Shown piece by piece: positions 1 to 64,000 of a DNA stretch of 64,000 nucleotides (positions are counted from its first letter, which is position 1; each line of letters starts with the position of its first letter). This DNA is from an uncultured Planctomycetales bacterium (GTDB lineage Bacteria > Omnitrophota > Gorgyraeia > Zapsychrales > JANLHA01), in contig CAYVEC010000002.1 of assembly GCA_964450385.1 (NCBI GenBank), forward strand, positions 1,262 through 65,261, written 5' to 3'. Under the pieces are notes generated by a model, which searched no databases, was not told the origin of the DNA, and worked only from the letters and a program-made list of their open reading frames with translations. The translations under genes and the position numbers were made by a program.

Positions 1-65
1 TCACGCATCCCTCCCACCGAACAACACAATAATTTTTAGACCAGCATCAACCGCGAGGACACAGC

Positions 66-1616
66 CTATTCAAGCCGCGTACTGACGCCGATCTTCATCT
101 GCTCGATATCGACCTTGATCACCTTGACCGTGAGCTTGTCCCCCGGTTTTAACGCCGCGGCGGTTTCCTTATCAATCTCGGATGAATACACCAGGGCCTC
201 GATATCATCGGCCAGCTTCACGAACACCCCGAAATTCGAATTGAGGACCACCTCAGCATCAAGGACCGCCCCCACAGGGTAATCACGAGCGATCTGCTCC
301 CACGGATTATCGGTCAGCTGCTTCAGCCCCAGGGTGATCTTTCGATTATCAGGATCAACCCCCAGGACCACGACCTGCACGTCCTGCCCTTTGTGCAAAA
401 TATCCTGCGGATGATTGACCTTCTTGGTCCACGACATATCAGAGACGTGGATCATCCCCTCAAGCCCGGATTCGAGCTCCACAAACGCCCCGTAATCCGT
501 GAATCCCCGCACCACACCTTTCACGCGGCTCCCCTCAGGAAGCATCTTCTCCGAATCAAGCCACGGATTCCGCTCAAGCTGTTTCATGCTAAGCGAGATA
601 CGTTTTTGATCCTTATCAACATTGATGATCTGGACCTCGACCTCATCTCCTTGCTTGAACATCTCTTGGGGGTTCACCATCTTCTTCTGCCAGGAGATCT
701 CAGACGAATGGAGAAGTCCCTCGATCCCTTTTTCGATCTCGACGAAAACGCCATAAGGCATGATATTCACAATCCGACCCTTGACCTTCGAGCCCGCCGG
801 ATACTTATCATAAATCCCGTCCCAGGGATTCGAGGTGATCTGCTTCAGCCCGAGCGAGACCTTGGAATTCTCCTTGTCGAACGACAGGATCTGGACCTTG
901 ATGCGGTCGCCGATCGCGACCAGCTCCGACGGATGATTGATCCGTGACCAGCTCATGTCCGTAATATGGAGAAGCCCGTCCACGCCGCCAAGGTCGATGA
1001 AGGCGCCAAAATCCGTGATCCCTTTCACCGTGCCTTCCCGGACCTGGTTCTTTTCTAATTCACTCCAGAGACGGTCCCGCACTCCCTCGCGCTCTTTCTG
1101 ATACAGGTCGCGACGGCTCAGGATCAGATTACGACGGAGCTTGTTGATCTTGGCGATCTGGAATTTATATTTTCCTGTCATGATCTGCTCGTTCGTGAAT
1201 CCCTTAAAGGCAGAGAGCGACATCGGCAGGAATCCCTCGACCCCGTCGATATCCACCATGTAGCCGCCCTTCACCTGCTTCACGACACGGCCGTCAACGA
1301 CATCATTCTCCTCGACATCCGTCATCACCCGCTGCCATCCCTTGACCTTTTCGGCCTTGGCCTTTGACAGGATCAGACGTCCCTCCTCATCCTCGACGGA
1401 TTCGATCAGGACATCGATCTCACGATCGATCTGAAGGTCCGACGGCTCCCGGAACTCTTCCACCGGGACAAAACCCTCGGACTTAAATCCGATGTCCACC
1501 ACCGCCTCTTTGGCGTTCAGGGCCACGATCTTCCCCCGAACGATCTCGCCTTCCTTGATCGACTTCAAGGTGCTGGCGTACAACTGTTCCATTTCCTTCA
1601 TCTCAACATCATTCAT
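66..1616 (-). CDS. rpsA: 30S ribosomal protein S1. It carries tandem S1 RNA-binding repeats.
   Basis: The 516-aa translation has repeated S1-domain blocks. The N-terminus reads 'EGEIVRGKIVALNAKEAVVDIGFKSEGFVP', as in bacterial S1. The stop is TAG at 66-68. Confidence 0.88.
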   Translation of the reverse strand: MNDVEMKEMEQLYASTLKSIKEGEIVRGKIVALNAKEAVVDIGFKSEGFVPVEEFREPSDLQIDREIDVLIESVEDEEGRLILSKAKAEKVKGWQRVMTDVEENDVVDGRVVKQVKGGYMVDIDGVEGFLPMSLSAFKGFTNEQIMTGKYKFQIAKINKLRRNLILSRRDLYQKEREGVRDRLWSELEKNQVREGTVKGITDFGAFIDLGGVDGLLHITDMSWSRINHPSELVAIGDRIKVQILSFDKENSKVSLGLKQITSNPWDGIYDKYPAGSKVKGRIVNIMPYGVFVEIEKGIEGLLHSSEISWQKKMVNPQEMFKQGDEVEVQIINVDKDQKRISLSMKQLERNPWLDSEKMLPEGSRVKGVVRGFTDYGAFVELESGLEGMIHVSDMSWTKKVNHPQDILHKGQDVQVVVLGVDPDNRKITLGLKQLTDNPWEQIARDYPVGAVLDAEVVLNSNFGVFVKLADDIEALVYSSEIDKETAAALKPGDKLTVKVIKVDIEQMKIGVSTRLE

Positions 1617-1796
1617 TGTAAAAATTCCTCGCTTTTTTTGGATTCTTTAAGGGATGAACGTCCCCACTTAAAGTGCAGGTATTATCGCAAAATTTTTCTC
1701 TTTGTCAAATAAAAAGTCTCGCTTCGGGCATCGTGAGAGGCGGCGGGGCTCCTATTATAAGGGAAAGAAGATCAACCTGCCGGAGGTGCGCCGCCC

Positions 1797-2393
1797 TTAT
1801 GACGCGGACGCGAGACTGTAGATGGCGTCCATAACCCCCTCGGAGATCTCATTATAGGATTGTTCCTGAGAAAACGCGACCGGCTGACCAATACGGACCT
1901 CAACCGGAACGCGCCGGATCCGTTTGGTCCCAGGCGGCATTGCGTCATCGCTGCCCTTGATAAAGGCCGGGACCACCGGAACCCCACTCTTCGCCACAAG
2001 GAACCCGACCCCGGGGAAGACCTCACCCTCACCCCGCTCGCGAACCCGGGTCCCCTGAGGAAAAAAAACCAGGGGCCGACCTGACCTCAGACGCGACACC
2101 GCCTCACGGAGTGCCGCGCGATCGGCCTTCCCACGGTGGACCGGAAAGGCATCACACCCCCGGAGCCACCAGCCCAAAAATCGAGAACGGAAGAGTTCTT
2201 CCTTGGCGAAAAAACCCGTCCTCCTCGGGCAGATCGCTCCGATGATCACAGGGTCTAAATTGCTGATATGATTCGTTGCCAGGATGAAGGCCCCGTGCCG
2301 CGGAATATGTTTCTTTCCAATGACCTTAAGCCGAAGGGCCACCGCAAGAAAAACGTTCGCCAATGTATAGGTAAGCCAATAGATCATTTTCAA
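1797..2393 (-). CDS. plsC: 1-acyl-sn-glycerol-3-phosphate acyltransferase
   Basis: The 198-aa product has an N-terminal TM helix. It carries the acyltransferase H(X)4D motif 'NHISNLD' and the 'FPQGTR' motif. Confidence 0.8.
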   Translation of the reverse strand: MKMIYWLTYTLANVFLAVALRLKVIGKKHIPRHGAFILATNHISNLDPVIIGAICPRRTGFFAKEELFRSRFLGWWLRGCDAFPVHRGKADRAALREAVSRLRSGRPLVFFPQGTRVRERGEGEVFPGVGFLVAKSGVPVVPAFIKGSDDAMPPGTKRIRRVPVEVRIGQPVAFSQEQSYNEISEGVMDAIYSLASAS

Positions 2394-2441
2394 AAAAATC
2401 GCCGGGCGGACGTCCGCCCGGCGGTCTCCCCAACCTCGAAG

Positions 2442-3872
2442 TTACGCGCTCTTTAAAAAATTCTCTCCAAAGGCCAACAGCCGTTTCAACCGCGCCGCTG
2501 ATGTCGCCTCGCCATAGATCCGAACCAACGGCTCTGTTCCCGACGGGCGAAGCATCACCCAACTCGTGTCACGGCAGACAAGTTTCACGCCGTCAAAATC
2601 CTTCACATCAACGACCGGCTGACCCTCGACCGTTGTGATCTTTGAAAAGGCCGAGAGATCCGGCCTTGCCTGACCCGGCTTTAAGGTCACATTATGGACC
2701 TGATAAAAATATCGTCCGAACTCCTTCTCCATCTCCTCAACGATCCGCCCGATATTTTTTTTCTGATAGACCATCATCTCAAGGAGGAGCAACCCCGCAA
2801 GGGTCCCGTCGCGCTCAGGGATATAATCCTGCAGCCCCATGCCGCCGGCCTCCTCGCCGCCGGCGATGATCCGCTCATTGATCATCAGATCTGAAATATA
2901 CTTAAACCCGACCGGGGTTTCATAGAGCTTCAGCCCGAGCTTCTTGGCGATATTATCGATCATCATCGTTCCGCAGATCGTCTTGACAACGCCCCCCTTC
3001 CGGCCGCGATTCCGGGCAAGATGAAGGATCAAAAGCCCTAATATTTTCTGGGGATGAATAAAGACGCCGCCCGGAGCCACCGCGGCAATGCGGTCAGCAT
3101 CACCGTCGAGGACAAGCCCGAGATCAAATTTATCATTTTTGACCCGTTCGATGATCCCGCTCAGATACTGAACAACAGGCTCAGGCTTTTTTCCATCGAA
3201 ATACGGATTGATGTCCTCACGCATCAGGGAAAGCCGGACATCGGTCCCAGCGAGGACCTTGCTGATGAGGCTGTTACCGCTGCCGTGCATCGCGTCGAGG
3301 AGGACTTTAAAACGGGCGCTACGGATCTTCTTAAGATCGATATACCGGCGCATGAATTTGATATAAGACGGTTTGAAATCATGCATCACCACCATGCCCT
3401 TGGCCAAGGCCTCATCGAGCGCCATCGACCGGACCGGCGTCACATACAGATACCCCTCGACCTTATCGGTGATATCCCGGCCCGCGCCGCCGCCCTCCGC
3501 GGTCTTGATCTTGACCCCGTTGAATTGATAGGGATTATGGCTCGCCGTGATCATCACCCCGCAGACACAGGCGTTACGCGGGACCCCGAACGACAAGGCC
3601 GGCGTGGGAATATTATCAGAAGACAGGAAGACATAAATGCCGTTCGCGGCCAAGACCTCAGCGACGAGGTCCGCGAACTCTTTCGACATAAAACGGGCAT
3701 CGTAACCCAAGGCCACCTGCCGCTTGCCCTCTTTGGGCGCGAGGTCCTTGTTGACCCACTCCGCGATGGCCTGTGCGACAATCCGCACATTCTCAAAGGT
3801 GAAGGTGTCGGCGATGACCGCCCGCCATCCGTCCGTTCCGAATTTAATGACCCCTGGATTATTTGCCATCAT
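2442..3872 (-). CDS. phosphoglucomutase/phosphomannomutase (alpha-D-phosphohexomutase family)
   Basis: The 476-aa product has the N-terminal 'GTDGWRAV' motif and the catalytic phosphoserine loop 'TASHNP'. Confidence 0.8.
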   Translation of the reverse strand: MMANNPGVIKFGTDGWRAVIADTFTFENVRIVAQAIAEWVNKDLAPKEGKRQVALGYDARFMSKEFADLVAEVLAANGIYVFLSSDNIPTPALSFGVPRNACVCGVMITASHNPYQFNGVKIKTAEGGGAGRDITDKVEGYLYVTPVRSMALDEALAKGMVVMHDFKPSYIKFMRRYIDLKKIRSARFKVLLDAMHGSGNSLISKVLAGTDVRLSLMREDINPYFDGKKPEPVVQYLSGIIERVKNDKFDLGLVLDGDADRIAAVAPGGVFIHPQKILGLLILHLARNRGRKGGVVKTICGTMMIDNIAKKLGLKLYETPVGFKYISDLMINERIIAGGEEAGGMGLQDYIPERDGTLAGLLLLEMMVYQKKNIGRIVEEMEKEFGRYFYQVHNVTLKPGQARPDLSAFSKITTVEGQPVVDVKDFDGVKLVCRDTSWVMLRPSGTEPLVRIYGEATSAARLKRLLAFGENFLKSA

Positions 3873-3883
3873 GACCCTCTTTC

Positions 3884-4468
3884 TCAGACTGTCTCTTTTG
3901 CGTACAAATGATGTTGTTCAATATACCGAAAGACCGGCTCAGGGACAAGATATTTTATCGATTTCCCCTGTAAAATCTTGCGCCGGACATACGAAGAAGA
4001 AATGTCAATCCCCGGCATGGACACCGAATGATGCGGGATATCCGAACGGCACTCATCGTGCCCCGGACGGTTCACGACCACGAAGGAGGCGACCGTCATG
4101 ATCTCGCTCACCTCCCGCCAGGTATGGAGAAGCGCAGCGCTGTCGCCCCCGACGATAAAAAAGAGCTTTGTCCCTTCGGGAAGGGTCTCGGCGAAATGCC
4201 GGATCGTATCGACCGTATAGGACTTGCCCCCTTTCCTCACCTCAAAGTCCGACACCTCGAATTTCGGGTTGTTCCGAATGCTCAGACGCACCATCTCCAG
4301 CCGATCCTCCGCCGAAGCCAGATTCATGATCCTCTTATGCGGCGGCTGACACGAGGGGACAAAGATCACCTTGTCCAGATTCATCTTTTCCTGCGCCGCC
4401 TCGGCGATCGCCAGATGACCGATGTGGAGTGGATTAAAGGTCCCGCCTAATATCCCGACGCGTTCCAT
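3884..4468 (-). CDS. nadD: nicotinate-nucleotide adenylyltransferase
   Basis: The 194-aa product has 'GILGGTFNPLHIGHL', the (H/T)IGH nucleotidyltransferase motif. It lies downstream of proBA, a conserved arrangement. Confidence 0.85.
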   Translation of the reverse strand: MERVGILGGTFNPLHIGHLAIAEAAQEKMNLDKVIFVPSCQPPHKRIMNLASAEDRLEMVRLSIRNNPKFEVSDFEVRKGGKSYTVDTIRHFAETLPEGTKLFFIVGGDSAALLHTWREVSEIMTVASFVVVNRPGHDECRSDIPHHSVSMPGIDISSSYVRRKILQGKSIKYLVPEPVFRYIEQHHLYAKETV

Positions 4469-4476
4469 TCCCGTTC

Positions 4477-5736
4477 CTATTCCCGGATCTGCCCGGTGCC
4501 TCGGACCACGAATTTATAACTCGTCAATTCGCGAAGGCCCATCGGCCCGCGCGCATGGATCTTATCCGTGCTGATCCCGATCTCCGCCCCGAGACCGAAC
4601 TCATAACCATCCGTAAAACGCGTCGAGGCATTCCAATACACACAGGCCGAATCCACCTCGTTCAAGAACCGCGCGGCCTCATCGGCAGAATCCGTGACGA
4701 TCGCGTCCGAATGCGCCGAGCCGTACCGTTGAATATGATCCATCGCCTCATCAAGTGACTCCACAACCCGGACCGCAAGGATCAAATCCAGATACTCTTC
4801 GGCCCAATCAGCAGCCGTTGCGGCCTTGATCTTTTCTCGACAGATCTTCCGCGTCACCGGACATCCACGGATCTCGACCCCGGCATCGATAAGCGCCTTG
4901 ATCATCCCGGGAAGAAAACGCGCGGCAACATCGCGGTGGACCAATAGGGTTTCCATCGCATTACAGACGCCGGGCCGCTGAACCTTCGCATTAAAACAGA
5001 TCCGCTCGGCCTGATTCAAGTCCGCGTGTTCCCCAACATAGGTATGACACACCCCTTTATAATGCTTGATCACCGGGATCCTCGAATGACGCGTCACAAA
5101 ACGAATGAGCCCCTCTCCGCCCCTCGGAATAACAAGATCGATCACGTCGTTCATCGACAGAAGGGCCCGCAGATCATCACGATCGCGCGACGTCACCATC
5201 TGCAGGGCCTCACGGTCAAGCCCGGCGTCGCGCAGCGCGTCCCTCAAGACATCAAAGATGGCCTTATTCGAATACCGGGCCTCGCTCCCGCCTTTTAAAA
5301 CACAGGCATTCCCGGATTTCAGGCAGAGCCCCGCGCAGTCAGAGGTTACATTCGGCCTCGATTCATAGATGATTCCGATGACCCCGATCGGAACCCTCAC
5401 CTTATCGATGGCCAGGCCGTTCGGCCGGGTCGTCGATTCGATGACCTCTCCCACCGGGTCCGGAAGCCGCGCCACATCTCGAAGTCCCTCGGCCATCGCC
5501 TCGATCCGTCGGTCCGTCAACACGAGCCGGTCCAGGAGGGCGTTCGACAACCCTGCCCGGCGTCCGGCAGCAATATCCTTCTGATTGGCACGCATGATCG
5601 CGGCCCGATCCGAGAGGATCGTCGCGGCCATTAATTCCAAGGCGTGATTCCGTTCGGCGCTGGACGTTGTCGCCAGCCCTCGCGAGGCCTTCTTGGCCGC
5701 GCGCCCCATCCGCATAATTGACGATCCCTGTGTCAT
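4477..5736 (-). CDS. proA: gamma-glutamyl phosphate reductase (glutamate-5-semialdehyde dehydrogenase)
   Basis: The 419-aa product has the aldehyde-dehydrogenase fold. It sits immediately downstream of proB. Confidence 0.88.
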   Translation of the reverse strand: MTQGSSIMRMGRAAKKASRGLATTSSAERNHALELMAATILSDRAAIMRANQKDIAAGRRAGLSNALLDRLVLTDRRIEAMAEGLRDVARLPDPVGEVIESTTRPNGLAIDKVRVPIGVIGIIYESRPNVTSDCAGLCLKSGNACVLKGGSEARYSNKAIFDVLRDALRDAGLDREALQMVTSRDRDDLRALLSMNDVIDLVIPRGGEGLIRFVTRHSRIPVIKHYKGVCHTYVGEHADLNQAERICFNAKVQRPGVCNAMETLLVHRDVAARFLPGMIKALIDAGVEIRGCPVTRKICREKIKAATAADWAEEYLDLILAVRVVESLDEAMDHIQRYGSAHSDAIVTDSADEAARFLNEVDSACVYWNASTRFTDGYEFGLGAEIGISTDKIHARGPMGLRELTSYKFVVRGTGQIRE

Positions 5737-5750
5737 GATAATCTCCCCGC

Positions 5751-6845
5751 CTATCTCTTACACAAAACCAAGTCGTCACGATGAACGACTTCTTTTTTTC
5801 CCTTTTTGTCACGGATCGAATACAGCTCGTGGACCGAATAACCGATGATCCCGCGGGCGATCTCCTGGCGGGCCCGATTACAAATCACGACGACATCCTC
5901 CGCCTTGAAACTCCCCTCGCATTCGATCACCCCGGGCAGGAGCAGGCTCTTGCCGCTCTCAAGAAGGGCCTTCTCCGCGCCCTCATCGATCACGAGAACC
6001 CCCTTCGGCCGCGCACTGAACGAGATCCAGTGTTTCTTTGATAAAAGGACATCCTCGCGCTCGGAAAAAAAAGTCCCTATCCCCTCGCCGCTCAACACCC
6101 GGGACACGACCTCTCGCGTCTCGCCATGGGCAATGACACACGGGGTCCTGGCCTCAAGGGCGATCTTCACCGCCTTCAGCTTCGCCGACATCCCTCCACG
6201 TGAAATGTGTTTGTTCGATGTGCCAAACGCAAGGGCCTCAATATCCGGAGTGATCTCAGAGATCTCCTTGAAAAACACCTTCTTGCCGTCTTCAAATTTG
6301 TACAAGCCGTCCACATCCGACAGCATGATCAAAAGATCCGCCGAGACCGCTCCCGCCACCAGGGCAGAAAGCTTGTCATTGTCACCGAATTTGATCTCAT
6401 CCGTCGAGATCGTGTCATTCTCATTAATGATCGGCACGACCTTCTGTTCAAGCAGGGTCGTGAGGGTCTTGCGGGCGTTATTATACCGACGGCGATCCGA
6501 AAAATCATCCCAGGTCAAAAGGACTTGGGCGCAGACAGCGCCCTCCTTGCGGAAAAGATCGCTATACGTCTTCATTAAAACGGCCTGACCAATCGCCGCC
6601 AGGGCCTGAAGACTCGCGAGATCGCTCGGCCGTTTTGTGAGCCCCATCTCTCCCATGCCGAGGACGATCGCGCCAGAACTGACAAAAACAACCTCGACAC
6701 CGGCCCGTTGCGCGGCCACCATCTGCTGGATCAGCGAACGCAGCCGCGTTCTTCTGGGCTTTAACCGATAGTTGGCAATCACACCGGATCCGACCTTGAT
6801 CACCATTCGTTTGACCGGGCGTGGAAATTTTCTAGGCATGTTCAC
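5751..6845 (-). CDS. proB: glutamate 5-kinase with C-terminal PUA domain
   Basis: The 364-aa product starts with 'KRMVIKVGSGVI', an amino-acid kinase fold. It overlaps the obg stop by 14 nt. Confidence 0.88.
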   Translation of the reverse strand: MNMPRKFPRPVKRMVIKVGSGVIANYRLKPRRTRLRSLIQQMVAAQRAGVEVVFVSSGAIVLGMGEMGLTKRPSDLASLQALAAIGQAVLMKTYSDLFRKEGAVCAQVLLTWDDFSDRRRYNNARKTLTTLLEQKVVPIINENDTISTDEIKFGDNDKLSALVAGAVSADLLIMLSDVDGLYKFEDGKKVFFKEISEITPDIEALAFGTSNKHISRGGMSAKLKAVKIALEARTPCVIAHGETREVVSRVLSGEGIGTFFSEREDVLLSKKHWISFSARPKGVLVIDEGAEKALLESGKSLLLPGVIECEGSFKAEDVVVICNRARQEIARGIIGYSVHELYSIRDKKGKKEVVHRDDLVLCKR

Positions 6846-7827
6846 CTTCCCTTATAGACCGAGACCGTTGCGCCACGAGCTGGGCCATCCGTTCAACCAG
6901 CACGCCCACATTCTGATCCTCGCGGGCCGAGATGGCGATCACCTCACCCTCGACGTGATCCCGAAAACGCGCCAGATTCTCATCAGCCGAGGGGAGATCC
7001 ATTTTATTCGCCACGATCAAGCGTTCCTTGCCGATAAGGGCGTCGCTATACGCCGCGAGCTCCCGGCTGATGATCCGATAATCCTCGATCGGGTCCCGCC
7101 CCTCCTGACCCGACATATCGATCAGGTGAACGAGCACAGACGTGCGTTCCACATGTTTTAAAAAACGGTCGCCTAAGCCGCGGCCCTCATGCGCCCCTTC
7201 GATAAGTCCCGGAAGGTCGGCCACGGTAAAATCCATCTCGCCCGTCTGGACAACGCCAAGGATCGGCTGTCGCGTCGTAAAGGGATATTGGGCGATCTTC
7301 GACCGCACCTTCGAGATCTGATTGATCAGGGTGGACTTCCCGGCATTCGGAAATCCAATCAATCCGACATCGGCAATGAGCTTTAGCTCTAACGAGATGA
7401 CCCGCTCTTCGCCTGGCTTAGGAGAGACCGGCGTCTGGTGATTCTGATTGCCGAGACCCCCAGCGCCTCCGCGGACAACCGTAACCTCCTCACCCGCCGT
7501 CGCGAGATCCCGCAGGATATAACCGGTCTCAGCGTCCCGCAAGATCGTCCCGATGGGGACACGGAGCCGACAATTCTCCCCGCGGCGTCCGGTCTTGCCC
7601 TTACTGCTGGCATGACCGCCGCGCTCGGCCTGATAATGCTGTTTGAATTTGAAATCTAAAAGGGTGTGCATCCGGGGATCCGCCACAAAGACAACGTCGC
7701 CGCCCTTGCCGCCGTCCCCCCCATCCGGTCTCGGATGGCGAAAATATTTGTTCCGGTAAAAGCTTTCGCAGCCTTTCCCGCCGTCTCCAGCTTTTACAAA
7801 GACCCTAGCTTCATCAACGAATGCCAT
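6832..7827 (-). CDS. obg: GTPase Obg/CgtA
   Basis: The 331-aa product has the N-terminal Obg fold 'FVDEARVFVKAGDGGKGCESF'. It carries GTPase motifs 'GFPNAGKST' and 'DLPGLIEGA'. Confidence 0.9.
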   Translation of the reverse strand: MAFVDEARVFVKAGDGGKGCESFYRNKYFRHPRPDGGDGGKGGDVVFVADPRMHTLLDFKFKQHYQAERGGHASSKGKTGRRGENCRLRVPIGTILRDAETGYILRDLATAGEEVTVVRGGAGGLGNQNHQTPVSPKPGEERVISLELKLIADVGLIGFPNAGKSTLINQISKVRSKIAQYPFTTRQPILGVVQTGEMDFTVADLPGLIEGAHEGRGLGDRFLKHVERTSVLVHLIDMSGQEGRDPIEDYRIISRELAAYSDALIGKERLIVANKMDLPSADENLARFRDHVEGEVIAISAREDQNVGVLVERMAQLVAQRSRSIREGEHA

Positions 7828-7882
7828 CGTAGTGTATGACGGTCACGTGCGGGGCCCTTGTGCGTATGCCCCGCGGTGGTTA

Positions 7883-8194
7883 TTAAGCAGAAATTTTTGT
7901 GATCTTCAGGGCCGTGAATTTCGCGCGGTGGCCATGCTTGAGCGCATAAGCCTTGCGGCAGCGATATTTGAACGCCACGACCTTATCGCCCTTCGTTTGA
8001 TCGAGCACCTCGGCCTCAACGCGCGCGCCCTTGAGGCACGGCTGACCGACCTGCACCTTGGCCCCGTCAGAAACCATCAGCACGCGATCAGACGACACCT
8101 TGTCCCCGATCACCTCTGCGATACGGTCAACCTCAATAATATCCCCCTCAGACACCTTATATTGAGCAGACCCAAATTGAACAATCGCGTACAT
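7883..8194 (-). CDS. rplU: 50S ribosomal protein L21
   Basis: The 103-aa product reads 'MYAIVQFGSAQYKVSEGDII', the canonical L21 N-terminus. Confidence 0.9.
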   Translation of the reverse strand: MYAIVQFGSAQYKVSEGDIIEVDRIAEVIGDKVSSDRVLMVSDGAKVQVGQPCLKGARVEAEVLDQTKGDKVVAFKYRCRKAYALKHGHRAKFTALKITKISA

Positions 8195-8329
8195 CAGACC
8201 CTCCTGTCCTCATGATTTCCAGCCCGCGCCCAGTCCGTTCCGGGGCGAGCCCCAATGTTCCCCTTAAAAAAGTATCTTATTAAAGCGCAATATTAAAAAA
8301 AGTCAATCACTTTTTATCGCCCAGGCCGA

Positions 8330-9640
8330 TCACTCCTGCCTGCGGACCTTGCCCCGGCCGCCGCAATACGGACAGGTCTTAAACGAGACCGCCTCAACGG
8401 TCTTTCCCGTACGGGCCCGGGTCATTTCAACCAGGCCTAACGGCGAGATCCGGTTGACCTCTGTCTTGGCATGGTCTTTCGCCAATTCAACACGTAAGGC
8501 GTCCAAGACGCGCCGTTTATGCTGCTCGCGCGACATGTCGATAAAATCAATGACAATGATACCGCCGACATCGCGAAGACGGAGCTGGCGGGCGATCTCA
8601 GGGGCCGCGGCCATGTTCACCATGAAGGCGGCCTCCTCAGGACTCCCTTTGGATTTGAATTTTCCGCTGTTAACGTCAACAACCGTGAGGCCCTCGGTCT
8701 GCTCAATGACCACGTGCGCACCACCCTTAATAAAGACCCGCGTGTCATAGATCCGCGACAACTGCTTCGAGACTCCCTTATGTTCAAAAAGGGTCTTCTG
8801 CCCGCGATAACAATGGATCTTCCCGACGAGCAGCGGCCCGATCAAATTGATCGCGAACTTCCGAAGGACCTTATAATCCTCAAGAGAATCGATGACGACC
8901 TTATCGATCTTGTCGGTCAGGAGATCGCGGACGACTTTTGAGATGAGATCAAAATCCTTATACACCAGCGATGGGGCCTGTTTTTTTTCGCTGAGTTTCA
9001 GAATCTCCTGCCAGATCTTGTATAAAAATTTCGCGTCGCGGATCAGATCCTTTTTATTCTGACCAAGCGACACCGTGCGGACGATGAATCCGCCCTTTTG
9101 AACAAAGTCTAGCTCATCGATGAATTCCTTTAACCGTTTGCGCTCCTCGGTGTCTTCGATCTTTTTCGATACCCCGTGATGCGGATCATACGGCATATAA
9201 ACAAGAAAGCGGCCAGCGAGCGAGATATGCGTCGTCAACCGGGCACCTTTCTGCGCGAAGGGCTCCTTCACGACCTGAACGAGGATCTCCTGCCCTTCCT
9301 TGAGCGGCAGGTCTTCCGTGCGCGGACGGGCCGACGAATTCTTCGCCCGATGCCGGCGCTTTAGGATCCGGTCGATCAAATTTTGCGGCGTCTGGCTGTT
9401 CTCTTCGAGCAAGGGATTGTCGGCATCGGTGAGATATAAAAACCCGTTCCGTTCCTGACCGATATTCACAAACGCCCCATTGATCGACGGCAAGATCGAC
9501 TCTACCCGCCCCTTGTAAACATTCCCTAGGATCGATTGGGCCTGTTCGACCTCAATATAGAAGTCGTCAAGGATCCCATCCTCGATCACCGCAACCCGCG
9601 TCTTCTGCTTGTCCTTACTAATTAAAATCTCTTTTCCCAC
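8330..9640 (-). CDS. rng: Rne/Rng-family ribonuclease (RNase G-like)
   Basis: The 436-aa product has an N-terminal S1 domain followed by an RNase E/G catalytic core. It has a C-terminal Zn-link-like 'CPYCGGRG' motif. Confidence 0.78.
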   Translation of the reverse strand: MGKEILISKDKQKTRVAVIEDGILDDFYIEVEQAQSILGNVYKGRVESILPSINGAFVNIGQERNGFLYLTDADNPLLEENSQTPQNLIDRILKRRHRAKNSSARPRTEDLPLKEGQEILVQVVKEPFAQKGARLTTHISLAGRFLVYMPYDPHHGVSKKIEDTEERKRLKEFIDELDFVQKGGFIVRTVSLGQNKKDLIRDAKFLYKIWQEILKLSEKKQAPSLVYKDFDLISKVVRDLLTDKIDKVVIDSLEDYKVLRKFAINLIGPLLVGKIHCYRGQKTLFEHKGVSKQLSRIYDTRVFIKGGAHVVIEQTEGLTVVDVNSGKFKSKGSPEEAAFMVNMAAAPEIARQLRLRDVGGIIVIDFIDMSREQHKRRVLDALRVELAKDHAKTEVNRISPLGLVEMTRARTGKTVEAVSFKTCPYCGGRGKVRRQE

Positions 9641-9678
9641 ACACCACCCCTTTTGTTAATCAACAATAAAAGAATTCT

Positions 9679-9712
9679 GTCGGCAGAGAATCCGCCGCGT
9701 TCCTGTGCCGAC
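9679..9712 (-). terminator. candidate terminator downstream of pilQ
   Basis: The inverted repeat GTCGGCA...TGCCGAC is followed on the minus strand by AGAATTCTTTTATT. Confidence 0.35.
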
Positions 9713-9761
9713 GTCTCGACGCGAAATGACCCTTTCCCCCATGAGACCATAATGAAATGTC

Positions 9762-11291
9762 TTAGGGCGTCTTGACCGTTTCCGTCTCAACCTGTGGGGT
9801 GATGATATGCGGGGTCAAAAAGATCAACAGATCTGTTTTGGCTCCAACAGTAGAATTGTGACGAAACAGACGGCCCAAAAAGGGAATGCTTCCCAAAATG
9901 GGCACCCGTGATTCATTGACAGTTGTCGTGTCCGAGATCAACCCGCCAATCACCAATGTCTCGCCATTTCGAATCATCACCCGGGTCTCGGCCTCGCGCA
10001 CTGTTAATTGCGGGACTTCCGTCCCCTCAACCGTAACATTCGCGTCAGCAATAATCGCTGTGACCCTCGGCTTTAAATCTAATGTCACCATCTCCGCATT
10101 ATTCACATGCGGCGTGACCTCAAAAATAATCCCGATATCCTTATAATTCCACCCTGACACCTGCATTTCGGCCTGATCATCATTATACGTATATTGGGGA
10201 AACGGATACTGGGTCCCCACCACAATTCTTGCCGGCTGATTGTCCAGCGTCACCACCCGAGGATTGGATAATGTATTAATATCGCTCCTCGTCTCGATCA
10301 TCTGCAATAATGTTGTGAACGAACTAAAATCAAGCATGCCGAAGGCAAAAAGATTCTCGGCATCATACGTAATAACGTTTGTTTCACTATCGATACTGTC
10401 GACGGGAATCGACAAAATAAAATTCCCGTCGTTCCCCTTGCGCATCGGAAAGGTCGAATTCCATATTGACCCCTTGCCCGAGGCCTGAAGATTCCAATTG
10501 ATCCCCAGTTTTTCCGTATCACCCAGAGTCGTCTCAATGATCCGTGCCTCGATCAAGACCTGAGGGGTCGTGGCATCAAGCCGCTTGATGACCTTTTCCA
10601 TGAGCTCCAGATTTGTCGGGGTGTCACGAACAATGAGGGAATTTGTCCGTTCATCAAAATTAATACTCCCACGCGCGGTCTTCATCTTATCGAGTGACTC
10701 CACCGCCTTGGCGGCCCGGGCATAGTTCAGCAGAAAGGTGCGCGTCTCGAGCGGTTCCTGCTCCGCCAACACCGCAGCATCCTCTCGGCGTTTCTTTAGA
10801 TTCTCGATCGTCGTGACCGTAATGATATTCTCCCGCCGATCATACCCGTACCCGTAGGTCTCAAGCACGACATCAAGGGCGCGCTGCCACGGGACCCCCT
10901 GAAGTTTGATCGTGACCAGACCCGTGACCTCAGGACCAGCGACGATATTGACCCCGCTCCGAAAGGCCAGGACACGCAGGACATCCTGAATATCGGCATC
11001 ACGGAAATCAAGACTCACCATCCCGTCGAATGAGGCCATCTCCGCAGAGGCAAGGGGAGCGCTCGATTCAGCAGACGTGGCAGAGCTTTCCGCCGTCGCG
11101 GGGTCCGATTCTGCCAGCGCGCCTTCGACCGCCGCGGGCACCTCCGCCTGAGGGGCCTCAGAAACCAAGGCCTCAGGCAATGCGACGTCTGATAACTTAG
11201 GGGTTTCGGACTGAACCGCATCCTGGGCGTACAATGAAATCGCAACACCACATACCAACATCACAATGAGCCCTATGACCACGGATCTCAT
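9762..11291 (-). CDS. pilQ: type IV pilus secretin PilQ
   Basis: The 509-aa product has a signal peptide and a low-complexity Ala/Glu/Ser linker. The C-terminal secretin domain reads 'TLVIGGLISD...VPILGSIPFLGRLF'. Confidence 0.85.
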   Translation of the reverse strand: MRSVVIGLIVMLVCGVAISLYAQDAVQSETPKLSDVALPEALVSEAPQAEVPAAVEGALAESDPATAESSATSAESSAPLASAEMASFDGMVSLDFRDADIQDVLRVLAFRSGVNIVAGPEVTGLVTIKLQGVPWQRALDVVLETYGYGYDRRENIITVTTIENLKKRREDAAVLAEQEPLETRTFLLNYARAAKAVESLDKMKTARGSINFDERTNSLIVRDTPTNLELMEKVIKRLDATTPQVLIEARIIETTLGDTEKLGINWNLQASGKGSIWNSTFPMRKGNDGNFILSIPVDSIDSETNVITYDAENLFAFGMLDFSSFTTLLQMIETRSDINTLSNPRVVTLDNQPARIVVGTQYPFPQYTYNDDQAEMQVSGWNYKDIGIIFEVTPHVNNAEMVTLDLKPRVTAIIADANVTVEGTEVPQLTVREAETRVMIRNGETLVIGGLISDTTTVNESRVPILGSIPFLGRLFRHNSTVGAKTDLLIFLTPHIITPQVETETVKTP

Positions 11292-11654
11292 CTATTCCTC
11301 CTTTATTAAGGTTAACGTCACGGTTTCATCGCCCTTCGTCAGCACCACCGATCCCTGATCGATCGTCTCGATCCGATACAACCCGATCGTCTCGCCTTCT
11401 TTTAAAATCAACCCATTAATGATCGCGACATTCGTCCCGTCATTCCCGCTCATAATCCCCTGCAAGATCATTTCCGATGACAGGAGGTCCTTGTCATAAC
11501 TAACGACGCCCCCTCCCTTGTTCACAAGCGGCCAAAACGGATCACGGCGCCCGCCATCATCATAAACAAAAGGCCCCGGCTCCTCACCGGTCCAGGCGAT
11601 CCCCGCCTGTCCCAATATTGCCAGCGCCAACATGATGATCACTGCCCAGCGCAT
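11292..11654 (-). CDS. PilP-like small periplasmic protein
   Basis: The 120-aa product has a signal peptide and an 'RRDPFWP' motif. The motif resembles the conserved RDPF motif of PilP. It sits between pilO and pilQ with no gap to pilQ. Confidence 0.45.
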   Translation of the reverse strand: MRWAVIIMLALAILGQAGIAWTGEEPGPFVYDDGGRRDPFWPLVNKGGGVVSYDKDLLSSEMILQGIMSGNDGTNVAIINGLILKEGETIGLYRIETIDQGSVVLTKGDETVTLTLIKEE

Positions 11655-11663
11655 CCCGTCCCC

Positions 11664-12275
11664 CTATTTCGGCTCAAAAATAATCACATGAAACGTCATC
11701 ACGACCCGATGGAGTTTATACGCCTGACGCTCATCGCTCGTCATCTCAAGGGCCGCGAGGTCAGCAAGAACCCCCTCGCCCTCAAGCTGATTCATGAAGC
11801 GTCCGAACTCATGATACCCGGCCTTGGCCTCGACGACAATCGGCAACAAATAATACGCCCCGTCCGCGTCCTTCAAAACCGGAGAGGCCAAGACTGTGTC
11901 CGGCACGATCTGCTCGATCCGAACCCTGTTCCCGTTCGCAATCCGTGAAATATCCTCAAGGATGTCCGGTATATCGCCCTTCCCCTTGATCATGCGATCA
12001 ATCGTCTCAAGCTTCTTGTCCAACCGTTTCGCCTCCGCCTGATATTGGCTGATCCGCTTTTCTCCGTCACGGATCGCCTTAGTCTCCGTTTTGAACTGAT
12101 GGATAGCAGTATTCAATTTGCGGAGGGCTCCTACCTGGAACTGCATGATCCCAAAATAATCGACCAAGAGGACAACGACCAGGATCGCTGAAAACAGGGC
12201 ATACGGATGCTTCTCATTGAGCGTGCCCAGTGTCGCCAGGGCGCGGTCCGATATGTCATTTTTTAATTTTAACAT
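11664..12275 (-). CDS. pilO: type IV pilus assembly protein PilO
   Basis: The 203-aa bitopic protein has one N-terminal TM helix followed by a coiled coil. It occupies the pilMNOPQ operon context. Confidence 0.7.
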   Translation of the reverse strand: MLKLKNDISDRALATLGTLNEKHPYALFSAILVVVLLVDYFGIMQFQVGALRKLNTAIHQFKTETKAIRDGEKRISQYQAEAKRLDKKLETIDRMIKGKGDIPDILEDISRIANGNRVRIEQIVPDTVLASPVLKDADGAYYLLPIVVEAKAGYHEFGRFMNQLEGEGVLADLAALEMTSDERQAYKLHRVVMTFHVIIFEPK

Positions 12276-12885
12276 TCTTCGGTTTCTCCACCACAGGAGC
12301 CGGCTGGCTCGCCTTGATCACAAAATCGGCCACCATGGTTCCGCTCAGGTCCCGGCTTCTGATCGACGTCACCTCGATCGTGTTAAAACTCTCGGCAAAC
12401 GACGGCGTCTCCTTGAGCCCGCTCAGGAACTGAGTGATGTTGATCTTCTCGATCTTCTGCTGAGACACCCCGCTCCCCTCAACGAGCAGAACCCCCTCCT
12501 TAAAAACGATCTTCCTCAGCCAAACACCCCGCGTCAAGGCGCCGCTCACATCGTTCATGGCCCGCGACCAGCAGATGTGCTGTTTTCCTAAAATTTTTTG
12601 AATCGAGCTGATCCGCGCCGCGCGTTTTTTTATCTCCTGCTCGATCCGCGTCACATTCTTCTTATTCGGTAAGGCGGCCTCCCATTGCGCCTTATAAATC
12701 TGATGCTCAGCAAGACGAATAAAAATCAGGAGCTGCAACATAATATGAAAAAAGACGAGGAGGACCGCGACCCCTCCCAGGACACCGAAAACGACGTCAC
12801 GAGGGACCACGAGGCCCTTCATCAATCGGCCGAGGCCGTGGCGTTTCTTTTGGAACTGCTGAGGCGTCAGATTAATAAGAATCAT
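12256..12885 (-). CDS. pilN: type IV pilus assembly protein PilN
   Basis: The 209-aa product has a short cytoplasmic N-terminus, one TM helix and a periplasmic coiled-coil plus ferredoxin-like region. It overlaps pilM by 4 nt. Confidence 0.7.
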   Translation of the reverse strand: MILINLTPQQFQKKRHGLGRLMKGLVVPRDVVFGVLGGVAVLLVFFHIMLQLLIFIRLAEHQIYKAQWEAALPNKKNVTRIEQEIKKRAARISSIQKILGKQHICWSRAMNDVSGALTRGVWLRKIVFKEGVLLVEGSGVSQQKIEKINITQFLSGLKETPSFAESFNTIEVTSIRSRDLSGTMVADFVIKASQPAPVVEKPKNVKIKK

Positions 12886-13976
12886 TGATACACCGCCAAT
12901 CCCAGGGCGACCCCCAGCTGACCGCTGACCCGGCGGAACTCGTCGCGCGACACGTTCGGCGCGATCTCAAACCTGCTAAACGGGTCCCAGACCTCAACGC
13001 GCACATCCAAGGAATTCGAAAAAATCCCGGTCACGCCTTTTAACATCGAAACCCCGCCAGTCAAAAAGAGCTTCGCGATAGTAATATTATTTTCAGTAAC
13101 AAAATAGTCAAACGAGAGCCGCAACTCCGTGATCAGATTCGCAATCGAAGCGTCGGCGAACTCCATGACCGCGGCCTCGCGGTCACCGGGGTTCAGTTTC
13201 AACGCCTCAGCCTCAAGGAGACTGATCTCGAGCCCCTTGGCAATGCTCTCGGCAAGGTCCGTCCCTCCCCAAAAGAGGTCCCGGGTAAACTTCGGGCATT
13301 CTCCAACGATAATCGTCAAATTGCTGACCTGCTCGCCCATATCGAGCAAGGCCACCCCGCGCGGAGCCCCGGCATCAACGGAAGCCAATTCTTCTTTATT
13401 GAAACGCATAAAGGCGTTCACGGCGGCCAACGGATTGAGGGTGATCACGTCCGGGCTGATCCCCCACTCCTGACAATGTCTGACGCGCTGATCCACAAGC
13501 TCCTTCTTAGCCGCGGCGAGCATCACGAGCATCTTCTGATTCTTAAAGTGGTTGTCCAAAATATGACAATCCGTATAGATCTGGTCAGGCGGGAACGGCA
13601 GATATTTATCCATCTCATATGTAAAGGCCTTCTGCAGCTCCTCCTTGGACAATCGAGGCATCTCCACATAACGAATGAGCGTGCCCTTGCCTGAGAGGGC
13701 CGTTGCCGGCGAGACCTCCGGGGCCGGTGACACGGCGAGGACGGCCTTAACCGCACTGACCGAGTCGTTATTTCGAACCGGCTCAACCGCCCAGGCCACC
13801 ACCTCGTAGGTGCCGGCCTTCGGCTTCACTGCGATCATCTTACAGGCGTGCGTCCCGATGTCCAGCCCGATCAGGGGCGCGACCGTGGGTTCAGGAATAT
13901 ACCGCCGGACCCATGCAAGATACCAGACCCATATCTTTTTTATTAAGACGACGAGTTGTTCGATTTTTTTCGACAT
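12882..13976 (-). CDS. pilM: type IV pilus assembly ATPase-like protein PilM (actin-like)
   Basis: The 364-aa product has 'LIGLDIGTHACKMIAV', an actin/HSP70-fold phosphate-1 loop. It is first in the pilMNOPQ order. Confidence 0.85.
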   Translation of the reverse strand: MSKKIEQLVVLIKKIWVWYLAWVRRYIPEPTVAPLIGLDIGTHACKMIAVKPKAGTYEVVAWAVEPVRNNDSVSAVKAVLAVSPAPEVSPATALSGKGTLIRYVEMPRLSKEELQKAFTYEMDKYLPFPPDQIYTDCHILDNHFKNQKMLVMLAAAKKELVDQRVRHCQEWGISPDVITLNPLAAVNAFMRFNKEELASVDAGAPRGVALLDMGEQVSNLTIIVGECPKFTRDLFWGGTDLAESIAKGLEISLLEAEALKLNPGDREAAVMEFADASIANLITELRLSFDYFVTENNITIAKLFLTGGVSMLKGVTGIFSNSLDVRVEVWDPFSRFEIAPNVSRDEFRRVSGQLGVALGLAVYQ

Positions 13977-14093
13977 AATTATAAATAGTAATAGTTACAA
14001 GGCTATAAGCAAAAATATTATAGCATCGTCCTCTGATTTCAAAATAAGGAAATGAAATATTTTCAGGCAGAGAGGTGCTCCCTTGGCAGGGAC

Positions 14094-15608
14094 CTAATAT
14101 TTCCTCCAGACCAACACCTGACACATTCGCCGATCGTTTCCGATCATGCCCGGAGGAAGGTTCTTAGCTGTAGCAGGAACCTGATAGATCTTCGGAACCT
14201 GTCCCCCCATATCAAAATAATTTGAAACGATCGTTCCAATAACATTGGTTTGTTTATCAATAGTGATTTTATCCTGGGCGTAAAAAACCCCCATAATATC
14301 GACCTGGGCGCTTTTCCCGAGATTCAGTGATTTCTTTGTCATAATCCCTAGAATATTGTCCGGGAAAGATCGATCTCCGCTTGTCACTAAATTTTGTTGA
14401 ACGACCACATCTCCGGTAAAAACCATTGAACCCTTCCCAGAGTAGACCAAGTCTGTTTTTTTAGAACTCAACGCAAGCGGCGTTGTTCCATTATCAACAT
14501 AAAGAATGCCGTCTACTGTTAGCGCCCCATTCCCATCCCAAGATACGCTCCCTTTTGAATTACCAAAGCTAAACGCGCCCTGATTAGCAAGATTTCCAAG
14601 TTTTGTTTTTTCAGCAGCGGTTAATTCATAACCGGTTGTTTTTAAATAGGCCTCATACGTTGGATACCCCTTATAGGGATCGCTCAACCTGGGGAAAGAA
14701 ATCTCCTCCCCTAAATCAAAGGCCTCACTCGTCCCGTTATCAGAAAAAACATGTCCCGCCCCCGCCGTGCCGCCGTAGCCATCTGTAACATAGACACCGT
14801 CAACCGTCTCTTTATAACCATTGCCTGTGACGTTCGCCTCACCGACGGCAGATGATCCGCTGATGCCGACAATCCCCTTTTTAACGCGCAGGGTCGCATT
14901 CAATGTCTCAACCCACTCATTGTTAAAAAAGACCTGCGGAAGAACTGGCACCTTGGCTTTTAAATAATCCGCGAGCGTCCGATAGTTGTTCCCCACGATC
15001 TCAGCCGTCCCTCCGAGATCAACCGCATAAGCCCCCTCGTCTAAGTCTTCCCCTAAAATAAGGACCGCTCCCCGAATATCCACATTTCCGTTAATAATTT
15101 TCCCTGACATCCCGCTCCCGGCGAAGATCACATACTCCCAGGGAGACAGATTCACCTGTTTAATATAAACTTCAAGACGGGTCACCGCATCCTGGACCTG
15201 CCCCACGGAACGGATCAAAAGAACACTCGCGTCATTCTGGGCGCGCGTGACGGTCACATTATATTGGCCGTCTTGAAAAGGAACATCGGTAAAAAAATCC
15301 TCTGCGGTGACATTGTCCTCAAAAACGACGTTGATCCCATAGATACTCCCATTCCCCCAAGGATTATAGGCCGAATCATTGTTGAGGTCCCAATCCAGGG
15401 CATAGAACGCAGCATCAACCCCTGCCTCGGCGATGTGAAAGCTCTTCATCGACAGACGTTCCCGCTCAGCGAGCCGCAACTCGCTCGTCGCCAGAAGCAT
15501 GAACGCGGCGCCGATGCCGAGGAGAAGGGCGATCACGCAGTACGCGATGATCAACAGGCTCCCGCGCTCATTGTGAAGACACGCTCGCTGCATCTTTTTC
15601 ATGATCAT
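14094..15608 (-). CDS. large minor pilin with a PilX-N-terminal domain (putative tip or adhesin subunit)
   Basis: The 504-aa product has an N-terminal hydrophobic segment. This is followed by 'ELRLAERERLSMKSFHIAEAGVDAAFYAL', a PilX_N-type signature. The large C-terminal region is predicted beta-rich and Gly/Asn/Thr-rich. Confidence 0.55.
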   Translation of the reverse strand: MIMKKMQRACLHNERGSLLIIAYCVIALLLGIGAAFMLLATSELRLAERERLSMKSFHIAEAGVDAAFYALDWDLNNDSAYNPWGNGSIYGINVVFEDNVTAEDFFTDVPFQDGQYNVTVTRAQNDASVLLIRSVGQVQDAVTRLEVYIKQVNLSPWEYVIFAGSGMSGKIINGNVDIRGAVLILGEDLDEGAYAVDLGGTAEIVGNNYRTLADYLKAKVPVLPQVFFNNEWVETLNATLRVKKGIVGISGSSAVGEANVTGNGYKETVDGVYVTDGYGGTAGAGHVFSDNGTSEAFDLGEEISFPRLSDPYKGYPTYEAYLKTTGYELTAAEKTKLGNLANQGAFSFGNSKGSVSWDGNGALTVDGILYVDNGTTPLALSSKKTDLVYSGKGSMVFTGDVVVQQNLVTSGDRSFPDNILGIMTKKSLNLGKSAQVDIMGVFYAQDKITIDKQTNVIGTIVSNYFDMGGQVPKIYQVPATAKNLPPGMIGNDRRMCQVLVWRKY

Positions 15609-15610
15609 CG

Positions 15611-16126
15611 TCAGTTCCTCAGGCTAATGAAAAACTCTGTCTGCCGGGTGATCGGCACCCCGGACACGGTCTTTTGCGCTGTGATATCGATCTCGATCAG
15701 ATCCGGTTCAGTCATCGACGGCGCGCACCCGAAAACCAGAATATCCGACGCCACGACCCGGGTGACGCCCCCTTCTGTCTTAAGCAGCTGATGGGTGCCG
15801 GCATCAAGGATAAAACGGATCTCGGCATCCTCACCGGCTGGCCACGTCTTAAGTCCAGAAATGAATTCTGGCTTTTTAAAAATCATCATCCCGTCCGCAA
15901 GAGTAATGACCCCGCCCTGCCCGGTCTCGCGTAACGTCCCGGTGATCCCGGTCACGGCCCGGCGGATCTCCTGCTGAAGCTCGATCCGCGTCCGGTTCGC
16001 GCTCCAGAAGCGCTGAGCGACATTCGAGGTCGCGGCCATCCCGCCGGCCAAAAAGAGAAAAATAAAAACAACGACCATGACCTCTGGCAAGGTCATGCCT
16101 TGAGTCCCTCGTCCTCGTGTCAGCAT
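15611..16126 (-). CDS. minor pilin (PilW-like) with class III signal peptide
   Basis: The prepilin cleavage motif is 'G|MTLPEVMVVV' with Glu at +5. I moved the start to the internal Met, which removes the overlap with the upstream gene. The ORF track runs to 16186. Confidence 0.6.
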   Translation of the reverse strand: MLTRGRGTQGMTLPEVMVVVFIFLFLAGGMAATSNVAQRFWSANRTRIELQQEIRRAVTGITGTLRETGQGGVITLADGMMIFKKPEFISGLKTWPAGEDAEIRFILDAGTHQLLKTEGGVTRVVASDILVFGCAPSMTEPDLIEIDITAQKTVSGVPITRQTEFFISLRN

Positions 16127-16160
16127 CCGGTGATCCATCCCCAACTCCCCTGCCTCTCCG

Positions 16161-16679
16161 TCAGCGCCGTGCCAAAACCGTCTCAATCGTGACCGGTGAA
16201 TCGATCAACAGATTGCCATTGATATCCTCGCCGTCCAAGGCGCCGTCCAAATTCTGGTCCTCGCCGACCACCCGGCCGTTGTGATTCCGCCAGCAGACCG
16301 CAACGCGGACCGCAAGGACCTCAAGGGGCTCTCCGTTAATAAGCTCCTCAACCGCACCGCTCGCTGCGACATGCGTGTTCACAACACGGACCGTGCCCAG
16401 GCCCTCGACCCCATCGAGCGGAAACGTCCGGCCATTATATGTTGAGATCAGCGTATCAAAATCAGCCTCGCGCATCTCCTCTATCAAGGCGTCAGCCGCG
16501 ATCAGCGCCGTCATTTTCTTCTCGGCCATGTCCCCGGCGGCCGCGATATAAAGATATCCCCGGATCAATCCCAAGATCACGACCGCAAGAATCGCAGCAA
16601 CAAAGATCACCTCGACGAGTGTAAACCCCCCCCTCGTCCGCCGGCCATGGCCCCATCTCTGACACAAACATTTTCTCAT
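16161..16679 (-). CDS. minor pilin (PilV-like) with class III signal peptide
   Basis: The 172-aa product has the motif 'G|FTLVEVIFVAAIL' with Glu+5. Confidence 0.6.
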   Translation of the reverse strand: MRKCLCQRWGHGRRTRGGFTLVEVIFVAAILAVVILGLIRGYLYIAAAGDMAEKKMTALIAADALIEEMREADFDTLISTYNGRTFPLDGVEGLGTVRVVNTHVAASGAVEELINGEPLEVLAVRVAVCWRNHNGRVVGEDQNLDGALDGEDINGNLLIDSPVTIETVLARR

Positions 16680-17404
16680 AGCGCAACCTCTGTCTCAACG
16701 GGAGTCACCCGCTCCGTCTTAATCAATTGTCCTGACGGATCAAAACGTAAAATTTCAACGAGCTGTCCATGCCGATTATACGCCTTTTTATAACGATTTG
16801 GATCGCGGTTCGTCAAATTCCACTCATACATAACCCGCCCGTCATTAAAATAAACAATTCCATGTCCCGTCTCAACCTCATCAGGCACATTTAAGGCATC
16901 ACGATAGTCGATCTCCATCCGAAGGTCCCCGGATGTAAAATATTCTTTCATCCAAACGATCTTACCGCGATCATACTCCTTAATAAAACGCAGCTGCCCT
17001 GTCTTAAAATATTCGCGATACTCCCCGTCCCAGGCCCCATCGCGCCACTCAGCGTTCCCATATGTCTTCGTCGTCGTATTCTCAAAGGCCACCTTGCCAT
17101 CCGGCACATCACCGCTCATATCAAAGATCCGTTCCCCCTGGCTCTTAAAGCGTCCGATCTGTTCTCCGTTCAGCGAGACAAAATGCAGATTGTATGTCCG
17201 GCTCGGATCCATGACCACCATCATCGTCATCTCAACCGACGGCGCGACAATAAGCCGACCCGAGACGGTCTCGTCGTCAACCGCCTCCTCTTGAACGACA
17301 GGCTTTACCGAGACCCCCTCAAGACGGCGCATGACCACAATATTGATCACGCACCCGGTGACCAATGCCACCCCGATCAGGATCCATGTCTTTTTCTTAT
17401 CCAT
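16676..17404 (-). CDS. membrane-anchored MORN/YwqK-type repeat protein
   Basis: The 242-aa product has an N-terminal TM helix. It carries repeated 'G...Y..G.L......Y' units resembling MORN-variant/YwqK repeats. It is embedded between pilA and the minor pilins. Confidence 0.45.
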   Translation of the reverse strand: MDKKKTWILIGVALVTGCVINIVVMRRLEGVSVKPVVQEEAVDDETVSGRLIVAPSVEMTMMVVMDPSRTYNLHFVSLNGEQIGRFKSQGERIFDMSGDVPDGKVAFENTTTKTYGNAEWRDGAWDGEYREYFKTGQLRFIKEYDRGKIVWMKEYFTSGDLRMEIDYRDALNVPDEVETGHGIVYFNDGRVMYEWNLTNRDPNRYKKAYNRHGQLVEILRFDPSGQLIKTERVTPVETEVAL

Positions 17405-17437
17405 CTCTGCCTGCCTTCGCTCACCTTAGCTCGCCTC

Positions 17438-17473
17438 AAAAAAAGAGGGGGGCCTAATCATTAAGCCCCCCTC
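17438..17473 (-). terminator. rho-independent terminator downstream of pilA
   Basis: On the minus strand there is a perfect 9-bp GC stem GAGGGGGGC/GCCCCCCTC with an 11-nt loop. It is followed by TTTTTTT. Confidence 0.6.
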
Positions 17474-17488
17474 ACAGCACCCAACTCG

Positions 17489-17926
17489 TTACGGAGCTGG
17501 TTCCGGCTCAGGTTCAGCAGCCGCAACCCTCTCCAAGATACCGCCTGTGGTGATGCTGAAAATAACATCATCAGCACCTTCGGGCTTGGTCACAAGCGTC
17601 GCCACGAATTCATAGGCAGCGTCTGTGGCCGTGGGCCAGGTATACTCAAACCCTGAGATTGTACCTTCGCCTACATACGCACGATTGAGATACGGCGGAT
17701 TGGCCTCCGTCAGATCCGCCAATGCTGTCGGATAATTGCCGTTGTGCGATGACGCATAGGTCTCGGCTGCGGTTGATAGTGTCCGCAGGGTGCTCTGCGC
17801 CAACGCCTCGTTGGCCGTCATCCTGGCTCGCAAGAGGTTCGGGATCGCAATGATCGCCAACAGCGCGATGATCGCGACCACGATCATAATCTCGACGAGC
17901 GTGAAACCACGTTGATACCTTCTCAT
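17489..17926 (-). CDS. pilA: type IVa major pilin PilA
   Basis: The short leader reads 'MRRYQRG|FTLVEIMIVVAIIALL' with Glu+5. A perfect SD 'AAGGAGGG' lies 5 nt upstream of this ATG. The ORF track extends to an upstream ATG at 17986. Confidence 0.82.
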   Translation of the reverse strand: MRRYQRGFTLVEIMIVVAIIALLAIIAIPNLLRARMTANEALAQSTLRTLSTAAETYASSHNGNYPTALADLTEANPPYLNRAYVGEGTISGFEYTWPTATDAAYEFVATLVTKPEGADDVIFSITTGGILERVAAAEPEPEPAP

Positions 17927-18422
17927 CTTTCCCTCCTTGTACGTTGACGTACGTTCTCCCCAACCTCCTGCCGCCTGGCCGGGCATTGCGTCGTCACGTG
18001 CCGAGAGAAAAAAGAAAAGATAACTACATTTATCCCGTCACCCAGACGCCTAATGCCTTAACCATTTGGCCCTAAAAGATTTACCAACTTTTGTATAATA
18101 TCACACAGACAGCGTGTGTCAATCGGTAAACCAAAAACTTCAGACAGAATAAAAAAACCCTATTCACAGGGTCAAATAGGGCACAGTTCCATTATATTAA
18201 AACTTCTTTATTAATGGCAACTGGCTGCCCCTATCCACGATAGTCGGGCCCTCTAGCTTTGTGTCCCATCCTTCCGAATGGTTTACCTTGAGCATTAAAC
18301 ACCTTTTTCAAAGAACGTTCTTCCGACACTACAAGTATAGTCTAGGCCTATCGCAAAAGTCAAGGGCACCAAAAGTAGCAAAAATATAATGATTTAAATA
18401 AAATTTGTAAAAAATGAAGGGA
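17927..18422 (-). promoter_or_regulatory. about 0.5 kb AT-rich non-coding leader and promoter region of pilA
   Basis: No credible ORF lies here and GC is clearly below the window average. A GGCACG-N5-GACGCAA element sits at about 17986-18003 on the minus strand. It resembles a sigma54 -24/-12 box but its spacing is 1 nt off consensus. Confidence 0.4.
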
Positions 18423-20114
18423 TTACTGCATCTGCGCCTCGAGAAGTCCGAGTTTGTCCACTAAGCCGCGGTTCTCCTTCTCTAATATCTCAAGATAACT
18501 CGCCAGCTCTTTCATCTCCATGGCCGCCTCATCACGATCCAAACTATCGGCACGGTATTTCTGCTGGGCAATCTCCAGCGAACCCTTCAACGCCTTCTGG
18601 CGGGCCCGCAAGGCAGCCAGGGCCTGCTCCCTGGCCTGTTTATTTTCAACCGCCTTCACCTTGGCCTGGTCCCTCTCTTCAGCCAAAACCTGCGCCTGCT
18701 TCGCGCCCTCTGCCACATCGGTCTCAAGTTCCTTGAGCCGCTGGCTCAATGATGTCTCCTCGGCTGTCACACGCTCGAGCAGGCGAGACCGATCCGTCAT
18801 CTCCCGCTCCGCCGCCTTCCGCACCGCCTCCCTCGTCTCCTCAGCGAACCGCTGTTTGGCCCGCTGGGCTAAAAGATTCTGATATTCACTGCCGAACACC
18901 TTCTGCCGCATCCTCCCCGTCTCCTCGGCAGCGCCGGCCACGCGTGATGCCATCACCGCGAGCTCCGCCTTAAGCCCTTCCATGTCGCCTCGCAACCGAG
19001 CCGTCTCAGCCTCTTGGGCCGCGATCTCGCGCCCGATATCCGCCGAGTCCGACTGAAGGATCCGCTGCCGCGCAGCCAATTGTTCCTGCTCCCCAACGAG
19101 AACCAGTCGCTGATGGTCTGCCCCCGCGACCCCATCTTCGGCCGAGCGCTTGATCTCAAGGAACCGCGCCCGAGCGCGGAGCAACTCATTATGCTCACGG
19201 ACCTGGGCCCGCAGGCGCTCTAAGGCCTCAGCCTGTCGGTCAAAATCAGCGGTGATCTCCCGACGGACACGGGCCATGTCAGCGCTCGCCTCGCGGAGCG
19301 ATTGACTATACTGACGAAGCCCCGCAACCTTGAGTTCCGCTTCCTTCACCACGGAACGACCCTCACTGCGATAACGGCTCTTATGGCGCTCTAATAATGC
19401 GTATTGATCTTCAGCCTCTCGGATCTCTAGACGAAGGAGCGAGGCTCGCTCCTCAAGCCCCGACCGCTGGCGGAGGGTCTTTTCCTTTAAACCCAGCTGA
19501 TGGGTCCGCTCGACGTCAAGAAGATCGGCGTCGCCCTCTTTCGCAAAGATCCGCCGCCGGACATCCTGGACCATCTCACGGAGCTTAACGCGCTCTTCGG
19601 AATAATAATCCAGCAATTCATTCGGCGCGCGTCGAAGACCCCGCTCCTTAAGGACCTTGATCTCGGGGGTCAGGGCCTCGATCGTCTGCTGAGCGAGACG
19701 CTGTTCCTGAGTCTCCCTCTCGATCCGCTGGGCCACCCCGTCCTTCTCGAGAGTCAAAAAACGCTGGCGTTCTAAAATATTCGCGGCATGTTTGCGAAGG
19801 CCATCGAGTTCCCGGCCCTCGGCCTTGATTGTATTCCTCATCACGGCGGCCTCTTCCATCAAACGAGTCCGCCGATCGCTGAACGAACGCGATTCGTCAC
19901 GAATAAAGATCATCCTTTTTCGAAGGGCATCGTTCTTTCCGGCAAGCTGCTGGTTCTGATCAACCAATCCCTTGATCTTCTCCTGAAGGTCGATGAGGGT
20001 ATATTCAAGGAGGTCATCGGCGCTCATCCCGCCCTGCTGAGCGTGGGCGCCCACGGCCCAGACGCCGACGGCCACGATCGCCACAATGATGTTCAACCCC
20101 CTCTGTCCCCGCAT
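18423..20114 (-). CDS. secreted long coiled-coil protein of unknown function
   Basis: The signal peptide reads 'MRGQRGLNIIVAIVAVGVWAVGAHA'. About 540 aa are then dominated by Glu/Arg/Ala/Leu/Gln heptad-like sequence. It lies between pilC and pilA. Confidence 0.5.
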   Translation of the reverse strand: MRGQRGLNIIVAIVAVGVWAVGAHAQQGGMSADDLLEYTLIDLQEKIKGLVDQNQQLAGKNDALRKRMIFIRDESRSFSDRRTRLMEEAAVMRNTIKAEGRELDGLRKHAANILERQRFLTLEKDGVAQRIERETQEQRLAQQTIEALTPEIKVLKERGLRRAPNELLDYYSEERVKLREMVQDVRRRIFAKEGDADLLDVERTHQLGLKEKTLRQRSGLEERASLLRLEIREAEDQYALLERHKSRYRSEGRSVVKEAELKVAGLRQYSQSLREASADMARVRREITADFDRQAEALERLRAQVREHNELLRARARFLEIKRSAEDGVAGADHQRLVLVGEQEQLAARQRILQSDSADIGREIAAQEAETARLRGDMEGLKAELAVMASRVAGAAEETGRMRQKVFGSEYQNLLAQRAKQRFAEETREAVRKAAEREMTDRSRLLERVTAEETSLSQRLKELETDVAEGAKQAQVLAEERDQAKVKAVENKQAREQALAALRARQKALKGSLEIAQQKYRADSLDRDEAAMEMKELASYLEILEKENRGLVDKLGLLEAQMQ

Positions 20115-20131
20115 CGTCAGCCCCTCCACCC

Positions 20132-21337
20132 CTACTTAATCATCTGAGTCAGACTCAAGATCGGCATAAACAAGGCGATCACGATGAACCCAATGACAAC
20201 GCCCAAGACAACAATGATCACCGGTTCGATAATGCTCGTCAGACTCGCAACAGCGGCATCGACCTGGTCCTCATAAAACTCCGCAAGCTTGGTCAGCATC
20301 TTTTCAAGCTGACCGGATTTTTCGCCGATCGAGATCATCCGCGTCACCATCGGCGGGAAGACCGGACTTTTCATCAGTTGCGTGGCGATGCTATCGCCTT
20401 CACGAACGCTGTTTTTGACCGATTCGATGACGAGCTCGATCTCGCGATTGCCGCTCGTCCTGCCGACGATGTCAAGCGACTCAAGGATCGGCACACCGGT
20501 CTGGAGCAGGATCGCGAGCGTCCGGCTGAACCGGCTGATCACCGCCTTGCAGATGAGTTCTCCAAAAAGCGGGATGCGGAGCATCAGGCGGTCGATCGCC
20601 AACCGCCCCGCCGAGGTCCGATACCATCGCGCCAGAAAGAAAATGCCGACGACCAACGCCCCGAAGATCCACAACAAGTATTTCTTGAGAAAATCGCTCA
20701 TGTCGATCAGGATCTGGGTCATCCAGGGGAGCTCTGTGTCGAACGATTCATAGATCTCGGCAAAGGCCGGGACCATCTTCACGAGCAGGAGCGTGGTGAT
20801 CCCGATGGCGACACACACAACAACCGCGGGATAGGTCAAGGCCGAAATGACCTTGCGGCGCAGTTTCGCGCTTTTCTCAAGATACCCCGAGATCCGGTCC
20901 AGGATCTTGCTCAAGACCCCGCCGGTCTCGCCGACCTTCACCATGTTCACAAAGAGATTATCAAACACCTTCGGATGTTTGGCGAAGGCGGCCGACAGAC
21001 TACTGCCCAATTGAATGTCCTCGCGGAGTGAGCCGATGACCATCCTAAAATACGGATGGGTCATCTGCTCTTCAAGGGCCTCTAGGCACTGGAGGATCGG
21101 AATGCCCGCCTCGACCATCGTCGCAAGCTGCCGGGAAAAAATAACAAGGTCATCGGATTTGACCTTCTTCCGTTGAAAGGAGAACGCAATCCCCTTCTGC
21201 CTCACCTCGACGATCGAAACGACCATCAGGTTGCGGTTGCGGAGCTCGGAGACCACTCCTTTTTCATTATCAGCGGTGACGGAACCCATCACGGTCTGGG
21301 CATTATGGTCCTTCGCGACATACTTATAAGTCGGCAT
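20132..21337 (-). CDS. pilC: type IV pilus inner-membrane platform protein PilC (GspF family)
   Basis: The 401-aa product has two GspF repeats with three TM segments. Confidence 0.88.
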   Translation of the reverse strand: MPTYKYVAKDHNAQTVMGSVTADNEKGVVSELRNRNLMVVSIVEVRQKGIAFSFQRKKVKSDDLVIFSRQLATMVEAGIPILQCLEALEEQMTHPYFRMVIGSLREDIQLGSSLSAAFAKHPKVFDNLFVNMVKVGETGGVLSKILDRISGYLEKSAKLRRKVISALTYPAVVVCVAIGITTLLLVKMVPAFAEIYESFDTELPWMTQILIDMSDFLKKYLLWIFGALVVGIFFLARWYRTSAGRLAIDRLMLRIPLFGELICKAVISRFSRTLAILLQTGVPILESLDIVGRTSGNREIELVIESVKNSVREGDSIATQLMKSPVFPPMVTRMISIGEKSGQLEKMLTKLAEFYEDQVDAAVASLTSIIEPVIIVVLGVVIGFIVIALFMPILSLTQMIK

Positions 21338-21429
21338 TGCAATCCCTCTTATAATATGATGATTACAAAAAATATTTTATCATGTTTGTATCTTCAGAAT
21401 ATTGATTTCTGAGATTTCTTTACGCCGGA

Positions 21430-23139
21430 TCAAATGTCGCTCGTTGCGATCCGAAGGGCCTCCTCAAGACTCGTGAGACCCGCAGCGCACTTTCCGATCA
21501 CATCATCCCACAACGTGACCATCCCTCGGTCCGCGCAGGCGTACTTTTTGATCGCATCCGATGATTCGCCCCGAATGAGCATCGTGCGCACCGCATCATC
21601 GATCTCGAGGACCTCGGTGACCCCGAGACGGCCATGATATCCCGTGCCGCGGCAGATGTCGCATCCCCGGGCGCGATAAAAAATCGTTCCGGGAGGAGCC
21701 TCGACGTGCAACCGCGCCAAGGCATCGGCGGGAACATCCTCGCGCTCCTTACAATGACTGCAAAGACGACGGCAGAGACGCTGGGCGCACACAAGGACGA
21801 GACTCGATGCAACAAGGAACGGCTCAATCCCCATATCAACAAGCCGGGTCAAGGCGCCGGCGGCATCGTTCGTGTGCAGGGTCGAGAGCACGAGCTGGCC
21901 GGTCAGCGCTGCCTTGATCGCAATATCCGCGGTCTCACCATCGCGGATCTCGCCGACCATGACGACGTCGGGACTCTGACGAAGGATCGCACGAAGGGCC
22001 GAGGCAAAGGTCAGTCCGATTTCAGGCCGGGCCTCGATCTGGGTCAACCCCTCGACAAGGTATTCAACCGGGTCTTCGACCGTAATGATGTTCCGGTCAA
22101 CGGTGTTCAATTCATTGATGACCGAATACAAGGTCGTCGACTTTCCACTCCCCGTCGGTCCGGTCACCAAGAGCATCCCGAAGGGTTTATACATCCCCTC
22201 CTTCAGGACCTCGGTAGCCCGCGGCGAAAACCCCAGACCGCTTAATCCCACACTCAAATTTTTCTTATCAAGAACACGCAGGACCACCTTCTGCCCGAAC
22301 GTCGTCGGCAGGAGGGACACGCGGAAATCTACTTCCGTCGAAGAGAACCTCATCTTGAACCGTCCATCCTGAGGGGCCCGCGTCTGCGTAATATCAACGC
22401 GGGACATAATCTTAATTCGAACGATCACCGCGTTCTGATTGTCTTTCGGCACATTCATAATATCTTGGAGAACTCCGTCGATGCGGAAACGCACCCGCAT
22501 CCCTTCGGGGGCCGGCTCGAGATGGATGTCCGAGGCACGTTGGCGAAGGGCCTCTTTGATCATAAGATTAACCAGCCGAATGATCGGCGCCTGTTCGCCC
22601 TCATCGGCCCCTCCGTCGGCCACGTGATTGTCGGCCCGTTCGGTCACGATCTCAAAGTCCTTCAAATCGATATCACGGCTGAGATCACGGACACTGTCCG
22701 TAACCGCACCGCTGTAATAATCCTCGATCGCCTGCATAATATCGGTTTCCGTCCCCATCACCATATCGATGTCGTGCCCGGTAATATTCTTCAGGTCATC
22801 CGTCACAAACACATTGAGGGGATCAGCGATCGCGACCGTGATCGTGTCTTTCAGACGAGAGAGGGGGACAATGTGATACTGCCGGGCGACGCGCTCGGGA
22901 ACCAGATTCTTCAGTTCAGGACTGATCTTATATTTCTTTAAATTAATGAACGGGATCCTGAGCTCCTTCACGAGCGAGGTCAGCATGTCCTCTTCTTTGA
23001 TCAGCCCCTTCTCGATCAGAGCCCGATCCAGAGAGATCCCCCGGCTCTCCTGAAGGGCGATCGCCGACTCGATCTCCTTCTGCGGGATCTTTAATGACTC
23101 GATCAGGGCCTTAATGATCTTTTGCTTTAACGTATCCAC
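21430..23139 (-). CDS. pilB: type IV pilus assembly ATPase, PilB/GspE family (paralog B)
   Basis: The 569-aa product has an N-terminal GspE_N domain and Walker A 'GPTGSGKST'. It carries the tetracysteine motif 'CSHC...CDIC'. Confidence 0.85.
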   Translation of the reverse strand: MDTLKQKIIKALIESLKIPQKEIESAIALQESRGISLDRALIEKGLIKEEDMLTSLVKELRIPFINLKKYKISPELKNLVPERVARQYHIVPLSRLKDTITVAIADPLNVFVTDDLKNITGHDIDMVMGTETDIMQAIEDYYSGAVTDSVRDLSRDIDLKDFEIVTERADNHVADGGADEGEQAPIIRLVNLMIKEALRQRASDIHLEPAPEGMRVRFRIDGVLQDIMNVPKDNQNAVIVRIKIMSRVDITQTRAPQDGRFKMRFSSTEVDFRVSLLPTTFGQKVVLRVLDKKNLSVGLSGLGFSPRATEVLKEGMYKPFGMLLVTGPTGSGKSTTLYSVINELNTVDRNIITVEDPVEYLVEGLTQIEARPEIGLTFASALRAILRQSPDVVMVGEIRDGETADIAIKAALTGQLVLSTLHTNDAAGALTRLVDMGIEPFLVASSLVLVCAQRLCRRLCSHCKEREDVPADALARLHVEAPPGTIFYRARGCDICRGTGYHGRLGVTEVLEIDDAVRTMLIRGESSDAIKKYACADRGMVTLWDDVIGKCAAGLTSLEEALRIATSDI

Positions 23140-23143
23140 GTTA

Positions 23144-24859
23144 TTACCCTATTCCTTCGTCAGGCGCGGTGACACGCAGAACCTCCTCAAGCGAGGTGTG
23201 CCCAGCCACCGCCTTCAAAAGCCCGTCCTCACGCATCGTCCGCATCCCTTCTCGCCGTCCGACCTCTTTGATCTTAAGCTCCCCGGACTGATGGAGGATC
23301 TCTTCACGCACCGGGGCCGTGAGGACGAGAAGCTCGCAAATAACAACCCGGCCGACATACCCAGTATTAAGGCACTCGGGACACCCCCTGCCGCGATACA
23401 GGCGGAACGTCTTCTCACCTAAGAGGGCCGTCAACCCCACCCGGCGAGCGAGCTCCGGCACAACCTCATACGATTCGCGGCATCGCGGACAGATCCGCCG
23501 GACAAGACGCTGCCCGGTGATCGCCAGGACCGAAGAGCACAGGAGAAACGGCTCGATCCCCATGTTCATCATGCGGATGATCGACCCTGCCGCCGTTGTC
23601 GTATGCAGGGAACTTAAGACCAGATGCCCAGTCAGCGCGGCCTTGACCGCGATATCCAGGGTCTCGGTATCCCGGATCTCACCGATCATGATGATATCAG
23701 GATCCTGCCGGAGGATCGAACGCAGGGCCGAGGCAAAGGTCAAACCTACCGACGGCCGGACATTCACCTGATTGATGCCCTTGACCTGATATTCAACCGG
23801 GTCCTCGACCGTGATGATGTTCTTCCCTGGAGAATCGACAAATTTCAGAACGGAATACAGGGTCGTGGTCTTCCCGCTCCCCGTCGGACCGCACGAGAGG
23901 ATCATCCCGTGGGGATGGAGCGAGACCTCCTTGAGACGGGCCAGATCCGACTCCTCAAACCCAAGCTTCTCAAGGTCCAACGCCCCAGCGGATTTGTCAA
24001 GGACGCGGAGCACGATCTTCTCACCGAACGCCGTCGGCAAGACATTGACACGGAAATCAATCTCACGGCCGTTGACCACGGTCTTGAACCGCCCGTCCTG
24101 CGGCAACCGGTGCTCCGAAATATCAAGATTGGAAACAACCTTAATCCGTGAAATGATCGGCTGATGCAGGGCCTTGGCCATCTGATCGATCTCGCGAATG
24201 ATACCGTCGATACGATACCGAATACGGAGCGTCGCCTCCATCGGTTCGATGAACACATCGCTCGCCTTCGCAAGGACCGACTGATGAATGATCGTGTCCG
24301 TCAACTTGATCATCGGGGCGTCCTGGACGATGTCCGTCACCTTAACATCACCCACCCCGTCACTCTTCACGAGCTCGCCGTCCTCAGAGATGTCTTTAAT
24401 GATGTCCTTAAGGGCCGCGCTCGTATCGGCAGAATAATATTTATCGATGGTCTGTTGGATCTGGGCCGAACGACCGATGATCGGAATGATGTTCAGGCCT
24501 GTCAGGACCTGGACATTATCGATCGCAAAAATATTGAGGGGATCGGCCATGGCGAGGGTGAGGTTATCCCCCATCCGCGAGACCGGCATGATCTTGTTTT
24601 TCTCGGCGACAGCGCGCGGGATGATCTTGACGACCTCGGGATCGATGCGCAGGCGCGAGATGTCGATCGGCGGCATCCCAAGCCCCTCGCTTAACGCATG
24701 GGTCAGATCGTCCTCGGTCACCAGCTTCATCTGAACCAGGATCCGGCTCAGCTCGCCCCCGGATTTCTTTTGCTCATCGAGGGCCCGCTGAAGGTCCGCC
24801 TCTTTGATGATCTGATCCCTGATCAGGACCTGCTGTAAACGTTCCTTGAGCGAGAACAT
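23144..24859 (-). CDS. pilB: type IV pilus assembly ATPase, PilB/GspE family (paralog A)
   Basis: The 571-aa product has an N-terminal GspE_N domain and Walker A 'GPTGSGKTT'. It carries the tetracysteine motif 'CPRC...CPEC'. Confidence 0.85.
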   Translation of the reverse strand: MFSLKERLQQVLIRDQIIKEADLQRALDEQKKSGGELSRILVQMKLVTEDDLTHALSEGLGMPPIDISRLRIDPEVVKIIPRAVAEKNKIMPVSRMGDNLTLAMADPLNIFAIDNVQVLTGLNIIPIIGRSAQIQQTIDKYYSADTSAALKDIIKDISEDGELVKSDGVGDVKVTDIVQDAPMIKLTDTIIHQSVLAKASDVFIEPMEATLRIRYRIDGIIREIDQMAKALHQPIISRIKVVSNLDISEHRLPQDGRFKTVVNGREIDFRVNVLPTAFGEKIVLRVLDKSAGALDLEKLGFEESDLARLKEVSLHPHGMILSCGPTGSGKTTTLYSVLKFVDSPGKNIITVEDPVEYQVKGINQVNVRPSVGLTFASALRSILRQDPDIIMIGEIRDTETLDIAVKAALTGHLVLSSLHTTTAAGSIIRMMNMGIEPFLLCSSVLAITGQRLVRRICPRCRESYEVVPELARRVGLTALLGEKTFRLYRGRGCPECLNTGYVGRVVICELLVLTAPVREEILHQSGELKIKEVGRREGMRTMREDGLLKAVAGHTSLEEVLRVTAPDEGIG

Positions 24860-24862
24860 GCC

Positions 24863-25312
24863 TTATGATTTCCGGTAATATTTCGTGATCGCCTCTTTAA
24901 TATCCGCGCCCGTCGCGACAAAGGTCTGAACGCTGCACCCGGTCAAGGCCTCAACATCCTCAACGGCAGTCATGTTCAACGGATCGGCCATGGCCAAGGT
25001 CAGGCTCTTTCCGATCTTATCGATCGGGATCAGACAAAACCGGCGGCAGACATCTTCAGGAACCGCGTCGAGAACTTCCTGATCGATCTCATAATTCGCC
25101 AAAGGCAAGTAAGGAAAACCATATTGACAGGTCAGGGCCTGCGCGATATCCTCTTCGGTGGCGAATTTCAGTTCGACGAGGACCTCACCAAAGAGCCCGC
25201 CTTTTTCTTTTTGAAAGGCCATGGCCGCGAGAACCTGATCCGCGTTGATCACGCCTCGGTCGATGAGGAGCTCGCCCAAATGTTTATTTGACGCCCGCTT
25301 TAAATTCTTCAT
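24863..25312 (-). CDS. standalone GspE_N/MshEN-like domain protein (candidate c-di-GMP binding)
   Basis: It runs about 150 aa from the internal Met 'MKNLKRASNKHLGELLIDRGVINADQVLAAMAFQ'. This fits the MshEN motif pattern RLGxxLxxxGxIxxxQLxxALxxQ. It has no ATPase domain. Confidence 0.55.
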   Translation of the reverse strand: MKNLKRASNKHLGELLIDRGVINADQVLAAMAFQKEKGGLFGEVLVELKFATEEDIAQALTCQYGFPYLPLANYEIDQEVLDAVPEDVCRRFCLIPIDKIGKSLTLAMADPLNMTAVEDVEALTGCSVQTFVATGADIKEAITKYYRKS

Positions 25313-25400
25313 CCATCCCCCGATCACCCAAAATCTTGCGCTTATTGTACTACAGAACACACCTTCGCTCAATTTATAGTATTATTAATGCTACTATATT

Positions 25401-26507
25401 TTAAAAAATGGTCCGGCGCCGACTCAAGCTCAACAGGAGCCCAATCATCACAACAGAGATCATATAGGATGACCGGCCAAAACTCACGAGCGGCAAAGTC
25501 AGCCCCACGACTGGACAGAGCCCCAAGACCATCCCGATATTGATAACGACCTGAAGAATAAAAATACCCACGATCCCAACGGCGAGATGGACCCCAAATC
25601 GGTCCTGGCTCTCCTCCGCGACCTTGAGACCGCAATACATGAGAACCGCATAACACGCCACCACAAAAAGGGTTCCCGCAAGCCCCCACTCCTCGCCAAT
25701 AACGGAAAAAATAAAATCCGTGTGCCTCTCCGGCAAGAAATTCAACTGATTCTGCGTGCCCTCAAGCCATCCCTTCCCGAGCACCCCCCCGGAACCGATC
25801 GCGATCTTTGACTGAATGATCGTGTAGCCCGCGCCCAAAGGATCAATGTTCGGGTTAAGAAAAACAAGGAGCCGGTCGCGCTGATAGGGTTTGAGAATAT
25901 GCCAGGCAAAAGGCATCAGGCAAAGACAGGCCCCCAAGAACCCGCCTAAATATTTATACGACAGCCCGCTGGCAAAGGCCATAATAACGAAGATCCCCAG
26001 GAAGAGGAGCGCAGTCCCGAGGTCCGGCTGTTTAAAGATGAGCAGCGTCGGAAAAAGAACAAGGATCAGGGGCACTCCGAGATCCATCCAGATATCACCA
26101 TAGAGGACCTCATCCTTAAAAGCAAATGAGGAACGGCGCTCAGCAAAATACCTGGCCAGGACAAAGATCACCCCTAGTTTCGCGAATTCCGACGGCTGAA
26201 AACTGATCCCGGCGAAAGAGAACCATCGCGTCGCGCCCAAGGCATGACGGCCCATAAGCAGGACAAGGATCAGGAGGAGGACGATCCCGCCGTAATAACC
26301 ATACGCGATATCATAACAATGACGATAATCCATGCGGCTCAAGAGAAACATCACGACGATGCCTGCCACGGCAAAAAAAAGCTGGGCATAAAAGACCTCA
26401 TTCGACACGCGCACATTCTGATACGAGGCGCTATATAAGGCCACGAGCCCCGCCGCCATAATGAGGATCGTGCTGACCCAAATGCCTATCGAGAGATAAC
26501 GATTCAT
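25401..26507 (-). CDS. rodA: SEDS-family peptidoglycan glycosyltransferase RodA
   Basis: The 368-aa polytopic membrane protein sits immediately downstream of PBP2. Confidence 0.85.
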   Translation of the reverse strand: MNRYLSIGIWVSTILIMAAGLVALYSASYQNVRVSNEVFYAQLFFAVAGIVVMFLLSRMDYRHCYDIAYGYYGGIVLLLILVLLMGRHALGATRWFSFAGISFQPSEFAKLGVIFVLARYFAERRSSFAFKDEVLYGDIWMDLGVPLILVLFPTLLIFKQPDLGTALLFLGIFVIMAFASGLSYKYLGGFLGACLCLMPFAWHILKPYQRDRLLVFLNPNIDPLGAGYTIIQSKIAIGSGGVLGKGWLEGTQNQLNFLPERHTDFIFSVIGEEWGLAGTLFVVACYAVLMYCGLKVAEESQDRFGVHLAVGIVGIFILQVVINIGMVLGLCPVVGLTLPLVSFGRSSYMISVVMIGLLLSLSRRRTIF

Positions 26508-26510
26508 CGG

Positions 26511-28226
26511 CTAAAGGACCCCGTTCTTCCTCAGTTCCGTTAATAAATTCTTCGTCACCCGGACCGCGTAATAACTCGACCCGCCATATTCCAAGAACAC
26601 GCAGAATGAGACGCGTTTGATGCCTTTCAGATTATATCCGGCGAACCACGCGTGGCTGTTCTTATTCGGGGCCGTCTGCGCGGTCCCGGTCTTTCCATAG
26701 ATCTCAAAACCGTCCATGTTCAAGATCCGCGCCGTGCCCTGCGGGCTCACGATCGCGAACCGGAGTCCCTGATGGATCAAATCAAAGATCTCCGGACCGA
26801 TCTTAAGCGGCCGGGCGGTTGCTGCCTGGACCACCGGCTGATCATCGATCGCCCGAATCAGATGCGGCTGGACCATCTGCCCGTTACGGGCCACGATGGC
26901 CATGAGCCGCGCCACCTGGATCGGGGTCGTCAAGATATCTCCCTGGCCGATGGAGAAATTCAACGTATCCCCCTTGAACCATCCGAGATTGTATTTTTTC
27001 TTCCGAAAGGCCTTATTCGGGACCTGGCCGTTCTCCTCGGCCGGAAGATCGATCCGGCTCTTTTCACCAAGCCCGAACAGGCGGGCATATTTATACATGA
27101 TCTCGGAATCCAAAATCAGTCCCAGATTGTAATAAAACACGTTGCACGAGTGGCCCAGAGCCTGAAGGATATTCTGATCGTAATGAACATGGGCGCAGCG
27201 AAAACGGCGCCGGCCCAACTGATAAAAGCCCGGACAATGAAATGTCGTGTGCGGCGTGATCTTCCCCGTGTGCAGCCCGGCGACAGACATGACCGTCTTA
27301 AAGACCGAGCCCGGGGGATACTGCCCTTTAATGACACGGTTCAACATCGGCGCGTTCGCGTTCGTAATGAGGGCCGCCCGCTCTGATCCCCGCCGGTCCT
27401 CACTAAAGACATTCGGATCAAACCCCGGCGCACTGATCAGGCCAAGGACCTCCCCGGTATCGATATCCATCACCACAACCGCGCCGGCCCGGCCCTCGAG
27501 GGCCGCATTCGCCGCCTGCTGGATCCGCGTATCGATCGTGAGATGAATATCACGTCCGCGTTTCGGTTCCCGGATGCCCAACAGTCGGACCTGCTGCCCA
27601 CGGCTGTTCACCTCGATCTGAAGCCCCCCCTCCTCGGCCATCAGATAATGATCATAGTATTCCTCAACGCCGGAATATCCGACGATGCTCTGCTGCGAAT
27701 AGCCATAGTCTTTCAATTTTTTGACCTTAGCGCTATCGATCTTGCCGACATACCCCAAGACATGCCCTCCAATCTCTCCGAAGAGATATGAACGGCGGAA
27801 CATCTCCTGGATATGGAGCCCCGGGAACCGAAAACGGTTCTCTTCCAACACCATAGCCGTCTGTTTATCGATATCATCGACGATCACAACCGGAGCGAAG
27901 GGCGTCTGTCGGCGCTGCGTGAACTTCTTAACAAGGGCATCAGGCGTGGTCTTAAGCACCCGGGCTAAAAAGGCGAACAACTCATCACGGTCTCGGATGT
28001 CCTGAGGGACCACCGCGACATTAAACGAGAGACGGTTCCCGGCGAGAACCTCGCCCTGACGATCAAAGATCCGGCCGCGCTGACCTTCCATGGGAACAAC
28101 ACGAATCCGATTGCTCACGCTCAACTGATAATAGCGCCTGCCCTGAAAGGCCTGCAGATGAATAAGGGCAGCCGCCAGGATGACAAATAAGACCCAAACG
28201 ATTATGCGAATAATTTTAATGCGCAT
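26511..28226 (-). CDS. mrdA: penicillin-binding protein 2 (elongasome transpeptidase)
   Basis: It has a TM anchor 'IIVWVLFVILAAALI', a PBP dimerisation domain and a transpeptidase domain. I chose the start at the internal 'MRIKII'. The ORF track extends to 28397. Confidence 0.85.
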   Translation of the reverse strand: MRIKIIRIIVWVLFVILAAALIHLQAFQGRRYYQLSVSNRIRVVPMEGQRGRIFDRQGEVLAGNRLSFNVAVVPQDIRDRDELFAFLARVLKTTPDALVKKFTQRRQTPFAPVVIVDDIDKQTAMVLEENRFRFPGLHIQEMFRRSYLFGEIGGHVLGYVGKIDSAKVKKLKDYGYSQQSIVGYSGVEEYYDHYLMAEEGGLQIEVNSRGQQVRLLGIREPKRGRDIHLTIDTRIQQAANAALEGRAGAVVVMDIDTGEVLGLISAPGFDPNVFSEDRRGSERAALITNANAPMLNRVIKGQYPPGSVFKTVMSVAGLHTGKITPHTTFHCPGFYQLGRRRFRCAHVHYDQNILQALGHSCNVFYYNLGLILDSEIMYKYARLFGLGEKSRIDLPAEENGQVPNKAFRKKKYNLGWFKGDTLNFSIGQGDILTTPIQVARLMAIVARNGQMVQPHLIRAIDDQPVVQAATARPLKIGPEIFDLIHQGLRFAIVSPQGTARILNMDGFEIYGKTGTAQTAPNKNSHAWFAGYNLKGIKRVSFCVFLEYGGSSYYAVRVTKNLLTELRKNGVL

Positions 28227-28687
28227 TCTTTCAACTTTCGAAAAACAAATCCTGCCACGACCGTCGTGGCGATCAGCTCCGGCAATAAAATCGAGGATAG
28301 AACCTGGCCCCAATCGATCGGCACAAAAAAGGAACGCACCGCGCCCTGAAGAATCACATAGAGGATCGTCACGACGAAGACAATAAAGACCCGCCATCCT
28401 CCGGAACCGGGGATATAAAAATACATTTTCACGAACGAGGCAAGGCAGGCGCTCCCCATAAAAACAAAAATATGGAGACCGAAAAGGTCCGCACTAAAAC
28501 AATCACGGAGCAGACCGGCCCAGAAGGCCGTCAGCATCCCGTAGCGGATCCCCCGATAAAGATTAAAAAAGACAACCGCCGTGATCAACAGGTTCGGCCT
28601 AAACCAGCCGCCGAAACAGTCGATCAGAACCTGCTCAATGACAAATAGAGCAACAACGACCAGGGCAATAATCGCAGTATTTCTCAT
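28202..28687 (-). CDS. mreD: rod shape-determining protein MreD
   Basis: The 161-aa polytopic membrane protein lies between mreC and mrdA. Confidence 0.7.
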   Translation of the reverse strand: MRNTAIIALVVVALFVIEQVLIDCFGGWFRPNLLITAVVFFNLYRGIRYGMLTAFWAGLLRDCFSADLFGLHIFVFMGSACLASFVKMYFYIPGSGGWRVFIVFVVTILYVILQGAVRSFFVPIDWGQVLSSILLPELIATTVVAGFVFRKLKECALKLFA

Positions 28688-28707
28688 CCAGCCCTCACAT
28701 CACAGAT

Positions 28708-29493
28708 TCATTGGCGATGAAGGATCAGCACTTCTTCAAGCTGAGACACGGCCACGGCAGGTTCAATAAGACAATCAACAGTCAGGCTATTGTTGTCGAT
28801 CCGGACATCGATGACCTGGCCGATGACCAGCCCCTCAGGGAATGACGAACTCAGTTTTGACGTGATGACCACGTCCCCGTTCTCAACGTCGGCCTCAGGC
28901 GCAAGATAGCGCATCCGGTTCTTGGATTGAAGAGTCCCCGAGATCAGCCCGACCTCGCGCGACCGCTTCACCGTCCCAACGACGGAGAACCCGGGATCGG
29001 TCAGGAGAACGACCTTGGCCTTCGTCTCGCCGACCTCGGCGACCTTCCCCACCACCCCCAGGGCACTCACGACCGGCATGCCGACATCGACCCCGTCCTG
29101 TCGACCGCGGTCAACGACAAGCATCGAATTCCAATTCGTCGAGTCCCGGCCGACGACATTCGCCGCGATCGATGCGAAGACCTGCCGTCGTTTAAAATCA
29201 AGCAGCTGAGCCAGCCGATTATTCTCCCGGACGATCTCATCGATGCCGAGGACCCGCTCGGTGAGAAGGGCATACTCCAACTTCAGGTCCTGATAGGCCT
29301 GATAGGTCTGATGATAGGTCACGATCTTCTTGACCTCATGGAAAATAACCGAAACAACCCGGATTGGGGCGAGCACGGTCTGAACAACGGCAAATTTAAG
29401 CGGGACGACAAGAGACGGACGGATAAACAGCAGCAGGAACGCCGCGAGAAGGAAAAGAGAATAGGTTATGAATTTCGGATTTCTTCGCGACAC
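28708..29493 (-). CDS. mreC: rod shape-determining protein MreC
   Basis: The 261-aa product has an N-terminal TM helix, a coiled coil and beta-domains. Confidence 0.85.
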   Translation of the reverse strand: MSRRNPKFITYSLFLLAAFLLLFIRPSLVVPLKFAVVQTVLAPIRVVSVIFHEVKKIVTYHQTYQAYQDLKLEYALLTERVLGIDEIVRENNRLAQLLDFKRRQVFASIAANVVGRDSTNWNSMLVVDRGRQDGVDVGMPVVSALGVVGKVAEVGETKAKVVLLTDPGFSVVGTVKRSREVGLISGTLQSKNRMRYLAPEADVENGDVVITSKLSSSFPEGLVIGQVIDVRIDNNSLTVDCLIEPAVAVSQLEEVLILHRQ

Positions 29494-29516
29494 ACATTAA
29501 AGTCTTCTAAACCGGG

Positions 29517-30593
29517 TTAATTAAAATCTAATTTCGTCGGAACCACCAATCGCCGACGCAGCCGAAGCGGCATGTTAAGCATCTGGCCTGTCCCCAACAC
29601 AACCGCGGTCATCGGGTCATCGGCGATATGCACCGGCAGTCCCGTCTCTTCCGCGATGCGGCGGTCCAGCCCGCGCAGGAGCGCCCCTCCGCCAGCCATC
29701 ACAACGCCCCGGTCAATAAGGTCCGAGGCGAGTTCCGGCGGGGTGTTCTCCAGGGTGGCCTTCGAAGCCTCAACGATCGCCTGGACCGGCTCCTGCAGGG
29801 CCTCACGGATCTCTTCAGATGTCACGGTAATGGTTTTCGGTAAACCGGCAATAAGATCTCGCCCCCGCACATCCATGGTGAGCTCTTCCTCAAGCGGATA
29901 CGCGGACCCGATCCGAATCTTGATCTCCTCAGCGGTCCGTTCACCGATAAGCAAATTATATGTCTTCTGTAGATAATCAATGATCGCCGCATCCATCTTG
30001 TCCCCGGCCACACGGATCGACTTGGCGTAGACGAGTCCACCAAGCGAAATAACCGCGTACTCCGTCGTACCACCTCCGATATCAATGATCATGTTTCCGG
30101 CCGCCTCTTCAACCGGAAGCCCAACCCCGACGGCCGCGGCCTTGGGTTCTTCAATCATCTCCACCGAGCGGGCCCCGGCCTGACGGGCTGAATCATGGAC
30201 CGCGCGTTTCTCGACCTCAGTGATCCCTGACGGAATAGCAACCACCATCGCAGGACGCATGAGGACCTGGCGTTTATGGACCTTTTTGATGAAATATTTC
30301 AACATCGCCTCGGTCACCTCAAAATCCGAAATGACCCCGTCCTTCATCGGCCGGATCGCCACAATGCTCCCCGGAGTACGTCCCAACATCTTTTTCGCCT
30401 CATCGCCCACGGCAACAACACGATTCGTCTCTCGCTCCATGGCCACAACAGACGGCTCACACAGTACAACGCCCTCGCCCTTCAGGTACACCAAGGTCGT
30501 GCACGTCCCTAGGTCGATCCCCATGTCATTGGAAAATAACCCAATGATATAATCGAACAACTGTTTCAAAATTCTAAGAATTTTAGAAACCAT
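29517..30593 (-). CDS. mreB: rod shape-determining actin homologue MreB
   Basis: The 358-aa product reads '[17 protein letters not shown]...' (actin fold). Confidence 0.9.
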
Positions 30594-30710
30594 ACGTTCC
30601 CCTTGGTTGGCTTGGGTTTCCCCCTCTTATATCCTGATAAGGCGAAACACAATTTTTGGTAAGTTCTTATACTGTAATGATTAGTATATTAAAGGAAAAC
30701 AAATTTCGAG

Positions 30711-32033
30711 TCAACGCTTTTTCAATGATTTTCCCGTGCCGGCACCGGAAAATCCCGATATAGGCGCACCCAATGAGGCAAGGTGCTCAAGAAAATCCGG
30801 ATAAGACTTGGTGATGCATTCCGTATCCCGAACCGTCAGACCCAGTTTCATACCTAACACACAAAAGGCCATGGCCAGACGGTGGTCATGATGGGGATCG
30901 AGCTCAATATCACCATGATACTGATCAGGCCTCGGCACCACGGTGAGAGAATCCTCGGTCTCATGGATCTCGGCCCCGATCTTTAATAATTCCTGCCGGA
31001 GGTCCGAGATCCGATCGGACTCCTTGACGCGCACGTGCCCGATATCCACAAAACGCGTTCGGCCCTTGGCGAAGAGCGCGGCAACGGTCAGGATCGGAAG
31101 CAGGTCCGGGCAGGTCCGCAGGGAAAAGGTCCCGCCTCGGAGCGGCACAGGTCCAGAGACGACGAGTTTTTTCACAGCCTTTTTGACGACAATCCCCATC
31201 CGGGCGGCGATCTCAAGAATGCGGCCGTCGGCCTGGATCAAGGCATCATCAAAAGCACCCTCTAAGGCCAAAGTCGACTCGGTCAACGCCGCGGCCACAA
31301 TCCAAAAGGCCGCGAGTCCATAATCCGACGGAACATGGAAATTTTTTAGTCCTTGAAATCGTTGCCCTCCGGGGATCACGTACGTCCGGGGTCCCTTGCG
31401 CTCGATCACAACCCCGGCTCTGGCCAAAACCTGGCAGGTCATCACAATATAATCGGTCGACACCACCCGCCGGCCAGCCACTCTCACGATGCTGTCTTCG
31501 TTCAGCATCGGCAGCGCGATGAGCAGGGCCGAAACGAATTGAGAGCTCAATGTTCCATCGATCGTAATCCGGCCCCCGCGGAGCGCCCCGCCGCTAAAAA
31601 CGATCGGCACACTGTGCCCGGGGCCAGTGCCCACAACATCAACCCCCAACGATGTGAGCAGCGTTACAAGATGCTGATTCGGACGGCCCTTCAGCGTCCC
31701 CCGGCCAGCCACAACCGTGCGACACCCGGTCAAGGCCACAAGCGGCAGGACCATCCTTAAAGCAGTTCCGGATTCGCCGACATGGATCCGACGCGCCGCT
31801 GTCAAGGAACGAGCGGCGCGAACACGAACCCCCTTGCCCTGACAAGAGACCTCTGCGCCGAGCGATTCCGCGACCTTGACCGAGACGAGGGCATCATCAC
31901 AAGTAGACGGAGAAATAATGCGTGAACACCCGCCGCAGGCCGCGATCACAAACGCGCGCACCGAATATGATTTTGACGCCGGCAGGGCAATCCTGCCCCT
32001 GAGGCGTGCTGTCCTAAAAAGCCGTGTCTTCAT
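30711..32033 (-). CDS. aroA: 3-phosphoshikimate 1-carboxyvinyltransferase (EPSP synthase)
   Basis: The 440-aa product has 'LPASKSYSVRA', the EPSP synthase signature. Confidence 0.85.
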   Translation of the reverse strand: MKTRLFRTARLRGRIALPASKSYSVRAFVIAACGGCSRIISPSTCDDALVSVKVAESLGAEVSCQGKGVRVRAARSLTAARRIHVGESGTALRMVLPLVALTGCRTVVAGRGTLKGRPNQHLVTLLTSLGVDVVGTGPGHSVPIVFSGGALRGGRITIDGTLSSQFVSALLIALPMLNEDSIVRVAGRRVVSTDYIVMTCQVLARAGVVIERKGPRTYVIPGGQRFQGLKNFHVPSDYGLAAFWIVAAALTESTLALEGAFDDALIQADGRILEIAARMGIVVKKAVKKLVVSGPVPLRGGTFSLRTCPDLLPILTVAALFAKGRTRFVDIGHVRVKESDRISDLRQELLKIGAEIHETEDSLTVVPRPDQYHGDIELDPHHDHRLAMAFCVLGMKLGLTVRDTECITKSYPDFLEHLASLGAPISGFSGAGTGKSLKKR

Positions 32034-32875
32034 TGTTCCTTGATAACGGCAAGATCATCCAGAGAGACCCCCTGGCTCGTCAAGGGCGGGACGAAATCCG
32101 CAGCCGCCATGTCCTGCTGCACGCGTGTCACTCGGAGATCTCCGATGTATTGATCATCGCGACGAACCTCAAGAAGCATCCCTTCGGTCAACCCGTCCTG
32201 CTGGCCCAGGCGGACAATGACAAAATCCGCCTCGTTGTCGATCGAGACGATCTTTCCCTTGGTGGCAACCCCGGGATTCACCACGATCGTTTCAAGCTGA
32301 ACCCCACCCCCACCCGTGACGTTTGAGCCGGACGAGCTAACAAGAGCCCCCTCGGAGACACGCTTCTCCGCTTCCTGATATCGTGTGATCGCCTCGGCCA
32401 GCTGTCGGCGAAGGTCCTGCAGCGACGCCTCATGCTCCTGTGCATCATCCGCCATCTTCGTCTTTAACTCCTCATGCCGTTTTGTCAATCCGGTCAGCGA
32501 GGCCTCGATCTCCTGTTTCTCTTTTTTAAACTCTTCGGCCAATCCCTCGCGGAGGTCCAGCTCTCCCTCGAGACGTTCAATCTCGGTCTCTGCCTCCTTG
32601 AGCTTTTGGTCCAAAAGCTGTTTCTGCCGGCCGGTCTCTTTGAGGTCATTTTCAACCACGCTATACTGCGACTGAACCTGCGCGAGCGCCGCCTCGAGCT
32701 CCTCGATCCGGCGCGCCTCTTCGAAATAAAAGAAAACAGCGATCGCGGCGACGGAAACAAGCAAAATAAAGATCACCACCAAAAAAACCGTCAATGTCTT
32801 CCCTGATCGTTTGCTCATGGTCCCCCCTGTGCCAAAAAAATCTTTTGTCTTTATTATAAATTCCCTCATGGTCAA
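32030..32875 (-). CDS. membrane-anchored coiled-coil protein with C-terminal beta domain (unknown function)
   Basis: The 281-aa product has a TM helix 'LTVFLVVIFILLVSVAAIAVFFYF' and about 130 aa of Glu/Leu/Lys-rich coiled coil. The C-terminus 'GKIVSIDNEADFVIVRLGQQDGLTEGMLLEV' looks like a small beta-barrel module. Confidence 0.4.
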   Translation of the reverse strand: MTMREFIIKTKDFFGTGGTMSKRSGKTLTVFLVVIFILLVSVAAIAVFFYFEEARRIEELEAALAQVQSQYSVVENDLKETGRQKQLLDQKLKEAETEIERLEGELDLREGLAEEFKKEKQEIEASLTGLTKRHEELKTKMADDAQEHEASLQDLRRQLAEAITRYQEAEKRVSEGALVSSSGSNVTGGGGVQLETIVVNPGVATKGKIVSIDNEADFVIVRLGQQDGLTEGMLLEVRRDDQYIGDLRVTRVQQDMAAADFVPPLTSQGVSLDDLAVIKEQ

Positions 32876-32895
32876 GTAAAGGACTAAAGGGGAAA

Positions 32896-33834
32896 TTATT
32901 CGCGCCCTGATTTCGACCCTGGACGAAAATCAAGAAATTCTTGAGGAACAGGCGTTGAGATCTCCATCCACCAGCGGTGGACAGGATGCCAAAAACCGAT
33001 CGACTGGGCATGAAGGGCGAGCCGTCCAAACGACCGGCGGTCCCCGTATTTATCATCCCCGAGGATCGGATGCCCTAAATATTTCATGTGCACGCGCAGC
33101 TGATGTGTTCGGCCTGTCTTCGGAAATAGTCCAACGAGGGTCGCGGCCCCGGAATCAAGACGCCGAATCACCCGATAGACCGTCTCCGCCTCGCGGCCGT
33201 CCTCATCATCCTCGTCCGCGACGCTCTTGCGGTCAAAATAGACCGGATGCTGGCCGAGAGGCGCCGTGATGACCCCTTCGTCAAACTCGATCTTCCCCTT
33301 GACCCAGGCGATATATTTTTTCTGGACGCGGTGATGCTCAAACTGCCGCGCCAGCTGCTCGTGGGCCTCATTATCCTTCACCACCAAGATCACCCCCGAC
33401 GTCTCTCGATCGAGCCGATGCACGATGCCAGGCCGATTCTCATCATTCACCGTTGACAATGTGGGGCAATGATGAAGAACGGCGTTCACCAAGGTACCGG
33501 TCAACGCCCCGTGGGCCGAATGAGTGAGCATCCCGGCCGGTTTCTCGATCGCGAGAAGCGACGCGTCCTCATAAAGGATCGTGAGCGGAACATCTTCGGC
33601 CTCGAGCCGCGCCGCGTCGGCCTGCGGCTCAATATGAACGGCGACGGTCTCCCCCTGTCCCAGGCGGTGGTTCGCTCTCGTCGGATGGCCGTTCACCAGG
33701 ACCGCCCCCTGCTCGATCAGGCGCTGGGCCGCCGTGCGTGACGGGATATACCCCGTCTGCTGAGCCAGAAAGACATCGATCCTGACCCCGGCAGAGACCT
33801 CATCAATGATAAACGATAATTCAGACACGCTCAT
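32896..33834 (-). CDS. rluD: RluA/RluD-family 23S rRNA pseudouridine synthase
   Basis: It has an N-terminal S4 domain and the catalytic motif 'HRLDRETSGVILVVK'. The start is probably the internal 'MSVSEL'. Confidence 0.78.
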   Translation of the reverse strand: MSVSELSFIIDEVSAGVRIDVFLAQQTGYIPSRTAAQRLIEQGAVLVNGHPTRANHRLGQGETVAVHIEPQADAARLEAEDVPLTILYEDASLLAIEKPAGMLTHSAHGALTGTLVNAVLHHCPTLSTVNDENRPGIVHRLDRETSGVILVVKDNEAHEQLARQFEHHRVQKKYIAWVKGKIEFDEGVITAPLGQHPVYFDRKSVADEDDEDGREAETVYRVIRRLDSGAATLVGLFPKTGRTHQLRVHMKYLGHPILGDDKYGDRRSFGRLALHAQSIGFWHPVHRWWMEISTPVPQEFLDFRPGSKSGRE

Positions 33835-34564
33835 GTCTCCGATGGATGTGCCAGAGCACGGCCCCGACCGCAATGATCCCGAACGCCACATATTGAAAAA
33901 CGCTCAGCCCTCCCCAGAGGGCCATATGATCCGCGCGAAAGAATTCAATAATGAACCGTTTCACCCCGGCCAAGACACAATACGCTGCAAAGACACGGCC
34001 GACAGGCGGTCGACGCCGCTGATAAATTTTGAGCACAAGACAAATCACAACAAGGGCCGCCGCGGCATAAAGCTGTGTCGGATGAAGATGATCATGATGG
34101 ACCGGAAAATAAACCCCCCACGGGACAGGACGGCCATAACAGCATCCGTTCAAAAAACATCCGATCCGCCCGATCCCATGTCCGAGAGCGAGATACGGGG
34201 CCGCCATATCAAGGACCTTCCATGCCGGCCAACGCCGACGGTAAATGATCCATGCTCCCGTAAGCGCCCCGCCGATAAGACCGCCTTGGAAGGCAAGCCC
34301 TCCATGCTGAAGCATGATCATTTCAAGAGGATCTTGAGCAAAGAAGGACCAATTGAGGATAATATAAAAAACCCTGGCCCCGGCGATCCCGCCGAGAAGG
34401 GTCCAAAAGACCAGATCAACAGCCGCCTCACGCTCGATGCCGAGCCTTCGGGAGGCATCACGACCAAAGAGCCACCCGCAGACGACCGCGGCCACCGCCA
34501 ACATCACACCGTAGGAATAAATCGTGACCGGACCGATCTGCCAGAGAACAGGAATCACCGACAC
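33821..34564 (-). CDS. lgt: prolipoprotein diacylglyceryl transferase
   Basis: The 247-aa polytopic membrane protein has the Lgt signature region 'HPTQLY'. Confidence 0.82.
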   Translation of the reverse strand: MSVIPVLWQIGPVTIYSYGVMLAVAAVVCGWLFGRDASRRLGIEREAAVDLVFWTLLGGIAGARVFYIILNWSFFAQDPLEMIMLQHGGLAFQGGLIGGALTGAWIIYRRRWPAWKVLDMAAPYLALGHGIGRIGCFLNGCCYGRPVPWGVYFPVHHDHLHPTQLYAAAALVVICLVLKIYQRRRPPVGRVFAAYCVLAGVKRFIIEFFRADHMALWGGLSVFQYVAFGIIAVGAVLWHIHRRHERV

Positions 34565-34610
34565 CCTCCCTTCGATCTCGACCGGGACGGATGATCCATC
34601 GATCCCCGGA

Positions 34611-35111
34611 TCACGATTTCACCGGCCAGAGGCATTTCCAGGCAATGAGGATCGCGCCGATCGTAATCGCGCTATCGGCGATATTGAAGACCGGCCAGAT
34701 ACGAAAATCAATGAAATCGATCACATACCCATAGATCACCCGGTCCACAAGGTTCCCCACGGCGCCGGCCAGGATCAAGGCAAAGCCGACGACGTAGCCA
34801 AGACTAAGATCCTCGCCATGCCAGCGGTAATAATAAATGTTATAGATGAGAAGAATGGTCGCGATGACCGGAATGATAATAAAGACGGTCCCCTGGTCCT
34901 TAAAGAGACCGAAGGCGATACCGGTATTATGGACAAGCGTCATATGAACGACATTCCGAATCACCGGCAATGACTCGCCCACCGTGAGGACGTCGGAAAA
35001 AAAATTTTTTGTAAGCCGATCCAAAAAAACAACCACGAGCGCAACCATGACCGCCACGATCAGATCAAAATAAGACCTCAGGATATGTTTCATACTCTCG
35101 CCTGACGACAC
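34611..35111 (-). CDS. lspA: lipoprotein signal peptidase II
   Basis: The 166-aa product has four TM segments and the 'FNIADSAI' catalytic Asp motif. Confidence 0.85.
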   Translation of the reverse strand: MSSGESMKHILRSYFDLIVAVMVALVVVFLDRLTKNFFSDVLTVGESLPVIRNVVHMTLVHNTGIAFGLFKDQGTVFIIIPVIATILLIYNIYYYRWHGEDLSLGYVVGFALILAGAVGNLVDRVIYGYVIDFIDFRIWPVFNIADSAITIGAILIAWKCLWPVKS

Positions 35112-35114
35112 GCC

Positions 35115-35516
35115 TTAAAGATTCTTTTTGGCGTCGATCTCCTCCTGGCACTTCACACAGTTCTGCGCGTAGGGCAAGGCCTTAAGACGCGCCATCGGGA
35201 TCGGGCCCTTACACCGGATACACTGACCAAACGCGCCGTCTTCAATACGCTTCAGCGCGTTCTCGATCATCTGAAGCCGCTCGCGGTCATTCGATGCGAG
35301 GTTGAGCGAAAATTCGCGGTCATACATTTCTGTCGCGGCATCGGCCATGTGCATCCCGTGGCCGACGCTGTTTTCGGAACCCGCGCGATGCTCTGCCGAA
35401 TTATCAGCATCCATATTCTTGATGTCATGCAGGATATTCCCCTTTAACTGCATGAGCGTGACCCGAAATTGCTCCACCTTTTTATCATCCCATTTTGTAT
35501 CCGGCATCCAATACAC
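35115..35516 (-). CDS. DksA/TraR-family C4-type zinc-finger protein
   Basis: The 133-aa product has a C-terminal 'CIRCKGPI...CVKCQ'. Confidence 0.7.
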   Translation of the reverse strand: MYWMPDTKWDDKKVEQFRVTLMQLKGNILHDIKNMDADNSAEHRAGSENSVGHGMHMADAATEMYDREFSLNLASNDRERLQMIENALKRIEDGAFGQCIRCKGPIPMARLKALPYAQNCVKCQEEIDAKKNL

Positions 35517-35535
35517 TCCTTGTTATCACCACCAA

Positions 35536-38370
35536 TTAACACACACCCTTCTTCTCTCCGGCGACAACGGCCTCCGCGCACCGTTGACAGAGCCGTGGAT
35601 GGCCTGCCGCCGCGCCGAGAGGACGATAATTCCAGCAGCGGGCACATTTCTCACCATCGGCCCGGGCAATCACCACCCGCGTCTCGGGAAAGGCATCGCC
35701 GAGCCCGCGTTCCCCGCCGAGCGACATCCCTTCAACCTCAACCTGAGAAACGATGAAGACCGCCGGGAGGTCCTCAAGACGCTCTTTCAAATACGCCGCA
35801 TCCCCGGCACTCGCCGTCTGAATGATCACCTTGGCCTCAAGAGAACTGCCGATCAGGCCTTGGGCCCGGGCCTCTTCAAGGGCCTTCATCACGAACGGCC
35901 GCAACGCCACGAGCAGACGAAAATCATCTTCCACCGCGCCATGATCCCATGCCTCAGGCATCGCTTCCCACGCCAAAAGATGAACGCTTGGAGCACCGCG
36001 CGTCCCGCTGTCTTTCGGCATCGCCTGAAAGATCTCCTCCGCGGTAAAAACCAGGATCGGCGCAAGAAGACGGACCAAATAATTCACCATATAATAAAGA
36101 ACGGTCTGTGCCGAGCGTCTTGGGAGCGCTGCGGCCTGTGAAGTATACAAACGGTCTTTTAAGATGTCAAGATAAAAACTCGACAAATCCTCATTACAGA
36201 AGGCATAAATCACCTGATAGACCTGAGAAAAATCATACTGATTATAGGCGGTCTGGACCGCGGTCACAGCTCGATATAACCGATTCAGGGCCCACTGGTC
36301 AAGGGGCAGGAGTTTTTCATAATCCACGATATCGTGATCCGGCTTAAAATCGGACAAATTTCCCAAAAGATAACGAAAAGTGTTCCGTATTTTACGATAG
36401 GCGTCAATATCCCGGGCCACGATCTCTTTCGAAAGCCGGATATCTTCACTATAATTACTTGCCGCAACCCAGAGCCGCAGGATGTCAGCGCCGTATTGAC
36501 CTGTCATTTCATCAGGCCCGATCACGTTCCCAAGCGACTTGGACATTTTCCGGCCTTCGCCATCCACCACAAATCCATGGGTCAGTACGGATTTAAACGG
36601 CGCCTGGCCCGTCATCGCGACAGCCGGGATCAGTGATGACTGAAACCACCCCCGGTGTTGATCCGAGCCCTCCAGATAGAGGTCAGCCGGAAGGGATTCT
36701 CCGATCATCGGACCGACAACGGCACGGTGGCTCACCCCAGAATCGAACCAGACATCCAAGATGTCATAGGTTTTCTCAAAATCACGGCACCCTGTCTCAG
36801 GGCAGACAAAGCCTTCGGGCAAGATCTCCGCGAGGTCCTTCGTGAACCAGCTGTCACTCCCCTCCTCACGCGCGATCTCGGCAAAACGCTCAACGACCTC
36901 AGGGTACACCCGGTGCTCCCCATCTGAGCCCACGCATTTCAAGGCCGGGATGGGGACCCCCCAATGGCGCTGACGCGAGAGACACCAATCTGGCCGGCCG
37001 ATCACCATTCCCGTGATCCGTTCGCGCCCGGATGCCGGGATCCACGCCACCTCATCGCGGATCACCTCCTGAAGCCGTTTCCGGAGGCCATGATGATCGA
37101 TCTTCAGGAACCACTGTTTTGTCGCTCGGAAGATCACGGGTTTTTTACACCGCCAGCAATGGGGATAGGAATGCGCGATCTTTTCTGAGGCAAAAAGGAT
37201 CCCCCGCCGCTCTAGGTCTTCGACGATCATAGGATTCGCCTTAAACACATTGATCCCGGCGAAGGCCGCGGCGGTCTGATCAAAGCAGCCACGGTCATCG
37301 ACCGGCATTAAGATATCAAGATGATAATCCCGTCCGGCCTCGTAGTCCTCCTGCCCGTGTCCGGGCGCGGTATGAACGAGCCCGGTGCCGTCCTCGCGCG
37401 TCACGTGCTCCGCGGTGATGACACAACAATTCGTCTTGACGCCGAAGGGGTGCTCATAGCGCAGTCCTTTGAGTTCGACCCCGCGGAACGTGGCCGCGAT
37501 CCGGCCGGGCACGATCCCCTTCTTCGCGAGGACCCGCTCATGGAGCGTCTTCTCCACGACAAGGATCTCATCGCCGACGTCAACAAAGACATAATCAAAC
37601 TGCGGATGCACCGCCACCGCCACGTTCGCCAATAGGGTCCACGGGGTCGTTGTCCAGATCAGTAACGAAACCGGTTTGTCCGCTCCCACCGAAAGCATCT
37701 TCCCGCCCGGCTCCAGCCGGAACCGGACATACACCGACGGTGACGTGTGGTCTTCATACTCGACCTCGGCCTCGGCAAGGGCCGTCTCACAGTCGGCGCA
37801 CCAGTTCACGGGCTTCAATCCCCGGTAGACATATCCCTCTTTGACCAGGGAGGCAAAGGATTGGAGGATCCAATACTCGTATTCGGGCGTCAAGGTGAGA
37901 TATGGATTATCCCACATGGCAAAGACACCGAGACGTCGGAACTGCTCGCGCTGAACATCAACAAACCGCATGGCGTAGCCATGCGCCTCTTTTCGAAACT
38001 CGACGGAAGAGACCTCGGATTTGCGTTTCTTCATCTGCTTAAACAACTGATGCTCGATCGGCAGGCCGTGACAGTCCCAACCCGGGACATAAACGGCGTG
38101 ATGCCCCTGCATCGTTTTCATTTTCACAATGATATCTTTGAGGATCTTATTCAAGGCATGGCCTATGTGAATATTGCCGTTGGCATACGGCGGGCCGTCA
38201 TGCAGGACAAAGGGAGCCGCGCCTTGCGTCTTCTCGCAGATCCGGTCATAGAGCCGCTGACGGTCCCACTCGGCGAGCATCTCGGGCTCTTTCTGGGCCA
38301 ATCCCGCGCGCATCGAGAACGACGTCTCGGGCAAATTCAACGTGTGCTGATATTCATTCTGTGTACTCAT
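35536..38370 (-). CDS. ileS: isoleucyl-tRNA synthetase
   Basis: The 944-aa product has the HIGH motif 'NGNIHIGHALNK' and the KMSKS motif 'KMSKSLGNVI'. It has a C-terminal Cys4 zinc-binding motif. Confidence 0.95.
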   Translation of the reverse strand: MSTQNEYQHTLNLPETSFSMRAGLAQKEPEMLAEWDRQRLYDRICEKTQGAAPFVLHDGPPYANGNIHIGHALNKILKDIIVKMKTMQGHHAVYVPGWDCHGLPIEHQLFKQMKKRKSEVSSVEFRKEAHGYAMRFVDVQREQFRRLGVFAMWDNPYLTLTPEYEYWILQSFASLVKEGYVYRGLKPVNWCADCETALAEAEVEYEDHTSPSVYVRFRLEPGGKMLSVGADKPVSLLIWTTTPWTLLANVAVAVHPQFDYVFVDVGDEILVVEKTLHERVLAKKGIVPGRIAATFRGVELKGLRYEHPFGVKTNCCVITAEHVTREDGTGLVHTAPGHGQEDYEAGRDYHLDILMPVDDRGCFDQTAAAFAGINVFKANPMIVEDLERRGILFASEKIAHSYPHCWRCKKPVIFRATKQWFLKIDHHGLRKRLQEVIRDEVAWIPASGRERITGMVIGRPDWCLSRQRHWGVPIPALKCVGSDGEHRVYPEVVERFAEIAREEGSDSWFTKDLAEILPEGFVCPETGCRDFEKTYDILDVWFDSGVSHRAVVGPMIGESLPADLYLEGSDQHRGWFQSSLIPAVAMTGQAPFKSVLTHGFVVDGEGRKMSKSLGNVIGPDEMTGQYGADILRLWVAASNYSEDIRLSKEIVARDIDAYRKIRNTFRYLLGNLSDFKPDHDIVDYEKLLPLDQWALNRLYRAVTAVQTAYNQYDFSQVYQVIYAFCNEDLSSFYLDILKDRLYTSQAAALPRRSAQTVLYYMVNYLVRLLAPILVFTAEEIFQAMPKDSGTRGAPSVHLLAWEAMPEAWDHGAVEDDFRLLVALRPFVMKALEEARAQGLIGSSLEAKVIIQTASAGDAAYLKERLEDLPAVFIVSQVEVEGMSLGGERGLGDAFPETRVVIARADGEKCARCWNYRPLGAAAGHPRLCQRCAEAVVAGEKKGVC

Positions 38371-38398
38371 GCCGTGTCTCTACTTTCACGTTAGGCTG

Positions 38399-39256
38399 TC
38401 AGGCGACATACCGCCCGATCAAAACAGCCAGTTCCTTTTTCCGCTGATCCGGGATGCTCGCGGGATGCGTAATAAGGGCGTGCTGCAGCGCCCCGGCCGC
38501 GCTGAATTCCGTGAGCGCCCCGACCCGACGGATCGCGGCAGCCAAGAGCCGCTGCGCCCGCTCCACATTGCTCGTGAGCGTGGCCACGATCATCTCCACC
38601 GACACCGTCTCATGAGACTGATGCCAACAATCATAATCCGTGACCGCCGCGATCGTCGCATATGAGATCTCGGCCTCACGGGCCAATTTCGCCTCTGTCG
38701 CGTTCGTCATCCCGATGATATCGATCCCCTGCGACCGATACGACAGAGACTCCGCCCGGGTTGAGAACTGCGGACCCTCGATGCACACATACGTCCCTCC
38801 GTCGACCACGTGGATTCCGAGGTCTTCAGAGCAGCGCACGAGAACCGACCGGAGCTCAGGCGCGGTCGGATCGGCAAATGACACATGGGCAACGATCCCA
38901 TCGGTAAAAAAAGTATTCTCCCGCTTATACGTCCGGTCAATGAACTGATCCGGGAGGATAAAATCCGATGGATGAAGCCCCTCTTTCAGGCTCCCCACCG
39001 CCGAGACCGACAGGATCGCCTCCACGCCCAGCATTTTCATCCCAAAAATGTTGGCCCGATAATTGATCTCGCTCGGCGAATACCGATGCCCCTTCCCGTG
39101 ACGGGGCAGGAACACGGTCTTGATCCCGCCGATCTCGCCAATCACATAGGGGCCCGACGGGTCGCCAAAGGGGGTCTTAAGCGCAACCTCCTCATGAACC
39201 GTCATCCCCTCCATCTGATATAAACCGCTGCCGCCGATCACCCCAACGATCGCCAT
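38399..39256 (-). CDS. mtnP: S-methyl-5'-thioadenosine phosphorylase (PNP/MTAP family)
   Basis: The 285-aa product starts 'AIVGVIGGSGLY' and has the PNP fold. Confidence 0.78.
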   Translation of the reverse strand: MAIVGVIGGSGLYQMEGMTVHEEVALKTPFGDPSGPYVIGEIGGIKTVFLPRHGKGHRYSPSEINYRANIFGMKMLGVEAILSVSAVGSLKEGLHPSDFILPDQFIDRTYKRENTFFTDGIVAHVSFADPTAPELRSVLVRCSEDLGIHVVDGGTYVCIEGPQFSTRAESLSYRSQGIDIIGMTNATEAKLAREAEISYATIAAVTDYDCWHQSHETVSVEMIVATLTSNVERAQRLLAAAIRRVGALTEFSAAGALQHALITHPASIPDQRKKELAVLIGRYVA

Positions 39257-39276
39257 CGCCCCCTCCTTCGTGCCCG

Positions 39277-40068
39277 CTATCCCCTGGCCAACTCACGGCT
39301 CCGGACCTTGGCCGCCTTGACCGCTTCGGAAATCATCCCGCCCATGCGCGCCTTCACCAAGACGGCAATGGCGGCCTCGGTCGTGCCACCCTTTGATGTG
39401 ACCTTAATCCGCAATCCCTCCGGCGCATCATCAGCCGCGGCCAATTGATGAACACTGCCGAGCACTGTCTCATACACCAGCTTCCGCGCGAGCGGGGCCG
39501 AAAGTCCCGCAGCCCGTGCCGCCTTAATCAGACACTCAATGAAAAAAAAGACATACGCCGGACCGCTCCCCGACACCGCGGTGACCGCGTCCATCTCGCG
39601 CTCAGCCACATCAACGACGCTCCCGACGCCCGCCATCACGGTTCTCGCGATCTTCCGATGCGCGGCGGTAACGAAACGGCCGGCGGCGAGGGCGCTCACC
39701 CCTTCTCCGATCTGGGCCGGAAGATTCGGCATCACGCGGATCACAGGAACTCGCGGCCCTAAGGCACGCTCAATATAGCGGGTCGTCACGCCAGCGGCGA
39801 TCGAAACAACGAGCACCTTCTTTGTTTTCAAAAGGCAGGACTTCAACTGAGACAAAACCTGGTCCATCTGCTGCGGCTTTACCGCGAGCACAATCACCGG
39901 ACATCGCGCCACCGTCTCGACAAGGTCCGCGACACAAACCCGATACCGGCGTCTCAAGCGGGCCGCCTTAGCCCGGTTGACCTCAACAAGCCAGACCTCA
40001 TGCTCCTTCGCGATCCCTGCGATAATCGATGCCCCCATATTGCCGCCGCCAATCATCCCTATCTTCAT
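39277..40068 (-). CDS. proC: pyrroline-5-carboxylate reductase
   Basis: The 263-aa product has an N-terminal Rossmann 'IGMIGGGNMG'. Confidence 0.85.
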   Translation of the reverse strand: MKIGMIGGGNMGASIIAGIAKEHEVWLVEVNRAKAARLRRRYRVCVADLVETVARCPVIVLAVKPQQMDQVLSQLKSCLLKTKKVLVVSIAAGVTTRYIERALGPRVPVIRVMPNLPAQIGEGVSALAAGRFVTAAHRKIARTVMAGVGSVVDVAEREMDAVTAVSGSGPAYVFFFIECLIKAARAAGLSAPLARKLVYETVLGSVHQLAAADDAPEGLRIKVTSKGGTTEAAIAVLVKARMGGMISEAVKAAKVRSRELARG

Positions 40069-40077
40069 AACCGCTCC

Positions 40078-40812
40078 TCAGCTCGTTGACGAAAAAATCG
40101 CCGACCCGATCCGCACCATGGTCGCCCCGTGTTCGATCGCCAGGTCATAATCCTGCGTCATCCCCATGGACAAATGATCCATCGCAACGCTCGGATGCCC
40201 CGCGTAATCTTTTTTAAGCCGATCAAACATCTGCCTCATCCGCTCAAAACACCCCGCAATGACAGTGCGATCCTCCGTAAGCGGCCCAATCGTCATCAGC
40301 CCTCTGATCGTCAGACTCGCGAGCCCCGAGACGTCGCGCACCAGGGCCTCGAGCCCGTCGGGTGAAACCCCCGACTTCTGATCCTCGCCGGAAATATTCA
40401 CCTGGATCAAGACCGGCATCGGCCTGGCCTGAAGACGCGCCTGTTTATCGATCTCCCCTGCGACCCCGATCGAATCAACGGACTGGATCATGTCAAAACA
40501 GGCGATCGCCTGCTTAACCTTGTTGGTCTGAAGATGCCCGATCATATGACGCCGCGCCAAAACCCCGCGCGCCGCGAGGGCATCAAATTTTTCCCGGGCG
40601 TCCTGAACCCGGTTCTCCCCGATCTCCCTGATACCGGCCGCGACCGCCTCAGCCATCTGGTCGATCGTCGCATATTTTGTGACAGCGATCAGGGTCACGT
40701 CCTCAGGCGAACGCCCTGCCCGGCGGCACACCTCCGTGATTTTGGCCTCGAGCGCGCTGATCCGGTCTTTAATCATGGCAAATAAAGTATCATAAATAAA
40801 ATTTAACGTCAA
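40078..40812 (-). CDS. yggS: YggS-family PLP homeostasis protein
   Basis: The 244-aa product has the PLP-lysine motif 'LIAVTKY'. Its neighbour is proC, a conserved pairing. Confidence 0.8.
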   Translation of the reverse strand: MTLNFIYDTLFAMIKDRISALEAKITEVCRRAGRSPEDVTLIAVTKYATIDQMAEAVAAGIREIGENRVQDAREKFDALAARGVLARRHMIGHLQTNKVKQAIACFDMIQSVDSIGVAGEIDKQARLQARPMPVLIQVNISGEDQKSGVSPDGLEALVRDVSGLASLTIRGLMTIGPLTEDRTVIAGCFERMRQMFDRLKKDYAGHPSVAMDHLSMGMTQDYDLAIEHGATMVRIGSAIFSSTS

Positions 40813-41007
40813 CCTTATATAATATTAGGAATAAAAGTATGGATTATATCATAATTTCAAGGAGTTAACATGGCGTTGACCGCCTTTCAACCCGCGCGCC
40901 CGTTTGAGCACCTGGCATGTTCTAAAAGATGCCGAATTGTAAAAACATCTTAACTTGTTTAAAAATAAGATGTTACGATCTAATATCATGATAGACGCCG
41001 TGCTGGT

Positions 41008-41268
41008 CTAGCGCGTGTGACGAAAATAAACAAACAGTCGGCCGAAATTCTTGCTGTCCTTATCAATGCGGTGATATAAGGTCTTAATATGCCGCTGATC
41101 CAAAAAACGGAGAACCCTTTTTTTGAGCTGACCGCTGCCCTTGCCCGGAATGATCTCGACACAATCAATGCGTTTTTCAAGAGCCTCATGAAGAACCGCC
41201 TCGAGGCGCGCGTCGATCTCTCCCTCCCGATCATAAATCTCGTGAAGATCCAATTTAAGATGCGACAT
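41008..41268 (-). CDS. Smr-domain protein
   Basis: The product reads 'LDLHEIYDREGEIDARLEAVLHEALEKRIDCVEIIPGKGSGQLKKRV'. This matches the Smr 'LDLHG...IHGKG' pattern. Confidence 0.6.
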   Translation of the reverse strand: MSHLKLDLHEIYDREGEIDARLEAVLHEALEKRIDCVEIIPGKGSGQLKKRVLRFLDQRHIKTLYHRIDKDSKNFGRLFVYFRHTR

Positions 41269-41286
41269 CACGCCTCCGCGCCTGAC

Positions 41287-43437
41287 CTATTCCGCATTCG
41301 CCGCTCCCTCCGCGGCCGCCTCCGAACTCACGGCAGGAAAACGGATCGAGCGGATCACCTGCTGGTACACAGCCGCTACCGATTGACGGAAGATTGCCCC
41401 CTTCGTCGAACATTGAACAATGTAAAGCGGTCCATAGTCAAACTGCTTGAACACCGCAACGATGATGGCATCATCCGTCGATTGATTCAGCGCGATCATG
41501 ACCTTTACCGTTCGGCCCTGATGGATCGTCTGATCCCTCTCATCAACCACCGCGAGCCCCAGGGACCCGACGTACTGTTTAAAGATCTCATAGCCCTGCT
41601 CGATCGAGTACAGGGACATCGTCTCATCACGCGACATGATCACGCCCGCCTGCGGTCCGGCCGGGTCATGGGCCTGTTTCCAGTGCTCGAGCACGATCCC
41701 AGACGACTCCTCACGGATCTCCCATCCCCGAGGGAGATCGAACGAAATCCCCATCTCGAGGCTCTCATACCGCGGGGCCAAGGTCAATTCGATCCCCCCC
41801 TGGGCATATCCCCAATACACGGAAAACGACGCGAGTCCGACGAGCAGGATCCCGATCGCCATCATCACCCCGCCGCGCTCTCCAGGACGCTGATCATGGA
41901 CCATGGTATTCGCCAGCAGATCCCCCAGACGGCACCGATCCTGACGCAGGAGAAAGACTACGGCCTCCACGCCAAGCCCTGTCAAAAGAAAAACAATCCC
42001 GATATTCTCATGGACGTACCGGAGCACCCACTGATCGTTCACGATCAAAAAGGCGATCCACATCACAAGCGCGATAAAAAAGTTCCGTATCAGGTTCTCC
42101 CAGAACCGTCCCCGGCGGCCGAACTCATTCACGACAACCGTTCCGGCGAGATATTTCCCCAGGCTGTGGCCCCTCCAGAGGTCGCGGACAAAAAAGAGGA
42201 TCCCGAACCATATCAGCAGCATCTGTGTTCCAGCGAGCAGATCGATCCCCCACGCCACGCCCAGGGACACCGCCACGTCAAAAAGAAAGGCCCCGATGCG
42301 CTTGACGAGCGGCGGCCGTACATAATCCCATGCGAGCTCCTCCGGCCCGGGAACCGGCGCAGCCTCAGCCAAGACCGCGGCGTCAAGCCGAGGCCCCTCC
42401 GCAGGCAAAAGACGGGACTCTAAATCCTCAACATCATCCTTTTTGCCGAACCGAACAAAAATCACTGACAAAAGAATAAGGCCAAAAACAAAAAAACCAC
42501 CAGCGACAAGAAAGAGGACCTTGTTCTGTTTGACAACGGTCACAACCCAGTCGAGGCTGTCCTGATACCGTTCCACCGACGTCTTCTCGCGGAACGGGTC
42601 AGGCATCTCACGCTGGAGTTTTTCGATGAGCGACGCCGGGACATCAAACCCGTTCTCCTGGGCCTGATAGATCCCTCGCCAGGCCATATGATAATCCCCT
42701 TTCAAATAGTACGCCTGGGCCCGACGGGCATAGGCATAACCGTTCTTCGGGTCGGCCTTGATCACCGTTGTGTAGTCAAAAATCGCGGCATCCGCATCAT
42801 TATTCATCCGATAGGCGTCTGCCCGCGACAGAACCGGACTGAGGTCATTCGGGCTCAGCTTTATGGCCTCAGAATACATCTCTGCCGCCCGGGCATACTC
42901 CTTGAGCCCTTCATAGACAAGACCGAGATTTAACCAAACCTCGACGCGATCCGATCGAATAGCTAAGGCCCGTTCATAATCCGCCACGGCATCGCGGTAG
43001 CGCTTGAGCTGCCCGTTCGCATTCCCTCTCAGGAACCAGATCCGGCCGGAATCCGGTTTCAGCGCCGCGGCCTGAGTCAGGAGAGGCAGGGCCTCAAGAT
43101 ATCGTTCCTCACGAAGACAGGCCTGGGCCTTATCAAGCAGGGCCCGGACCGCGGCCTCGGACGGGCTCTCCCGCATCTTTTCCGCCTCGAGCTCCCGAAC
43201 GCGGGCCCGGACGCGCTCAAGGGTCTGAGGACCCATGCTCGTGTACCACACCTTAAGCGGCGCACCGTCACGTTCCACCCGAATATACTCATCCGTATAT
43301 TCAACGATCTCGCCCTCAATGATCTGCCCGTTCTTCAGGAGGATCTGCTCGGCGTGCGCCCCCACCGAAACAAGCGCCGCCATCAACACGACAATTCCCC
43401 CAACCCCTGCTATCCGCCACTCTCTTTTCATCTCCAC
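41287..43437 (-). CDS. multi-domain envelope protein with TPR repeats, an RDD-family membrane domain and a C-terminal periplasmic domain
   Basis: The 716-aa product has a signal peptide and at least 5 TPR units spanning about aa 100-260. A TM core carries RDD-type motifs 'GKYLAGTVVV' and 'RLGDLLANTMV'. The C-terminal region is soluble. Confidence 0.55.
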   Translation of the reverse strand: MEMKREWRIAGVGGIVVLMAALVSVGAHAEQILLKNGQIIEGEIVEYTDEYIRVERDGAPLKVWYTSMGPQTLERVRARVRELEAEKMRESPSEAAVRALLDKAQACLREERYLEALPLLTQAAALKPDSGRIWFLRGNANGQLKRYRDAVADYERALAIRSDRVEVWLNLGLVYEGLKEYARAAEMYSEAIKLSPNDLSPVLSRADAYRMNNDADAAIFDYTTVIKADPKNGYAYARRAQAYYLKGDYHMAWRGIYQAQENGFDVPASLIEKLQREMPDPFREKTSVERYQDSLDWVVTVVKQNKVLFLVAGGFFVFGLILLSVIFVRFGKKDDVEDLESRLLPAEGPRLDAAVLAEAAPVPGPEELAWDYVRPPLVKRIGAFLFDVAVSLGVAWGIDLLAGTQMLLIWFGILFFVRDLWRGHSLGKYLAGTVVVNEFGRRGRFWENLIRNFFIALVMWIAFLIVNDQWVLRYVHENIGIVFLLTGLGVEAVVFLLRQDRCRLGDLLANTMVHDQRPGERGGVMMAIGILLVGLASFSVYWGYAQGGIELTLAPRYESLEMGISFDLPRGWEIREESSGIVLEHWKQAHDPAGPQAGVIMSRDETMSLYSIEQGYEIFKQYVGSLGLAVVDERDQTIHQGRTVKVMIALNQSTDDAIIVAVFKQFDYGPLYIVQCSTKGAIFRQSVAAVYQQVIRSIRFPAVSSEAAAEGAANAE

Positions 43438-43442
43438 CCTCC

Positions 43443-46238
43443 TTATCGAGCAGCCTCTGTATCGACAAATGGAACTTCTGGATCAAAGATCTCCGCAAGA
43501 ATCCCGCCGAGACTCGTTAAAAAAGCCTGATCCCTGTCCTCAACAGAAACGGGATCGTCCGGTCCCCGCAGCCGCTTGATCTCAAGCGTCCGAATATTAT
43601 AGAGCCCCGCATCAACCTTGGCACCAGGAAAATGGTGATGGACATAATGAAGGTACAGCGGCAGCTGAAATGAGTGAACCGCCTCATAAACCGCCTGCCG
43701 GTCTGTTCCGGCAGCAGTGATCTCATTAAGTGAACGGGGAAGGAGATCAGTGCTCCCTGTTTTATAGTCAAGGACGAGGATGGTCCCGTCGGCCATCCGA
43801 TCGACCCGATCGACTTTATAGACAAACCGGACGGGTCCGCAGGCCAGCGGGACGGCCTCCTCAAAAGGCTCCTCGACATAAAGGACCTCGACGACCGGCC
43901 GCGTCCGCTCATACTCGATGAACCGCTGCAGACGCTCCTCGATCACGGCCTTCATCAAAAAGGCATCGGGCCGACGGCTCCGTCCGAAGGTGTGATGATA
44001 CCGCCGCTCAAGGATCATTTTAAAACGCGCCCGAAAATCATCATCAAAGAGCGGGGCCCGGCCGCAAAATCCGCGGAAGGACTCTTCTAAGACCTCATGG
44101 ACAAGATTACCAATATGCCGATTTTCAGGTTCATCGAGCATATCCTCCTGGGGCCTCAGGCCGAGGACATGATTATAATAAAACTCCATCGGATTCCGAA
44201 GATACATGTTGATACTCGACGCTGAATACCGATACGCCTTCAAGAACGAGATCATATCCGGAGTCTTCCTGATCTCGGCTGGCGCGATCTGCGGGGAGAC
44301 GCGAAAATACGGACGGTCCGGCTCCACGACGCGGATCCGGCCGGCCGCCTGCTCGCGCCGCCAGACGAGCTCCTCGACAAACCGGCTCCGCTGATGCTCC
44401 GGGCCCTCCTGATAGACGAGATGCACATCCTTGGCCGAAGAGATCAGCCGCATGAAGCCATAGCGCTGGATCTCTTCCTCCTGTTCAACGCGATCCAAAT
44501 TAAGGCTGATCATCACGTCTCGGGGGATAAGCGCCTCCGAGAGGTTCAGCCTCGGAAGGACGCCCTCATTGACGTCCATGATGATCACGTGGTCAAAGTC
44601 GAGCGAACGGGTCTCAAAGAGGCCGAGGACCTGAAGCCCCTTGAGGGGCGATCCATGAAAAGCCACGATCTCCCGCTCAAGCTGCGCCAAAAAAATCCGA
44701 AAGATGTCCCGATCCGGGAATCGTTCCGCAGAAAAATCAGCCCCTGACAATTCATCTGCCAGATCATAGATCCGTGAGGCGATCCGGCCGTTGAGCGGAT
44801 AGCTGAGCAGAGCGCTCTTCTCCATCAGCATGTCCATAAATCCGGCGAGCATCCGCGAGAACCCCGCGAAGGTCCCGAGATCCTCCCAGTGACGAAGACA
44901 CATGATATGGATCGAGCGAAGGGCCTCAGCGATCTCGGACCGCTGAATCGGCATCCCCATCACCTCGAGCGTTCCTTCGACCGCGCGGTACAGCTCCTCG
45001 CTCGCTTCAATATCGTCGAGGTCAAGGAAGACACAGCCGGACCACGGCCCCTCGATCTGACCCGTACAGATCTCCTCGAGCTTGTGGATCAGGACACGGA
45101 CGACCTGGCCTCCGCCGCCGGCATCCAGATTTTTAATCAGCGGATGCCGCATCACCCGAAGATAGTCCTGCGTGTAATATCGCCCCTCTTTTCGCGATCC
45201 CTGGGCCTGAACAATGATCTCAAAGAGCCCGGCAAGCGAGCTCCGCCGAAGCGGATACCCCATCGAGATATTAAACTCTCGGACCGAAGGTCCGATCGCT
45301 GAAATGAGCGGGATCATATAGTCCGCATTCGGCAGGACAACCACGGTCTTCTCCCATTCCCCGCCGAGCTGCTCGAGGATCGACCGAACGATCGCCACCT
45401 GCGCGTGACCGTCAAAGGCGGCATGCAGGGTCAGGTCAAACCCCGGGCTGGCCCCAACAGCGCCACCCTCGGAGATCGATGCCCCCAGACGCTGGGCCGT
45501 CCGTTTTAAGACCGGCCACCGCCGCTCATCCCCCTGAAAAAAGAGGCGGGCCTTTCCCGAACGATACAGGGATTCGACAACAGACATCTCCGACCGGTTC
45601 AGATAAAAGAAATTCGCGAAGATGATCTCATCAAAAGCGCCCAGGTCCGCGCACCCGACGGCCTCGGCCGCCTGTCGATAGCGGAACCCCCGCGACGCAA
45701 CCCCCTCAGCGCGCATCCGGTCATGATAATGCCCGCGGATCACGGCAATGTGACGAAGGAGCTCATTAATGTCGTCCGGAACCTCATAACCGATCTGGGC
45801 GTTCTGTTTGATCATGAGCAGGGCGTCATCATCAACGGCCTCGAGATCAAGCTGATCAATAAACCGGGTCATCTCACGGGCCCAGGGGAGAAATTCCGCG
45901 AACGAGACCCTTCCCTTGAGCAGCCCCGGGGCATGGCGCGCGGCGATCTCATACATCCAAAAGCACTCGTCCATATCGCTCAACCGGCCCGATTCCCCGC
46001 CGGCAATATGGGCCATAAAATCATCAATGGTAAAAATAGACGGCGAGATAAAAGGATGGCCGACCCGCCGGGCGAGTTCCCGCTTGAGGAACATCGCGGG
46101 CCGTTTCCCTCCGAAGACGATCGCAAGACGGCTCAAATCGTTCGTGGCCCCAAGATAACGTTCGACGATATAATCGCTTAATCGTTGAAGGAGCGGCTCG
46201 CCAAAACAGACTGTATGGATCCTGCGGTCCTGCGTCAT
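43443..46238 (-). CDS. AddB-like PD-(D/E)XK nuclease subunit
   Basis: The 931-aa product has a degenerate N-terminal Walker A 'FGGKRP'. It has a C-terminal nuclease motif 'ILVLDYKTGS'. It is translationally coupled to the upstream helicase through an ATGA overlap. Confidence 0.62.
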   Translation of the reverse strand: MTQDRRIHTVCFGEPLLQRLSDYIVERYLGATNDLSRLAIVFGGKRPAMFLKRELARRVGHPFISPSIFTIDDFMAHIAGGESGRLSDMDECFWMYEIAARHAPGLLKGRVSFAEFLPWAREMTRFIDQLDLEAVDDDALLMIKQNAQIGYEVPDDINELLRHIAVIRGHYHDRMRAEGVASRGFRYRQAAEAVGCADLGAFDEIIFANFFYLNRSEMSVVESLYRSGKARLFFQGDERRWPVLKRTAQRLGASISEGGAVGASPGFDLTLHAAFDGHAQVAIVRSILEQLGGEWEKTVVVLPNADYMIPLISAIGPSVREFNISMGYPLRRSSLAGLFEIIVQAQGSRKEGRYYTQDYLRVMRHPLIKNLDAGGGGQVVRVLIHKLEEICTGQIEGPWSGCVFLDLDDIEASEELYRAVEGTLEVMGMPIQRSEIAEALRSIHIMCLRHWEDLGTFAGFSRMLAGFMDMLMEKSALLSYPLNGRIASRIYDLADELSGADFSAERFPDRDIFRIFLAQLEREIVAFHGSPLKGLQVLGLFETRSLDFDHVIIMDVNEGVLPRLNLSEALIPRDVMISLNLDRVEQEEEIQRYGFMRLISSAKDVHLVYQEGPEHQRSRFVEELVWRREQAAGRIRVVEPDRPYFRVSPQIAPAEIRKTPDMISFLKAYRYSASSINMYLRNPMEFYYNHVLGLRPQEDMLDEPENRHIGNLVHEVLEESFRGFCGRAPLFDDDFRARFKMILERRYHHTFGRSRRPDAFLMKAVIEERLQRFIEYERTRPVVEVLYVEEPFEEAVPLACGPVRFVYKVDRVDRMADGTILVLDYKTGSTDLLPRSLNEITAAGTDRQAVYEAVHSFQLPLYLHYVHHHFPGAKVDAGLYNIRTLEIKRLRGPDDPVSVEDRDQAFLTSLGGILAEIFDPEVPFVDTEAAR

Positions 46239-49200
46239 CGTCCGCCCCCTTCTACTGATTCGAGCGCGGCCTCTTCAAGATACAGGAGAAACCCTTTGAT
46301 CCGCTTGTCGGGATAAATCCCGGCCAGGATCTCCATATACCGCCGGACCTGTTGGGCATAGACATCCCCTTGAAGCCGGCGGATCTTGTATTCTATCACC
46401 CACACCTCATTCGGCCGGACCACGCACCGGTCGACACGAAGCGTCTCCCCGCGGACCCCGACGATATCCTGTTCGCAAAAAACCTCATCCTCCGCGACAT
46501 CAAAAAAGGCGCGAACCTCGTCGCGCCGCAGGAGCGCGATCAACCGCTCCTCGTATTCGTCAAAATGAGTCTCTTCAGGAAACATCTGCCGGACCCGGCG
46601 AGCCGCTTCCGCGGCAGGGCGCGCCTCCTCGCCCGCCCGCACGCAGACGATCTGTTGAAGCATGGCGTGCAAGACCTTGCCCTGGCGGATCCGGTCGCGA
46701 TACCGCGCCACACCCTCATCAGATCCGAATTCCTGATTTAAAAACTCAATCCAATCATGCGTCCCGGCACAAGGGAGGGGACTCGAGACCACGCCCGGCT
46801 CTGCGGCCCGCTCTGCCGACGCCATCGGCGCCCCCCACGACGCCCGGCCCTCAGGGACCAGACAGGTCACGAGATTCACACTGTTCCCTGCCTTCTGGGG
46901 AATCAAGACATACATCTCCTCTGCCGCCCGTGTGAGCGCGACATAGAGATTATTCAGTTCAGAAATGAGCGATTCGGCATACGCCTTCTGATAAATCGCT
47001 GACAGGCGTTCCGAATACTTAAGGTACTTGTTCTTAATCCGAAGCAGCTCCATGTGCTCGGCATCCATATTCACCACAAAAGATTGCTGGCCCATGCTCC
47101 CGCCGCTCGTCTGGCCGACGCGGACCCTCATCTCAAGAAAAGGAAGAATGACGACGGGGAACTCAAGGCCTTTCGCTTTATGGGTCGTCATGACCCTGAT
47201 CGAATCCGACCGCGCCACATGCACAAAGACGTGCTCATGTTCATTGGCCTCAAAATATGTCAGGAACGAATCAATATCCGAACCCTCTTCCTCCCGCCGT
47301 TTAATCAGCTCGAGGAACTTCATGATAAACCCTTGCTGATCCGGAAAATGATCAAAAATCCCCAGGCGGTGGACCGCGCTCACCACGAGCTCATAGAGCG
47401 GGTACAGACCGACGCTGCGGAAAAGCGGCTCAATGATCCGCTGCCAGGACTGAGGAAAGGCGTCCCGGAAGGCGCGGTAGACATAAAACGATTCCTTCCC
47501 CCGGAGCCGCTGCCGGAGAGAAAAAACAAAGGCGTGCATGGCATCCGTCGTAACCCCGGCCGCGCGGCAGAACGCCTCCCCGACAATGAACGAGACAAAC
47601 GACGGATTGTCGATCGGCGAATCCAAGAACCTCAACAAGGCGACGAGCTCCAGGACAAGGGGATTCGACTTGATCGAGAGCGTCCGCTCGGACTCCACCG
47701 AGATCCCCTCCGCGCTCAGCCACCCGGTCACAAGCTCGACATCAGAATTCTCCCGCGTCAGCACAACAATATCCCGGCTGTCATGCCTTGTGCGCAGCTC
47801 CGCGATGAGCGCCAGGAGACGGACGCGCGTCTCGGCGCGCTGCTCCTGGACCGTGTCCCCGGGGATGACCGATAAGGCAACATGCCCGCCCGTTTTCGAC
47901 GGAAGAGCACGCTGCCGGCCGTGCGCGAAGATGCCTTCGAGGCGGCCCCGGTCCCGCGCGTTCAACACCACGGGGTCCTTCTTGTTCCGCTCGCGCTCCA
48001 GGTCTTCTTTGGCCGTCACAAAACGTCGAAGGTTCTCGATCGAAAAAATCTCATTATTAAAATCCACAATGGCCTGGGTGCTGCGATAATTCCATTCGAG
48101 CTGCTCTTTCGTCACATGAAAATGCCGGAACTCCTCCTGAACATGATCAAACAGCCGGACCTCACCGCCGCGGAACCCGTAGATCGCCTGTTTCTTGTCG
48201 CCGACATAGAACACCGACCCCCCCGTCGATAGCGCCTCCTCAGCCATCACGCGGAGGTTCTTCCACTGCAGCACGCTCGTGTCCTGGAACTCATCGATCA
48301 AATAATGACGGAACCGCATCGCCAGACGGTAATAAAGTTCCGCGACCGTGATGCCCTCGTGATCGAACAACAGGCGGGCCTTACGGTTGAGTTCCTCAAG
48401 AAAGACGACATCGTCCTGCCGGGCCTTCGCCTCTGCTTCATGAAGCACCGACGAGAATACCTCAATATACGGATTGAACAACGAGAGGGCCTCGGCCTCG
48501 CTCAACCGTTTCAGCCGGTGCCTGATCTCCTCCCATAGATCCTCGGCCTCGGCCGAGGTGGCCGCACCCGCACGCATCGGGAACCGATCCCGGGCAAAAA
48601 AATCAGGGACCCGATCAAAATCAAAGGCCTTATCGTACAACGCCAAAAAACGGTCCAGGCTGTTCACAAATCGTCCGTCGGCCTCGTCGGGGCAGACCTC
48701 GCGCAGCCGCCGCATCGCCGTCATGATCTTGGCCTTCTGGGCCACGAGCTCCTCATCGATCGGGTAGGGCGCGAGGGTCAGGGCATACGTATTCGTCTGC
48801 TGGTACAGGGCCATCATCAGCCGCAGCATATCACGCTTGGGGAACCAGCTCGCCTTGTTCTCCAAAAAAAGATATTGATGCAGGAACTGTTCAAACATGA
48901 CCTGGGCCGCAGCGTCGTGCGCTGCGCGTTCAATGAGGCGGTCGAGCCCATATTGAAGATAGTCGAACGCGTTATGGCGGATCCGAAAATGGGCAGAGAG
49001 CCCCATTTTAAAAGCGCACCCGGATAACAGCGTATTGATGAATGAATCAATCGTCTGGACCTGAAAAAAATTATAATTCCGGAGCAGACCGTCAAGAAGC
49101 ACGCAGGCTTCGGGCGCGGCCGCCTCAATCGTCAGACCAATCGGCGCGAGAACGCTCTCAACCTCCGCCGGAGGCATGGTCCCCAAGGCGATCTTCTTTA

Positions 49201-49411
49201 AAAAATCAAGGATCCGCACCTTCATCTCAACCGCCGCTTTATTCGTGAAGGTGATCGCAAGCGTCTCGCGAAGCGAGCCTGACCCGCTTAAAAGCAGCTG
49301 GACATACCGCTTGGCCAGGGCAAAGGTCTTCCCTGATCCCGCCGAGGCCTCAACGACGTGAAGCTCGGGAAAGTGAAACGGACCCCCTTGTTGCAATCTA
49401 TCCGATGTCAT
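46235..49411 (-). CDS. AddA-like UvrD-family helicase with C-terminal nuclease
   Basis: It has Walker A 'ASAGSGKTFAL' and UvrD helicase motifs. The C-terminal motif 'VWVIEYKIRR' is PD-(D/E)XK-like. The start is probably the internal 'MTSDRL'. Confidence 0.68.
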   Translation of the reverse strand: MTSDRLQQGGPFHFPELHVVEASAGSGKTFALAKRYVQLLLSGSGSLRETLAITFTNKAAVEMKVRILDFLKKIALGTMPPAEVESVLAPIGLTIEAAAPEACVLLDGLLRNYNFFQVQTIDSFINTLLSGCAFKMGLSAHFRIRHNAFDYLQYGLDRLIERAAHDAAAQVMFEQFLHQYLFLENKASWFPKRDMLRLMMALYQQTNTYALTLAPYPIDEELVAQKAKIMTAMRRLREVCPDEADGRFVNSLDRFLALYDKAFDFDRVPDFFARDRFPMRAGAATSAEAEDLWEEIRHRLKRLSEAEALSLFNPYIEVFSSVLHEAEAKARQDDVVFLEELNRKARLLFDHEGITVAELYYRLAMRFRHYLIDEFQDTSVLQWKNLRVMAEEALSTGGSVFYVGDKKQAIYGFRGGEVRLFDHVQEEFRHFHVTKEQLEWNYRSTQAIVDFNNEIFSIENLRRFVTAKEDLERERNKKDPVVLNARDRGRLEGIFAHGRQRALPSKTGGHVALSVIPGDTVQEQRAETRVRLLALIAELRTRHDSRDIVVLTRENSDVELVTGWLSAEGISVESERTLSIKSNPLVLELVALLRFLDSPIDNPSFVSFIVGEAFCRAAGVTTDAMHAFVFSLRQRLRGKESFYVYRAFRDAFPQSWQRIIEPLFRSVGLYPLYELVVSAVHRLGIFDHFPDQQGFIMKFLELIKRREEEGSDIDSFLTYFEANEHEHVFVHVARSDSIRVMTTHKAKGLEFPVVILPFLEMRVRVGQTSGGSMGQQSFVVNMDAEHMELLRIKNKYLKYSERLSAIYQKAYAESLISELNNLYVALTRAAEEMYVLIPQKAGNSVNLVTCLVPEGRASWGAPMASAERAAEPGVVSSPLPCAGTHDWIEFLNQEFGSDEGVARYRDRIRQGKVLHAMLQQIVCVRAGEEARPAAEAARRVRQMFPEETHFDEYEERLIALLRRDEVRAFFDVAEDEVFCEQDIVGVRGETLRVDRCVVRPNEVWVIEYKIRRLQGDVYAQQVRRYMEILAGIYPDKRIKGFLLYLEEAALESVEGGGR

Positions 49412-50067
49412 TCCGCCAGAGCATCCTTCTGTTTGATCTGACGGCCGTACCGCAGCCACCAGGCCGAAAGATATCCGAGGATCAATCCGCCGCCGTGCGC
49501 ATAAAACAGCCGTATCCCTGTCACGGTCTCGGTCCCGCCGTAAACCGCCTGCATCCCGATCCAGTCCCCGATCACAATGAACGGAGGCAGGGCGAAGGCC
49601 ACTTTTATGAGACCAGCCCCGAGACGAACCTGGATCGGCTGCGGCGCATACAAGACCAGGTAGCCCGCGAGCAAGAAGCTCACCGCGCCGCTCCCGCCGA
49701 CCATCCCGATCCGCGAATCCGGAGGCGCCAGCACGGCATGGCAGACATTCGCGGCATATCCGGCGATCAAAAAAACCACCAGCAACATCCTGGACCCGAT
49801 CCGGCGTTCAAGGTTCCAGCCAATTACCCAAAGGAACACGACCGTGACCGCGAGATGGGCAAGGTCATGATGAAGCCAAAGGCCCGTAAAACAATCCACC
49901 GGATTCATCTTGAATCCGAAGAGGCTGTACCGGATCAGGGCGCTTCGCATATTCGGCAACGCCTCTGTGAGGCTATAAATAAGGACCATCATCACGACAC
50001 ATGCCGCTGTCATCCGTGGCCGCTCCACACGACCGCTCCCCTGCCTCCACCACGCCTGACCCGCCAT
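49408..50067 (-). CDS. rhomboid-family intramembrane serine protease
   Basis: The 219-aa product has the catalytic Ser motif 'GGSGAVSFLLAGY' and a downstream His in a TM segment. Confidence 0.72.
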   Translation of the reverse strand: MAGQAWWRQGSGRVERPRMTAACVVMMVLIYSLTEALPNMRSALIRYSLFGFKMNPVDCFTGLWLHHDLAHLAVTVVFLWVIGWNLERRIGSRMLLVVFLIAGYAANVCHAVLAPPDSRIGMVGGSGAVSFLLAGYLVLYAPQPIQVRLGAGLIKVAFALPPFIVIGDWIGMQAVYGGTETVTGIRLFYAHGGGLILGYLSAWWLRYGRQIKQKDALAE

Positions 50068-50504
50068 TATCCGTCTCCGTTTCCATTAAAAAACAACGTG
50101 TCAATCGCGCGGCGGCCTCCCTGCTGCTCGAGAAGATACCCCCTGACCTCACCCGGATGTTCGACCTTTACATCGCGAAAATCTGTCCGGATGTTCGGAA
50201 GGCTCTCCGCCCCAGCCAGGATCAAGCCGGCCTGGATCAATCGCCGTTTGTGAAAATACAGGACCACCTCATGTTCGCTGCTAAAGACATACCGACGGAT
50301 CTCGACCTCTGCGGGCGTCCCCTTGAAAAAGAACCCGACGTGAACGGGCACCCCTAACATCTGTTCCGTCTGTTTGAGAACGCGCGCGCGCGGCCCGCCG
50401 ATGAGGAGTTCCGCCCGATACGTCCCGTCCCCTGTGCCAGGTGGCGAGGCCTTGCATCCGGCCACAAGCGTGACCGCCAAAAAAATCAATAACACCTTTT
50501 TCAT
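50067..50504 (-). CDS. small lipoprotein of unknown function
   Basis: It has a lipobox 'LVAGC' at residue 17. No other recognisable motif was found. Confidence 0.4.
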   Translation of the reverse strand: MKKVLLIFLAVTLVAGCKASPPGTGDGTYRAELLIGGPRARVLKQTEQMLGVPVHVGFFFKGTPAEVEIRRYVFSSEHEVVLYFHKRRLIQAGLILAGAESLPNIRTDFRDVKVEHPGEVRGYLLEQQGGRRAIDTLFFNGNGDG

Positions 50505-51520
50505 GTGCCCTCCCTCGCGAAGATCCCCTCACGCCTGCCGACCTGGTCAACGAGGAGATCCAAATACGCCGCCTCCATCTCAACCATATCGCGGTCCTTT
50601 TTCCGCAGCCATTCGGCCATCCAGGCAAAACGAATAGCGATCACAAGCTCCCCAAAAAGGGACCAGCCCTGCTCGCCGAAACCCCCTGATGCCCGAAGCC
50701 GGCGGATAAAAGCGCGTACGCATTCGGCATCGAAACTGTCAGGATCCTCGATCCCAAGGCAGCCGACCATATTCGCCGCGTCATATAATTCCGGTTTCAA
50801 CCCGAAAAATTCCCAATCGATTACGGCCTCGATCCCGGCGCGTGACCAGATGATGTTCAGAGGATGATAGTCCCCGTGACAAAATCCAACGGGGAGCGCA
50901 TCGTACTCAGGGATGAATCGATCCGCCAAAAAATCTCGTGCCCGCTCGAGCCGGCCGAGATCCCCCGGATCATGCCGGCGAACGGTTTCGATCATCCCGT
51001 CAATATACGCCGGGAGTGAGAACCCCCGGTCCTCCGGCCCTCCATCGCCCCAGGCCGCCGCGGCGTGGCGGAGATCGATCAAAAACGAGGCCATGTCCGC
51101 ACCGCGCCACGCCTCAAAGGCATAGGCCGGACGGTCCAACTCAACGCCCTGAACAAACGGACGCATCTGCCAATACCCCTGACCAGCCCGCACGAGATGC
51201 CCTCCCTCAAGGCTGCGATAATACGGCCGAACCGTGTTGAGCCCGGCCCCGGATAATCGGTCGAGGGCGAACGCGATCTCCCGTTTGCGGTCCGCCTTCC
51301 GGCTCGGGATCTGTTCAAGGAGGCAGAGCCCTTTCCCCGCCACGTCAACCACGACCCGAAAGCTCGATCGCTCCGGGCTCCCGGCGGGCTGACGATCATA
51401 AAAAACCCTCTCTAGAGCAGAACCCCAGCGGGACACAATCTCGGCTAAAAAATCCTGACGGAACATCGGCCTCCCCACGCTCTCATCGATTCTTACGGAT
51501 CTACGCCTCAAGGGGCTCAA
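50501..51520 (-). CDS. APH/ChoK-family phosphotransferase (kinase)
   Basis: The 339-aa product has the catalytic loop 'CHGDYHPLNIIW' and the 'IDWEF' motif of aminoglycoside or homoserine-kinase-II type kinases. Confidence 0.6.
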   Translation of the reverse strand: MSPLRRRSVRIDESVGRPMFRQDFLAEIVSRWGSALERVFYDRQPAGSPERSSFRVVVDVAGKGLCLLEQIPSRKADRKREIAFALDRLSGAGLNTVRPYYRSLEGGHLVRAGQGYWQMRPFVQGVELDRPAYAFEAWRGADMASFLIDLRHAAAAWGDGGPEDRGFSLPAYIDGMIETVRRHDPGDLGRLERARDFLADRFIPEYDALPVGFCHGDYHPLNIIWSRAGIEAVIDWEFFGLKPELYDAANMVGCLGIEDPDSFDAECVRAFIRRLRASGGFGEQGWSLFGELVIAIRFAWMAEWLRKKDRDMVEMEAAYLDLLVDQVGRREGIFAREGT

Positions 51521-52394
51521 CGTGAACGGACGTGAAGGTCTCGGGACCGAACCGACCCTTCAGCACCTCTTCGACAGCGGTCGCGCAATTGTGGGCCTCG
51601 ATGATACTCAGCGTCGGAGCGACACAGATATGGATCTCAATCGCGACCCGATGCCCGATCCTCCGCGTGCGCAGTTTATGCGGCCGGGCCACCCCTTGAA
51701 CCGATCGGCACAGTTCAAAGATCTCCCCCTGCGTTTCTTCACTTAATGCCTGTTCCAGGAGCTCATCGATCCCGGCACGGGTAACCGTGACCCCGGCATG
51801 AAGAATAAAGACCGAGACCGCAGCCGCAGCGATCGGGTCAAGGACCCTCCACGGCTCACCTAAAAAGATCGCGCCCGCCACGCCGAGCATGACTGCGACC
51901 GAAGAGAACGCGTCAGTCCGATGATGCCAGGCGTTCGCGACCATGCCTTGACTATGAACCTTATGAGCGATGGCCACGGTCCGTCGATAGAGCCACTCTT
52001 TTGAGGCAACAGACAGGGCGGCGACAAAACAGACCACGATGCCCGGCTGAGCCAACCGTCCTCCAGCCATCACATCATGGATCTGAAGAAGGCTGTGCCA
52101 AAGGATGCCCCCAGCAAGCAGACATAAAAAAATCCCGATCCCGACCGAAACGAGCGTATCTGTCTTTCCATGACCATAATGGTGGTCCGCATCAACAGGC
52201 CGAGCCGCGGCCCGAAGCCCCCACAATAACGCGACATCAGTCGATAGATCCGAAAGCGAATGAACGGCGTCCGCGATGATCGCCGCGCTGTGGGCCACGA
52301 CCCCTGCCGCCAATTTAATGCCCGTCAGAGCAACATTCATGACGAGCCCGACAACAGTAATCCAATTCGCCTCATCAATGCGCTGCCTCTCCAT
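51501..52394 (-). CDS. cation diffusion facilitator (CDF) family metal efflux transporter
   Basis: The 297-aa product has six TM segments and 'HSLSDLSTD' and 'HHYGHGK' motifs. It has a C-terminal cytoplasmic domain. Confidence 0.8.
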   Translation of the reverse strand: MERQRIDEANWITVVGLVMNVALTGIKLAAGVVAHSAAIIADAVHSLSDLSTDVALLWGLRAAARPVDADHHYGHGKTDTLVSVGIGIFLCLLAGGILWHSLLQIHDVMAGGRLAQPGIVVCFVAALSVASKEWLYRRTVAIAHKVHSQGMVANAWHHRTDAFSSVAVMLGVAGAIFLGEPWRVLDPIAAAAVSVFILHAGVTVTRAGIDELLEQALSEETQGEIFELCRSVQGVARPHKLRTRRIGHRVAIEIHICVAPTLSIIEAHNCATAVEEVLKGRFGPETFTSVHVEPLEA

Positions 52395-52402
52395 GATTCA
52401 CC

Positions 52403-53209
52403 TCACTGTGTTCTTTTATAGTACGCCCTGGCCTCCGGGATCCGGCGCTCGATCTCCTTGATCCGCGTCTCAGGAGCAGGGTGGGTCGACAAAAAGGCCG
52501 GGACCCGCGATGTCTTCTGGGCGTTCATCCTCTGCCAAAAAGCCACGGCCGCCTCCGGATCGTACCCGGCGCGGGCCATCAGGATCAGCCCGATTCGGTC
52601 CGCCTCATTTTCCTGTAATCGGCTGTACGGCAAAACATATCCGAGCGAACTGCCGAGGCCATAGGCCACAAGCCACCACTGCCGGGTCTTATCCTCCTGC
52701 GCGCGAAGGGCCGCGTTCAGGGTCAGCCCCCCAAGCTCAACGAGCAGGAGCTGGCTCATCCTCTCCCCGCCGTGATTCGCAATGACATGGGCGATCTCAT
52801 GCGCCATGACCACGGCAAGACCGGTCTCATCCTGGGTCAACGGCAGAATGCCCGTATAAACTCCGACCTTGCCCCCGGGCATGGCAAAGGCATTCACCTC
52901 CTTGTCATCGGCGATCAATTTAAATTCCCAATCAAAATTCTTGATGTCCGCCCCCCGCCCCATCTCCCAGAGAAACTGCTCCGTGGAGCGCGCGAGCCGC
53001 TCACCGACCCGCTCAACCATCGCGATCTTATCCGCATCGGTCGATAAGGTTGTGCTCTGAATTAATTTTGAAAAACTATCCGTGCTCATCGCAACGAGCT
53101 GACTCGCCGGGATAAACAACATCTGTGAACGTCCCGTAATCGGGACCGTGGCACACCCGGCCAAAATGAACCCCGCGAGACAAAAAACAATCCACCGTGT
53201 CACCATCAT
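52403..53209 (-). CDS. M48-family zinc metallopeptidase lipoprotein
   Basis: It has a lipobox 'LAGC' and the zinc-binding motif 'HEIAHV'. Confidence 0.75.
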   Translation of the reverse strand: MMVTRWIVFCLAGFILAGCATVPITGRSQMLFIPASQLVAMSTDSFSKLIQSTTLSTDADKIAMVERVGERLARSTEQFLWEMGRGADIKNFDWEFKLIADDKEVNAFAMPGGKVGVYTGILPLTQDETGLAVVMAHEIAHVIANHGGERMSQLLLVELGGLTLNAALRAQEDKTRQWWLVAYGLGSSLGYVLPYSRLQENEADRIGLILMARAGYDPEAAVAFWQRMNAQKTSRVPAFLSTHPAPETRIKEIERRIPEARAYYKRTQ

Positions 53210-53221
53210 CCCCTCCCTGCC

Positions 53222-53536
53222 CTAACGCGCGGCATCGATCAGTTCCTTCAGTTTCTTTTCATACCGCCCAAAACACACCTCGCTGATCCCGTCAATCGAC
53301 CCGCCGCCCTCAAGCAGCAGCTCATAACACAGGATCAACAGGTCACCGGTCTCAATCAAATAATGGGCGTCCTTCTGAGTCGCCAGCACCTGGATCTCAT
53401 CCACATGCTTGCGCATGAGCTCGAGCAGCCTCTGCTGATGATCATACCCGATCATCTTATTATACCGTGCCGATGTCCGATGGATCTCCCGGATCCGTTC
53501 GAGCGCTGCCGGCTCGATCACCCTCCCTAAAATCAT
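53222..53536 (-). CDS. MazG-like nucleotide pyrophosphohydrolase domain protein
   Basis: 'AHYLIETGDLLILCYELL' is MazG/HisE-like. The start is probably the internal 'MILGRV'. Confidence 0.45.
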   Translation of the reverse strand: MILGRVIEPAALERIREIHRTSARYNKMIGYDHQQRLLELMRKHVDEIQVLATQKDAHYLIETGDLLILCYELLLEGGGSIDGISEVCFGRYEKKLKELIDAAR

Positions 53537-53555
53537 CGCACCCCCTTCGCTTGCG

Positions 53556-56009
53556 TTATTGACGGATGAACATCTCAATATTTAAACGCCCGCCGAGCTC
53601 ATCAAAAAATTCGACCCATTTCGCCGCCTGCGCCTGGCCCGTCGCGGCCTGACGGCGCATGTCATCATAATACTTTTTCCCGATCGAAAAATAAATATTC
53701 TGCGCCTTTCCCAGATCGAGATGCAATTTCAATGGATCAAAGATCCTGACCAGCATCGCGGCATCCCTGAGCGTGCGGACCTGTTGAGGCCGTCGCAGCA
53801 GGGCATCCATCATATCACGAAGCCTGCGGCTGACAAAAAATGAAATCGTCACGCGGTCAATGTCAAGCGACCACTCAATGGCCTCGGCGACAAGCTGCTC
53901 GAGATGTTTAAAATCAAGACGGGTCGCGCCCAAGGCCCGCATAAGGTCAGTATTTAGCATAACGAGGATCGTGTTCGAAAGAACCTTCGGCAGGGGGACC
54001 CTGAGCTCACGGACCACATCAATGATTGAATGATAATGCTCATTGATCTGTCTGAGGGACGATTCGACCTCATGGAGCGAGGCGTCGAGGATCTGGTACA
54101 GAATCCGGCTCTGCTCGTCCTTAAATAAATGCCGTAATGAATACGGACCGTTCTCAAAGAACTTTTTCATGATCCGCACGACCTGATGGCTCCGATTCGC
54201 CTTAAAGGCGGCCACGATTTTGTCCCGGACGCCGACAAACGACCGCTCGGTATTCTTCATGCTGATCGCCGCAAAGAGGTCATGCCCACCCAGATGAAGG
54301 ACGATGAAGAACAGCTCCCGTTCCTCGCTGGTGATCTTCGAGTGGACTACAATGTCACCAAGTGCGATCCGCGACTCGCGCTGCTGGATCTTTTCATAAG
54401 AACGGGCGCGCACCTGATAACAGTAGATGTCGATCACATCCGGATATTCCTCAAATAACGACATCATGGCATAATGGGCCCCCACCCGTTCCATATTAAG
54501 AACAAACGGCTGGACACATTCCTTAAACACCCCGGTCCCGTTCGCGTAGCGCGCCACATTGCTTTCTGCCGTTTGAAGCACGCGAAGGAACCCCTCGCTC
54601 AGGTCCTCTCCGGTGACCTCGCGCGCAAGCTGGATCGCCTTGGCCGCGTACTGAAGAATCTGAACCGTCTCGATCCCCGAGATCTCATCAAAAAACCAGC
54701 CGCAACTCGTGTACATAAGCATCGCGTGCCGCTCCATCTCAAGAAGATGCAGGGCCCTCATCCGGTCAGCCCGCTGGAACGATGCCTTTCCTTGGTCATT
54801 AAAAAAACGATTGATGACCGCGTCTTCACGTTTGAGGATCACATCAATATACCGATCCCGGGCCTCCCAAGGGTCGGTGAATAACTTCCCCGCCTCCGCC
54901 TCAAAGATCCGGTCAATGCGTTCCCGAAGGCCGTCAAGGGCGGCACGTAACGGCGCCCGCCAGCGCTGATGCCAGCCCGGATTGCCCCCGGAACAACATC
55001 CGCAGTCAGCCCGCCAGCGCTCAACCCCGTGAACACAGCTCCACGATGAGCGTTCAAAGATCTCGACCTCATACGCCGGCGGGACCCGCTCGAGATATTC
55101 AGCGTAGATCGTGACCCGGGCCATCTTCTTGCGGTCGATCTCCCGAAGACAAAAGGCCAGGGCCATATCACCAAAACGGTGATGATGCCCGTAGGACTCG
55201 CCATCGGTCGCGATGCTCGTGAGTTCATCGGAATCACCCTGACTGAAGGCCGAAACGATCCTCTGGGCAAAACGCTGCCCGCTGTAAAGAAGATCCCCGA
55301 ACGCGACGTCCTTCGCCATCGGGCCATCATAAAAAAACACCCCGATCGTTCGACCTGACGGTAACGCCACGCGATACGGCCGCCGAGGATCAACCCGCTC
55401 GCCAGCCACATCCTGCCACTCTCCCCCTCCGAGCGGACGGATCCGCCGGGCCTGACGCGGAGAGAGAATCGTGAACCGGATCCCCCGTTCCGCCAGGACC
55501 TCGAGCGTTTCAAGGTCAACCGCGGTCTCAGGCAGCCACATCCCTTCAGGCAGACGGCCAAACCGGAATTCAAAGTCCCTAATCCCCCAAGCGACCTGAG
55601 TCCGCTTATCCCGGCTACTCGCCAACGGCATGATCATATGGTTATAACACTGGGCGATCGCCGACCCATGACCTGAAAAAAGCTTCTGGCTTTCCTTGTC
55701 CGACTCAATGATGTGCCGATAAACCTCGGGTTTCCGGCGTTCCAGCCAACTGAGCAAGGTCGGACCAAAGTTAAAACTGATTCGGCTGTAATTATTAACG
55801 ATCTCCTCAATCTTCCCCTGCTCATTCAGGATCCGGGCAGCGGTATTAGGGGCGTAACATTCTTCGGTAATACGCTGATTCCAATCGTGAAAGGGCGCAG
55901 CAGAATCCTGACGCTCCACCTCTTCGAGCCAAGGATTTTCCCGGGGGGGCTGATAAAAATGACCATGCAGACAAATATACCGACTCAGCAGGCACCTCGC
56001 AGGTAGCAT
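53556..56009 (-). CDS. glycoside hydrolase family 57 protein with DUF3536-type C-terminal extension
   Basis: The N-terminal 'ICLHGHFYQPPRENPW' is a GH57 signature. The product is 817 aa. Confidence 0.72.
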   Translation of the reverse strand: MLPARCLLSRYICLHGHFYQPPRENPWLEEVERQDSAAPFHDWNQRITEECYAPNTAARILNEQGKIEEIVNNYSRISFNFGPTLLSWLERRKPEVYRHIIESDKESQKLFSGHGSAIAQCYNHMIMPLASSRDKRTQVAWGIRDFEFRFGRLPEGMWLPETAVDLETLEVLAERGIRFTILSPRQARRIRPLGGGEWQDVAGERVDPRRPYRVALPSGRTIGVFFYDGPMAKDVAFGDLLYSGQRFAQRIVSAFSQGDSDELTSIATDGESYGHHHRFGDMALAFCLREIDRKKMARVTIYAEYLERVPPAYEVEIFERSSWSCVHGVERWRADCGCCSGGNPGWHQRWRAPLRAALDGLRERIDRIFEAEAGKLFTDPWEARDRYIDVILKREDAVINRFFNDQGKASFQRADRMRALHLLEMERHAMLMYTSCGWFFDEISGIETVQILQYAAKAIQLAREVTGEDLSEGFLRVLQTAESNVARYANGTGVFKECVQPFVLNMERVGAHYAMMSLFEEYPDVIDIYCYQVRARSYEKIQQRESRIALGDIVVHSKITSEERELFFIVLHLGGHDLFAAISMKNTERSFVGVRDKIVAAFKANRSHQVVRIMKKFFENGPYSLRHLFKDEQSRILYQILDASLHEVESSLRQINEHYHSIIDVVRELRVPLPKVLSNTILVMLNTDLMRALGATRLDFKHLEQLVAEAIEWSLDIDRVTISFFVSRRLRDMMDALLRRPQQVRTLRDAAMLVRIFDPLKLHLDLGKAQNIYFSIGKKYYDDMRRQAATGQAQAAKWVEFFDELGGRLNIEMFIRQ

Positions 56010-56023
56010 TCAATCTGTAATGT

Positions 56024-56048
56024 GTTTATTGTACTAATATTAATAAAC
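56024..56048. promoter_or_regulatory. palindromic candidate operator in the divergent GH57 / secreted-protein intergenic region
   Basis: GTTTATT-N11-AATAAAC is a perfect 7-bp inverted repeat. The internal TAATATTA is also a palindrome. Confidence 0.3.
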
Positions 56049-56149
56049 GCATGCAATCATATAATCGACGCTCTCTTCGAACCAGCCCTTCCCTTAAGAG
56101 GCTCTGTGGAACAACGAAAAAAACGTCCTCCTGATCCCAATTTCTAGAG

Positions 56150-56178
56150 TTGCCCCCAGGGTAACGATACGGTATACT
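56150..56178 (+). promoter_or_regulatory. candidate sigma70-type promoter for the plus-strand secreted protein
   Basis: The -35 is TTGCCC at 56150-56155. A 17-nt spacer follows. The -10 is TATACT at 56173-56178, about 25 nt upstream of the ATG at 56203. Confidence 0.3.
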
Positions 56179-56202
56179 TATACGGAATTGACAAGGCCAC
56201 TT

Positions 56203-57495
56203 ATGCAACGATACCACCTGTTTTCATGCCTGGTTTGGGCAGCTGTCATGATGATCGCACCCGCCCCGAGTCATGCCGATCCTCAGAGCACCATCAAAAA
56301 GATGGAGCAGTGGCTCGTCAATACCCGGGACCATCGCACCGGCATCCCTGTGAGCCACATCGGTGACCCGGCTCTCGCCAATTGGACGTTCACCTATGAC
56401 GCGGCCGTTACGGCCCTGGCCTATCTCGCGCTTGACCGGGTCGCGGATGCGAAAAAGATCATTGATTTTTACATGGCGACACGGGAGGCATGGCGGTTAA
56501 AGGGGATCATGTCCGCGATCAACCCGACCAAGCCTGAATTGGGCGCAGAATGGTCTGTTGTCGCTGGACCAAACATCTGGATGGGGGTGGCTGCCTTCCA
56601 CGTATATAAAACCACCTATGATACGCGCTACCTTGCCTTCGCCAAGAAACTCGCTGATTTCATCATCTATCTCCAGAACACGACGCCCGGCGACCACAAC
56701 TTCGGAGGCATCAGGATGGGGCCTCTCGGCGATCCAAACGTCAGAGGCGACCAGCACCTCCACAATAAAGACTATAATCCCCTGCTCTACGACACCTATG
56801 CCACTGAACATGCGATCGATGCCTATGTTCTCTTCAATTTTTTAGAGCAGGAGACCGGGCTCCTTGAATACGCGACCGGCCGTGCCCAGGTCACCGAATG
56901 GCTTCGGACCGTGGCCTTTGATCCCGCCGACAAAACCCTGGCCCGAGGCTGCCGTGAGCAAATCGACCCGGCCTTCGCAACCGATGTCTATTCGTGGGCC
57001 ATATCGGCCCTCGGACCCCAGCACCTCGACACCTGGGAACCAGACCTGGCCTTTGATTTTATTCGCCACATCGAGGAACAAGCATTGATTACGGTCGAAT
57101 ATACAAAACCGACCCAGGAGACGGTTGCCCTTAAAGGCGTTGATTTCACCGATCAGAGCACCGTGGCCGCGCTCGGACGCCTGCCGATGGTTTCACCGGA
57201 ATGGACCTTTCAGCTCATCAATGCCTACCGCCGGATCGAAAACGTGCTCCGCGCGAAACAGGATGTCGCGGCCGCTGAGATCTATGCGACAAAACGAACC
57301 AGGCTCCTCAATAATATCCTCGCCCTCGGGACCGAGACCCCGCAAGGCCTGGCCTTCCCGTACGCCACCGAGGGATCCGCTCCGGTCGGCCATGGATTCA
57401 ACACCCCTCGGCCGGGGAGCTTTAGCACCATCGCCGTGGCCTACGGGATCCTGGCACTTAAGGGCCACGACCCCCTCGAGCCCGTGAGAGAATAA
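56203..57495 (+). CDS. secreted protein of unknown function, possibly an alpha/alpha-toroid glycosidase-like fold
   Basis: The signal peptide reads 'MQRYHLFSCLVWAAVMMIAPAPSHA'. The sequence is rich in aromatic residues. It pairs divergently with the GH57 gene. The ORF track starts at a TTG at 56188. Confidence 0.4.
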   Translation: MQRYHLFSCLVWAAVMMIAPAPSHADPQSTIKKMEQWLVNTRDHRTGIPVSHIGDPALANWTFTYDAAVTALAYLALDRVADAKKIIDFYMATREAWRLKGIMSAINPTKPELGAEWSVVAGPNIWMGVAAFHVYKTTYDTRYLAFAKKLADFIIYLQNTTPGDHNFGGIRMGPLGDPNVRGDQHLHNKDYNPLLYDTYATEHAIDAYVLFNFLEQETGLLEYATGRAQVTEWLRTVAFDPADKTLARGCREQIDPAFATDVYSWAISALGPQHLDTWEPDLAFDFIRHIEEQALITVEYTKPTQETVALKGVDFTDQSTVAALGRLPMVSPEWTFQLINAYRRIENVLRAKQDVAAAEIYATKRTRLLNNILALGTETPQGLAFPYATEGSAPVGHGFNTPRPGSFSTIAVAYGILALKGHDPLEPVRE

Positions 57496-57609
57496 CCCGT
57501 CCCCCACCGACCCAAACGACAGACAGAGGGCGCGCGTTTAAACGATCTTTAAAAGACACTCCGATTCCGCATCATCAAAGGACGAACAACCGGCAGGGAC
57601 ACGAGGCCG

Positions 57610-58179
57610 TTAGACCTTAAAATAATTCACCACCTCATAGAGGTCTTTCAGCATGTGATGAAGTTTATCACGGTCGTCTTCAGATAGGACAAGCCCTTTT
57701 TCATCTAAAAAATTACTCAGCGACCGGCACTGGCTCCCGAGTTCGATATGCTTCTCCCGAAGAACTTCCGTAGTCTCACCCAGGGCCCGGGCCAAGGGCT
57801 TGAGCTGATCCGTATTACGGATCGAAAATGTGCGGGTGAGATCGCCCTGACGGACGAGGTCCAGCTCCTTTTGAATCCGAAAGACAGGGCCCGCGATCTT
57901 GTGCGACGACATCAGGGACAGGAACGCCACGATCACCGACGAAAATACCGCCACGATGCCGAGCGTCACGACAACTCCGGGTAGGATGAAATCCGCAGTG
58001 GGCTTGACAATGACCTTGGTGTTCTCGATCGCCACGGTCGTTGACTGATTGAAAAAATAAAAGATCCCGCACGCGACGAGGATCGAGGAAACGATTACAA
58101 TCGCGCAAAACTTGAGGATAAACCGCAGCTGAAAGGCCGGGTCGATCACATACTGACGCCGCTGAGATACATGTTCCAT
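57610..58179 (-). CDS. two-TM membrane protein with HAMP domain
   Basis: It has two TM helices. A HAMP-like segment 'KIAGPVFRIQKELDLVRQGDLTRTF' follows. It has no output domain. Confidence 0.5.
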   Translation of the reverse strand: MEHVSQRRQYVIDPAFQLRFILKFCAIVIVSSILVACGIFYFFNQSTTVAIENTKVIVKPTADFILPGVVVTLGIVAVFSSVIVAFLSLMSSHKIAGPVFRIQKELDLVRQGDLTRTFSIRNTDQLKPLARALGETTEVLREKHIELGSQCRSLSNFLDEKGLVLSEDDRDKLHHMLKDLYEVVNYFKV

Positions 58180-58188
58180 ACCTGCCTC

Positions 58189-58734
58189 CTATGGCCCGAT
58201 CCCGAGGGCCGACGTATTAACCTTTATTTCATTCTTTGCCCGAAGCTCCCGAATCCACGAGGAGACCCCGGTATTCTGTTTTATCTTTAACAACATCCAA
58301 TGAAGCTCCTCACGACAGCGTTCCAGGTCCCTCCCCTTAAATTCCTGCCGATGGGCTTCAAAATATTCCCGAACCTGTTCGTCGGTCACACGGGCCGCCA
58401 TCGCAAACTCGCTGGTCTTGCGCGTGATCATTTCTTTGAGAAGGGTCTGTTCCCACAACCCCTGAATCTCCCGAAGCGTCTCCGGCCTCCGGTCAAGACC
58501 AATGCGTTCCGCCTCTTTCAAGATGAGCCGGGTATTAATATAGCTTTCCAAAAAGACGGCCCGGCCGGCATCGCCCATCGAGGCGTAGCCTGACTGCTGA
58601 AACGCCGTCTCGAATTCCTCAACCGAGACAGGAACCTCCCCGATATAAAGGGCCGCCTTTGGGGCCGGCCGGCATCCGCAGAGGAGAAGACTCCCCACTA
58701 TCAGCCATAATCCATACCTGTGCCGCATGATCAT
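58189..58734 (-). CDS. lipoprotein with SurA-N-like chaperone domain
   Basis: It has a lipobox 'LLCGC'. The helical domain resembles the SurA N-terminal or PpiD-N fold. Confidence 0.4.
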   Translation of the reverse strand: MIMRHRYGLWLIVGSLLLCGCRPAPKAALYIGEVPVSVEEFETAFQQSGYASMGDAGRAVFLESYINTRLILKEAERIGLDRRPETLREIQGLWEQTLLKEMITRKTSEFAMAARVTDEQVREYFEAHRQEFKGRDLERCREELHWMLLKIKQNTGVSSWIRELRAKNEIKVNTSALGIGP

Positions 58735-58777
58735 TCTCCCCGTCACGAAAGCGCCCTCCCACCGAACCGGATTTCCA

Positions 58778-60052
58778 CTAAAGACTCTGGATCGCAAGGA
58801 GCAACTCCTGGGCGAGGCCTTCGTCCATCGACCCCAACATCTTCTGAACGCGCTCAGCCGAATGCCGGTCCCCCAATTTTAAATAGGCCATTCCCAACAG
58901 ATAGACGACTTTCGCGTCATCACCTTTTAACACGGCCACTGTCTTAAACGCCCTCACCGCGTCCTTAAACCGTCCGAGGGCCATTGCCGTTTCGCCAAGA
59001 ATGATCTGGGCCTCGATCTGCTGAGGGTCCAGCCGTACCGCAGTCCTCAATTTCTCGAGCGCACCCTCAGGGTCATCGAGATGCCGCGCAAGGATGCTCC
59101 CCCAACGAAAATACGAATAACTGTCCATCCATGAATTCTTGATCGCCCACTGGTAGGCCTCGCAGGCCGCGCGGTACTCACCAAAGGCCGCGTAGGCGTC
59201 ACCGAGATCCCGATAGGTCTGACTGTGGCTCGGCTGAATATGCGTGGCCTTCAAAAAATATTCCGCGGCCTCGCGCGCCGACCCCTCGGCCATGCATAAG
59301 GCGCCAAGATTATAGTTCGCCTCATAATGAATCGGATCTAGGGCCACGGTCTTCTGAAACGAGCCGCGGGCCGCCTGCCGGTCTTTGAGACGGAGATAGA
59401 TCAATCCCTGACGAAAATACAGGTCCGGGTTGTTCGGATCAACCGAAAGGGCCTTGCTTAAGGCGTCGAGCGCGTCGGAGAACCGCTCAAGCCTCATGTA
59501 CGCGACGCTCAGATCTCGGTAACGTTTGCCGTCAGCGATCGTGAGCTTCTTCTGAAGCGGCCTGGTCAAAAAGATCTGGAGCCTCAAACCCTCAAGGTCG
59601 ACCTTAAACTGCTTCCGGACCTCATAGAGGGTTAGGAACCCAATATATGTCACCGCGACGACAAAATGAAAATAGCGTTTAAAAAAATAATCGAGAAAGA
59701 GCGGATGGTTCACCTTGTCAACGACAAGATAGCCGAGCACCACGTTGTGGCAGATGATCAGGATAATGAACGCCGCCCGGGCGAACTTGTTCAGAAATAA
59801 TATCCCGAACCCGCAGAGCACCATCACCATCATCCACGAGACCGGGACAATCCAAAAACCGGAAAAATAGGTGTCAAACAGCTCTGCCGGGAACACCGCG
59901 GCCAACGAGAGCGCGTATCGGATCCCCTCGATGGTCCTCACCCAGCCGAACCGCGGCGAAAAGAACGGAGCGAAGAGGAGGATATTCGACACGACAACCG
60001 ACCATGCCAACCAGCAAATCCCTGGAGATCTTGTCTGAGGTTTATCGTTCAT
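58778..60052 (-). CDS. polytopic membrane protein with C-terminal TPR repeats
   Basis: It has about six TM segments. At least six TPR units follow, including 'AEYFLKATHIQPSHSQTYRDLGDAYAAFGEY...'. Confidence 0.5.
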   Translation of the reverse strand: MNDKPQTRSPGICWLAWSVVVSNILLFAPFFSPRFGWVRTIEGIRYALSLAAVFPAELFDTYFSGFWIVPVSWMMVMVLCGFGILFLNKFARAAFIILIICHNVVLGYLVVDKVNHPLFLDYFFKRYFHFVVAVTYIGFLTLYEVRKQFKVDLEGLRLQIFLTRPLQKKLTIADGKRYRDLSVAYMRLERFSDALDALSKALSVDPNNPDLYFRQGLIYLRLKDRQAARGSFQKTVALDPIHYEANYNLGALCMAEGSAREAAEYFLKATHIQPSHSQTYRDLGDAYAAFGEYRAACEAYQWAIKNSWMDSYSYFRWGSILARHLDDPEGALEKLRTAVRLDPQQIEAQIILGETAMALGRFKDAVRAFKTVAVLKGDDAKVVYLLGMAYLKLGDRHSAERVQKMLGSMDEGLAQELLLAIQSL

Positions 60053-60920
60053 GGTCTGCCTGCGATACTGGATGAATGATCTTATAAATCGCTGAATAAT
60101 CCTCTCCCTGCCACCCCTGCTCGGCTGCCGCTCTGAGCTGCCCGGCGATGGCCTCGACCATATCAACGGCCAGACCGCGCTCGCGCGCCTCGGTCACCAC
60201 AAGGCGGACATCTTTCATCATATGCTGAACAGGAAAATTCGGATCTGTAAAGTCCCGGCTAAGCATCCGCGGCAACTTCTTGTCAAAGGTCTCGGCATAA
60301 AGAACACTCGCCCTCAGGATCTCCATAAATCGATCCACATCGATGCCGTTCTCACGGACCATGCCGAGGCTCAACGAGAACGCCGCCGACAACGAAACAA
60401 TGAGCTGATTAAGCGCGAGCTTCACGGCCGCGGCAGATCCCACCGGACCGACATGAAAAAAATCTTTCCCGAACGCGGTCAGGACCGGCCGAAACCTCTC
60501 TGCCTGGGCCGCCGTCCCTCCAAACATGAGGATCAACCGGCCCGCGGCGACCTCGCCCCGGCTCCCGAGAACCGGGCACTCGCAATACGCGCCCCCGGCC
60601 TGCTCGATCCGACCCCCGAGCTCCCGACTCTCGCGCGGCAGGATCGTTCCCATCTGAATGACCGAGCGTCCAGACCATGCCTCATCGGTCAATGAGGACA
60701 AGGTCTGATTGATCGCCCCAAAATCCGTGAGCATGATCAAAATACATTCCCCATAGCCTACGGCTTCGTGAAGGGATCCGATGACACGGGCACCGGCCGA
60801 CCGCAACGACTCGGCCTTTGAGATATCCCGGTTATAGGCCGTGACTTCATGGCCGGCCTCGAGCAACCGCTCTGCCATGGGGAAACCCATCCGTCCTGTG
60901 CCCACCACCGTTATCCTCAT
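60042..60920 (-). CDS. NAD(P)-dependent 3-hydroxyisobutyrate dehydrogenase-family oxidoreductase
   Basis: It has the Rossmann motif 'ITVVGTGRMGFPMAERL'. A 6PGDH-type C-terminal domain follows. Confidence 0.75.
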   Translation of the reverse strand: MRITVVGTGRMGFPMAERLLEAGHEVTAYNRDISKAESLRSAGARVIGSLHEAVGYGECILIMLTDFGAINQTLSSLTDEAWSGRSVIQMGTILPRESRELGGRIEQAGGAYCECPVLGSRGEVAAGRLILMFGGTAAQAERFRPVLTAFGKDFFHVGPVGSAAAVKLALNQLIVSLSAAFSLSLGMVRENGIDVDRFMEILRASVLYAETFDKKLPRMLSRDFTDPNFPVQHMMKDVRLVVTEARERGLAVDMVEAIAGQLRAAAEQGWQGEDYSAIYKIIHPVSQADHER

Positions 60921-60978
60921 CTGCCGCCCCTATAATCCCGCGCCCTCTCCCTGCCCCTAGGATCTTAAAAAATAATGA

Positions 60979-61476
60979 TTACTCAACTGGGGCCGACGGA
61001 GCAGGGCCCTTTTGATTTTTTGAAACGACCTCCTTGATCACATCGATGAGGACATCCGTCGCCACAGGTTTCGAGACATATTCAACAACGCCGTAGACCG
61101 AGGCAAGGGCCTCAGGATTCTTGCTCTCAGGGATCTCCCCCCGGTTCTTCACAAGCGATGTATTCGGCAGCCATTTAAACGAATCTGCTTTTTTATTATA
61201 AACCATCTCTCCCCGGCCGCTCACCATGATCACCGGGATACGGCGCGTTTCCTCCATCGCTTTCAGGGCGCGGACGATGTCCGCCCCCTTGCGCTGCGGC
61301 ATCACATTATCCAATAAAATGACCTGCGGGCACTCCCTGCGGGCCAGATCCTCAGCCTCAAGAGGATTCGTCGTAAAGACGACCTCAAATCCTCCGGTGC
61401 TCTCGAGATTCTCTTTGAGAACCGTGCAAAAATCCGCCTCATCGTCCACCATCATAACCTTGATCAATCCATCCAT
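60979..61476 (-). CDS. single-domain response regulator (receiver only)
   Basis: It has the acidic pocket 'MMVDDE', the phospho-acceptor in 'ILLDNVMP' and 'SKP'. About 25 extra residues sit in the alpha4 region. Confidence 0.72.
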   Translation of the reverse strand: MDGLIKVMMVDDEADFCTVLKENLESTGGFEVVFTTNPLEAEDLARRECPQVILLDNVMPQRKGADIVRALKAMEETRRIPVIMVSGRGEMVYNKKADSFKWLPNTSLVKNRGEIPESKNPEALASVYGVVEYVSKPVATDVLIDVIKEVVSKNQKGPAPSAPVE

Positions 61477-61569
61477 AAACACCCCTCCCGTAAAATAATA
61501 GCCATGTGTATGATACATCGGTTTTAAAGATGTTACCAAAAAGAAAAACAGAAATTTTCCGCGCCGAGG

Positions 61570-62595
61570 CTAGGAAGCTCTCTGGTCGCGGAGACGGTTG
61601 CCGATATGGTAGGCCGCGATACCAAAGGCGACGGAGGCGTTCAGCGAATTTTTCATGCCGTGCATCTTGATATCGATCGCATAATCAGCAAGCGGGATCA
61701 GCTCCTCGGAGATCCCCTCGACTTCATTCCCGACGACAAGGCAGACCGGTCCATGCGGCTCGTATTCATGATAATCCCGGCTTTGATCTGTTTGTTCCAA
61801 AAGGACGATCTGATAGCCTTCAGACTTAAGACGCGCGACGGTCGCGACCACATCTTTATCATACGCCCAGGGAACGGTCTGCTCCGCGCCAAGAGCCGTT
61901 TTATGGATCTCTGACTGGGGAGGAAATCCGGTGATCCCGCAGAGCCACACCTGAGCGAGCCCCGCACCGTCCGCCGTCCGAAAGACCGAACCGACATTGT
62001 GAAGGCTTCGAATATTATCCAGGACCACAACAAACGGCAGCCGCGGATGCTGATGCCGCGCCTGACGGGCCACGATCTCCTCGTGGGAAAGTTTCCGACG
62101 CGGCTTGCGACTTAATTTCTTAAAATGGAGTTTCGGCCAATGCTCTTCCGCCAGAATATAGCCGACACAGTTCGGGGACCCGCAGCGGCAGGGGTGGTCT
62201 TCATGGTTCTCGAAATCATAACCGTAGTTATAGGTGAGCTCTGTTCCCTTTTGAATATCCTTGAGCGCCACGATCCAGATGTGCCCCCGAACCAATTCGG
62301 CCTCACAGTTCGGAAGGCAGGCGTGATTGATGAAACGCGCCGTGTTATACGGGACATTGCCATCGAGATCATAACGTGCGTTCAAGGTAAAGATATAGAC
62401 CGCGCCCTTCGTCTTATCGTGACGATGCTGATGCAGCGGGATCTCGGCCCGGCGTTCTGATTCGGCCTTTGTGATCTTCTCGCCCACATACTCGATGACG
62501 CGCGTTCCCGCCGGAATATCCCGGCGCGCGACGACCCCGCGGCCATGGATCGGGGAATTCACAACCTTGATATACGGACTCCGTGTCGCCTGCAC
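61570..62595 (-). CDS. SET-domain protein methyltransferase fused to a SpoU/TrmH-type (SPOUT) RNA 2'-O-methyltransferase
   Basis: SET motifs are 'GRGVVARRDIPAGTRVIEYVGE', 'RFINHACLPNCEA' and 'ELTYNYGYDF'. The post-SET motif is 'CRCGSPNCVGY'. SPOUT motifs are 'NVGSVFRTADGAGL', 'LVVGNEVEGIS' and 'MKNSLNASVAFGIAAY'. Confidence 0.7.
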   Translation of the reverse strand: MQATRSPYIKVVNSPIHGRGVVARRDIPAGTRVIEYVGEKITKAESERRAEIPLHQHRHDKTKGAVYIFTLNARYDLDGNVPYNTARFINHACLPNCEAELVRGHIWIVALKDIQKGTELTYNYGYDFENHEDHPCRCGSPNCVGYILAEEHWPKLHFKKLSRKPRRKLSHEEIVARQARHQHPRLPFVVVLDNIRSLHNVGSVFRTADGAGLAQVWLCGITGFPPQSEIHKTALGAEQTVPWAYDKDVVATVARLKSEGYQIVLLEQTDQSRDYHEYEPHGPVCLVVGNEVEGISEELIPLADYAIDIKMHGMKNSLNASVAFGIAAYHIGNRLRDQRAS

Positions 62596-62703
62596 CTCGC
62601 CCCCCTCTGTTGTTCAAATATTGGGATTATACCAGAAATCCGACTGGAAAAAAGATGTATCGTTGAGACCGCGCCGGGCCGTCCCCTGTGTTATAATAAC
62701 ACC

Positions 62704-64000
62704 ATGCGTCGAATCCTTCTGATCACGAGCATTGTTCTAGCCATCCTCGTAGCGGCTATCGCTGGAGGGATCGTCTATGTCCGCAGGGTCCTGGTCCCGG
62801 TAACGCTCAAGACCGCGCTCATCGAACGCCTGACAACCGCCCTCGGCCGCCCCGTACGCCTCGACCGTATCGATTATGCCTGGACCACAGGACTCACGAT
62901 CGAACAACTCCATATCGCGCAGGCGCCAGAGGACGCATCCCCTCTCATCGTCATCCCGACGCTCACATGCCGGCCGCTTCTCATCCCGCTCATCATCACA
63001 AAAAAGATCATCATCCCCTCGCTGACCCTGAGCGGGCCCGAGGTCTCCCTGATCAAAAAGGAGGACGGACGCTGGGGGATTGAGACCATCATGCAGTCTA
63101 AAGGCGGCACGCCATCAGCGATCGCCATCGGAAAGATCTTGATCCATGATGGAACCCTCTCGGTCAAAGACCGCTCGGGCGCAATCCAAGACGTCTCCCT
63201 CAATGCGGTCACAGCGGAGATCTCCCTGTCGTCCCTAACGAGCGCGCGTTTCTCGCTGACCGGCACCTATAATAACAACCCCTCCTCAACGATTGCCCTC
63301 TCGGGATCATGTCACATCACAAAAAGAATTCTCAATCTCACAACAGCGCGGGTCGCCAATATCGACCTCGCCCCTTCGATCATCCCGTTCTTAAATCTCT
63401 CATCCATGGTCAAGGCCGCCTCAATCACAGCAGCAGATACGTCCTTCTCCATTGACAAACAAAAGATCACGATGACCGGCTCTCTCTCGGGGGCTCTCCA
63501 TCTCACAATCCCTGGTCTCACCCTCATTCATCAAGAGCTGTCCCTGACCGATATCGATGGCCACTATGAACCCCAGGCCTGGGACATCGCCGCCGCTGCT
63601 GTCACAAGCCGCGGCTGGACAATACACCATCCGTCCGTCAATATCGATGGCACAGCGATCAACCTCCACCAAATCTCCCTTGTCAAAAAAGGCTCGGGTT
63701 ATACCCTGAACCTCCCCACAGCCTCGGCCGAAGGGCTGACCGTTCACCTCAAGGATCAGACCCTCACCGCACATTTTGTCCGCAGCCAGAATGCCCGACT
63801 TAACATGAACAGCGGCGATCTGAAGCTCACAGGTGGATTCGAATGTAAAAATATCTCACTCCCTCTCAACAGGGGTTCTGTCTCGGGCAACATTGCCGTG
63901 CCGGCGCTCGATCTGACCCGCGACCAGGACGTGCTTACGGTCAAAACAAACGGCGAGGCAACCGGCATCAGCACCGATATTCCCGGAAAAATCACCCTTA
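62704..64000 (+). CDS. AsmA-family/DUF748-like envelope protein (5' part, continues past window end)
   Basis: The reading frame stays open from the ATG at 62704 to the window edge. It has an N-terminal TM anchor 'ILLITSIVLAILVAAIAGGIVYV'. Repetitive beta-rich sequence then follows. Confidence 0.5.
   Translation, partial: MRRILLITSIVLAILVAAIAGGIVYVRRVLVPVTLKTALIERLTTALGRPVRLDRIDYAWTTGLTIEQLHIAQAPEDASPLIVIPTLTCRPLLIPLIITKKIIIPSLTLSGPEVSLIKKEDGRWGIETIMQSKGGTPSAIAIGKILIHDGTLSVKDRSGAIQDVSLNAVTAEISLSSLTSARFSLTGTYNNNPSSTIALSGSCHITKRILNLTTARVANIDLAPSIIPFLNLSSMVKAASITAADTSFSIDKQKITMTGSLSGALHLTIPGLTLIHQELSLTDIDGHYEPQAWDIAAAAVTSRGWTIHHPSVNIDGTAINLHQISLVKKGSGYTLNLPTASAEGLTVHLKDQTLTAHFVRSQNARLNMNSGDLKLTGGFECKNISLPLNRGSVSGNIAVPALDLTRDQDVLTVKTNGEATGISTDIPGKITL

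Follow-up and report, generated by a model that had tools for sequence, protein, structure and literature searches.

A lineage-typical type IVa pilus gene cluster of Omnitrophota with a ComZ-like minor pilin and predicted c-di-GMP inputs

Positions 9762-25372 of the window (the whole 64-kb stretch of DNA analyzed here, from an uncultured Omnitrophota bacterium) form a genuine type IV pilus gene cluster, which is the lineage-typical type IVa pilus (T4aP) cluster of Omnitrophota; its unusual extra genes are the norm in the phylum. The reading put forward here, with a probability of roughly 80%, is that the cluster specifies a T4aP with a ComZ-like tip complex and a two-level c-di-GMP input consisting of a riboswitch and a stand-alone MshEN protein. 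PilB-type ATPase activity would act on the PilC platform inside the PilMNOP alignment complex, so that PilA is polymerized through the PilQ secretin, with two small minor pilins and a ComZ-like β-solenoid pilin together forming the tip complex that would prime assembly. c-di-GMP may enter this scheme twice, through the riboswitch at pilA and through the stand-alone MshEN protein beside the ATPases.

Omnitrophota are uncultured, mostly ultra-small, and thought to be predators or parasites. The presence of T4aP in the phylum has already been published, and the pili have been proposed as attachment organs (PMC10066038); the cluster is a variant of a known system, which in this phylum was previously reported at the presence level. 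Where Omnitrophota pili have so far been scored merely as present or absent, the present analysis itemizes the components and proposes a control circuit open to testing, with a predicted c-di-GMP riboswitch of class I at pilA, putative MshEN sensors encoded in trans, two ancient PilB motors, and a putative ComZ-like tip protein that is an obvious candidate for target recognition.

Gene Content and Conservation of the Cluster

A first-pass annotation, made from the sequence alone, had described a co-directional T4aP array of 15.6 kb. The open reading frame (ORF) listing gives exactly 15 ORFs in this interval, all on the minus strand and all where that annotation had placed them, and profile matches bear out its gene inventory (Table 1). 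Its assertion that all core parts are encoded went too far, as the window contains neither PilD nor PilT, while it was right that PilY1, FimU, and PilE are absent from the window. The extras that led it to call the locus non-canonical are real; however, the composition is typical of the clade. In particular, the gene order RodA, MshEN-only protein, PilB1, PilB2, PilC, secreted coiled-coil protein, PilA, PilMNOPQ, and RNase G is common to 80 related Omnitrophota loci, so that the gene for the MshEN-only protein, the two PilB genes in tandem, and the gene following PilC, for the secreted coiled-coil protein, are all conserved. The cluster lies between the mreBCD-mrdAB cell-shape operon on one side and rng on the other. 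An attempt to reassign the extras to known pilus families succeeded in part, as the 504-aa protein is a pilin of the ComZ/GspK tip type.

With the canonical T4aP of Pseudomonas aeruginosa and Myxococcus xanthus, the locus shares PilB, PilC, PilM, PilO, PilQ, the tentatively assigned PilN and PilP, and a major pilin with a short leader and a G/FTLxE site (the slash separates leader from mature protein); moreover, its PilM and PilQ pass T4aP-specific NCBIfam cutoffs. It differs in the tandem PilB pair with one or two MshEN-only genes, the conserved secreted coiled-coil gene after PilC, the putative ComZ-like tip pilin instead of PilX, PilY1, FimU, and PilE, a PilQ without an AMIN domain, a PilA without cysteines, the c-di-GMP-I riboswitch before pilA, and the lack of PilT or PilD nearby.

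Table 1. Genes and regulatory elements of the Omnitrophota pilus cluster (window positions)
Feature	Position	Strand	Evidence
PilQ secretin (N0/STN, N1, secretin)	9762..11291	-	Secretin 163 bits; TIGR02515 313 bits, above cutoff 284
PilP-like periplasmic protein, 120 aa	11292..11654	-	profile match to PilP; position conserved in loci
PilO	11664..12275	-	PF04350 39.6 bits, above Pfam cutoff
PilN (weak)	12256..12885	-	PF05137 18.3 bits, below cutoff 22.8; position conserved in loci
PilM	12882..13976	-	PilM_2 156 bits; TIGR01175 162 bits, above cutoff 133
ComZ-like minor pilin (putative tip), 504 aa, pilin fold with inserted β-solenoid	14094..15608	-	AF2 and Foldseek
Minor pilin (G/MTLPE)	15611..16186	-	N_methyl 22.6 bits; TIGR02532
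Minor pilin (G/FTLVE), GspI/PilV-like	16161..16679	-	N_methyl 27 bits; TIGR01707 GspI E 4e-5, below cutoff
Membrane-anchored MORN_2-repeat protein, 242 aa	16676..17404	-	PF07661 33.5 bits
Strong intrinsic terminator after pilA	17438..17473	-	hairpin 17473-17445: 13-bp stem, 8 GC pairs, then seven T's
pilA, major prepilin	17489..17926	-	N_methyl 37 bits; TIGR02532
Promoter P2, TTGACA-N16-TG-TATTAT, downstream of riboswitch terminator, ~160 nt before pilA	18095..18122	-	conserved
Intrinsic terminator (expression platform) after aptamer	18150..18182	-	hairpin and U-run
Predicted c-di-GMP-I (GEMM-I) riboswitch aptamer, 85 nt	18213..18297	-	RF01051 58.9 bits, E 6e-9, full model
Promoter P1, TTGACT-N18-TATACT, driving the riboswitch	18334..18363	-	conserved in related loci
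Secreted coiled-coil protein, 568 aa, positionally conserved after PilC	18423..20129	-	no family match
PilC platform protein	20132..21337	-	T2SSF two stretches, 230 bits; PilC and GspF NCBIfam models 400-416 bits
PilB2, second PilB-type ATPase	21430..23139	-	T2SSE 436 bits and MshEN; TIGR02538 611 bits; 5zfr 524 bits
PilB1, PilB-type assembly ATPase (MshEN and T2SSE)	23144..24859	-	T2SSE 450 bits; TIGR02538 622 bits; Geobacter PilB 5zfr 550 bits
Stand-alone MshEN-domain protein (MshENa, MshEN169)	24863..25372	-	PF05157 76 bits; NF053729 56.6 bits

pilA and the c-di-GMP-I Riboswitch

PilA has the short class III leader and Glu5 of a major pilin (leader MRRYQRG, mature N-terminus FTLVEIM), and its gene carries, as previously claimed, its own Shine-Dalgarno sequence (AAGGAGG, 8 nt before the ATG at 17926) and its own terminator. 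The most informative feature of the locus, a c-di-GMP-I riboswitch module upstream of pilA, had been passed over in the first-pass annotation. The class of this predicted riboswitch is assigned from the RF01051 match and from covariation. The match covers model positions 1-87 and lies well above the gathering score of 35, and on its own model the aptamer scores 90 bits. In an E-value search of a small region the variant family RF03167 ranks first, at 55.3 bits, which is below its cutoff of 59. The aptamer reads GGGACACAAAGC, with an A where the RF03167 consensus has G, and thus keeps the canonical ligand-contact nucleotide A47 (Vc2 numbering), unlike the GGC variant.

On the operon strand, 31 related loci carry the module as well. 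In an alignment of 32 distinct sequences, 96.3% of cells are paired and six pairs are changed on both sides, counts that lean towards the model, as the alignment was fitted to it; none of 500 shuffles reaches the observed value, and slid controls are 28-52% paired. The predicted aptamer helices are thereby supported by covariation in relatives. The riboswitch lies upstream of pilA in 26 of the 39 loci with detectable PilA, and none was found in the 13 loci of a more distant clade. A hairpin and U-run follow within about 50 nt 3' of 33 of 34 aptamers, with the conserved stem CCUAUUC/GAAUAGG. Predicted antiterminator pairing is weak (mean z -1.1), 17 of 30 duplexes falling on the GGAUGGG segment; an OFF switch is favored, a direction that we only infer.

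Both promoters are conserved. In 24 of 26 related loci, a P1-like TTGACA-N16-18-TATACT element matches 10 or more of 12 positions, and 22 of these 24 elements precede the aptamer by 10-40 nt; P2 matches 10 or more of 12 positions in 17 of 23 loci. Because the conserved P2 sits downstream of the riboswitch terminator, the riboswitch may be outside the main pilA mRNA. As the riboswitch, with its own promoter and terminator, is located directly upstream of P2 and pilA, ligand-dependent read-through from P1 could add to, or interfere with, pilA transcription. The same anatomy, that is, an aptamer with its own near-consensus promoter and own terminator and a second conserved pilA promoter beyond it, would also suit a separate, terminated small RNA (P1, aptamer, terminator) that buffers or sponges c-di-GMP and does not regulate pilA in cis, for which there is precedent in merRNA of the predator Bdellovibrio (PMC3627812). 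merRNA is likewise a c-di-GMP-I riboswitch made from its own promoter in a bacterium of suspected predatory or host-dependent lifestyle (PMC3627812); however, it has no downstream gene, whereas the Omnitrophota module adjoins pilA. The position directly upstream of pilA is kept in 26 loci, and the conserved sequence of the terminator stem suggests a ligand-dependent switch over constitutive termination, so a small RNA is considered unlikely and a regulatory riboswitch at pilA is preferred.

To our knowledge, Thermus has no riboswitch at its pilin gene, unlike the Omnitrophota locus. The nearest parallel is Cdi-2-4 of Clostridioides difficile, a c-di-GMP riboswitch that has a terminator-based platform and precedes pilA1, which encodes the major type IV pilin (PMC6366702). 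Cdi-2-4 is a class II ON switch in a monoderm, whereas the Omnitrophota riboswitch is of class I, occurs in a diderm candidate phylum, and has its own promoter followed by a second one.

Minor Pilins and the Putative ComZ-Like Tip Pilin

Three minor pilins with class III signals had been proposed; two of them match N_methyl, whereas the third, the 504-aa protein, lacks Glu5 and has no N_methyl match. The latter belongs to no Pfam or NCBIfam family and has 239 homologues of about 500 aa, some with PF14341 PilX_N. Its AF2 model (pLDDT 89, pTM 0.80) consists of a helix (14-77), a sheet (102-153), a solenoid (~161-475), and a last strand (494-503), which is the ComZ-type arrangement of a β-solenoid inserted before the last pilin strand. 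The top Foldseek match of the model is Thermus ComZ (6qvi; E 7e-19, probability 1.00, TM 0.53-0.55), followed by ice-binding solenoids, and identity to ComZ is 19%. As modeled, the protein is a structural homologue of ComZ, a β-solenoid tip pilin, which shows that solenoid pilins of the ComZ type also occur outside Thermus. The Thermus thermophilus pilus/DNA translocator (PilF, pilA1-3-comZ-pilA4) likewise has a β-solenoid pilin in a GspK-like fold beside small pseudopilin-like minor pilins (PMC6561018).

The gene neighbors one for a GspI-like minor pilin (mp172), which has 13 orthologues. For the other small minor pilin (G/MTLPE), whose profile matches only pilin N-termini in the PDB, a GspJ/PilW-like role is suggested by position only. 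The ComZ/GspK-type pilin, the GspI-like pilin, and the second minor pilin would fill the PilX/PilY1 role, and the ComZ-like nature of the 504-aa protein would explain the lack of PilY1 and PilX. This protein, presumably located at the tip, would substitute for PilX/PilY1, and it is probably through it that the pilus contacts its target, which may be a host cell or DNA.

Transformation depends on ComZ, a DNA-binding protein (PMC6561018), and the stand-alone MshEN protein most closely resembles the GSPII domains of Thermus PilF; the cluster might therefore encode mainly a Thermus-type DNA-uptake (competence) pilus and not one for adhesion or motility. This is doubtful, given that identity to ComZ is low, the DNA-binding lysines are not mappable, the window holds no ComEA or ComEC, the minor-pilin-cassette gene represented by mp172 is seen in only 13 of 80 loci, and host attachment is the published reading for the phylum (PMC10066038).

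The 242-aa MORN protein is encoded between pilA and the minor pilin genes and is lineage-specific: only two homologues were found among 5.8 billion proteins, and the gene is absent from the 80 genome loci. A 44%-identical homologue occurs in the same order, i.e., PilA, MORN, pilin, pilin, ComZ-like.

Stand-Alone and ATPase-Fused MshEN Domains

The true start of the stand-alone MshEN protein is likely M21 at 25312, which gives 149 aa. In about 73 loci an orthologue precedes PilB1, and the best PDB match of the protein is to the GSPII domains of Thermus PilF. On NF053729, which represents the c-di-GMP motif (cutoff 38 bits), it scores above the cutoff, as does the MshEN domain of PilB1 (51.1 bits; PF05157 77 bits), whereas that of PilB2 falls below it (24.5 bits; PF05157 79 bits). 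The relaxed half-motif of Wang 2016 comprises 24 residues, [RKPN]hGxxhhxx[GAS]hhxxxxhxxxhxx[QNKRYWST], and occurs in two copies (PMC5013675). The protein of the window departs from it at position 1 of motif I and positions 1 and 10 of motif II, and among 74 stand-alone orthologues eight pass motif I and none passes motif II. In the stand-alone proteins, Gly3 and Gln24 are nearly invariant in both half-motifs. The stand-alone MshEN has no stacking residue Arg1 in either half-motif; Gln or His stands there in the first and Leu in the second. In PilB1 and PilB2, Gly3 is lost in both half-motifs and Gln24 in the second.

Because key residues for ligand contact are gone from the MshEN domains of PilB1 and PilB2, it is probably the stand-alone protein, whose gene shares an operon with those of the two ATPases, that acts as a c-di-GMP sensor in trans; ligand binding by these proteins is predicted from residue conservation. 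Vibrio cholerae MshE and other MshEN receptors share the domain (PF05157, NF053729), and their tandem 24-residue half-motifs are recognizable here (PMC5013675). In contrast to MshE, the Omnitrophota domain is a free-standing protein of 149 aa with Arg1 replaced in both half-motifs, and the ATPase-fused copies are degenerate. As in Thermus, MshEN (GSPII) domains outnumber ATPase domains; however, Thermus has three of them fused to one ATPase, whereas in Omnitrophota the extra domains are separate genes accompanying two ATPases. A HAMP-GAF-GGDEF gene adjoins the stand-alone MshEN gene in 17 related loci.

PilB Motors and Retraction

PilB1 and PilB2 are 43% identical. Both fall just below the TIGR02538 equivalog cutoff of 675.65, yet TIGR02538 is the best family for each. 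Their closest PDB matches are the Geobacter and Myxococcus PilB proteins (550 and 524 bits for Geobacter PilB, against ~380 for GspE and 114-134 for PilT), and by these matches both are assigned as PilB-type and not PilT. The two paralogs are ancient, and their groups are reciprocally monophyletic (identity 0.51-1.00 within and 0.36-0.48 between groups). Catalytic motifs are retained in both; in particular, Walker A and B, Asp box, His box, and tetracysteine motif are kept in 73 PilB1 orthologues. In PilB2, the first His of the His box is Gln in at least 90% of 65 orthologues; the role of the inter-subunit His-box residue, H413 in Geobacter PilB, has been described (PMC5424180).

The earlier statement that neither the locus nor the window encodes PilT or PilU holds up: tblastn with both PilBs against the 64-kb window returned only PilB1, PilB2, and the MshEN gene. 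Similarly, Pfam scans of window ORFs of at least 150 aa gave no Peptidase_A24 match indicative of PilD, and the 80 related loci, which cover as much as 10 kb to either side of PilB1, contain no extra PilB/PilT-like match. These absences count in favor of a PilT-independent system, which is considered improbable. Thermus has PilT paralogues. In many species pilT is unlinked to pilB, so a missing PilT beside pilB is not unusual. K02669 PilT ORFs have been reported in Omnitrophota metagenome-assembled genomes (PMC8672522); therefore, a PilT-less pilus is not established. Genes for PilT and PilD are presumably present in other parts of the genome.

If the system were truly PilT-less, PilB1 and PilB2 could constitute a new motor, either as a hetero-hexamer or with one extending and the other retracting, whose state is selected by the MshEN-only proteins and c-di-GMP. 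The tandem genes are spaced by 4 nt, kept phylum-wide, both under constraint, and flanked by one or two trans MshEN genes, and the His-to-Gln change at the inter-subunit position is specific to PilB2. However, both paralogues bear every PilB hallmark, including the tetracysteine motif, MshEN domain, and arginine-finger motifs; no complementary loss forces a heteromer, and we know of no heteromeric PilB. Together with the reported PilT ORFs and the common separation of pilT from pilB, this makes a new motor improbable, and any division of labor between PilB1 and PilB2 is conjectural. Somewhat less probable still is the combined proposal that Omnitrophota pili without PilT run on a two-paralogue PilB motor, with c-di-GMP setting extension/retraction or on/off through free MshEN and the riboswitch gating pilin supply; if true, type IV filaments of ultra-small, host-dependent bacteria would have a novel architecture of motor and control. 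Were the whole genome to lack PilT, the PilB pair would be informative about retraction in PilT-less pili.

Alignment Complex and Secreted Coiled-Coil Protein

Whereas PilM, PilO, and PilQ are identified by profile scores, PilN and PilP are assigned below family cutoffs, and the order and sizes of PilM/PilN/PilO/PilP fit. The PilP-like protein has no Pfam PilP match; the only PDB match of a profile of its 18 orthologues is M. xanthus PilP (3jc8, E 0.003). PilQ scores 284 bits on the GspD model, the GspE scores of the two ATPases (576 and 574 bits) are near their PilB scores (622 and 611), and the minor pilins are GspI/GspK-like, but a dual pilus/secretion machine in which one ATPase powers a type II secretion (T2SS)-like pseudopilus for protein secretion through the same PilC/PilQ is very improbable, because a PilMNOP set is present instead of GspC/L/M (no GspC, GspL, or GspM matches were obtained), PilQ and PilM pass T4P-specific cutoffs, and separate Omnitrophota GspD/E/F loci adjoin giant genes (10.1101/2023.11.21.568195).

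The 568-aa coiled-coil protein belongs to no Pfam or NCBIfam family, and a search of 5.8 billion proteins found only the protein itself. The product of the gene that follows PilC has, in 50 of 52 loci, a signal peptide and the motif L-[ED]-Y-[TS]-L-x-x-L-[KR]-x-S, together with 210-575 aa in which E, K, R, Q, L, and A abound.

Gene content and conservation of the pilus cluster

The minus-strand array at 9762-25372 is a genuine and well-conserved type IVa pilus cluster of Omnitrophota. A scan with the first of its two PilB ATPases (PilB1), limited to one genome per species, retrieved 80 related loci with 54-82% identity, almost all from Candidatus Omnitrophota MAGs. Mapping by tblastn and ORF comparison revealed a common gene order: (mreBCD-PBP2-)RodA, an MshEN-only gene, PilB1, PilB2, [MshENb], PilC, a gene for a protein of 210-575 aa, PilA, [minor-pilin cassette], PilMNOPQ, and RNase G. 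Within this order, PilA occurs in one or two copies, the minor-pilin cassette in a subset of loci, and the second MshEN-only gene, MshENb, in 44 loci. Given this shared order, the features that the first-pass annotation had flagged as a non-canonical composition are the norm of the phylum. Type IVa pilus clusters have been found with TXSScan in nearly all Omnitrophota and were read as host-attachment organelles by Seymour et al. (PMC10066038), who say nothing, in the article or in its supplements, of PilB paralogues, PilT, MshEN, or riboswitches. The new content presented here is a riboswitch-terminator-dual-promoter module at pilA, intact versus degenerate MshEN motifs, an ancient PilB pair, and a conserved coiled-coil gene.

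The ORF listing of the window gives 15 consecutive ORFs that fill this span exactly, and, together with Pfam and NCBIfam, it bears out the earlier gene inventory. The two family databases recognize one MshEN-only protein, two MshEN+T2SSE ATPases, PilC, a MORN_2 protein, and PilO, as well as the N_methyl prepilin motif on PilA and two minor pilins. PilM scores above the TIGR01175 cutoff, the PilN match is weak, and the secretin passes the PilQ-specific model TIGR02515. Neither database yields a family match for the 568-aa coiled-coil protein, the 504-aa giant pilin, or the 120-aa "PilP-like" protein; when a profile of 18 orthologues of the latter was searched against the PDB, its sole match was Myxococcus PilP (E 0.003). 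Several of the genes are tightly packed, with junctions of 3 nt (MshEN/PilB1), 4 nt (PilB1/PilB2), and 2 nt (PilC/coiled-coil gene), and three pairs overlap (PilM/PilN, PilN/PilO, and the MORN gene with mp172, a minor-pilin gene). The pilA gene, which probably starts at ATG 17926, does have signals of its own, as had been proposed: the Shine-Dalgarno sequence AAGGAGG in front and a strong terminator after the gene. Calling the locus complete nevertheless goes too far, as it lacks PilD and PilT. According to Pfam scans, the other large ORFs of the window are housekeeping genes only, with no Peptidase_A24 among them. Linkage of an F-type ATPase to the locus has been reported in the literature for part of the phylum; it is ruled out for this window, where no scanned ORF carries an ATP synthase domain.

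Features of the pilus locus and its relatives (window coordinates unless a related locus is named)
Feature	Position	Strand	Remarks
MshENa (stand-alone MshEN protein)	24863-25372	-	
PilB1	23144-24859	-	
PilB2	21430-23139	-	
Coiled-coil protein	18423-20129	-	568 aa
Promoter P1	18363-18334	-	near-consensus sigma-70; shortly upstream of the aptamer
c-di-GMP-I riboswitch	18213-18297	-	Rfam 58.9 bits, gathering score 35; gap between coiled-coil gene and pilA
Terminator after aptamer	18150-18182	-	
Promoter P2	18122-18095	-	downstream of the terminator; conserved in 17/23 loci
pilA	17489-17926	-	
mp172 (minor pilin)	16161-16679	-	
Giant pilin	14094-15608	-	504 aa
MshENb (second MshEN-only gene)	between PilB2 and PilC		44 loci, e.g., L047 13971-14423
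HAMP-GAF-GGDEF protein	between RodA and MshEN-only gene		17 loci: L007 8406-9887, L014 8520-9950, 15 others

Two PilB ATPases and retraction

PilB1 and PilB2 are 43% identical, and both best match PilB, as the earlier reading of two PilB paralogs had it. In NCBIfam, they score 622 and 611 bits with TIGR02538 versus 576 and 574 bits with GspE; against PDB entries, Geobacter PilB scores 550 bits with PilB1 and 524 bits with PilB2, GspE approx. 380 bits, and PilT only 114-134 bits. Neither ATPase is a disguised PilT. A midpoint-rooted neighbor-joining tree of 73 PilB1 and 65 PilB2 sequences separates them into two reciprocally monophyletic groups, with identities of 0.51-1.00 inside each group and 0.36-0.48 across them. 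Moreover, PilB1 scores higher with Geobacter PilB (550 bits) than with PilB2 (479 bits), and the duplication is therefore old. Both groups keep Walker A, the Asp box, Walker B, the second histidine of the His box, and both CxxC pairs. The sole systematic difference at the catalytic site concerns the first position of the His box, which is glutamine in PilB2 (LTGQLV, at least 90% of 65 orthologues) and remains histidine in PilB1; the equivalent residue of Geobacter PilB, H413, packs on T411 at the inter-subunit interface (PMC5424180). Judging from these residues, there is no complementary loss between PilB1 and PilB2 that would force them into a heteromer.

The reported lack of PilT/PilU in the locus and the window holds: tblastn with both ATPases found no third PilB/PilT-like gene in the 64 kb, and in none of the 80 loci does a PilT-like gene lie within 10 kb of PilB1. 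The pilT gene, however, is often unlinked. ORFs assigned to K02669 (PilT) have been reported in Omnitrophota MAGs (PMC8672522), which is the sole mention found; PilT and PilB are not mentioned in Seymour 2023 and its supplements, in the 2026 complete-genome preprint, or in the giant-gene preprint. A pilus that works without any PilT is a quite improbable reading.

Stand-alone MshEN proteins and c-di-GMP

MshENa probably starts at M21, which gives a protein of 149 aa. With 56.6 bits, it clears the cutoff of the NCBIfam c-di-GMP motif model (38 bits); PilB1 also clears it, and PilB2 does not. The relaxed form of the 24-residue motif of Wang et al., with Gly3 and Gln24 as polar contact positions (PMC5013675), was applied to the MshEN sequences. 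In the two half-motifs of MshENa, Gly3 is retained in 73/74 and 74/74 sequences and Gln24 in 69/74 and 74/74, and MshENb retains both residues equally well; Arg1 is replaced in both proteins. In the MshEN domains of PilB1 and PilB2, Gly3 is gone from both half-motifs and Gln24 from the second. Because the stand-alone proteins keep the residues that the PilB-fused domains have lost, motif conservation suggests that the c-di-GMP sensor function may sit in the free-standing MshEN proteins. Among PDB entries, the stand-alone MshEN matches Thermus PilF best; that ATPase carries three domains of this type in cis.

The window lacks the HAMP-GAF-GGDEF gene, whose presence in 17 related loci is a further link between the locus and c-di-GMP; where readable, the GG[DE]EF motif of its product is degenerate (AEHEF, GDHEF, or AEDEF). 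In MshENb, aromatic residues occupy the Arg1 site of motif II. In the window, a gap of only 92 nt separates PilB2 and PilC.

A c-di-GMP-I riboswitch at pilA

The single Rfam match of the window is a c-di-GMP-I riboswitch, which is absent from the first-pass annotation. Rfam also detected it in 8 of ten related loci, and a covariance model built from eight copies located it on the operon strand in 31 related loci. Among the 39 loci with a detectable PilA, it lies 230-450 nt upstream of pilA in 26; the other 13, which are without it, form a more distant clade. The aptamer helices are backed by compensatory changes (96.3% of cells paired; none of 500 shuffles reached the observed value). The label RF03167 ("GGC variant") was rejected, as the defining position carries the canonical A.

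An intrinsic terminator with a conserved CCUAUUC/GAAUAGG stem follows 33 of 34 aptamers within approx. 50 nt. Equivalents of promoter P1 match at least 10 of 12 positions in 24/26 related loci and lie 10-40 nt upstream of the aptamer in 22 of those 24. Promoter P2 is followed by a leader of approx. 160 nt and then pilA; RNAalifold found no conserved structure in this 5' UTR, and no sigma-54 promoter was found upstream of pilA in 23 leaders. With promoters, aptamer, and terminators in series, the unit therefore reads P1, aptamer, terminator, P2, pilA, terminator. This arrangement is best read as c-di-GMP-controlled read-through on top of a basal pilA promoter. A real alternative, by analogy with the merRNA of Bdellovibrio (PMC3627812), is that the riboswitch would act as a stand-alone RNA. 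Class I c-di-GMP switches act in both directions (PMC6366702). The riboswitch terminator does not overlap P1 of the aptamer, and its 5' strand is able to pair with the invariant AAGGAUGGG segment; in an antiterminator analysis, this pairing weakly favours a putative OFF switch. In some loci, two c-di-GMP-I aptamers stand in tandem upstream of pilA (L018 15777-16062, L029 16836-17692, L046 11825-12691).

The ComZ-like pilin and the minor-pilin cassette

The 504-aa protein has 239 homologues of approx. 500 aa, and every one with a named source belongs to Omnitrophota. A confident AlphaFold2 model based on 67 sequences (pLDDT 89, pTM 0.80) opens with a long N-terminal helix, continues with a sheet of four strands and a large beta-solenoid, and closes with a last strand that rejoins the sheet. 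In a Foldseek search of the PDB, the sole strong match was Thermus ComZ (6qvi; E 7e-19, probability 1.00, TM 0.53-0.55), followed by ice-binding solenoids, which ComZ has also been reported to resemble (PMC6561018). In ComZ, a solenoid interrupts a GspK-like pilin domain ahead of its last strand; the protein binds DNA and the adjacent GspI-like pilin PilA2 and has been proposed to cap the pilus (PMC6561018). PF14341 (PilX_N) is present on a few of the 239 homologues; the 504-aa protein itself has no family match, and its fold is of the ComZ class. Two pilins are encoded upstream of it, one of them weakly GspI/PilV-like (E 4e-5). Profiles of the minor pilins matched only pilin N-termini in the PDB, and GspI/GspJ labels for them are weak. 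The absence of PilY1, PilX, FimU, and PilE is explained by this putative pseudopilin-type tip set.

The cassette (14094-17404 in the window) is patchy among loci, with an mp172 orthologue in only 13 of 80. The GC content of the window reaches its minimum (0.50) in the cassette region. In the closest relative, L006 (82% PilB1 identity), PilA leads directly to PilM without the cassette. The C-terminus of mp172 contains a conserved Asp/Gly/Asn-rich stretch, GEDxNLNGxLDxGEDxNGNxxLDSP, that resembles calcium-binding loops. In L045 (8825-9886), the MshEN gene is closely preceded by a pilin-like ORF and a GspK-family pseudopilin with T2SSK domains.

The MORN and coiled-coil proteins

Among 5.8 billion proteins, only two are homologues of the MORN protein, which is absent from the 80 genome loci. 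The gene order around a 44%-identical relative on an ENA contig is the same (coiled-coil, PilA, MORN, pilin, pilin, ComZ-like); the MORN gene therefore belongs to the cassette as a lineage-specific member that has been retained. Of the features flagged as atypical, the giant pilin can be assigned to a known structural class, that of ComZ. No family could be assigned to the 568-aa protein, and a homologue search with it returned only itself. A protein of this kind is nevertheless encoded after PilC in 50 of 52 loci; it has a cleavable signal peptide, a length of 210-575 residues with a high content of E, K, R, Q, L, and A, and the common N-terminal motif L-[ED]-Y-[TS]-L-x-x-L-[KR]-x-S. By these features, it is a predicted periplasmic coiled-coil component, conserved but fast-evolving and variable in length; a role as a scaffold or spacer is a guess.

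Other genes of the window

Among plus-strand ORFs of notable size, just one (56188-57495) is free of overlap with a larger minus-strand ORF; it encodes 435 aa with a signal-peptide-like N-terminus and no Pfam match. The other assigned genes are all encoded by the minus strand, and the GC skew stays negative across the window. A 281-aa coiled-coil protein (32030-32875, minus strand) with a weak UPF0242 match below the cutoff is flanked by murA-like (EPSP-synthase-family) and rluD-like genes. An AddAB-shaped pair of large genes (43443-49459, minus strand) encodes a PD-(D/E)XK nuclease protein of 931 aa and a UvrD-helicase/nuclease of 1074 aa. Finally, a SET domain (90.6 bits) and a SpoU methylase domain (118.5 bits) are fused in a single minus-strand ORF (61570-62595).

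Follow-up and report, generated by a model that had tools for sequence, protein, structure and literature searches.

How can a machine whose parts are thought to be known almost completely come to carry a large extra gene? Few envelope machines have been mapped as well as type IV pili, and their inventory of parts is believed to be close to complete. Nevertheless, in a pil locus attributed to Candidatus Omnitrophota, a phylum thought to consist of ultra-small, host-dependent cells relying on pili, a gene for a long coiled-coil protein lies between the platform gene pilC and the major pilin gene pilA. This gene, referred to here as ORF X, was analysed within a window of 64,000 nucleotides, which is the whole stretch of DNA considered, and the features found are listed in Table 1.

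Table 1. Coordinates of ORF X, its predicted segments and the neighbouring features of the window.
Feature	Position	Strand	Remarks
ORF X, reading frame	18423..20129	minus	568 codons counted from GTG
ORF X, stop codon	18423..18425	minus	
Putative Sec-type signal peptide, residues 1-25 (563-aa numbering)	20040..20114	minus	Read from sequence
N-terminal rod-end motif, residues 30-82, MS.DE.LEY.L.DL...M......N..L..KN.ALRKRI..L.	19869..20027	minus	Family alignment
CC1, residues 32-158, ~19 nm as helix	19641..20021	minus	AlphaFold2 helix; single continuous heptad phase
Break 1, Gly/Pro-containing linker, residues 159-170	19605..19640	minus	Same place across the family
CC2, residues 171-319, ~22 nm	19158..19604	minus	AlphaFold2 helix, pLDDT 90-97 in the N-module model
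Break 2, residues 320-349	19068..19157	minus	Low confidence, weak heptad signal
CC3, residues 350-562, ~31 nm as helix	18429..19067	minus	AlphaFold2 helix
C-terminal rod-end motif, residues 499-562, L.LR...L..SL..I..KY.......F..EE.EL.EYL.VLK.EN..L..K...L.	18429..18620	minus	Family alignment
pilC, platform protein	20132..21337	minus	PF00482 (T2SSF) E 5.6e-69; NF052607, TIGR02120
Two tandem PilB/GspE-type ATPases, each with MshEN domain	21430..23139 and 23144..24859	minus	
Stand-alone MshEN-domain protein, first gene after rodA	24863..25372	minus	Order kept in relatives
c-di-GMP-I riboswitch aptamer	18213..18297	minus	RF01051, 58.9 bits vs gathering score 35
Terminator-like hairpin and T-run, directly after the aptamer	18157..18182	minus	
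pilA, major pilin	17489..17986	minus	N_methyl match
Strong terminator after pilA	17445..17473	minus	
pilM-pilN-pilO-pilP-like-pilQ, remainder of the T4aP machine	9762..13976	minus	

The plus-strand translation of the interval covered by ORF X is not an open frame and is full of stop codons. An earlier, sequence-only reading of this locus had described a protein of 568 aa, which is the number of codons in the frame when it is counted from its GTG. However, an ATG preceded by GGAGG was found at 20114, 15 nt downstream of the GTG, and the protein of the public gene call P0001, identical to ORF X, has 563 aa. Judged from these signals, translation probably begins at this ATG, which would give a protein of 563 aa. 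The same reading had called the protein Glu/Arg/Ala/Leu-rich, and the composition (A 13.0%, E 12.9%, R 12.9%, L 12.0%; together 50.7%) bears this out. Charged residues make up 36.6% of the protein, there is no Cys and there are only two Pro, and the C-terminus reads ...LEAQMQ.

The N-terminus, MRGQRG-LNIIVAIVAVGVWAVG-AHA followed by QQ, holds the sole hydrophobic segment of ORF X, and the putative signal peptide has its probable cleavage site between AHA and QQ. An uncharged hydrophobic N-terminal window was present in 26/26 aligned family members, with K/R ahead of it in 25 of them and small-x-small sites behind it in all 26. In Pfam, NCBIfam, PHROGs and the PDB, ORF X matched nothing beyond generic coiled coils, and domain searches revealed no enzymatic or binding domain in any of the 26 family members. 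The Pfam and NCBIfam models of the standard T4aP components (PilM, PilN, PilO, PilP, PilQ and pilins) did not match ORF X either, and each of these components has its own gene in the locus. With its signal peptide, its family-wide heptads and the lack of any enzyme domain, ORF X conforms to the earlier description of an exported, near-continuous coiled coil without enzymatic motif that is not a standard T4aP component.

An exhaustive phmmer search of a library of 1.8 billion proteins revealed the family to which ORF X belongs: 31 further proteins matched it at E<=1e-3, and about 22 of them aligned end to end. Word-indexed homologue searches, with either the single protein or a 26-sequence profile, returned only the query, the index being swamped by low-complexity coiled-coil words. 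No contig was found by look-up of the exact sequence, and its protein cluster has one member. ORF X is a real gene with a real family, which is previously undescribed and has so far been found only in loci attributed to Candidatus Omnitrophota.

On its strand, the gene comes right after pilC. The tight linkage to pilC proposed in the sequence-only reading stands: the gap between pilC and the gene was 1-17 nt both in the loci from the look-ups and in three full-length genome loci (L001, L002 and L011), and a simple scan of the gene strand found no terminator-like sites within ORF X or in the pilC-ORF X spacer. The 2-nt gap of that reading probably does not hold, as it becomes 17 nt when counted from the ATG at 20114. 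The co-occurrence with pil loci that had also been raised is strongly kept in relatives. In family-first look-ups, the gene was found directly after T2SSF/PilC, and before a pilin where the contig extends that far, in 6/6 cases; one of these is the short contig of P0009, where the preceding gene is cut (120 residues) and is probably the end of pilC. An ORF with signal peptide and coiled coil occupied the slot after pilC in 10/10 evaluable genome loci with a PilC at least 57% identical. Among metagenome loci, collected by a PilC-alignment scan and subsequent reading of the downstream ORFs, the same slot was occupied in ~46/52 of those with a PilC at least 54% identical. Such an ORF was found in 0 of ~27 loci with a PilC at most 51% identical. 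Closely related pil loci without the gene (L040, L049 and L081) were also found, and L031 may be degenerate. At least some machines of this type can therefore do without the gene.

On the other side of ORF X, the order pilC-ORF X-pilA had been given correctly, but pilA is set apart by a spacer of 436 nt that holds promoter-like sites, a c-di-GMP-I riboswitch and a terminator. The corresponding gap in relatives was ~440-630 nt, and a c-di-GMP-I riboswitch was detected in the same spacer in 9/14 related loci. The terminator-like hairpin is the probable expression platform of the riboswitch, and pilA probably starts at M21 (position 17926), with the leader MRRYQRG ahead of FTLVEIM. A search for a sigma-54 promoter upstream of pilA gave nothing relevant. 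As the riboswitch and the terminator lie between ORF X and pilA, ORF X groups with pilB-pilB-pilC and not with pilA.

No PilT is encoded in the pil locus or elsewhere in the window, and two PilB-like ATPases are present. This set of motors would suit a protein that stabilises extended pili or slows their retraction, binding pilins or the pilus base by its charged surface instead of acting as a scaffold. TfpC of Neisseria, a periplasmic, highly charged coiled-coil protein, is required for pili to persist on the surface in the face of PilT (PMC7593972). However, ORF X has no DUF4124 match and is four times as long as TfpC, and a simple binding factor would not need the strict length described below, so that we regard such a regulatory role as very unlikely.

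Past the signal peptide, ORF X consists of ~535 residues of heptad-patterned helix, and in the family alignment the a/d heptad signal is conserved at the level of single columns, starting near residue 30 and running to the C-terminus (~530 residues). AlphaFold2 predicted three helices separated by two breaks (Table 1), from which a length of ~73-80 nm was calculated for the fully extended rod. The N-module (residues 27-325) was also modelled alone to see whether it forms an antiparallel hairpin: the pLDDT rose to 87, but the pTM did not move from 0.30, which speaks neither for nor against such a hairpin. As the pTM was 0.30 for both the full-length and the N-module models, the mutual placement of the helices is undefined. 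Foldseek comparison with the PDB gave nothing usable for the full-length model (E>3, rmsd above 20-50 Å) and zero matches for the N-module model.

Conservation along the family was highest at both rod ends. In the N-terminal motif, N54 is invariant (26/26) and N61 is N in 22/26 members of the family alignment; in the C-terminal motif, Y540, E547, N548 and L551 are invariant, and all of them are present in ORF X. The residues N54, N61 and N548 fall at heptad 'a' positions with Leu at the flanking 'd' positions, a pattern that in GCN4-type zippers favours parallel in-register dimers. An antiparallel in-register homodimer was dropped, as the heptad discontinuities of ORF X (near residues 165, 255, 322, 400 and 485) are asymmetric about the midpoint.

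The architecture recalls that of an intermediate-filament rod: the helical segments keep their length, the linkers between them are short, the heptad discontinuities are conserved and the rod ends are the most conserved parts. ORF X might accordingly be imagined to polymerise head to tail in the periplasm. Its main job would then be cell shape or envelope organisation, and membership of the pil operon would be secondary or serve just to position the machines. There is a precedent for a periplasmic coiled-coil filament in CrvA of Vibrio (PMC5502672), and the pil operon lies directly behind mreB-mreC-mreD-pbp2-rodA, the order rodA-MshEN-pilB being kept in 10 related loci. The family profile also matched crescentin, vimentin and keratin in the PDB, but these matches are generic, as myosin and tropomyosin scored as well or higher. 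Moreover, polymerisation would have to be assumed, and the gene goes with pilC and not with rodA, lies three genes into the pil operon, and disappears once the PilC type changes. A filament with cell shape as its main job thus appears to be highly improbable.

The distances between conserved positions were then compared across the family. The spacing from N54 to N548 is 494 residues in 13 of the 23 long members, ORF X included, and 483-495 residues in all 23, at a median pairwise identity of 21%. Within this span, N54 and L241 are 187 residues apart in 19/26 members (range 184-187), and L241, which is L in 24/26, is followed after 71 residues by the invariant L312 in 25/26. The length of the N-terminal two-helix module is almost invariant across the family, being retained in 25/26 members, and Break 1 is the sole part of the module in which the length changes (by 1-3 residues). 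CC3 is the sole segment that tolerates length change, with deletions of 48-82 residues in P0024-P0026. As the segment lengths remain near constant while the sequence drifts, the probable role of ORF X is that of an added structural part of the type IV pilus machine.

Between lineages, the total length ranged from 221 to 620 aa. In the short positional homologues of 220-370 aa, CC3 is mostly absent and the C-terminal motif is different, and the N-terminal motif is the single element common to the long and short subfamilies. The short homologues have 172-271 residues between motifs and thus vary in length, so strict length is not universal. Wide length variation is usual in surface proteins, and together with the shared N-terminal motif it would fit a protein that is exported to the periplasm and that the pilus then expels via the PilQ secretin. 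The exit of TcpF and CofJ through type IVb pili sets a precedent. Outside the cell, ORF X would serve these probably host-dependent nanobacteria as an adhesin or a fibre for host contact with a length of 70-80 nm, and the pilus tip or minor pilins would recognise it by its N-terminal motif. The extended rod is indeed longer than the periplasm is wide, and sequence and domain searches of ORF X gave a signal peptide with no lipobox, membrane anchor, further transmembrane segment, peptidoglycan-binding domain or barrel for retention in the envelope. In contrast, helix lengths kept exactly at ~21% identity point to structural fit rather than to diversification driven by hosts. The coupling of the gene is to pilC and not to pilA or minor pilins, and a helical zipper, as opposed to a flexible peptide, is predicted for the N-terminal motif. 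In addition, the machine is of the T4a type with PilMNOPQ, and we know of no such cargo for T4a-type machines. Export through the secretin is therefore considered unlikely, if less so than the regulatory or filament roles.

Conserved ends and conserved lengths would also be expected of a radial ruler or strut, as suggested in the sequence-only reading, that sets or braces the periplasmic distance from the inner to the outer membrane or from the PilC/PilNO platform to PilQ. Such a rod would either stretch out in full within a periplasm of unusual width or be folded into its segments of 19, 22 and 31 nm, single lengths that are close to the normal periplasmic width. The PilQ of this locus has N0 plus one N domain only, and so extends little into the periplasm. 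However, a typical periplasm is ~20-35 nm wide, so a rod of ~73-80 nm cannot stand radially in it when extended, and AlphaFold2 gave no confident fold-back of the N-module (pTM 0.30). The short homologues lack ~220-250 residues, yet the PilN, PilO and PilQ encoded in those loci differ by only ~10-40; the CC3 deletions of 48-82 residues in some homologues speak against a ruler as well. Neither end of ORF X carries a lipid anchor, transmembrane segment, SLH, LysM or OmpA-like domain. That coiled-coil length can set the spacing that trans-envelope machines need is illustrated by Lpp (PMC8824477). Altogether, a radial strut is improbable, and the role of a simple inner-to-outer-membrane ruler is doubtful.

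The role that we favour, with about even confidence, is that of a Sec-exported, non-enzymatic, segmented coiled-coil rod that serves the type IV pilus machine as a lineage-specific structural accessory, forming a dimeric periplasmic scaffold of fixed length. ORF X would be made from a pilB-pilB-pilC-X message and, by sharing it, alongside the low-copy motor and platform parts instead of the riboswitch-controlled pilin. After removal of the signal peptide, two chains would zip up in parallel and in register, the register being set by the buried Asn at heptad 'a' in the zipper at either end. We infer that the dimer is retained in the periplasm and contacts Pil proteins there: the two conserved ends would be docking or assembly sites, and the middle helices, fixed in length and free in sequence, would act as a spacer or scaffold beside or around the pilus basal body.

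A further proposal is made only tentatively. ORF X may be a periplasmic, length-calibrated coiled coil dedicated to the type IV pilus, working either as a fixed-length tether or, via its rod ends, as an intermediate-filament-like 'periskeletal' lattice that positions, spaces or braces the basal bodies in Omnitrophota nanobacteria. To our knowledge, no pilus system has such a component.

A whole clade of an uncultured phylum thus adds a large extra part between its platform gene and its pilin gene. The 494-residue spacing at ~21% identity and the near-invariant N-module indicate that selection has acted on the length and the end contacts of this coiled coil and not on its sequence. As a spacer or lattice bound to the machine, ORF X would represent a new design principle for the architecture of pili and secretion systems, and would offer a way to approach the envelope dimensions of organisms beyond the reach of cultivation; as a secreted protein, it would be a candidate fibre for host contact. 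Under either reading, the family merits a name and a profile to replace the annotation as 'hypothetical protein'.

Several known systems resemble ORF X in part. The sequence-only reading had singled out two unrelated families, SMC-like proteins and phage tape measures, and ORF X proved to belong to neither. No PHROGs family matched it, and its context is chromosomal, among mreBCD-pbp2-rodA-pil genes. SMC arms are likewise coiled coils that diverge in sequence and conserve length, but TIGR02168 scored 19.6 bits against a cut-off of 567 bits and over the arms only, with no AAA or SMC_N Pfam match; SMC proteins are cytoplasmic with an ATPase head and a hinge, whereas ORF X is exported and has neither.

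A remote relationship to TsaP, FimV or HubP, suggested in the same reading, found no support. These proteins resemble ORF X as lineage-variable accessory parts of the T4aP envelope complex, and are defined by a LysM peptidoglycan-binding domain, FimV and HubP having also a transmembrane segment and a cytoplasmic part. No LysM or other FimV/TsaP/HubP-type domain was found in ORF X or its 26 family members, ORF X has no TPR, and its signal peptide is its sole hydrophobic segment. TcpF and CofJ are soluble proteins with signal peptides, encoded in pilus operons and secreted by type IVb pili. They are globular and recognised via a flexible N-terminal peptide, whereas ORF X is an all-helical rod from a T4a-type PilMNOPQ locus.

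Among envelope spacers, Omp-alpha of Thermotoga is a coiled coil with an SLH domain and a C-terminal membrane anchor, and ORF X has neither. In Braun's lipoprotein (Lpp), the length of the coiled coil sets the envelope distance (PMC8824477). However, Lpp has a lipobox Cys and a C-terminal Lys, whereas ORF X has no Cys, no lipobox and no conserved C-terminal Lys, is ~10 times longer and is specific to the pil operon. Membership of either spacer family was rejected on the lack of Cys, the C-terminus ...LEAQMQ and the lack of an SLH match.

Crescentin and CrvA of Vibrio cholerae share with ORF X the segmented rod, short linkers, conserved ends and fixed segment lengths, and CrvA is an intermediate-filament-like coiled coil that works in the periplasm (PMC5502672). 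Both are shape determinants encoded outside pil operons, and ORF X has no specific sequence relationship to them. In function, ORF X resembles TfpC (NGO0783) of Neisseria gonorrhoeae, a non-enzymatic T4aP accessory that is exported, located in the envelope, highly charged and coiled-coil (PMC7593972). Here too the protein is exported, highly charged, coiled-coil and linked to type IV pili, but the resemblance is functional only, and membership of the TfpC family was rejected as PF13511 matched neither ORF X nor its 26 family members. TfpC has 147 aa when mature, with a proline-rich extended region and the DUF4124/PF13511 domain, whereas ORF X is a coiled coil of ~540 aa encoded in the pil operon after pilC.

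The gene X, which codes for an exported coiled-coil protein, was found on the minus strand as an ORF of 568 codons from GTG, and the plus-strand translation of the same interval was stop-rich throughout. An alternative ATG start at 20114, preceded by a GGAGG Shine-Dalgarno sequence, lies 15 nt 3' of the GTG, and the identical protein in public records (P0001) is called at 563 aa; residues are given here in the 563-aa numbering. The sequence-only reading had described this ORF, its place between pilC and pilA, its richness in Glu, Arg, Ala and Leu, and its signal peptide, all of which were confirmed (A 13.0%, E 12.9%, R 12.9% and L 12.0%, summing to 50.7%), except that the 2-nt gap from the pilC stop becomes 17 nt with the ATG start. 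Charged residues amount to 36.6%, with no Cys and two Pro. The N-terminus, read directly as MRGQRG-LNIIVAIVAVGVWAVG-AHA/QQ, follows the plan of a Sec signal peptide, with a basic part, a hydrophobic part and a small-x-small site, and contains the sole hydrophobic stretch of X. As nothing in the sequence would hold the protein in the envelope, secreted cargo or a surface fibre was kept as an alternative role, although a rather unlikely one.

All genes of the pil/mre region lie on the minus strand (see table). Ahead of pilC stand a 169-aa MshEN-only protein and two full-length PilB/GspE-type ATPases of 569 and 571 aa that both carry an MshEN domain; this trio is found again in related loci, and no gene for a PilT-type retraction ATPase was detected anywhere in the 64-kb window. 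Downstream of pilA follow a MORN-repeat protein, minor pilins, pilM, pilN, pilO, a PilP-like gene and the pilQ secretin. The 504-aa protein and the 242-aa MORN-repeat protein are uncharacterised parts of the locus, and a 559-aa protein with DUF4900 is placed in L027 like the 504-aa one. The listed pilA ORF starts 20 codons too early: a Shine-Dalgarno-like sequence, AAGGAAGG, precedes M21 (17926), giving the leader MRRYQRG/FTLVEIM of a typical short T4a prepilin. Upstream of the whole locus lies mreB-mreC-mreD-pbp2-rodA, with 28 nt between the rodA end and the pilus operon start; the rodA-MshEN-pilB adjacency is kept in 10 related loci (L001, L002, L004, L005, L007-L011 and L018). Across window 1..64000 the GC skew is negative throughout (-0.09 to -0.22) and the minus strand carries almost every long ORF, consistent with one replichore of strongly co-oriented genes.

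Coordinates of X, its neighbours and regulatory elements, in the window unless a related locus (L number) is named
Feature	Position	Strand	Remarks
mreB-mreC-mreD-pbp2-rodA	25401..30593	minus	pilus operon starts 28 nt after rodA
Two tandem PilB/GspE-type ATPases and MshEN-only protein	21430..25372	minus	5' of pilC
pilC	20132..21337	minus	T2SSF, E 6e-69; PilC and GspF NCBIfam models
X	18423..20129	minus	from GTG
c-di-GMP-I (GEMM-I) riboswitch aptamer	18213..18297	minus	58.9 bits, gathering score 35
Terminator-like hairpin with T-run	18157..18182	minus	after aptamer; simple scan
pilA (pilin)	17489..17986	minus	neighbour of X
Strong terminator at pilA end	17445..17473	minus	simple scan
242-aa membrane-anchored MORN-repeat protein	16676..17404	minus	directly 3' of pilA
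504-aa protein	14094..15608	minus	among minor pilins; no Pfam match
Riboswitch, L001	9007-9101		
Riboswitch, L002	9009-9108		
Riboswitch, L011	8989-9075		
Riboswitch, L023	2255-2342		
Riboswitch, L025	6853-6937		
Riboswitch, L027	6783-6868		
Riboswitch, L033	6518-6602		
Riboswitch, L039	5828-5919		
Riboswitch, L053	5842-5927		
Spacer gene call, L024	6897-7159		on or beside riboswitch
Spacer gene call, L027	6875-7045		on or beside riboswitch
Spacer gene call, L023	2155-2475		on or beside riboswitch
645-aa and response-regulator-like proteins, L040	4738-7039		after pilC

Terminators and promoters were scanned over 3 kb beginning at 20300, with the body of pilC outside the scan. The simple scan revealed no terminator-like site on the X strand within X or the short pilC-X spacer. 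The X-pilA spacer is 436 nt long and AT-rich; of the six sigma-70-like sites in these 3 kb, five fall within it (1.5 expected), as does a c-di-GMP-I riboswitch that recurs in the matching spacer of 9/14 related loci. Since no terminator-like site turned up in X or the pilC-X spacer, and promoter-like sites, riboswitch and hairpin precede pilA, X is predicted to be transcribed as one unit with pilB-pilB-pilC, and pilA as a separate, putatively c-di-GMP-gated one. The co-transcription with the motor genes proposed earlier would thus hold, across the wider gap. MshEN is a domain class that binds c-di-GMP; because it occurs in both PilB paralogues and the stand-alone protein, and the riboswitch precedes pilA, the pilus system looks, from these sequence features, to be c-di-GMP-controlled at two levels. 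The gene calls of 56-106 aa in this spacer in three loci are probably spurious ORFs.

The nearest PilC, RodA and PilB sequences (72-82% identical) came from genome bins labelled Candidatus Omnitrophota, where Candidatus Aceula is also placed; some public records instead carry the label 'uncultured Planctomycetales'. A family-first look-up gave six divergent X members, 16-21% identical to the query, all directly 3' of a T2SSF/PilC gene (6/6, counting P0009, whose short contig ends in a cut gene, probably the end of pilC), with gaps of 1-17 nt and a pilin 3' of X wherever the contig was long enough. Among species-representative genomes, an ORF with signal peptide and coiled coil filled the slot after pilC in 10/10 evaluable loci whose PilC is 57% or more identical, and was missing from two Omnitrophota loci at 47% and from all other phyla. 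In metagenomes, about 46 of the 52 loci that could be evaluated at a PilC identity of 54% or more had it, and none of about 27 at 51% or less. The order rodA, MshEN, pilB, pilB, pilC, X, pilA was seen in 10 loci. Therefore, the position beside pil genes, whose loss in relatives had been named beforehand as evidence against a pilus role, is clearly kept. Gene order differs in L040, L049 and L081, and L031 may hold a degenerate copy. The former three have a closely related PilC yet no coiled-coil gene, and are natural comparators without X: in L040 pilC is followed by an uncharacterised 645-aa protein and a response-regulator-like protein, and in L049 and L081 by pilin and then pilN-pilO-pilP-pilQ.

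Searches of X against Pfam, NCBIfam, PHROGs and PDB sequences gave nothing specific, and homologue searches by word index recovered nothing besides the query. When 1.84 billion representatives were scanned exhaustively with phmmer, 31 other proteins passed E<=1e-3; some 22 of these are 550-620 aa long and align with X end to end, and three further homologues (P0024-P0026) are shortened by deletion in CC3, the third predicted helical segment. The 26-member alignment (A1) has hardly any gaps from signal peptide to C-terminus at a median pairwise identity of 20%, with a signal-peptide-like N-terminus in 26/26. No Pfam family was common to more than one member, and all PDB matches of the family profile were generic coiled coils (myosin rod, tropomyosin, crescentin, vimentin, keratin and SMC arms). 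An SMC-like or phage tape-measure match, which the sequence-only reading had held would count against it, was not obtained: the sole NCBIfam matches were SMC coiled-coil arms, which scored 19.6 bits where the cut-off is 567 bits, and PHROGs gave none. Kinship with TsaP, FimV or HubP, also raised there, fell away, as no LysM was found in X. Membership of the SMC proteins was ruled out by the lack of heads or hinge, and that of phage tape measures, TfpC/DUF4124, Lpp and Omp-alpha after X was tested for a defining feature of each, which it does not show. A full-text literature search of incomplete coverage found neither the family nor a comparable pilus component described; within that coverage X is an apparently undescribed component, which could have been described already.

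The near-continuous heptads claimed for X were borne out by family-wide hydrophobicity in A1, which showed a strong a/d pattern from residue ~30 to 563 with phase shifts near 165, 255, 310-335, 400 and 485. AlphaFold2 with the 26-sequence alignment (mean pLDDT 73.8, pTM 0.30) predicted helices at 32-158 (CC1), 171-319 (CC2) and 350-562 (CC3), of computed lengths of about 19, 22 and 31 nm, separated by low-confidence breaks at 158-169 and 325-342. The N-module (residues 27-325, CC1 to CC2), modelled alone to see whether CC1 and CC2 form a hairpin, reached pLDDT 87.4 and pTM 0.30, the relative placement of CC1 and CC2 not being fixed by the model, and gave no Foldseek matches. X is an exported, canonical coiled coil with no other domain.

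Conservation peaks at both ends (residues 30-82 and 499-562), each a leucine zipper. The N-terminal one has hydrophobic positions 36, 40, 43, 47, 50, 57, 64, 68, 71, 75 and 78, with N54 (26/26) and N61 (22/26) at consecutive 'a' positions; in the C-terminal one, an invariant N548 at 'a' is framed by L537, L541, L544, L551, L555 and L558, and Y540, E547 and L551 are also invariant. In GCN4-type zippers, parallel in-register dimerisation is classically determined by a buried Asn at 'a'. N54 and N548 are exactly 494 residues apart in 13 of the 23 long members (range 483-495 over 23/23) at a median pairwise identity of 21%. Likewise, N54-L241 measures 187 residues in 19/26 (range 184-187, the changes lying in the Gly/Pro linker of break 1), L241-L312 71 in 25/26 and L509-N548 39 in 21/26. 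Nearly all length variation falls in L312-L509 (break 2 and CC3), including the 48-82-residue deletions of P0024-P0026. X has conserved ends, nearly invariant segment lengths and a genetic tie to pilC in one pilus-locus clade.

Taken together, ends that are conserved, a sequence free to vary and a length that is fixed are the signature of a spacer, a tether or a lattice element. With roughly even confidence, we favour X as a parallel dimeric rod that would dock by its end motifs in the periplasm and serve the pilus machine there as a structural accessory. The simple radial ruler proposed earlier is a less likely special case, and an unlikely one, since the extended rod (~73 nm between the two invariant Asn, 494 x 0.1485 nm) is 2-3x normal periplasmic width and neither end carries an anchor or peptidoglycan-binding domain. 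Short forms also argue against it. These positional homologues of 220-370 aa occur at many loci, and most of them match the profile over its N-terminal module (positions ~10-336). They retain the N-terminal motif, many with a different C-terminal motif (..DLDKRKS.LE..), and the distance between motifs is less fixed (172-271 residues, mode 265-271). They are ~220-250 residues shorter, whereas PilN, PilO and PilQ differ by just ~10-40 residues between long-form (209-219, 203-205 and 509 aa) and short-form loci (195-201, 194-206 and 471 aa), few loci being compared. A hypothetical tangential placement, or a head-to-tail lattice like that of intermediate filaments and of periplasmic CrvA (PMC5502672), would fit the length data better than the radial ruler. 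A TfpC-like role in pilus stability (PMC7593972), drawn by analogy, would be unlikely.

X is rated as a putative lineage-specific, periplasmic coiled-coil accessory of a type IV pilus machine, and could prove to be something more, should the reading as a length-calibrated scaffold or lattice be confirmed. With the source organisms uncultured, direct tests are limited, but the protein itself should be easily made and measured. In its working X would by analogy be closest to coiled-coil spacers or scaffolds. The combination of conserved ends with a free sequence and a fixed length also occurs in SMC arms and intermediate-filament rods, and the intermediate-filament rod is the architecture that it resembles.

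Follow-up and report, generated by a model that had tools for sequence, protein, structure and literature searches.

The 64-kb stretch of DNA analysed here (the window), from a Candidatus Omnitrophota genome, carries on its minus strand two adjacent genes for full-length PilB-type ATPases, the upstream A1 and the downstream A2, within a cluster of pilus genes. A previous reading made from the letters alone (the sequence-only reading) had described this tandem pair as lying 4 nt apart, and the coordinates, lengths and spacing all agree with that description. A gene for a 149-aa stand-alone MshEN protein (SA), just upstream of A1, had been overlooked. From upstream to downstream, the features are:

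25344..25372, minus strand: promoter-like site TTGAGC-17-TACAAT, a consensus match only (9/12 positions)
25312..24863, minus strand: SA, stand-alone MshEN/GSPII protein, 149 aa, ATG at 25312 (the longest ORF runs from a TTG at 25372)
24859..23144, minus strand: A1, upstream PilB-class ATPase, 571 aa, ATG start, with MshEN-type N1, N2 and a CTD with Zn tetracysteine
23139..21430, minus strand: A2, downstream PilB-class ATPase, 569 aa, GTG start 4 nt past the A1 stop
21337..20132, minus strand: PilC/GspF platform protein, 401 aa (T2SSF Pfam E = 6e-69; PilC and GspF NCBIfam models 400-416 bits)
18423..20129, minus strand: 568-aa coiled-coil protein with an N-terminal hydrophobic segment, its position after PilC conserved
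17489..17986, minus strand: prepilin-type major pilin candidate with N_methyl motif
17404..16676, minus strand: MORN-repeat protein
16679..16161, minus strand: minor-pilin-like gene, N_methyl
16186..15611, minus strand: minor-pilin-like gene, N_methyl
15608..14094, minus strand: 504-aa protein with a pilin-like N-terminal helix
13976..12882, minus strand: PilM (Pfam PilM_2 E = 1e-45)
12885..12256, minus strand: PilN-like, a weak match (E = 0.0025)
12275..11664, minus strand: PilO (Pfam E = 8e-10)
11654..11292, minus strand: 120-aa ORF
11291..9762, minus strand: secretin (Pfam Secretin E = 5e-48)

An AT-rich gap separates rodA from the SA gene, and the promoter-like site lies within it. PilC is the sole platform gene of the cluster and starts 92 nt after A2, in keeping with the earlier placement of the pair directly upstream of pilC. 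No Pfam match was found for the 568-aa coiled-coil protein, which shows weak similarity (23-32%) to proteins at the equivalent position in related loci, while the pilin candidate is associated with a promoter-like cluster (18411-18095) and a strong terminator-like hairpin (17473..17445). The locus thus holds the type IVa pilus machine set of PilB, PilC, PilM, PilN (weak), PilO, the secretin PilQ and prepilin-type pilins; no PilT or third ATPase, PilD prepilin peptidase or c-di-GMP enzymes were found within the 64-kb window.

Both A1 and A2 belong to the PilB/GspE extension class, each with a T2SSE core (PF00437; E = 8e-135 for A1 and 1e-130 for A2), an N1 domain and the Zn tetracysteine. The N-terminal GspE_N domain that had been read on each copy was recovered as a MshEN/GSPII_E_N match (PF05157; E = 1e-21 and 3e-22, respectively), and the two N-terminal peptide strings quoted at the time occur exactly as given. 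The Type IV-A PilB equivalog TIGR02538 is the top-scoring NCBIfam model for both proteins, at 622.4 bits for A1 and 611.3 bits for A2, each below the cutoff of 675.65, and is followed by the GspE model TIGR02533 (576 and 575 bits, cutoff 630). The claim that neither copy resembles PilT is borne out, as the pilT_fam model scores 174 bits for A1 and 196 bits for A2 against a cutoff of 319, placing both outside the PilT/PilU class, and PDB chains of Geobacter PilB match at 524-550 bits versus about 115-134 bits for PilT.

The Walker A sequence (GPTGSGKTT in A1, GPTGSGKST in A2), the Asp box ITVEDPVE, Walker B GEIRD, the His box LHT and the CxxC...CxxC tetracysteine can be read in both translations, as had been reported. 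Among the orthologues, Walker A, the Asp box, the catalytic Glu, the His-box LHT and the Arg-finger motif are conserved in 85/85 A1 and 70/71 A2 proteins, and the Zn tetracysteine in 84-85 of 85 and 71/71, respectively; the earlier concern that one copy might be a pseudo-ATPase is not supported, and to judge from their motifs A1 and A2 are apparently both active ATPases. Each copy also carries a clade-wide substitution of its own. The N2 'SDIH' His is found in 118/119 other representatives, in GspE, in HofB and in 42/42 members of the A2 clan, and in 0/36 members of the A1 clan, where it is replaced by F, L or M. The His-box 'TGH' His is present in 118/119 others and in 36/36 A1-clan proteins and is Q in 38/42 A2-clan proteins ('TGQ'), and the A2 clade additionally reads RQSPD in place of RQDPD. 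In Geobacter PilB the equivalent of the 'TGH' His, H413, sits in an inter-subunit relay around T411 and H420 (PMC5424180). This reciprocal loss of invariant residues suggests co-adaptation of A1 and A2; mutual compensation of the two losses at a single interface is speculation.

The A2-position protein of one lineage (P0148 in L083) reads GPADSNKS, GQIRD and STMQT, and was considered as a pseudo-ATPase partner of an active A1. This candidate was dropped because the alignment shows the L083 A1 to be degenerate as well (His box H to Q, Arg finger R to C, GEIPD); the degeneration of both copies points to lineage-wide decay or repurposing and has no bearing on division of labour.

The A1/A2 pair is old and is not a local duplication. 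The two proteins are 43% identical over their full length (246/573, E = 3e-161), with N1 the most divergent part (27-38% identity), which disposes of the recent trivial duplication that an identity above 90% would have indicated. A1 orthologues share 55-82% identity (80 species) and A2 orthologues 57-74%, compared with about 42% between the groups, each of which spans 80 or more species, and the separation of the two lineages is comparable to that of PilB from GspE. Separate orthologues of A1 and of A2 are encoded in over 70 genomes that were assembled independently, among them closed contigs of 1.4 and 3.4 Mb. The gene order SA-A1-A2-(SA2)-PilC, where SA2 is a second stand-alone MshEN protein found between A2 and PilC in part of the loci, occurs in all those of the 86 related loci that extend far enough downstream, lineages with differing upstream genes included. 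From the SA stop to the A1 start the median distance is 3 nt (41/83 overlapping) and from the A1 stop to the A2 start it is 7 nt, with 46/70 at 20 nt or less and 11 overlapping. All named carriers of the pair are Omnitrophota, whereas in the nearest named outgroup, the Sumerlaeota, a single PilB is followed by PilC, without SA. An origin of A1 and A2 as sister clades by in-phylum duplication is not supported, as the NJ tree joins the two clades with a bootstrap of 9/100; the pair could stem from either an ancient duplication or an acquired second PilB. Single polypeptides with two complete PilB modules account for 14 of the best 150 representatives, indicating that the family can build assemblies from two non-identical modules. 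The papers searched contained no description of paired PilB genes with a free-standing sensor before one platform gene.

SA matches Pfam MshEN (E = 2e-21) and scores 56.6 bits on the NCBIfam c-di-GMP motif model NF053729 (cutoff 38). As modelled by AlphaFold (pLDDT 86), it adopts the full MshEN fold, with Foldseek TM scores of 0.84 to PilF GSPII-A and 0.74-0.78 to MshE with c-di-GMP (5HTL); PilB N-domain and PilZ structures are also among the fold matches. MshEN half-motifs were scored at 11 constrained positions, as 24-residue half-motifs with a 5-residue spacer, including those of the SA proteins found upstream of A1 in 84 loci. The guanine-contacting Gly3 is present in both half-motifs of SA (84/84) and SA2 (45/45), as opposed to 0/85 A1 and 0/71 A2, and SA also keeps the hydrophobic cluster and Gln24 (78/84 and 84/84 for the two half-motifs). 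SA and SA2 are without the position-1 Arg of both half-motifs: at this guanine-stacking position, scored against the relaxed set R/K/P/N, motif 1 has Q/H/P (13% fit) and motif 2 has L/M (0%), with H and L, respectively, in the SA of the window. In an engineered PilF GSPII-A, losing the position-1 Arg in motif 2 abolished c-di-GMP binding (PMC12002112), by which measure SA is only a putative c-di-GMP binder. Roughly 3,000 stand-alone MshEN proteins are now annotated as hypothetical or mislabelled as PilB.

The N-domains of A1 and A2, whose half-motifs start RLQ.../ELS... and KII.../SLD..., respectively, in the window, belong to the fold family PF05157 and lack the MshEN c-di-GMP receptor motif; it is proposed from these residues that the N1 domains of the ATPases have lost canonical c-di-GMP binding. 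A1 passes the c-di-GMP motif model (51 bits, cutoff 38), which was rejected as evidence of binding, since with both Gly3 residues gone the score reflects the hydrophobic pattern only. It had been suggested that the downstream copy is c-di-GMP-regulated through an N-terminal half-motif of its own, and this is very improbable. A2 does keep the hydrophobic pattern of motif 2 and a Gly, but the latter is the helix-turn Gly at position 10; Gly3 is absent from both sites in 71/71 proteins, being replaced by I/L in motif 1 and D/E/V in motif 2, Gln24 of motif 2 is Glu, and the motif model gives 24.5 bits against the cutoff of 38. In MshE, substitutions of the corresponding G11 and G40 abolish c-di-GMP binding (PMC5013675). 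The HAMP-GAF-GGDEF gene that adjoins SA in about 20 loci was also considered, as a diguanylate cyclase backing c-di-GMP control, and rejected: the GGDEF active sites are degenerate in 17/17 examined (GDHEF, AEHEF, GYSDF and similar), with an RxxD I-site in only two, and genomic context therefore supplies no cyclase.

The reading preferred here, at roughly even probability, is that A1 and A2 form a conserved, non-redundant and catalytically competent extension-type pair that acts together on one platform, with sensing moved to separate MshEN proteins. SA, A1, A2 and PilC would be co-transcribed, with translational coupling probable, and a single type IVa pilus-like machine (PilC, PilMNO, the secretin and pilins) would use both ATPases. 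On its one platform they would most likely act jointly as a mixed A1/A2 hexamer, either paralogue making good the loss in the other; alternatively, they could form two rings that are physically coupled, an arrangement proposed for PilT/PilU. The task of sensing c-di-GMP, or a related dinucleotide, would have passed to SA, and in many relatives to SA2 as well, with these proteins acting in trans on either the motors or PilM. We infer A1-A2 physical association, ligand binding by SA and an effect on pilus dynamics. The more specific version, an obligate heteromeric motor with a mixed A1/A2 ring, two kinds of ATP site, reciprocal degeneration following duplication or acquisition of a second PilB, and trans input of c-di-GMP or another dinucleotide via detached MshEN, is advanced tentatively, as something less than an even prospect. 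PilB hexamers operate with C2 symmetry (PMC5424180), such that an alternating A1/A2 ring would set unlike subunits opposite each other, which counts against a mixed hexamer. The sub-functionalisation suggested by the sequence-only reading survives in so far as the copies are old, diverged and non-redundant paralogues with clade-wide substitutions of their own; neither the c-di-GMP-regulated downstream copy nor the retraction-like role that accompanied it was upheld.

A1 and A2 could instead be independent homohexamers with different jobs on the same platform, differing in pilin substrate, in speed or force, or in extension versus retraction. This is somewhat unlikely, although several pilin-like genes lie downstream, the divergence of N1 could mean different docking partners, no PilT was found within the 64-kb window, and the Tad motor CpaF, a single PilB-like ATPase, can run in both directions according to work cited in PMC6668835. 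A retraction role for one copy is itself unlikely on sequence grounds, given that each protein has the full set of PilB hallmarks, including N1 and the Zn tetracysteine, and a PilB as its top PDB match. In at least three lineages of Omnitrophota (L085, L091 and the P0144 contig) the gene for a true PilT (about 355 aa, AVRSLIRE) lies beside the pair, and KO tables list pilT (K02669) and the PilD KO for Omnitrophota (PMC10066038); as PilT coexists with the pair, a substitute for retraction is not needed. Furthermore, in homohexamers the loss of an invariant His would hit all six sites, and the strict pairing and tight coupling of the two genes fit partners better than alternatives.

Alternatively, one copy might have ceased to work as a motor and become an attenuated subunit or a regulatory one, such as an adaptor or brake. 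The loss of one near-invariant His per copy, the additional RQDPD to RQSPD change in A2 and the retention of the L083 pair despite catalytic-motif drift are compatible with this, as is the finding that PilU function is still supported by an ATPase-dead PilT (PMC6762196). It is nonetheless improbable, because the Walker A Lys, catalytic Glu, Asp-box Glu, γ-phosphate His and Arg finger are kept in 70/71 A2 and 85/85 A1, and the L083 degeneration affects both copies, not one. A trivial recent duplication, or an artefact of assembly, has a practically negligible probability as the source of the pair; nothing beyond the adjacency of two similar genes speaks for it, and the 43% identity and the separate orthologues in independent assemblies speak against it.

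A precedent for the preferred reading, of two extension ATPases acting together, is PilT/PilU of Vibrio, Pseudomonas and Acinetobacter, likewise two adjacent hexameric paralogues of the PilT superfamily on one type IVa pilus machine. PilU depends on PilT for its action, and the two have been proposed to be stacked or coupled (PMC6762196). PilT and PilU are, however, short retraction-class proteins of about 350 aa without N1 or a Zn site, with an AIRNLIRE-type C-terminal motif in PilT, whereas A1 and A2 are full-length extension-class PilB. The PilB proteins of Geobacter and Myxococcus (5TSG/5TSH, 5ZFR, 3JC8) are the top sequence matches, at 524-550 bits over the full length, and share the N1-N2-CTD order, Zn tetracysteine and all catalytic motifs, but there is one PilB per machine with both His kept, where A1 and A2 are each without one. 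The PilB-type motor PilF of Thermus thermophilus has a GSPII-A that lost c-di-GMP binding via small motif changes (PMC12002112); its three GSPII domains all sit in cis on a single ATPase, whereas here the motif-retaining domain is separate and the ATPases are two. Vibrio cholerae MshE has the fold, spacer, Gly3, hydrophobic positions and Gln24 in common with SA, but in MshE the ATPase itself carries the sensor, and position 1 is Arg in each half-motif, SA being unfused with Q/H and L. In the Xanthomonas PilB-PilZ-FimX system, c-di-GMP input reaches the PilB N-domain in trans via separate proteins (PMC8389850). Those trans sensors are PilZ and EAL/GGDEF-type proteins, in place of the free MshEN domain found here. 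The PilB paralogues of Clostridium, Synechocystis and Haloferax usually lie in separate loci, with their own PilC or pilins. PMC6958937 and PMC6491452 describe more than one extension-class ATPase per genome for these organisms (PilB1/PilB2 in Clostridium and Synechocystis, PilB-PilC pairs in Haloferax), the latter source likewise placing such paralogues usually in separate loci. The Omnitrophota differ in having two PilB genes and one PilC in one operon across the phylum.

Descriptions of type IV pilus and type II secretion machines generally assign a single extension ATPase to each platform. The duplications listed by Denise et al. are only PilB/PilT and PilT/PilU (PMC6668835). A phylum-wide PilB/PilB pair on one PilC would add a third motor duplication at the level of whole systems, and it provides a natural setting in which to study the cooperation of PilB subunits round the ring. 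A heteromeric A1/A2 ring, if true, would to our knowledge be the first in the PilT-like secretion ATPase superfamily. Omnitrophota are mostly ultra-small and probably host-dependent or predatory, with type IVa pili considered central to how they attach to hosts (PMC10066038). It is therefore likely that control of host contact involves the motor pair together with its detached MshEN proteins.

Two genes for PilB-class ATPases lie in tandem on the minus strand of the window, before a single PilC, and are preceded by a short gene that the sequence-only reading overlooked.

25312..24863, minus strand: SA, stand-alone MshEN-domain protein, 149 aa, directly 5' of A1
24859..23144, minus strand: A1, upstream ATPase, 571 aa, ATG start
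23139..21430, minus strand: A2, downstream ATPase, 569 aa, GTG start

The A2 start follows the A1 stop after only 4 nt. Both proteins match the Pfam families T2SSE (A1 E = 8e-135, A2 E = 1e-130) and MshEN/GSPII_E_N (A1 E = 1e-21, A2 E = 3e-22), and both translations contain Walker A, an Asp box, Walker B with its catalytic Glu, a His box and the CxxC...CxxC zinc motif. Their best structure matches are Geobacter and Myxococcus PilB (524-550 bits), followed by GspE (~380) and PilT (~115-134), while the top NCBIfam model for each is type IV-A PilB at scores under its equivalog cutoff of 675.65 (622 bits for A1, 611 for A2). The earlier description of tandem full-length PilB-type ATPases is therefore accurate in its coordinates, domains and motifs. 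That reading had also allowed that the pair might be a trivial recent duplication or include an inactivated copy; the two share 43% identity from end to end, well under the ~90% named for a recent event, and the catalytic motifs are intact in both. No third T2SSE or PilT-type ATPase was found among all six-frame ORFs of the 64-kb window.

The arrangement is conserved across a phylum. Named close homologues of A1 all belong to Candidatus Omnitrophota, and a scan of species-representative genomes recovered 80 loci with 55-82% identity to A1, which together with further ones made up a scripted survey of 86. The order SA, A1-type, A2-type, PilC is present in every surveyed locus with sufficient downstream sequence; where an intact A2 is missing, either the contig edge was reached or the A2 gene is broken into two ORFs. 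A1-type proteins are ~42% identical to A2, as are A2-type proteins to A1. Junctions are tight, with a median of 3 nt between SA and A1 (overlapping in 41/83) and 7 nt between A1 and A2 (20 nt or less in 46/70, overlapping in 11). In 45 loci a second stand-alone MshEN protein, SA2, 31-45% identical to SA, is encoded between the A2-type ATPase and PilC (e.g. L006 5207-5752, L007 6176-6643, L084 12890-13360); it is absent from the window, where the A2-PilC gap is just 92 nt. The cassette is also found behind other upstream genes: a closed 1.43-Mb genome carries a HAMP-GAF-GGDEF-like gene, PilT, SA, A1, A2 and PilC in that order, and the named relatives of this deeper lineage are again all Omnitrophota. 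Sumerlaeota, the nearest named outgroup, has one PilB followed by PilC and lacks SA. Three MAGs have one ATPase gene broken into two adjacent ORFs (L018 4259-6003, L075 8282-10024, L024 6453-8180), which is either an assembly-error frameshift or a genuine pseudogene.

Comparison of the N2+CTD cores indicates that the pair is ancient, because the mean A1-A2 distance (0.88) is about the same as that between A2 and Escherichia coli GspE (0.87), against 0.42-0.44 within each group, and because a neighbour-joining tree of 227 core modules places A1 and A2 each in its own clan with further representatives. These clan-mates, wherever checked, sit in the same SA-A1-A2 cassette. In that tree the A1 clan has a bootstrap support of 68/100 and the A2 clan one of 55/100, whereas the two as sisters reach only 9/100; the pair may stem from a duplication or from a second PilB having been acquired. 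Profile comparisons, in which the N-domains of A1 and A2 are each other's best non-self match, mildly favour a common origin.

Across 85 A1-type and 71 A2-type sequences the Walker A Lys, Asp-box Glu, catalytic Glu, γ-phosphate His of LHT, PQDGR Arg-finger motif and four Cys are near-invariant. Clade-conserved positions that differ between A1 and A2 are concentrated in N2 and the CTD, and two of them, which are reciprocal, depart conspicuously from the wider family. The His of the N2 'ASDIH' motif is shared by 118/119 other representatives, by GspE and HofB of E. coli and by 42/42 A2-clan proteins, yet it is replaced by F, L or M in 36/36 A1-clan proteins (F203 in A1 of the window). Conversely, 38/42 A2-clan proteins have Q (Q415 in A2 of the window) in place of the His-box 'TGH' His, which 36/36 A1-clan proteins and 118/119 others retain. 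Further changes are T to C directly before Walker A and LHTN to LHTT in A1, and RQDPD to RQSPD in A2. In Geobacter PilB, T411 is sandwiched by H413 and H420 at the packing-unit interface and the His box has been tied to inter-chain cooperativity (PMC5424180); H413 is the equivalent of the 'TGH' His lost in A2. Each paralogue thus lacks something that its partner retains, the pattern that would be expected if the two depended on one another.

The sole exception to catalytic-motif conservation is an Omnitrophota locus, L083 (6163-10783, GCA_018824865.1), which retains the pair with catalytic-motif substitutions in both copies. Its A2 was considered as a pseudo-ATPase partner of A1, an idea dropped when alignment revealed that the L083 A1 is degenerate too; for that reason this lineage-specific case is uninformative on division of labour. 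Within the stretch examined, L083 has an HD_5/HD (HD-GYP-type) gene where PilC is expected.

Double-PilB proteins form a related case. An exhaustive search with A2 returned 17,670 representatives at E <= 1e-30, and the best 150 of these include 14 proteins of ~1,000 aa whose single chain contains two complete PilB modules (P0123, which is L086 7001-10057, P0124, P0127, P0129-P0131, P0133-P0136, P0143, P0150 and P0156, together with P0125, which additionally has a PilC-like N-terminus). N2 and CTD occur twice, a separate Walker A and Zn site being present in each module, and the 'ASDIH' His is kept in 14/14 first and 12/14 second modules. These proteins fall in clades other than A1 and A2, and the L086 gene has no adjoining pilus genes; their existence shows that one assembly can accommodate two PilB modules that are not identical.

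The sequence-only reading had pointed to an MshEN-like half-motif in the N-domain of the downstream copy and proposed that one copy might be regulated by c-di-GMP. The published MshEN motif, RLGxx(L/V/I)(L/V/I)xxG(L/V/I)(L/V/I)xxxxLxxxLxxQ, occurs twice, the copies lying 5 residues apart; its position-3 Gly bonds guanine through the backbone amide, and binding is abolished by G11I/L and G40I (PMC5013675). In an engineered PilF GSPII-A domain, one Gly-to-Ala change reduced affinity ~10-fold (PMC12002112). Gly3 is present in both half-sites of SA in 84/84 and of SA2 in 45/45, but in 0/85 A1 and 0/71 A2 sequences, the A2 Gly remarked on before being the helix-turn Gly at position 10. Gln24 divides the stand-alone proteins from the ATPase N-domains in parallel, and SA2 has both Gln24 residues in 45/45. 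Because of this distribution, canonical c-di-GMP binding by the A1 and A2 N-domains is very unlikely, and the stand-alone proteins become the candidate binders. The double motif of SA, a protein conserved in 84 related loci, is the best-preserved c-di-GMP-type motif in the locus, and its predicted structure (pLDDT 86) is a complete two-subdomain MshEN fold with TM scores of 0.84 to PilF GSPII-A and 0.74-0.78 to c-di-GMP-bound MshE. Of the ~3,000 homologues of SA, the top 120 each consist of a single domain and measure 148-165 aa; where they have names, these are hypothetical or PilB. One caveat is that the position-1 Arg, essential in the PilF context (PMC12002112), is missing from both half-motifs of SA and SA2.

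A HAMP-GAF-GGDEF-type membrane protein is encoded directly 5' of SA in ~20/86 loci (e.g. L002 6733-8151, L091 5993-7426, L085 2239-3681). Its GGDEF signature is degenerate in every case examined (GDHEF, AEHEF, GYSDF, NGNEI and similar) and the RxxD I-site is mostly missing, features of what is probably a non-catalytic sensor. Genomic context therefore offers no cyclase; by appearance, the only possible c-di-GMP enzymes are the HD-GYP-type gene in L083 and, in L084, a large AGDEF protein.

A retraction-like role for one copy, also suggested earlier, is unlikely. PilT (355-358 aa) is encoded immediately 5' of SA in three lineages, the one copy of these three whose sequence was read (L085) having the AVRSLIRE motif, and the phylum-wide Omnitrophota study (PMC10066038) has KOs for pilT and pilD alongside pilB in its supplementary tables. 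Since PilT coexists with the pair and is listed for the phylum, A2 is not simply a PilT substitute.

The whole cluster and the upstream mre genes are on the minus strand, in the order MreB, MreC, MreD, PBP2, RodA, SA, A1, A2, PilC, a 568-aa coiled-coil protein, a prepilin-type pilin, a MORN-repeat protein, two minor-pilin-like genes, a 504-aa protein, PilM, PilN-like, PilO, a 120-aa ORF and secretin.

25401-30593, minus strand: mreB-mreC-mreD-PBP2-rodA, cell-elongation genes, immediately upstream of the pilus cassette
18423-20129, minus strand: 568-aa protein, nearly all coiled coil, N-terminal hydrophobic segment, without family match
18095-18411, minus strand: four strong, clustered promoter-like sites, 5' of the pilin gene
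17445-17473, minus strand: strong, terminator-like, GC-rich 13-bp hairpin followed by a T run, immediately 3' of the pilin gene
16676-17404, minus strand: MORN-repeat protein amid minor-pilin-like genes
14094-15608, minus strand: 504-aa protein with pilin-like N-terminal helix, without family match

The promoter-like cluster and the terminator-like hairpin suggest separate, high-level transcription of the major pilin. The elongation genes lie 5' of the cassette on the same strand in 75/86 loci, an unusually stable linkage of elongasome and pilus, and in related loci the coiled-coil protein, at 23-32% identity, keeps its slot with PilC on one side and the pilin gene on the other. The remainder of the 64 kb holds housekeeping genes; a 341-aa ORF (61570-62595, minus strand) joins a SET domain (E = 1e-25) to one of the SpoU-type RNA methyltransferase family (E = 3e-34).

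Sub-functionalisation of the two copies, as first proposed, stays plausible for an old, diverged pair with reciprocal residue loss, although the c-di-GMP assignment is not supported and a retraction role is improbable. On the favoured explanation, A1 and A2 would be a co-expressed, non-redundant PilB pair on one platform, possibly forming a mixed ring, and dinucleotide sensing would have shifted to the detached MshEN proteins. We consider joint function of A1 and A2 an evenly balanced proposition, and an obligate heterohexamer specifically is doubtful. At the system level, a survey of type IV filaments names two duplications of the ATPase, those giving PilB/PilT and PilT/PilU (PMC6668835). PilT/PilU, in which PilU acts only via PilT, is the closest functional analogy, and the closest regulatory ones are Thermus PilF, whose GSPII-A domain does not bind, and Xanthomonas PilB-PilZ-FimX, where the c-di-GMP input comes in trans. 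Type IVa pili are discussed in the Omnitrophota papers with no mention of the ATPases, and a search of the literature for PilB genes in pairs or in tandem gave just genomes whose PilB paralogues are separate. No description of paired PilB on one platform was found in the searchable literature.
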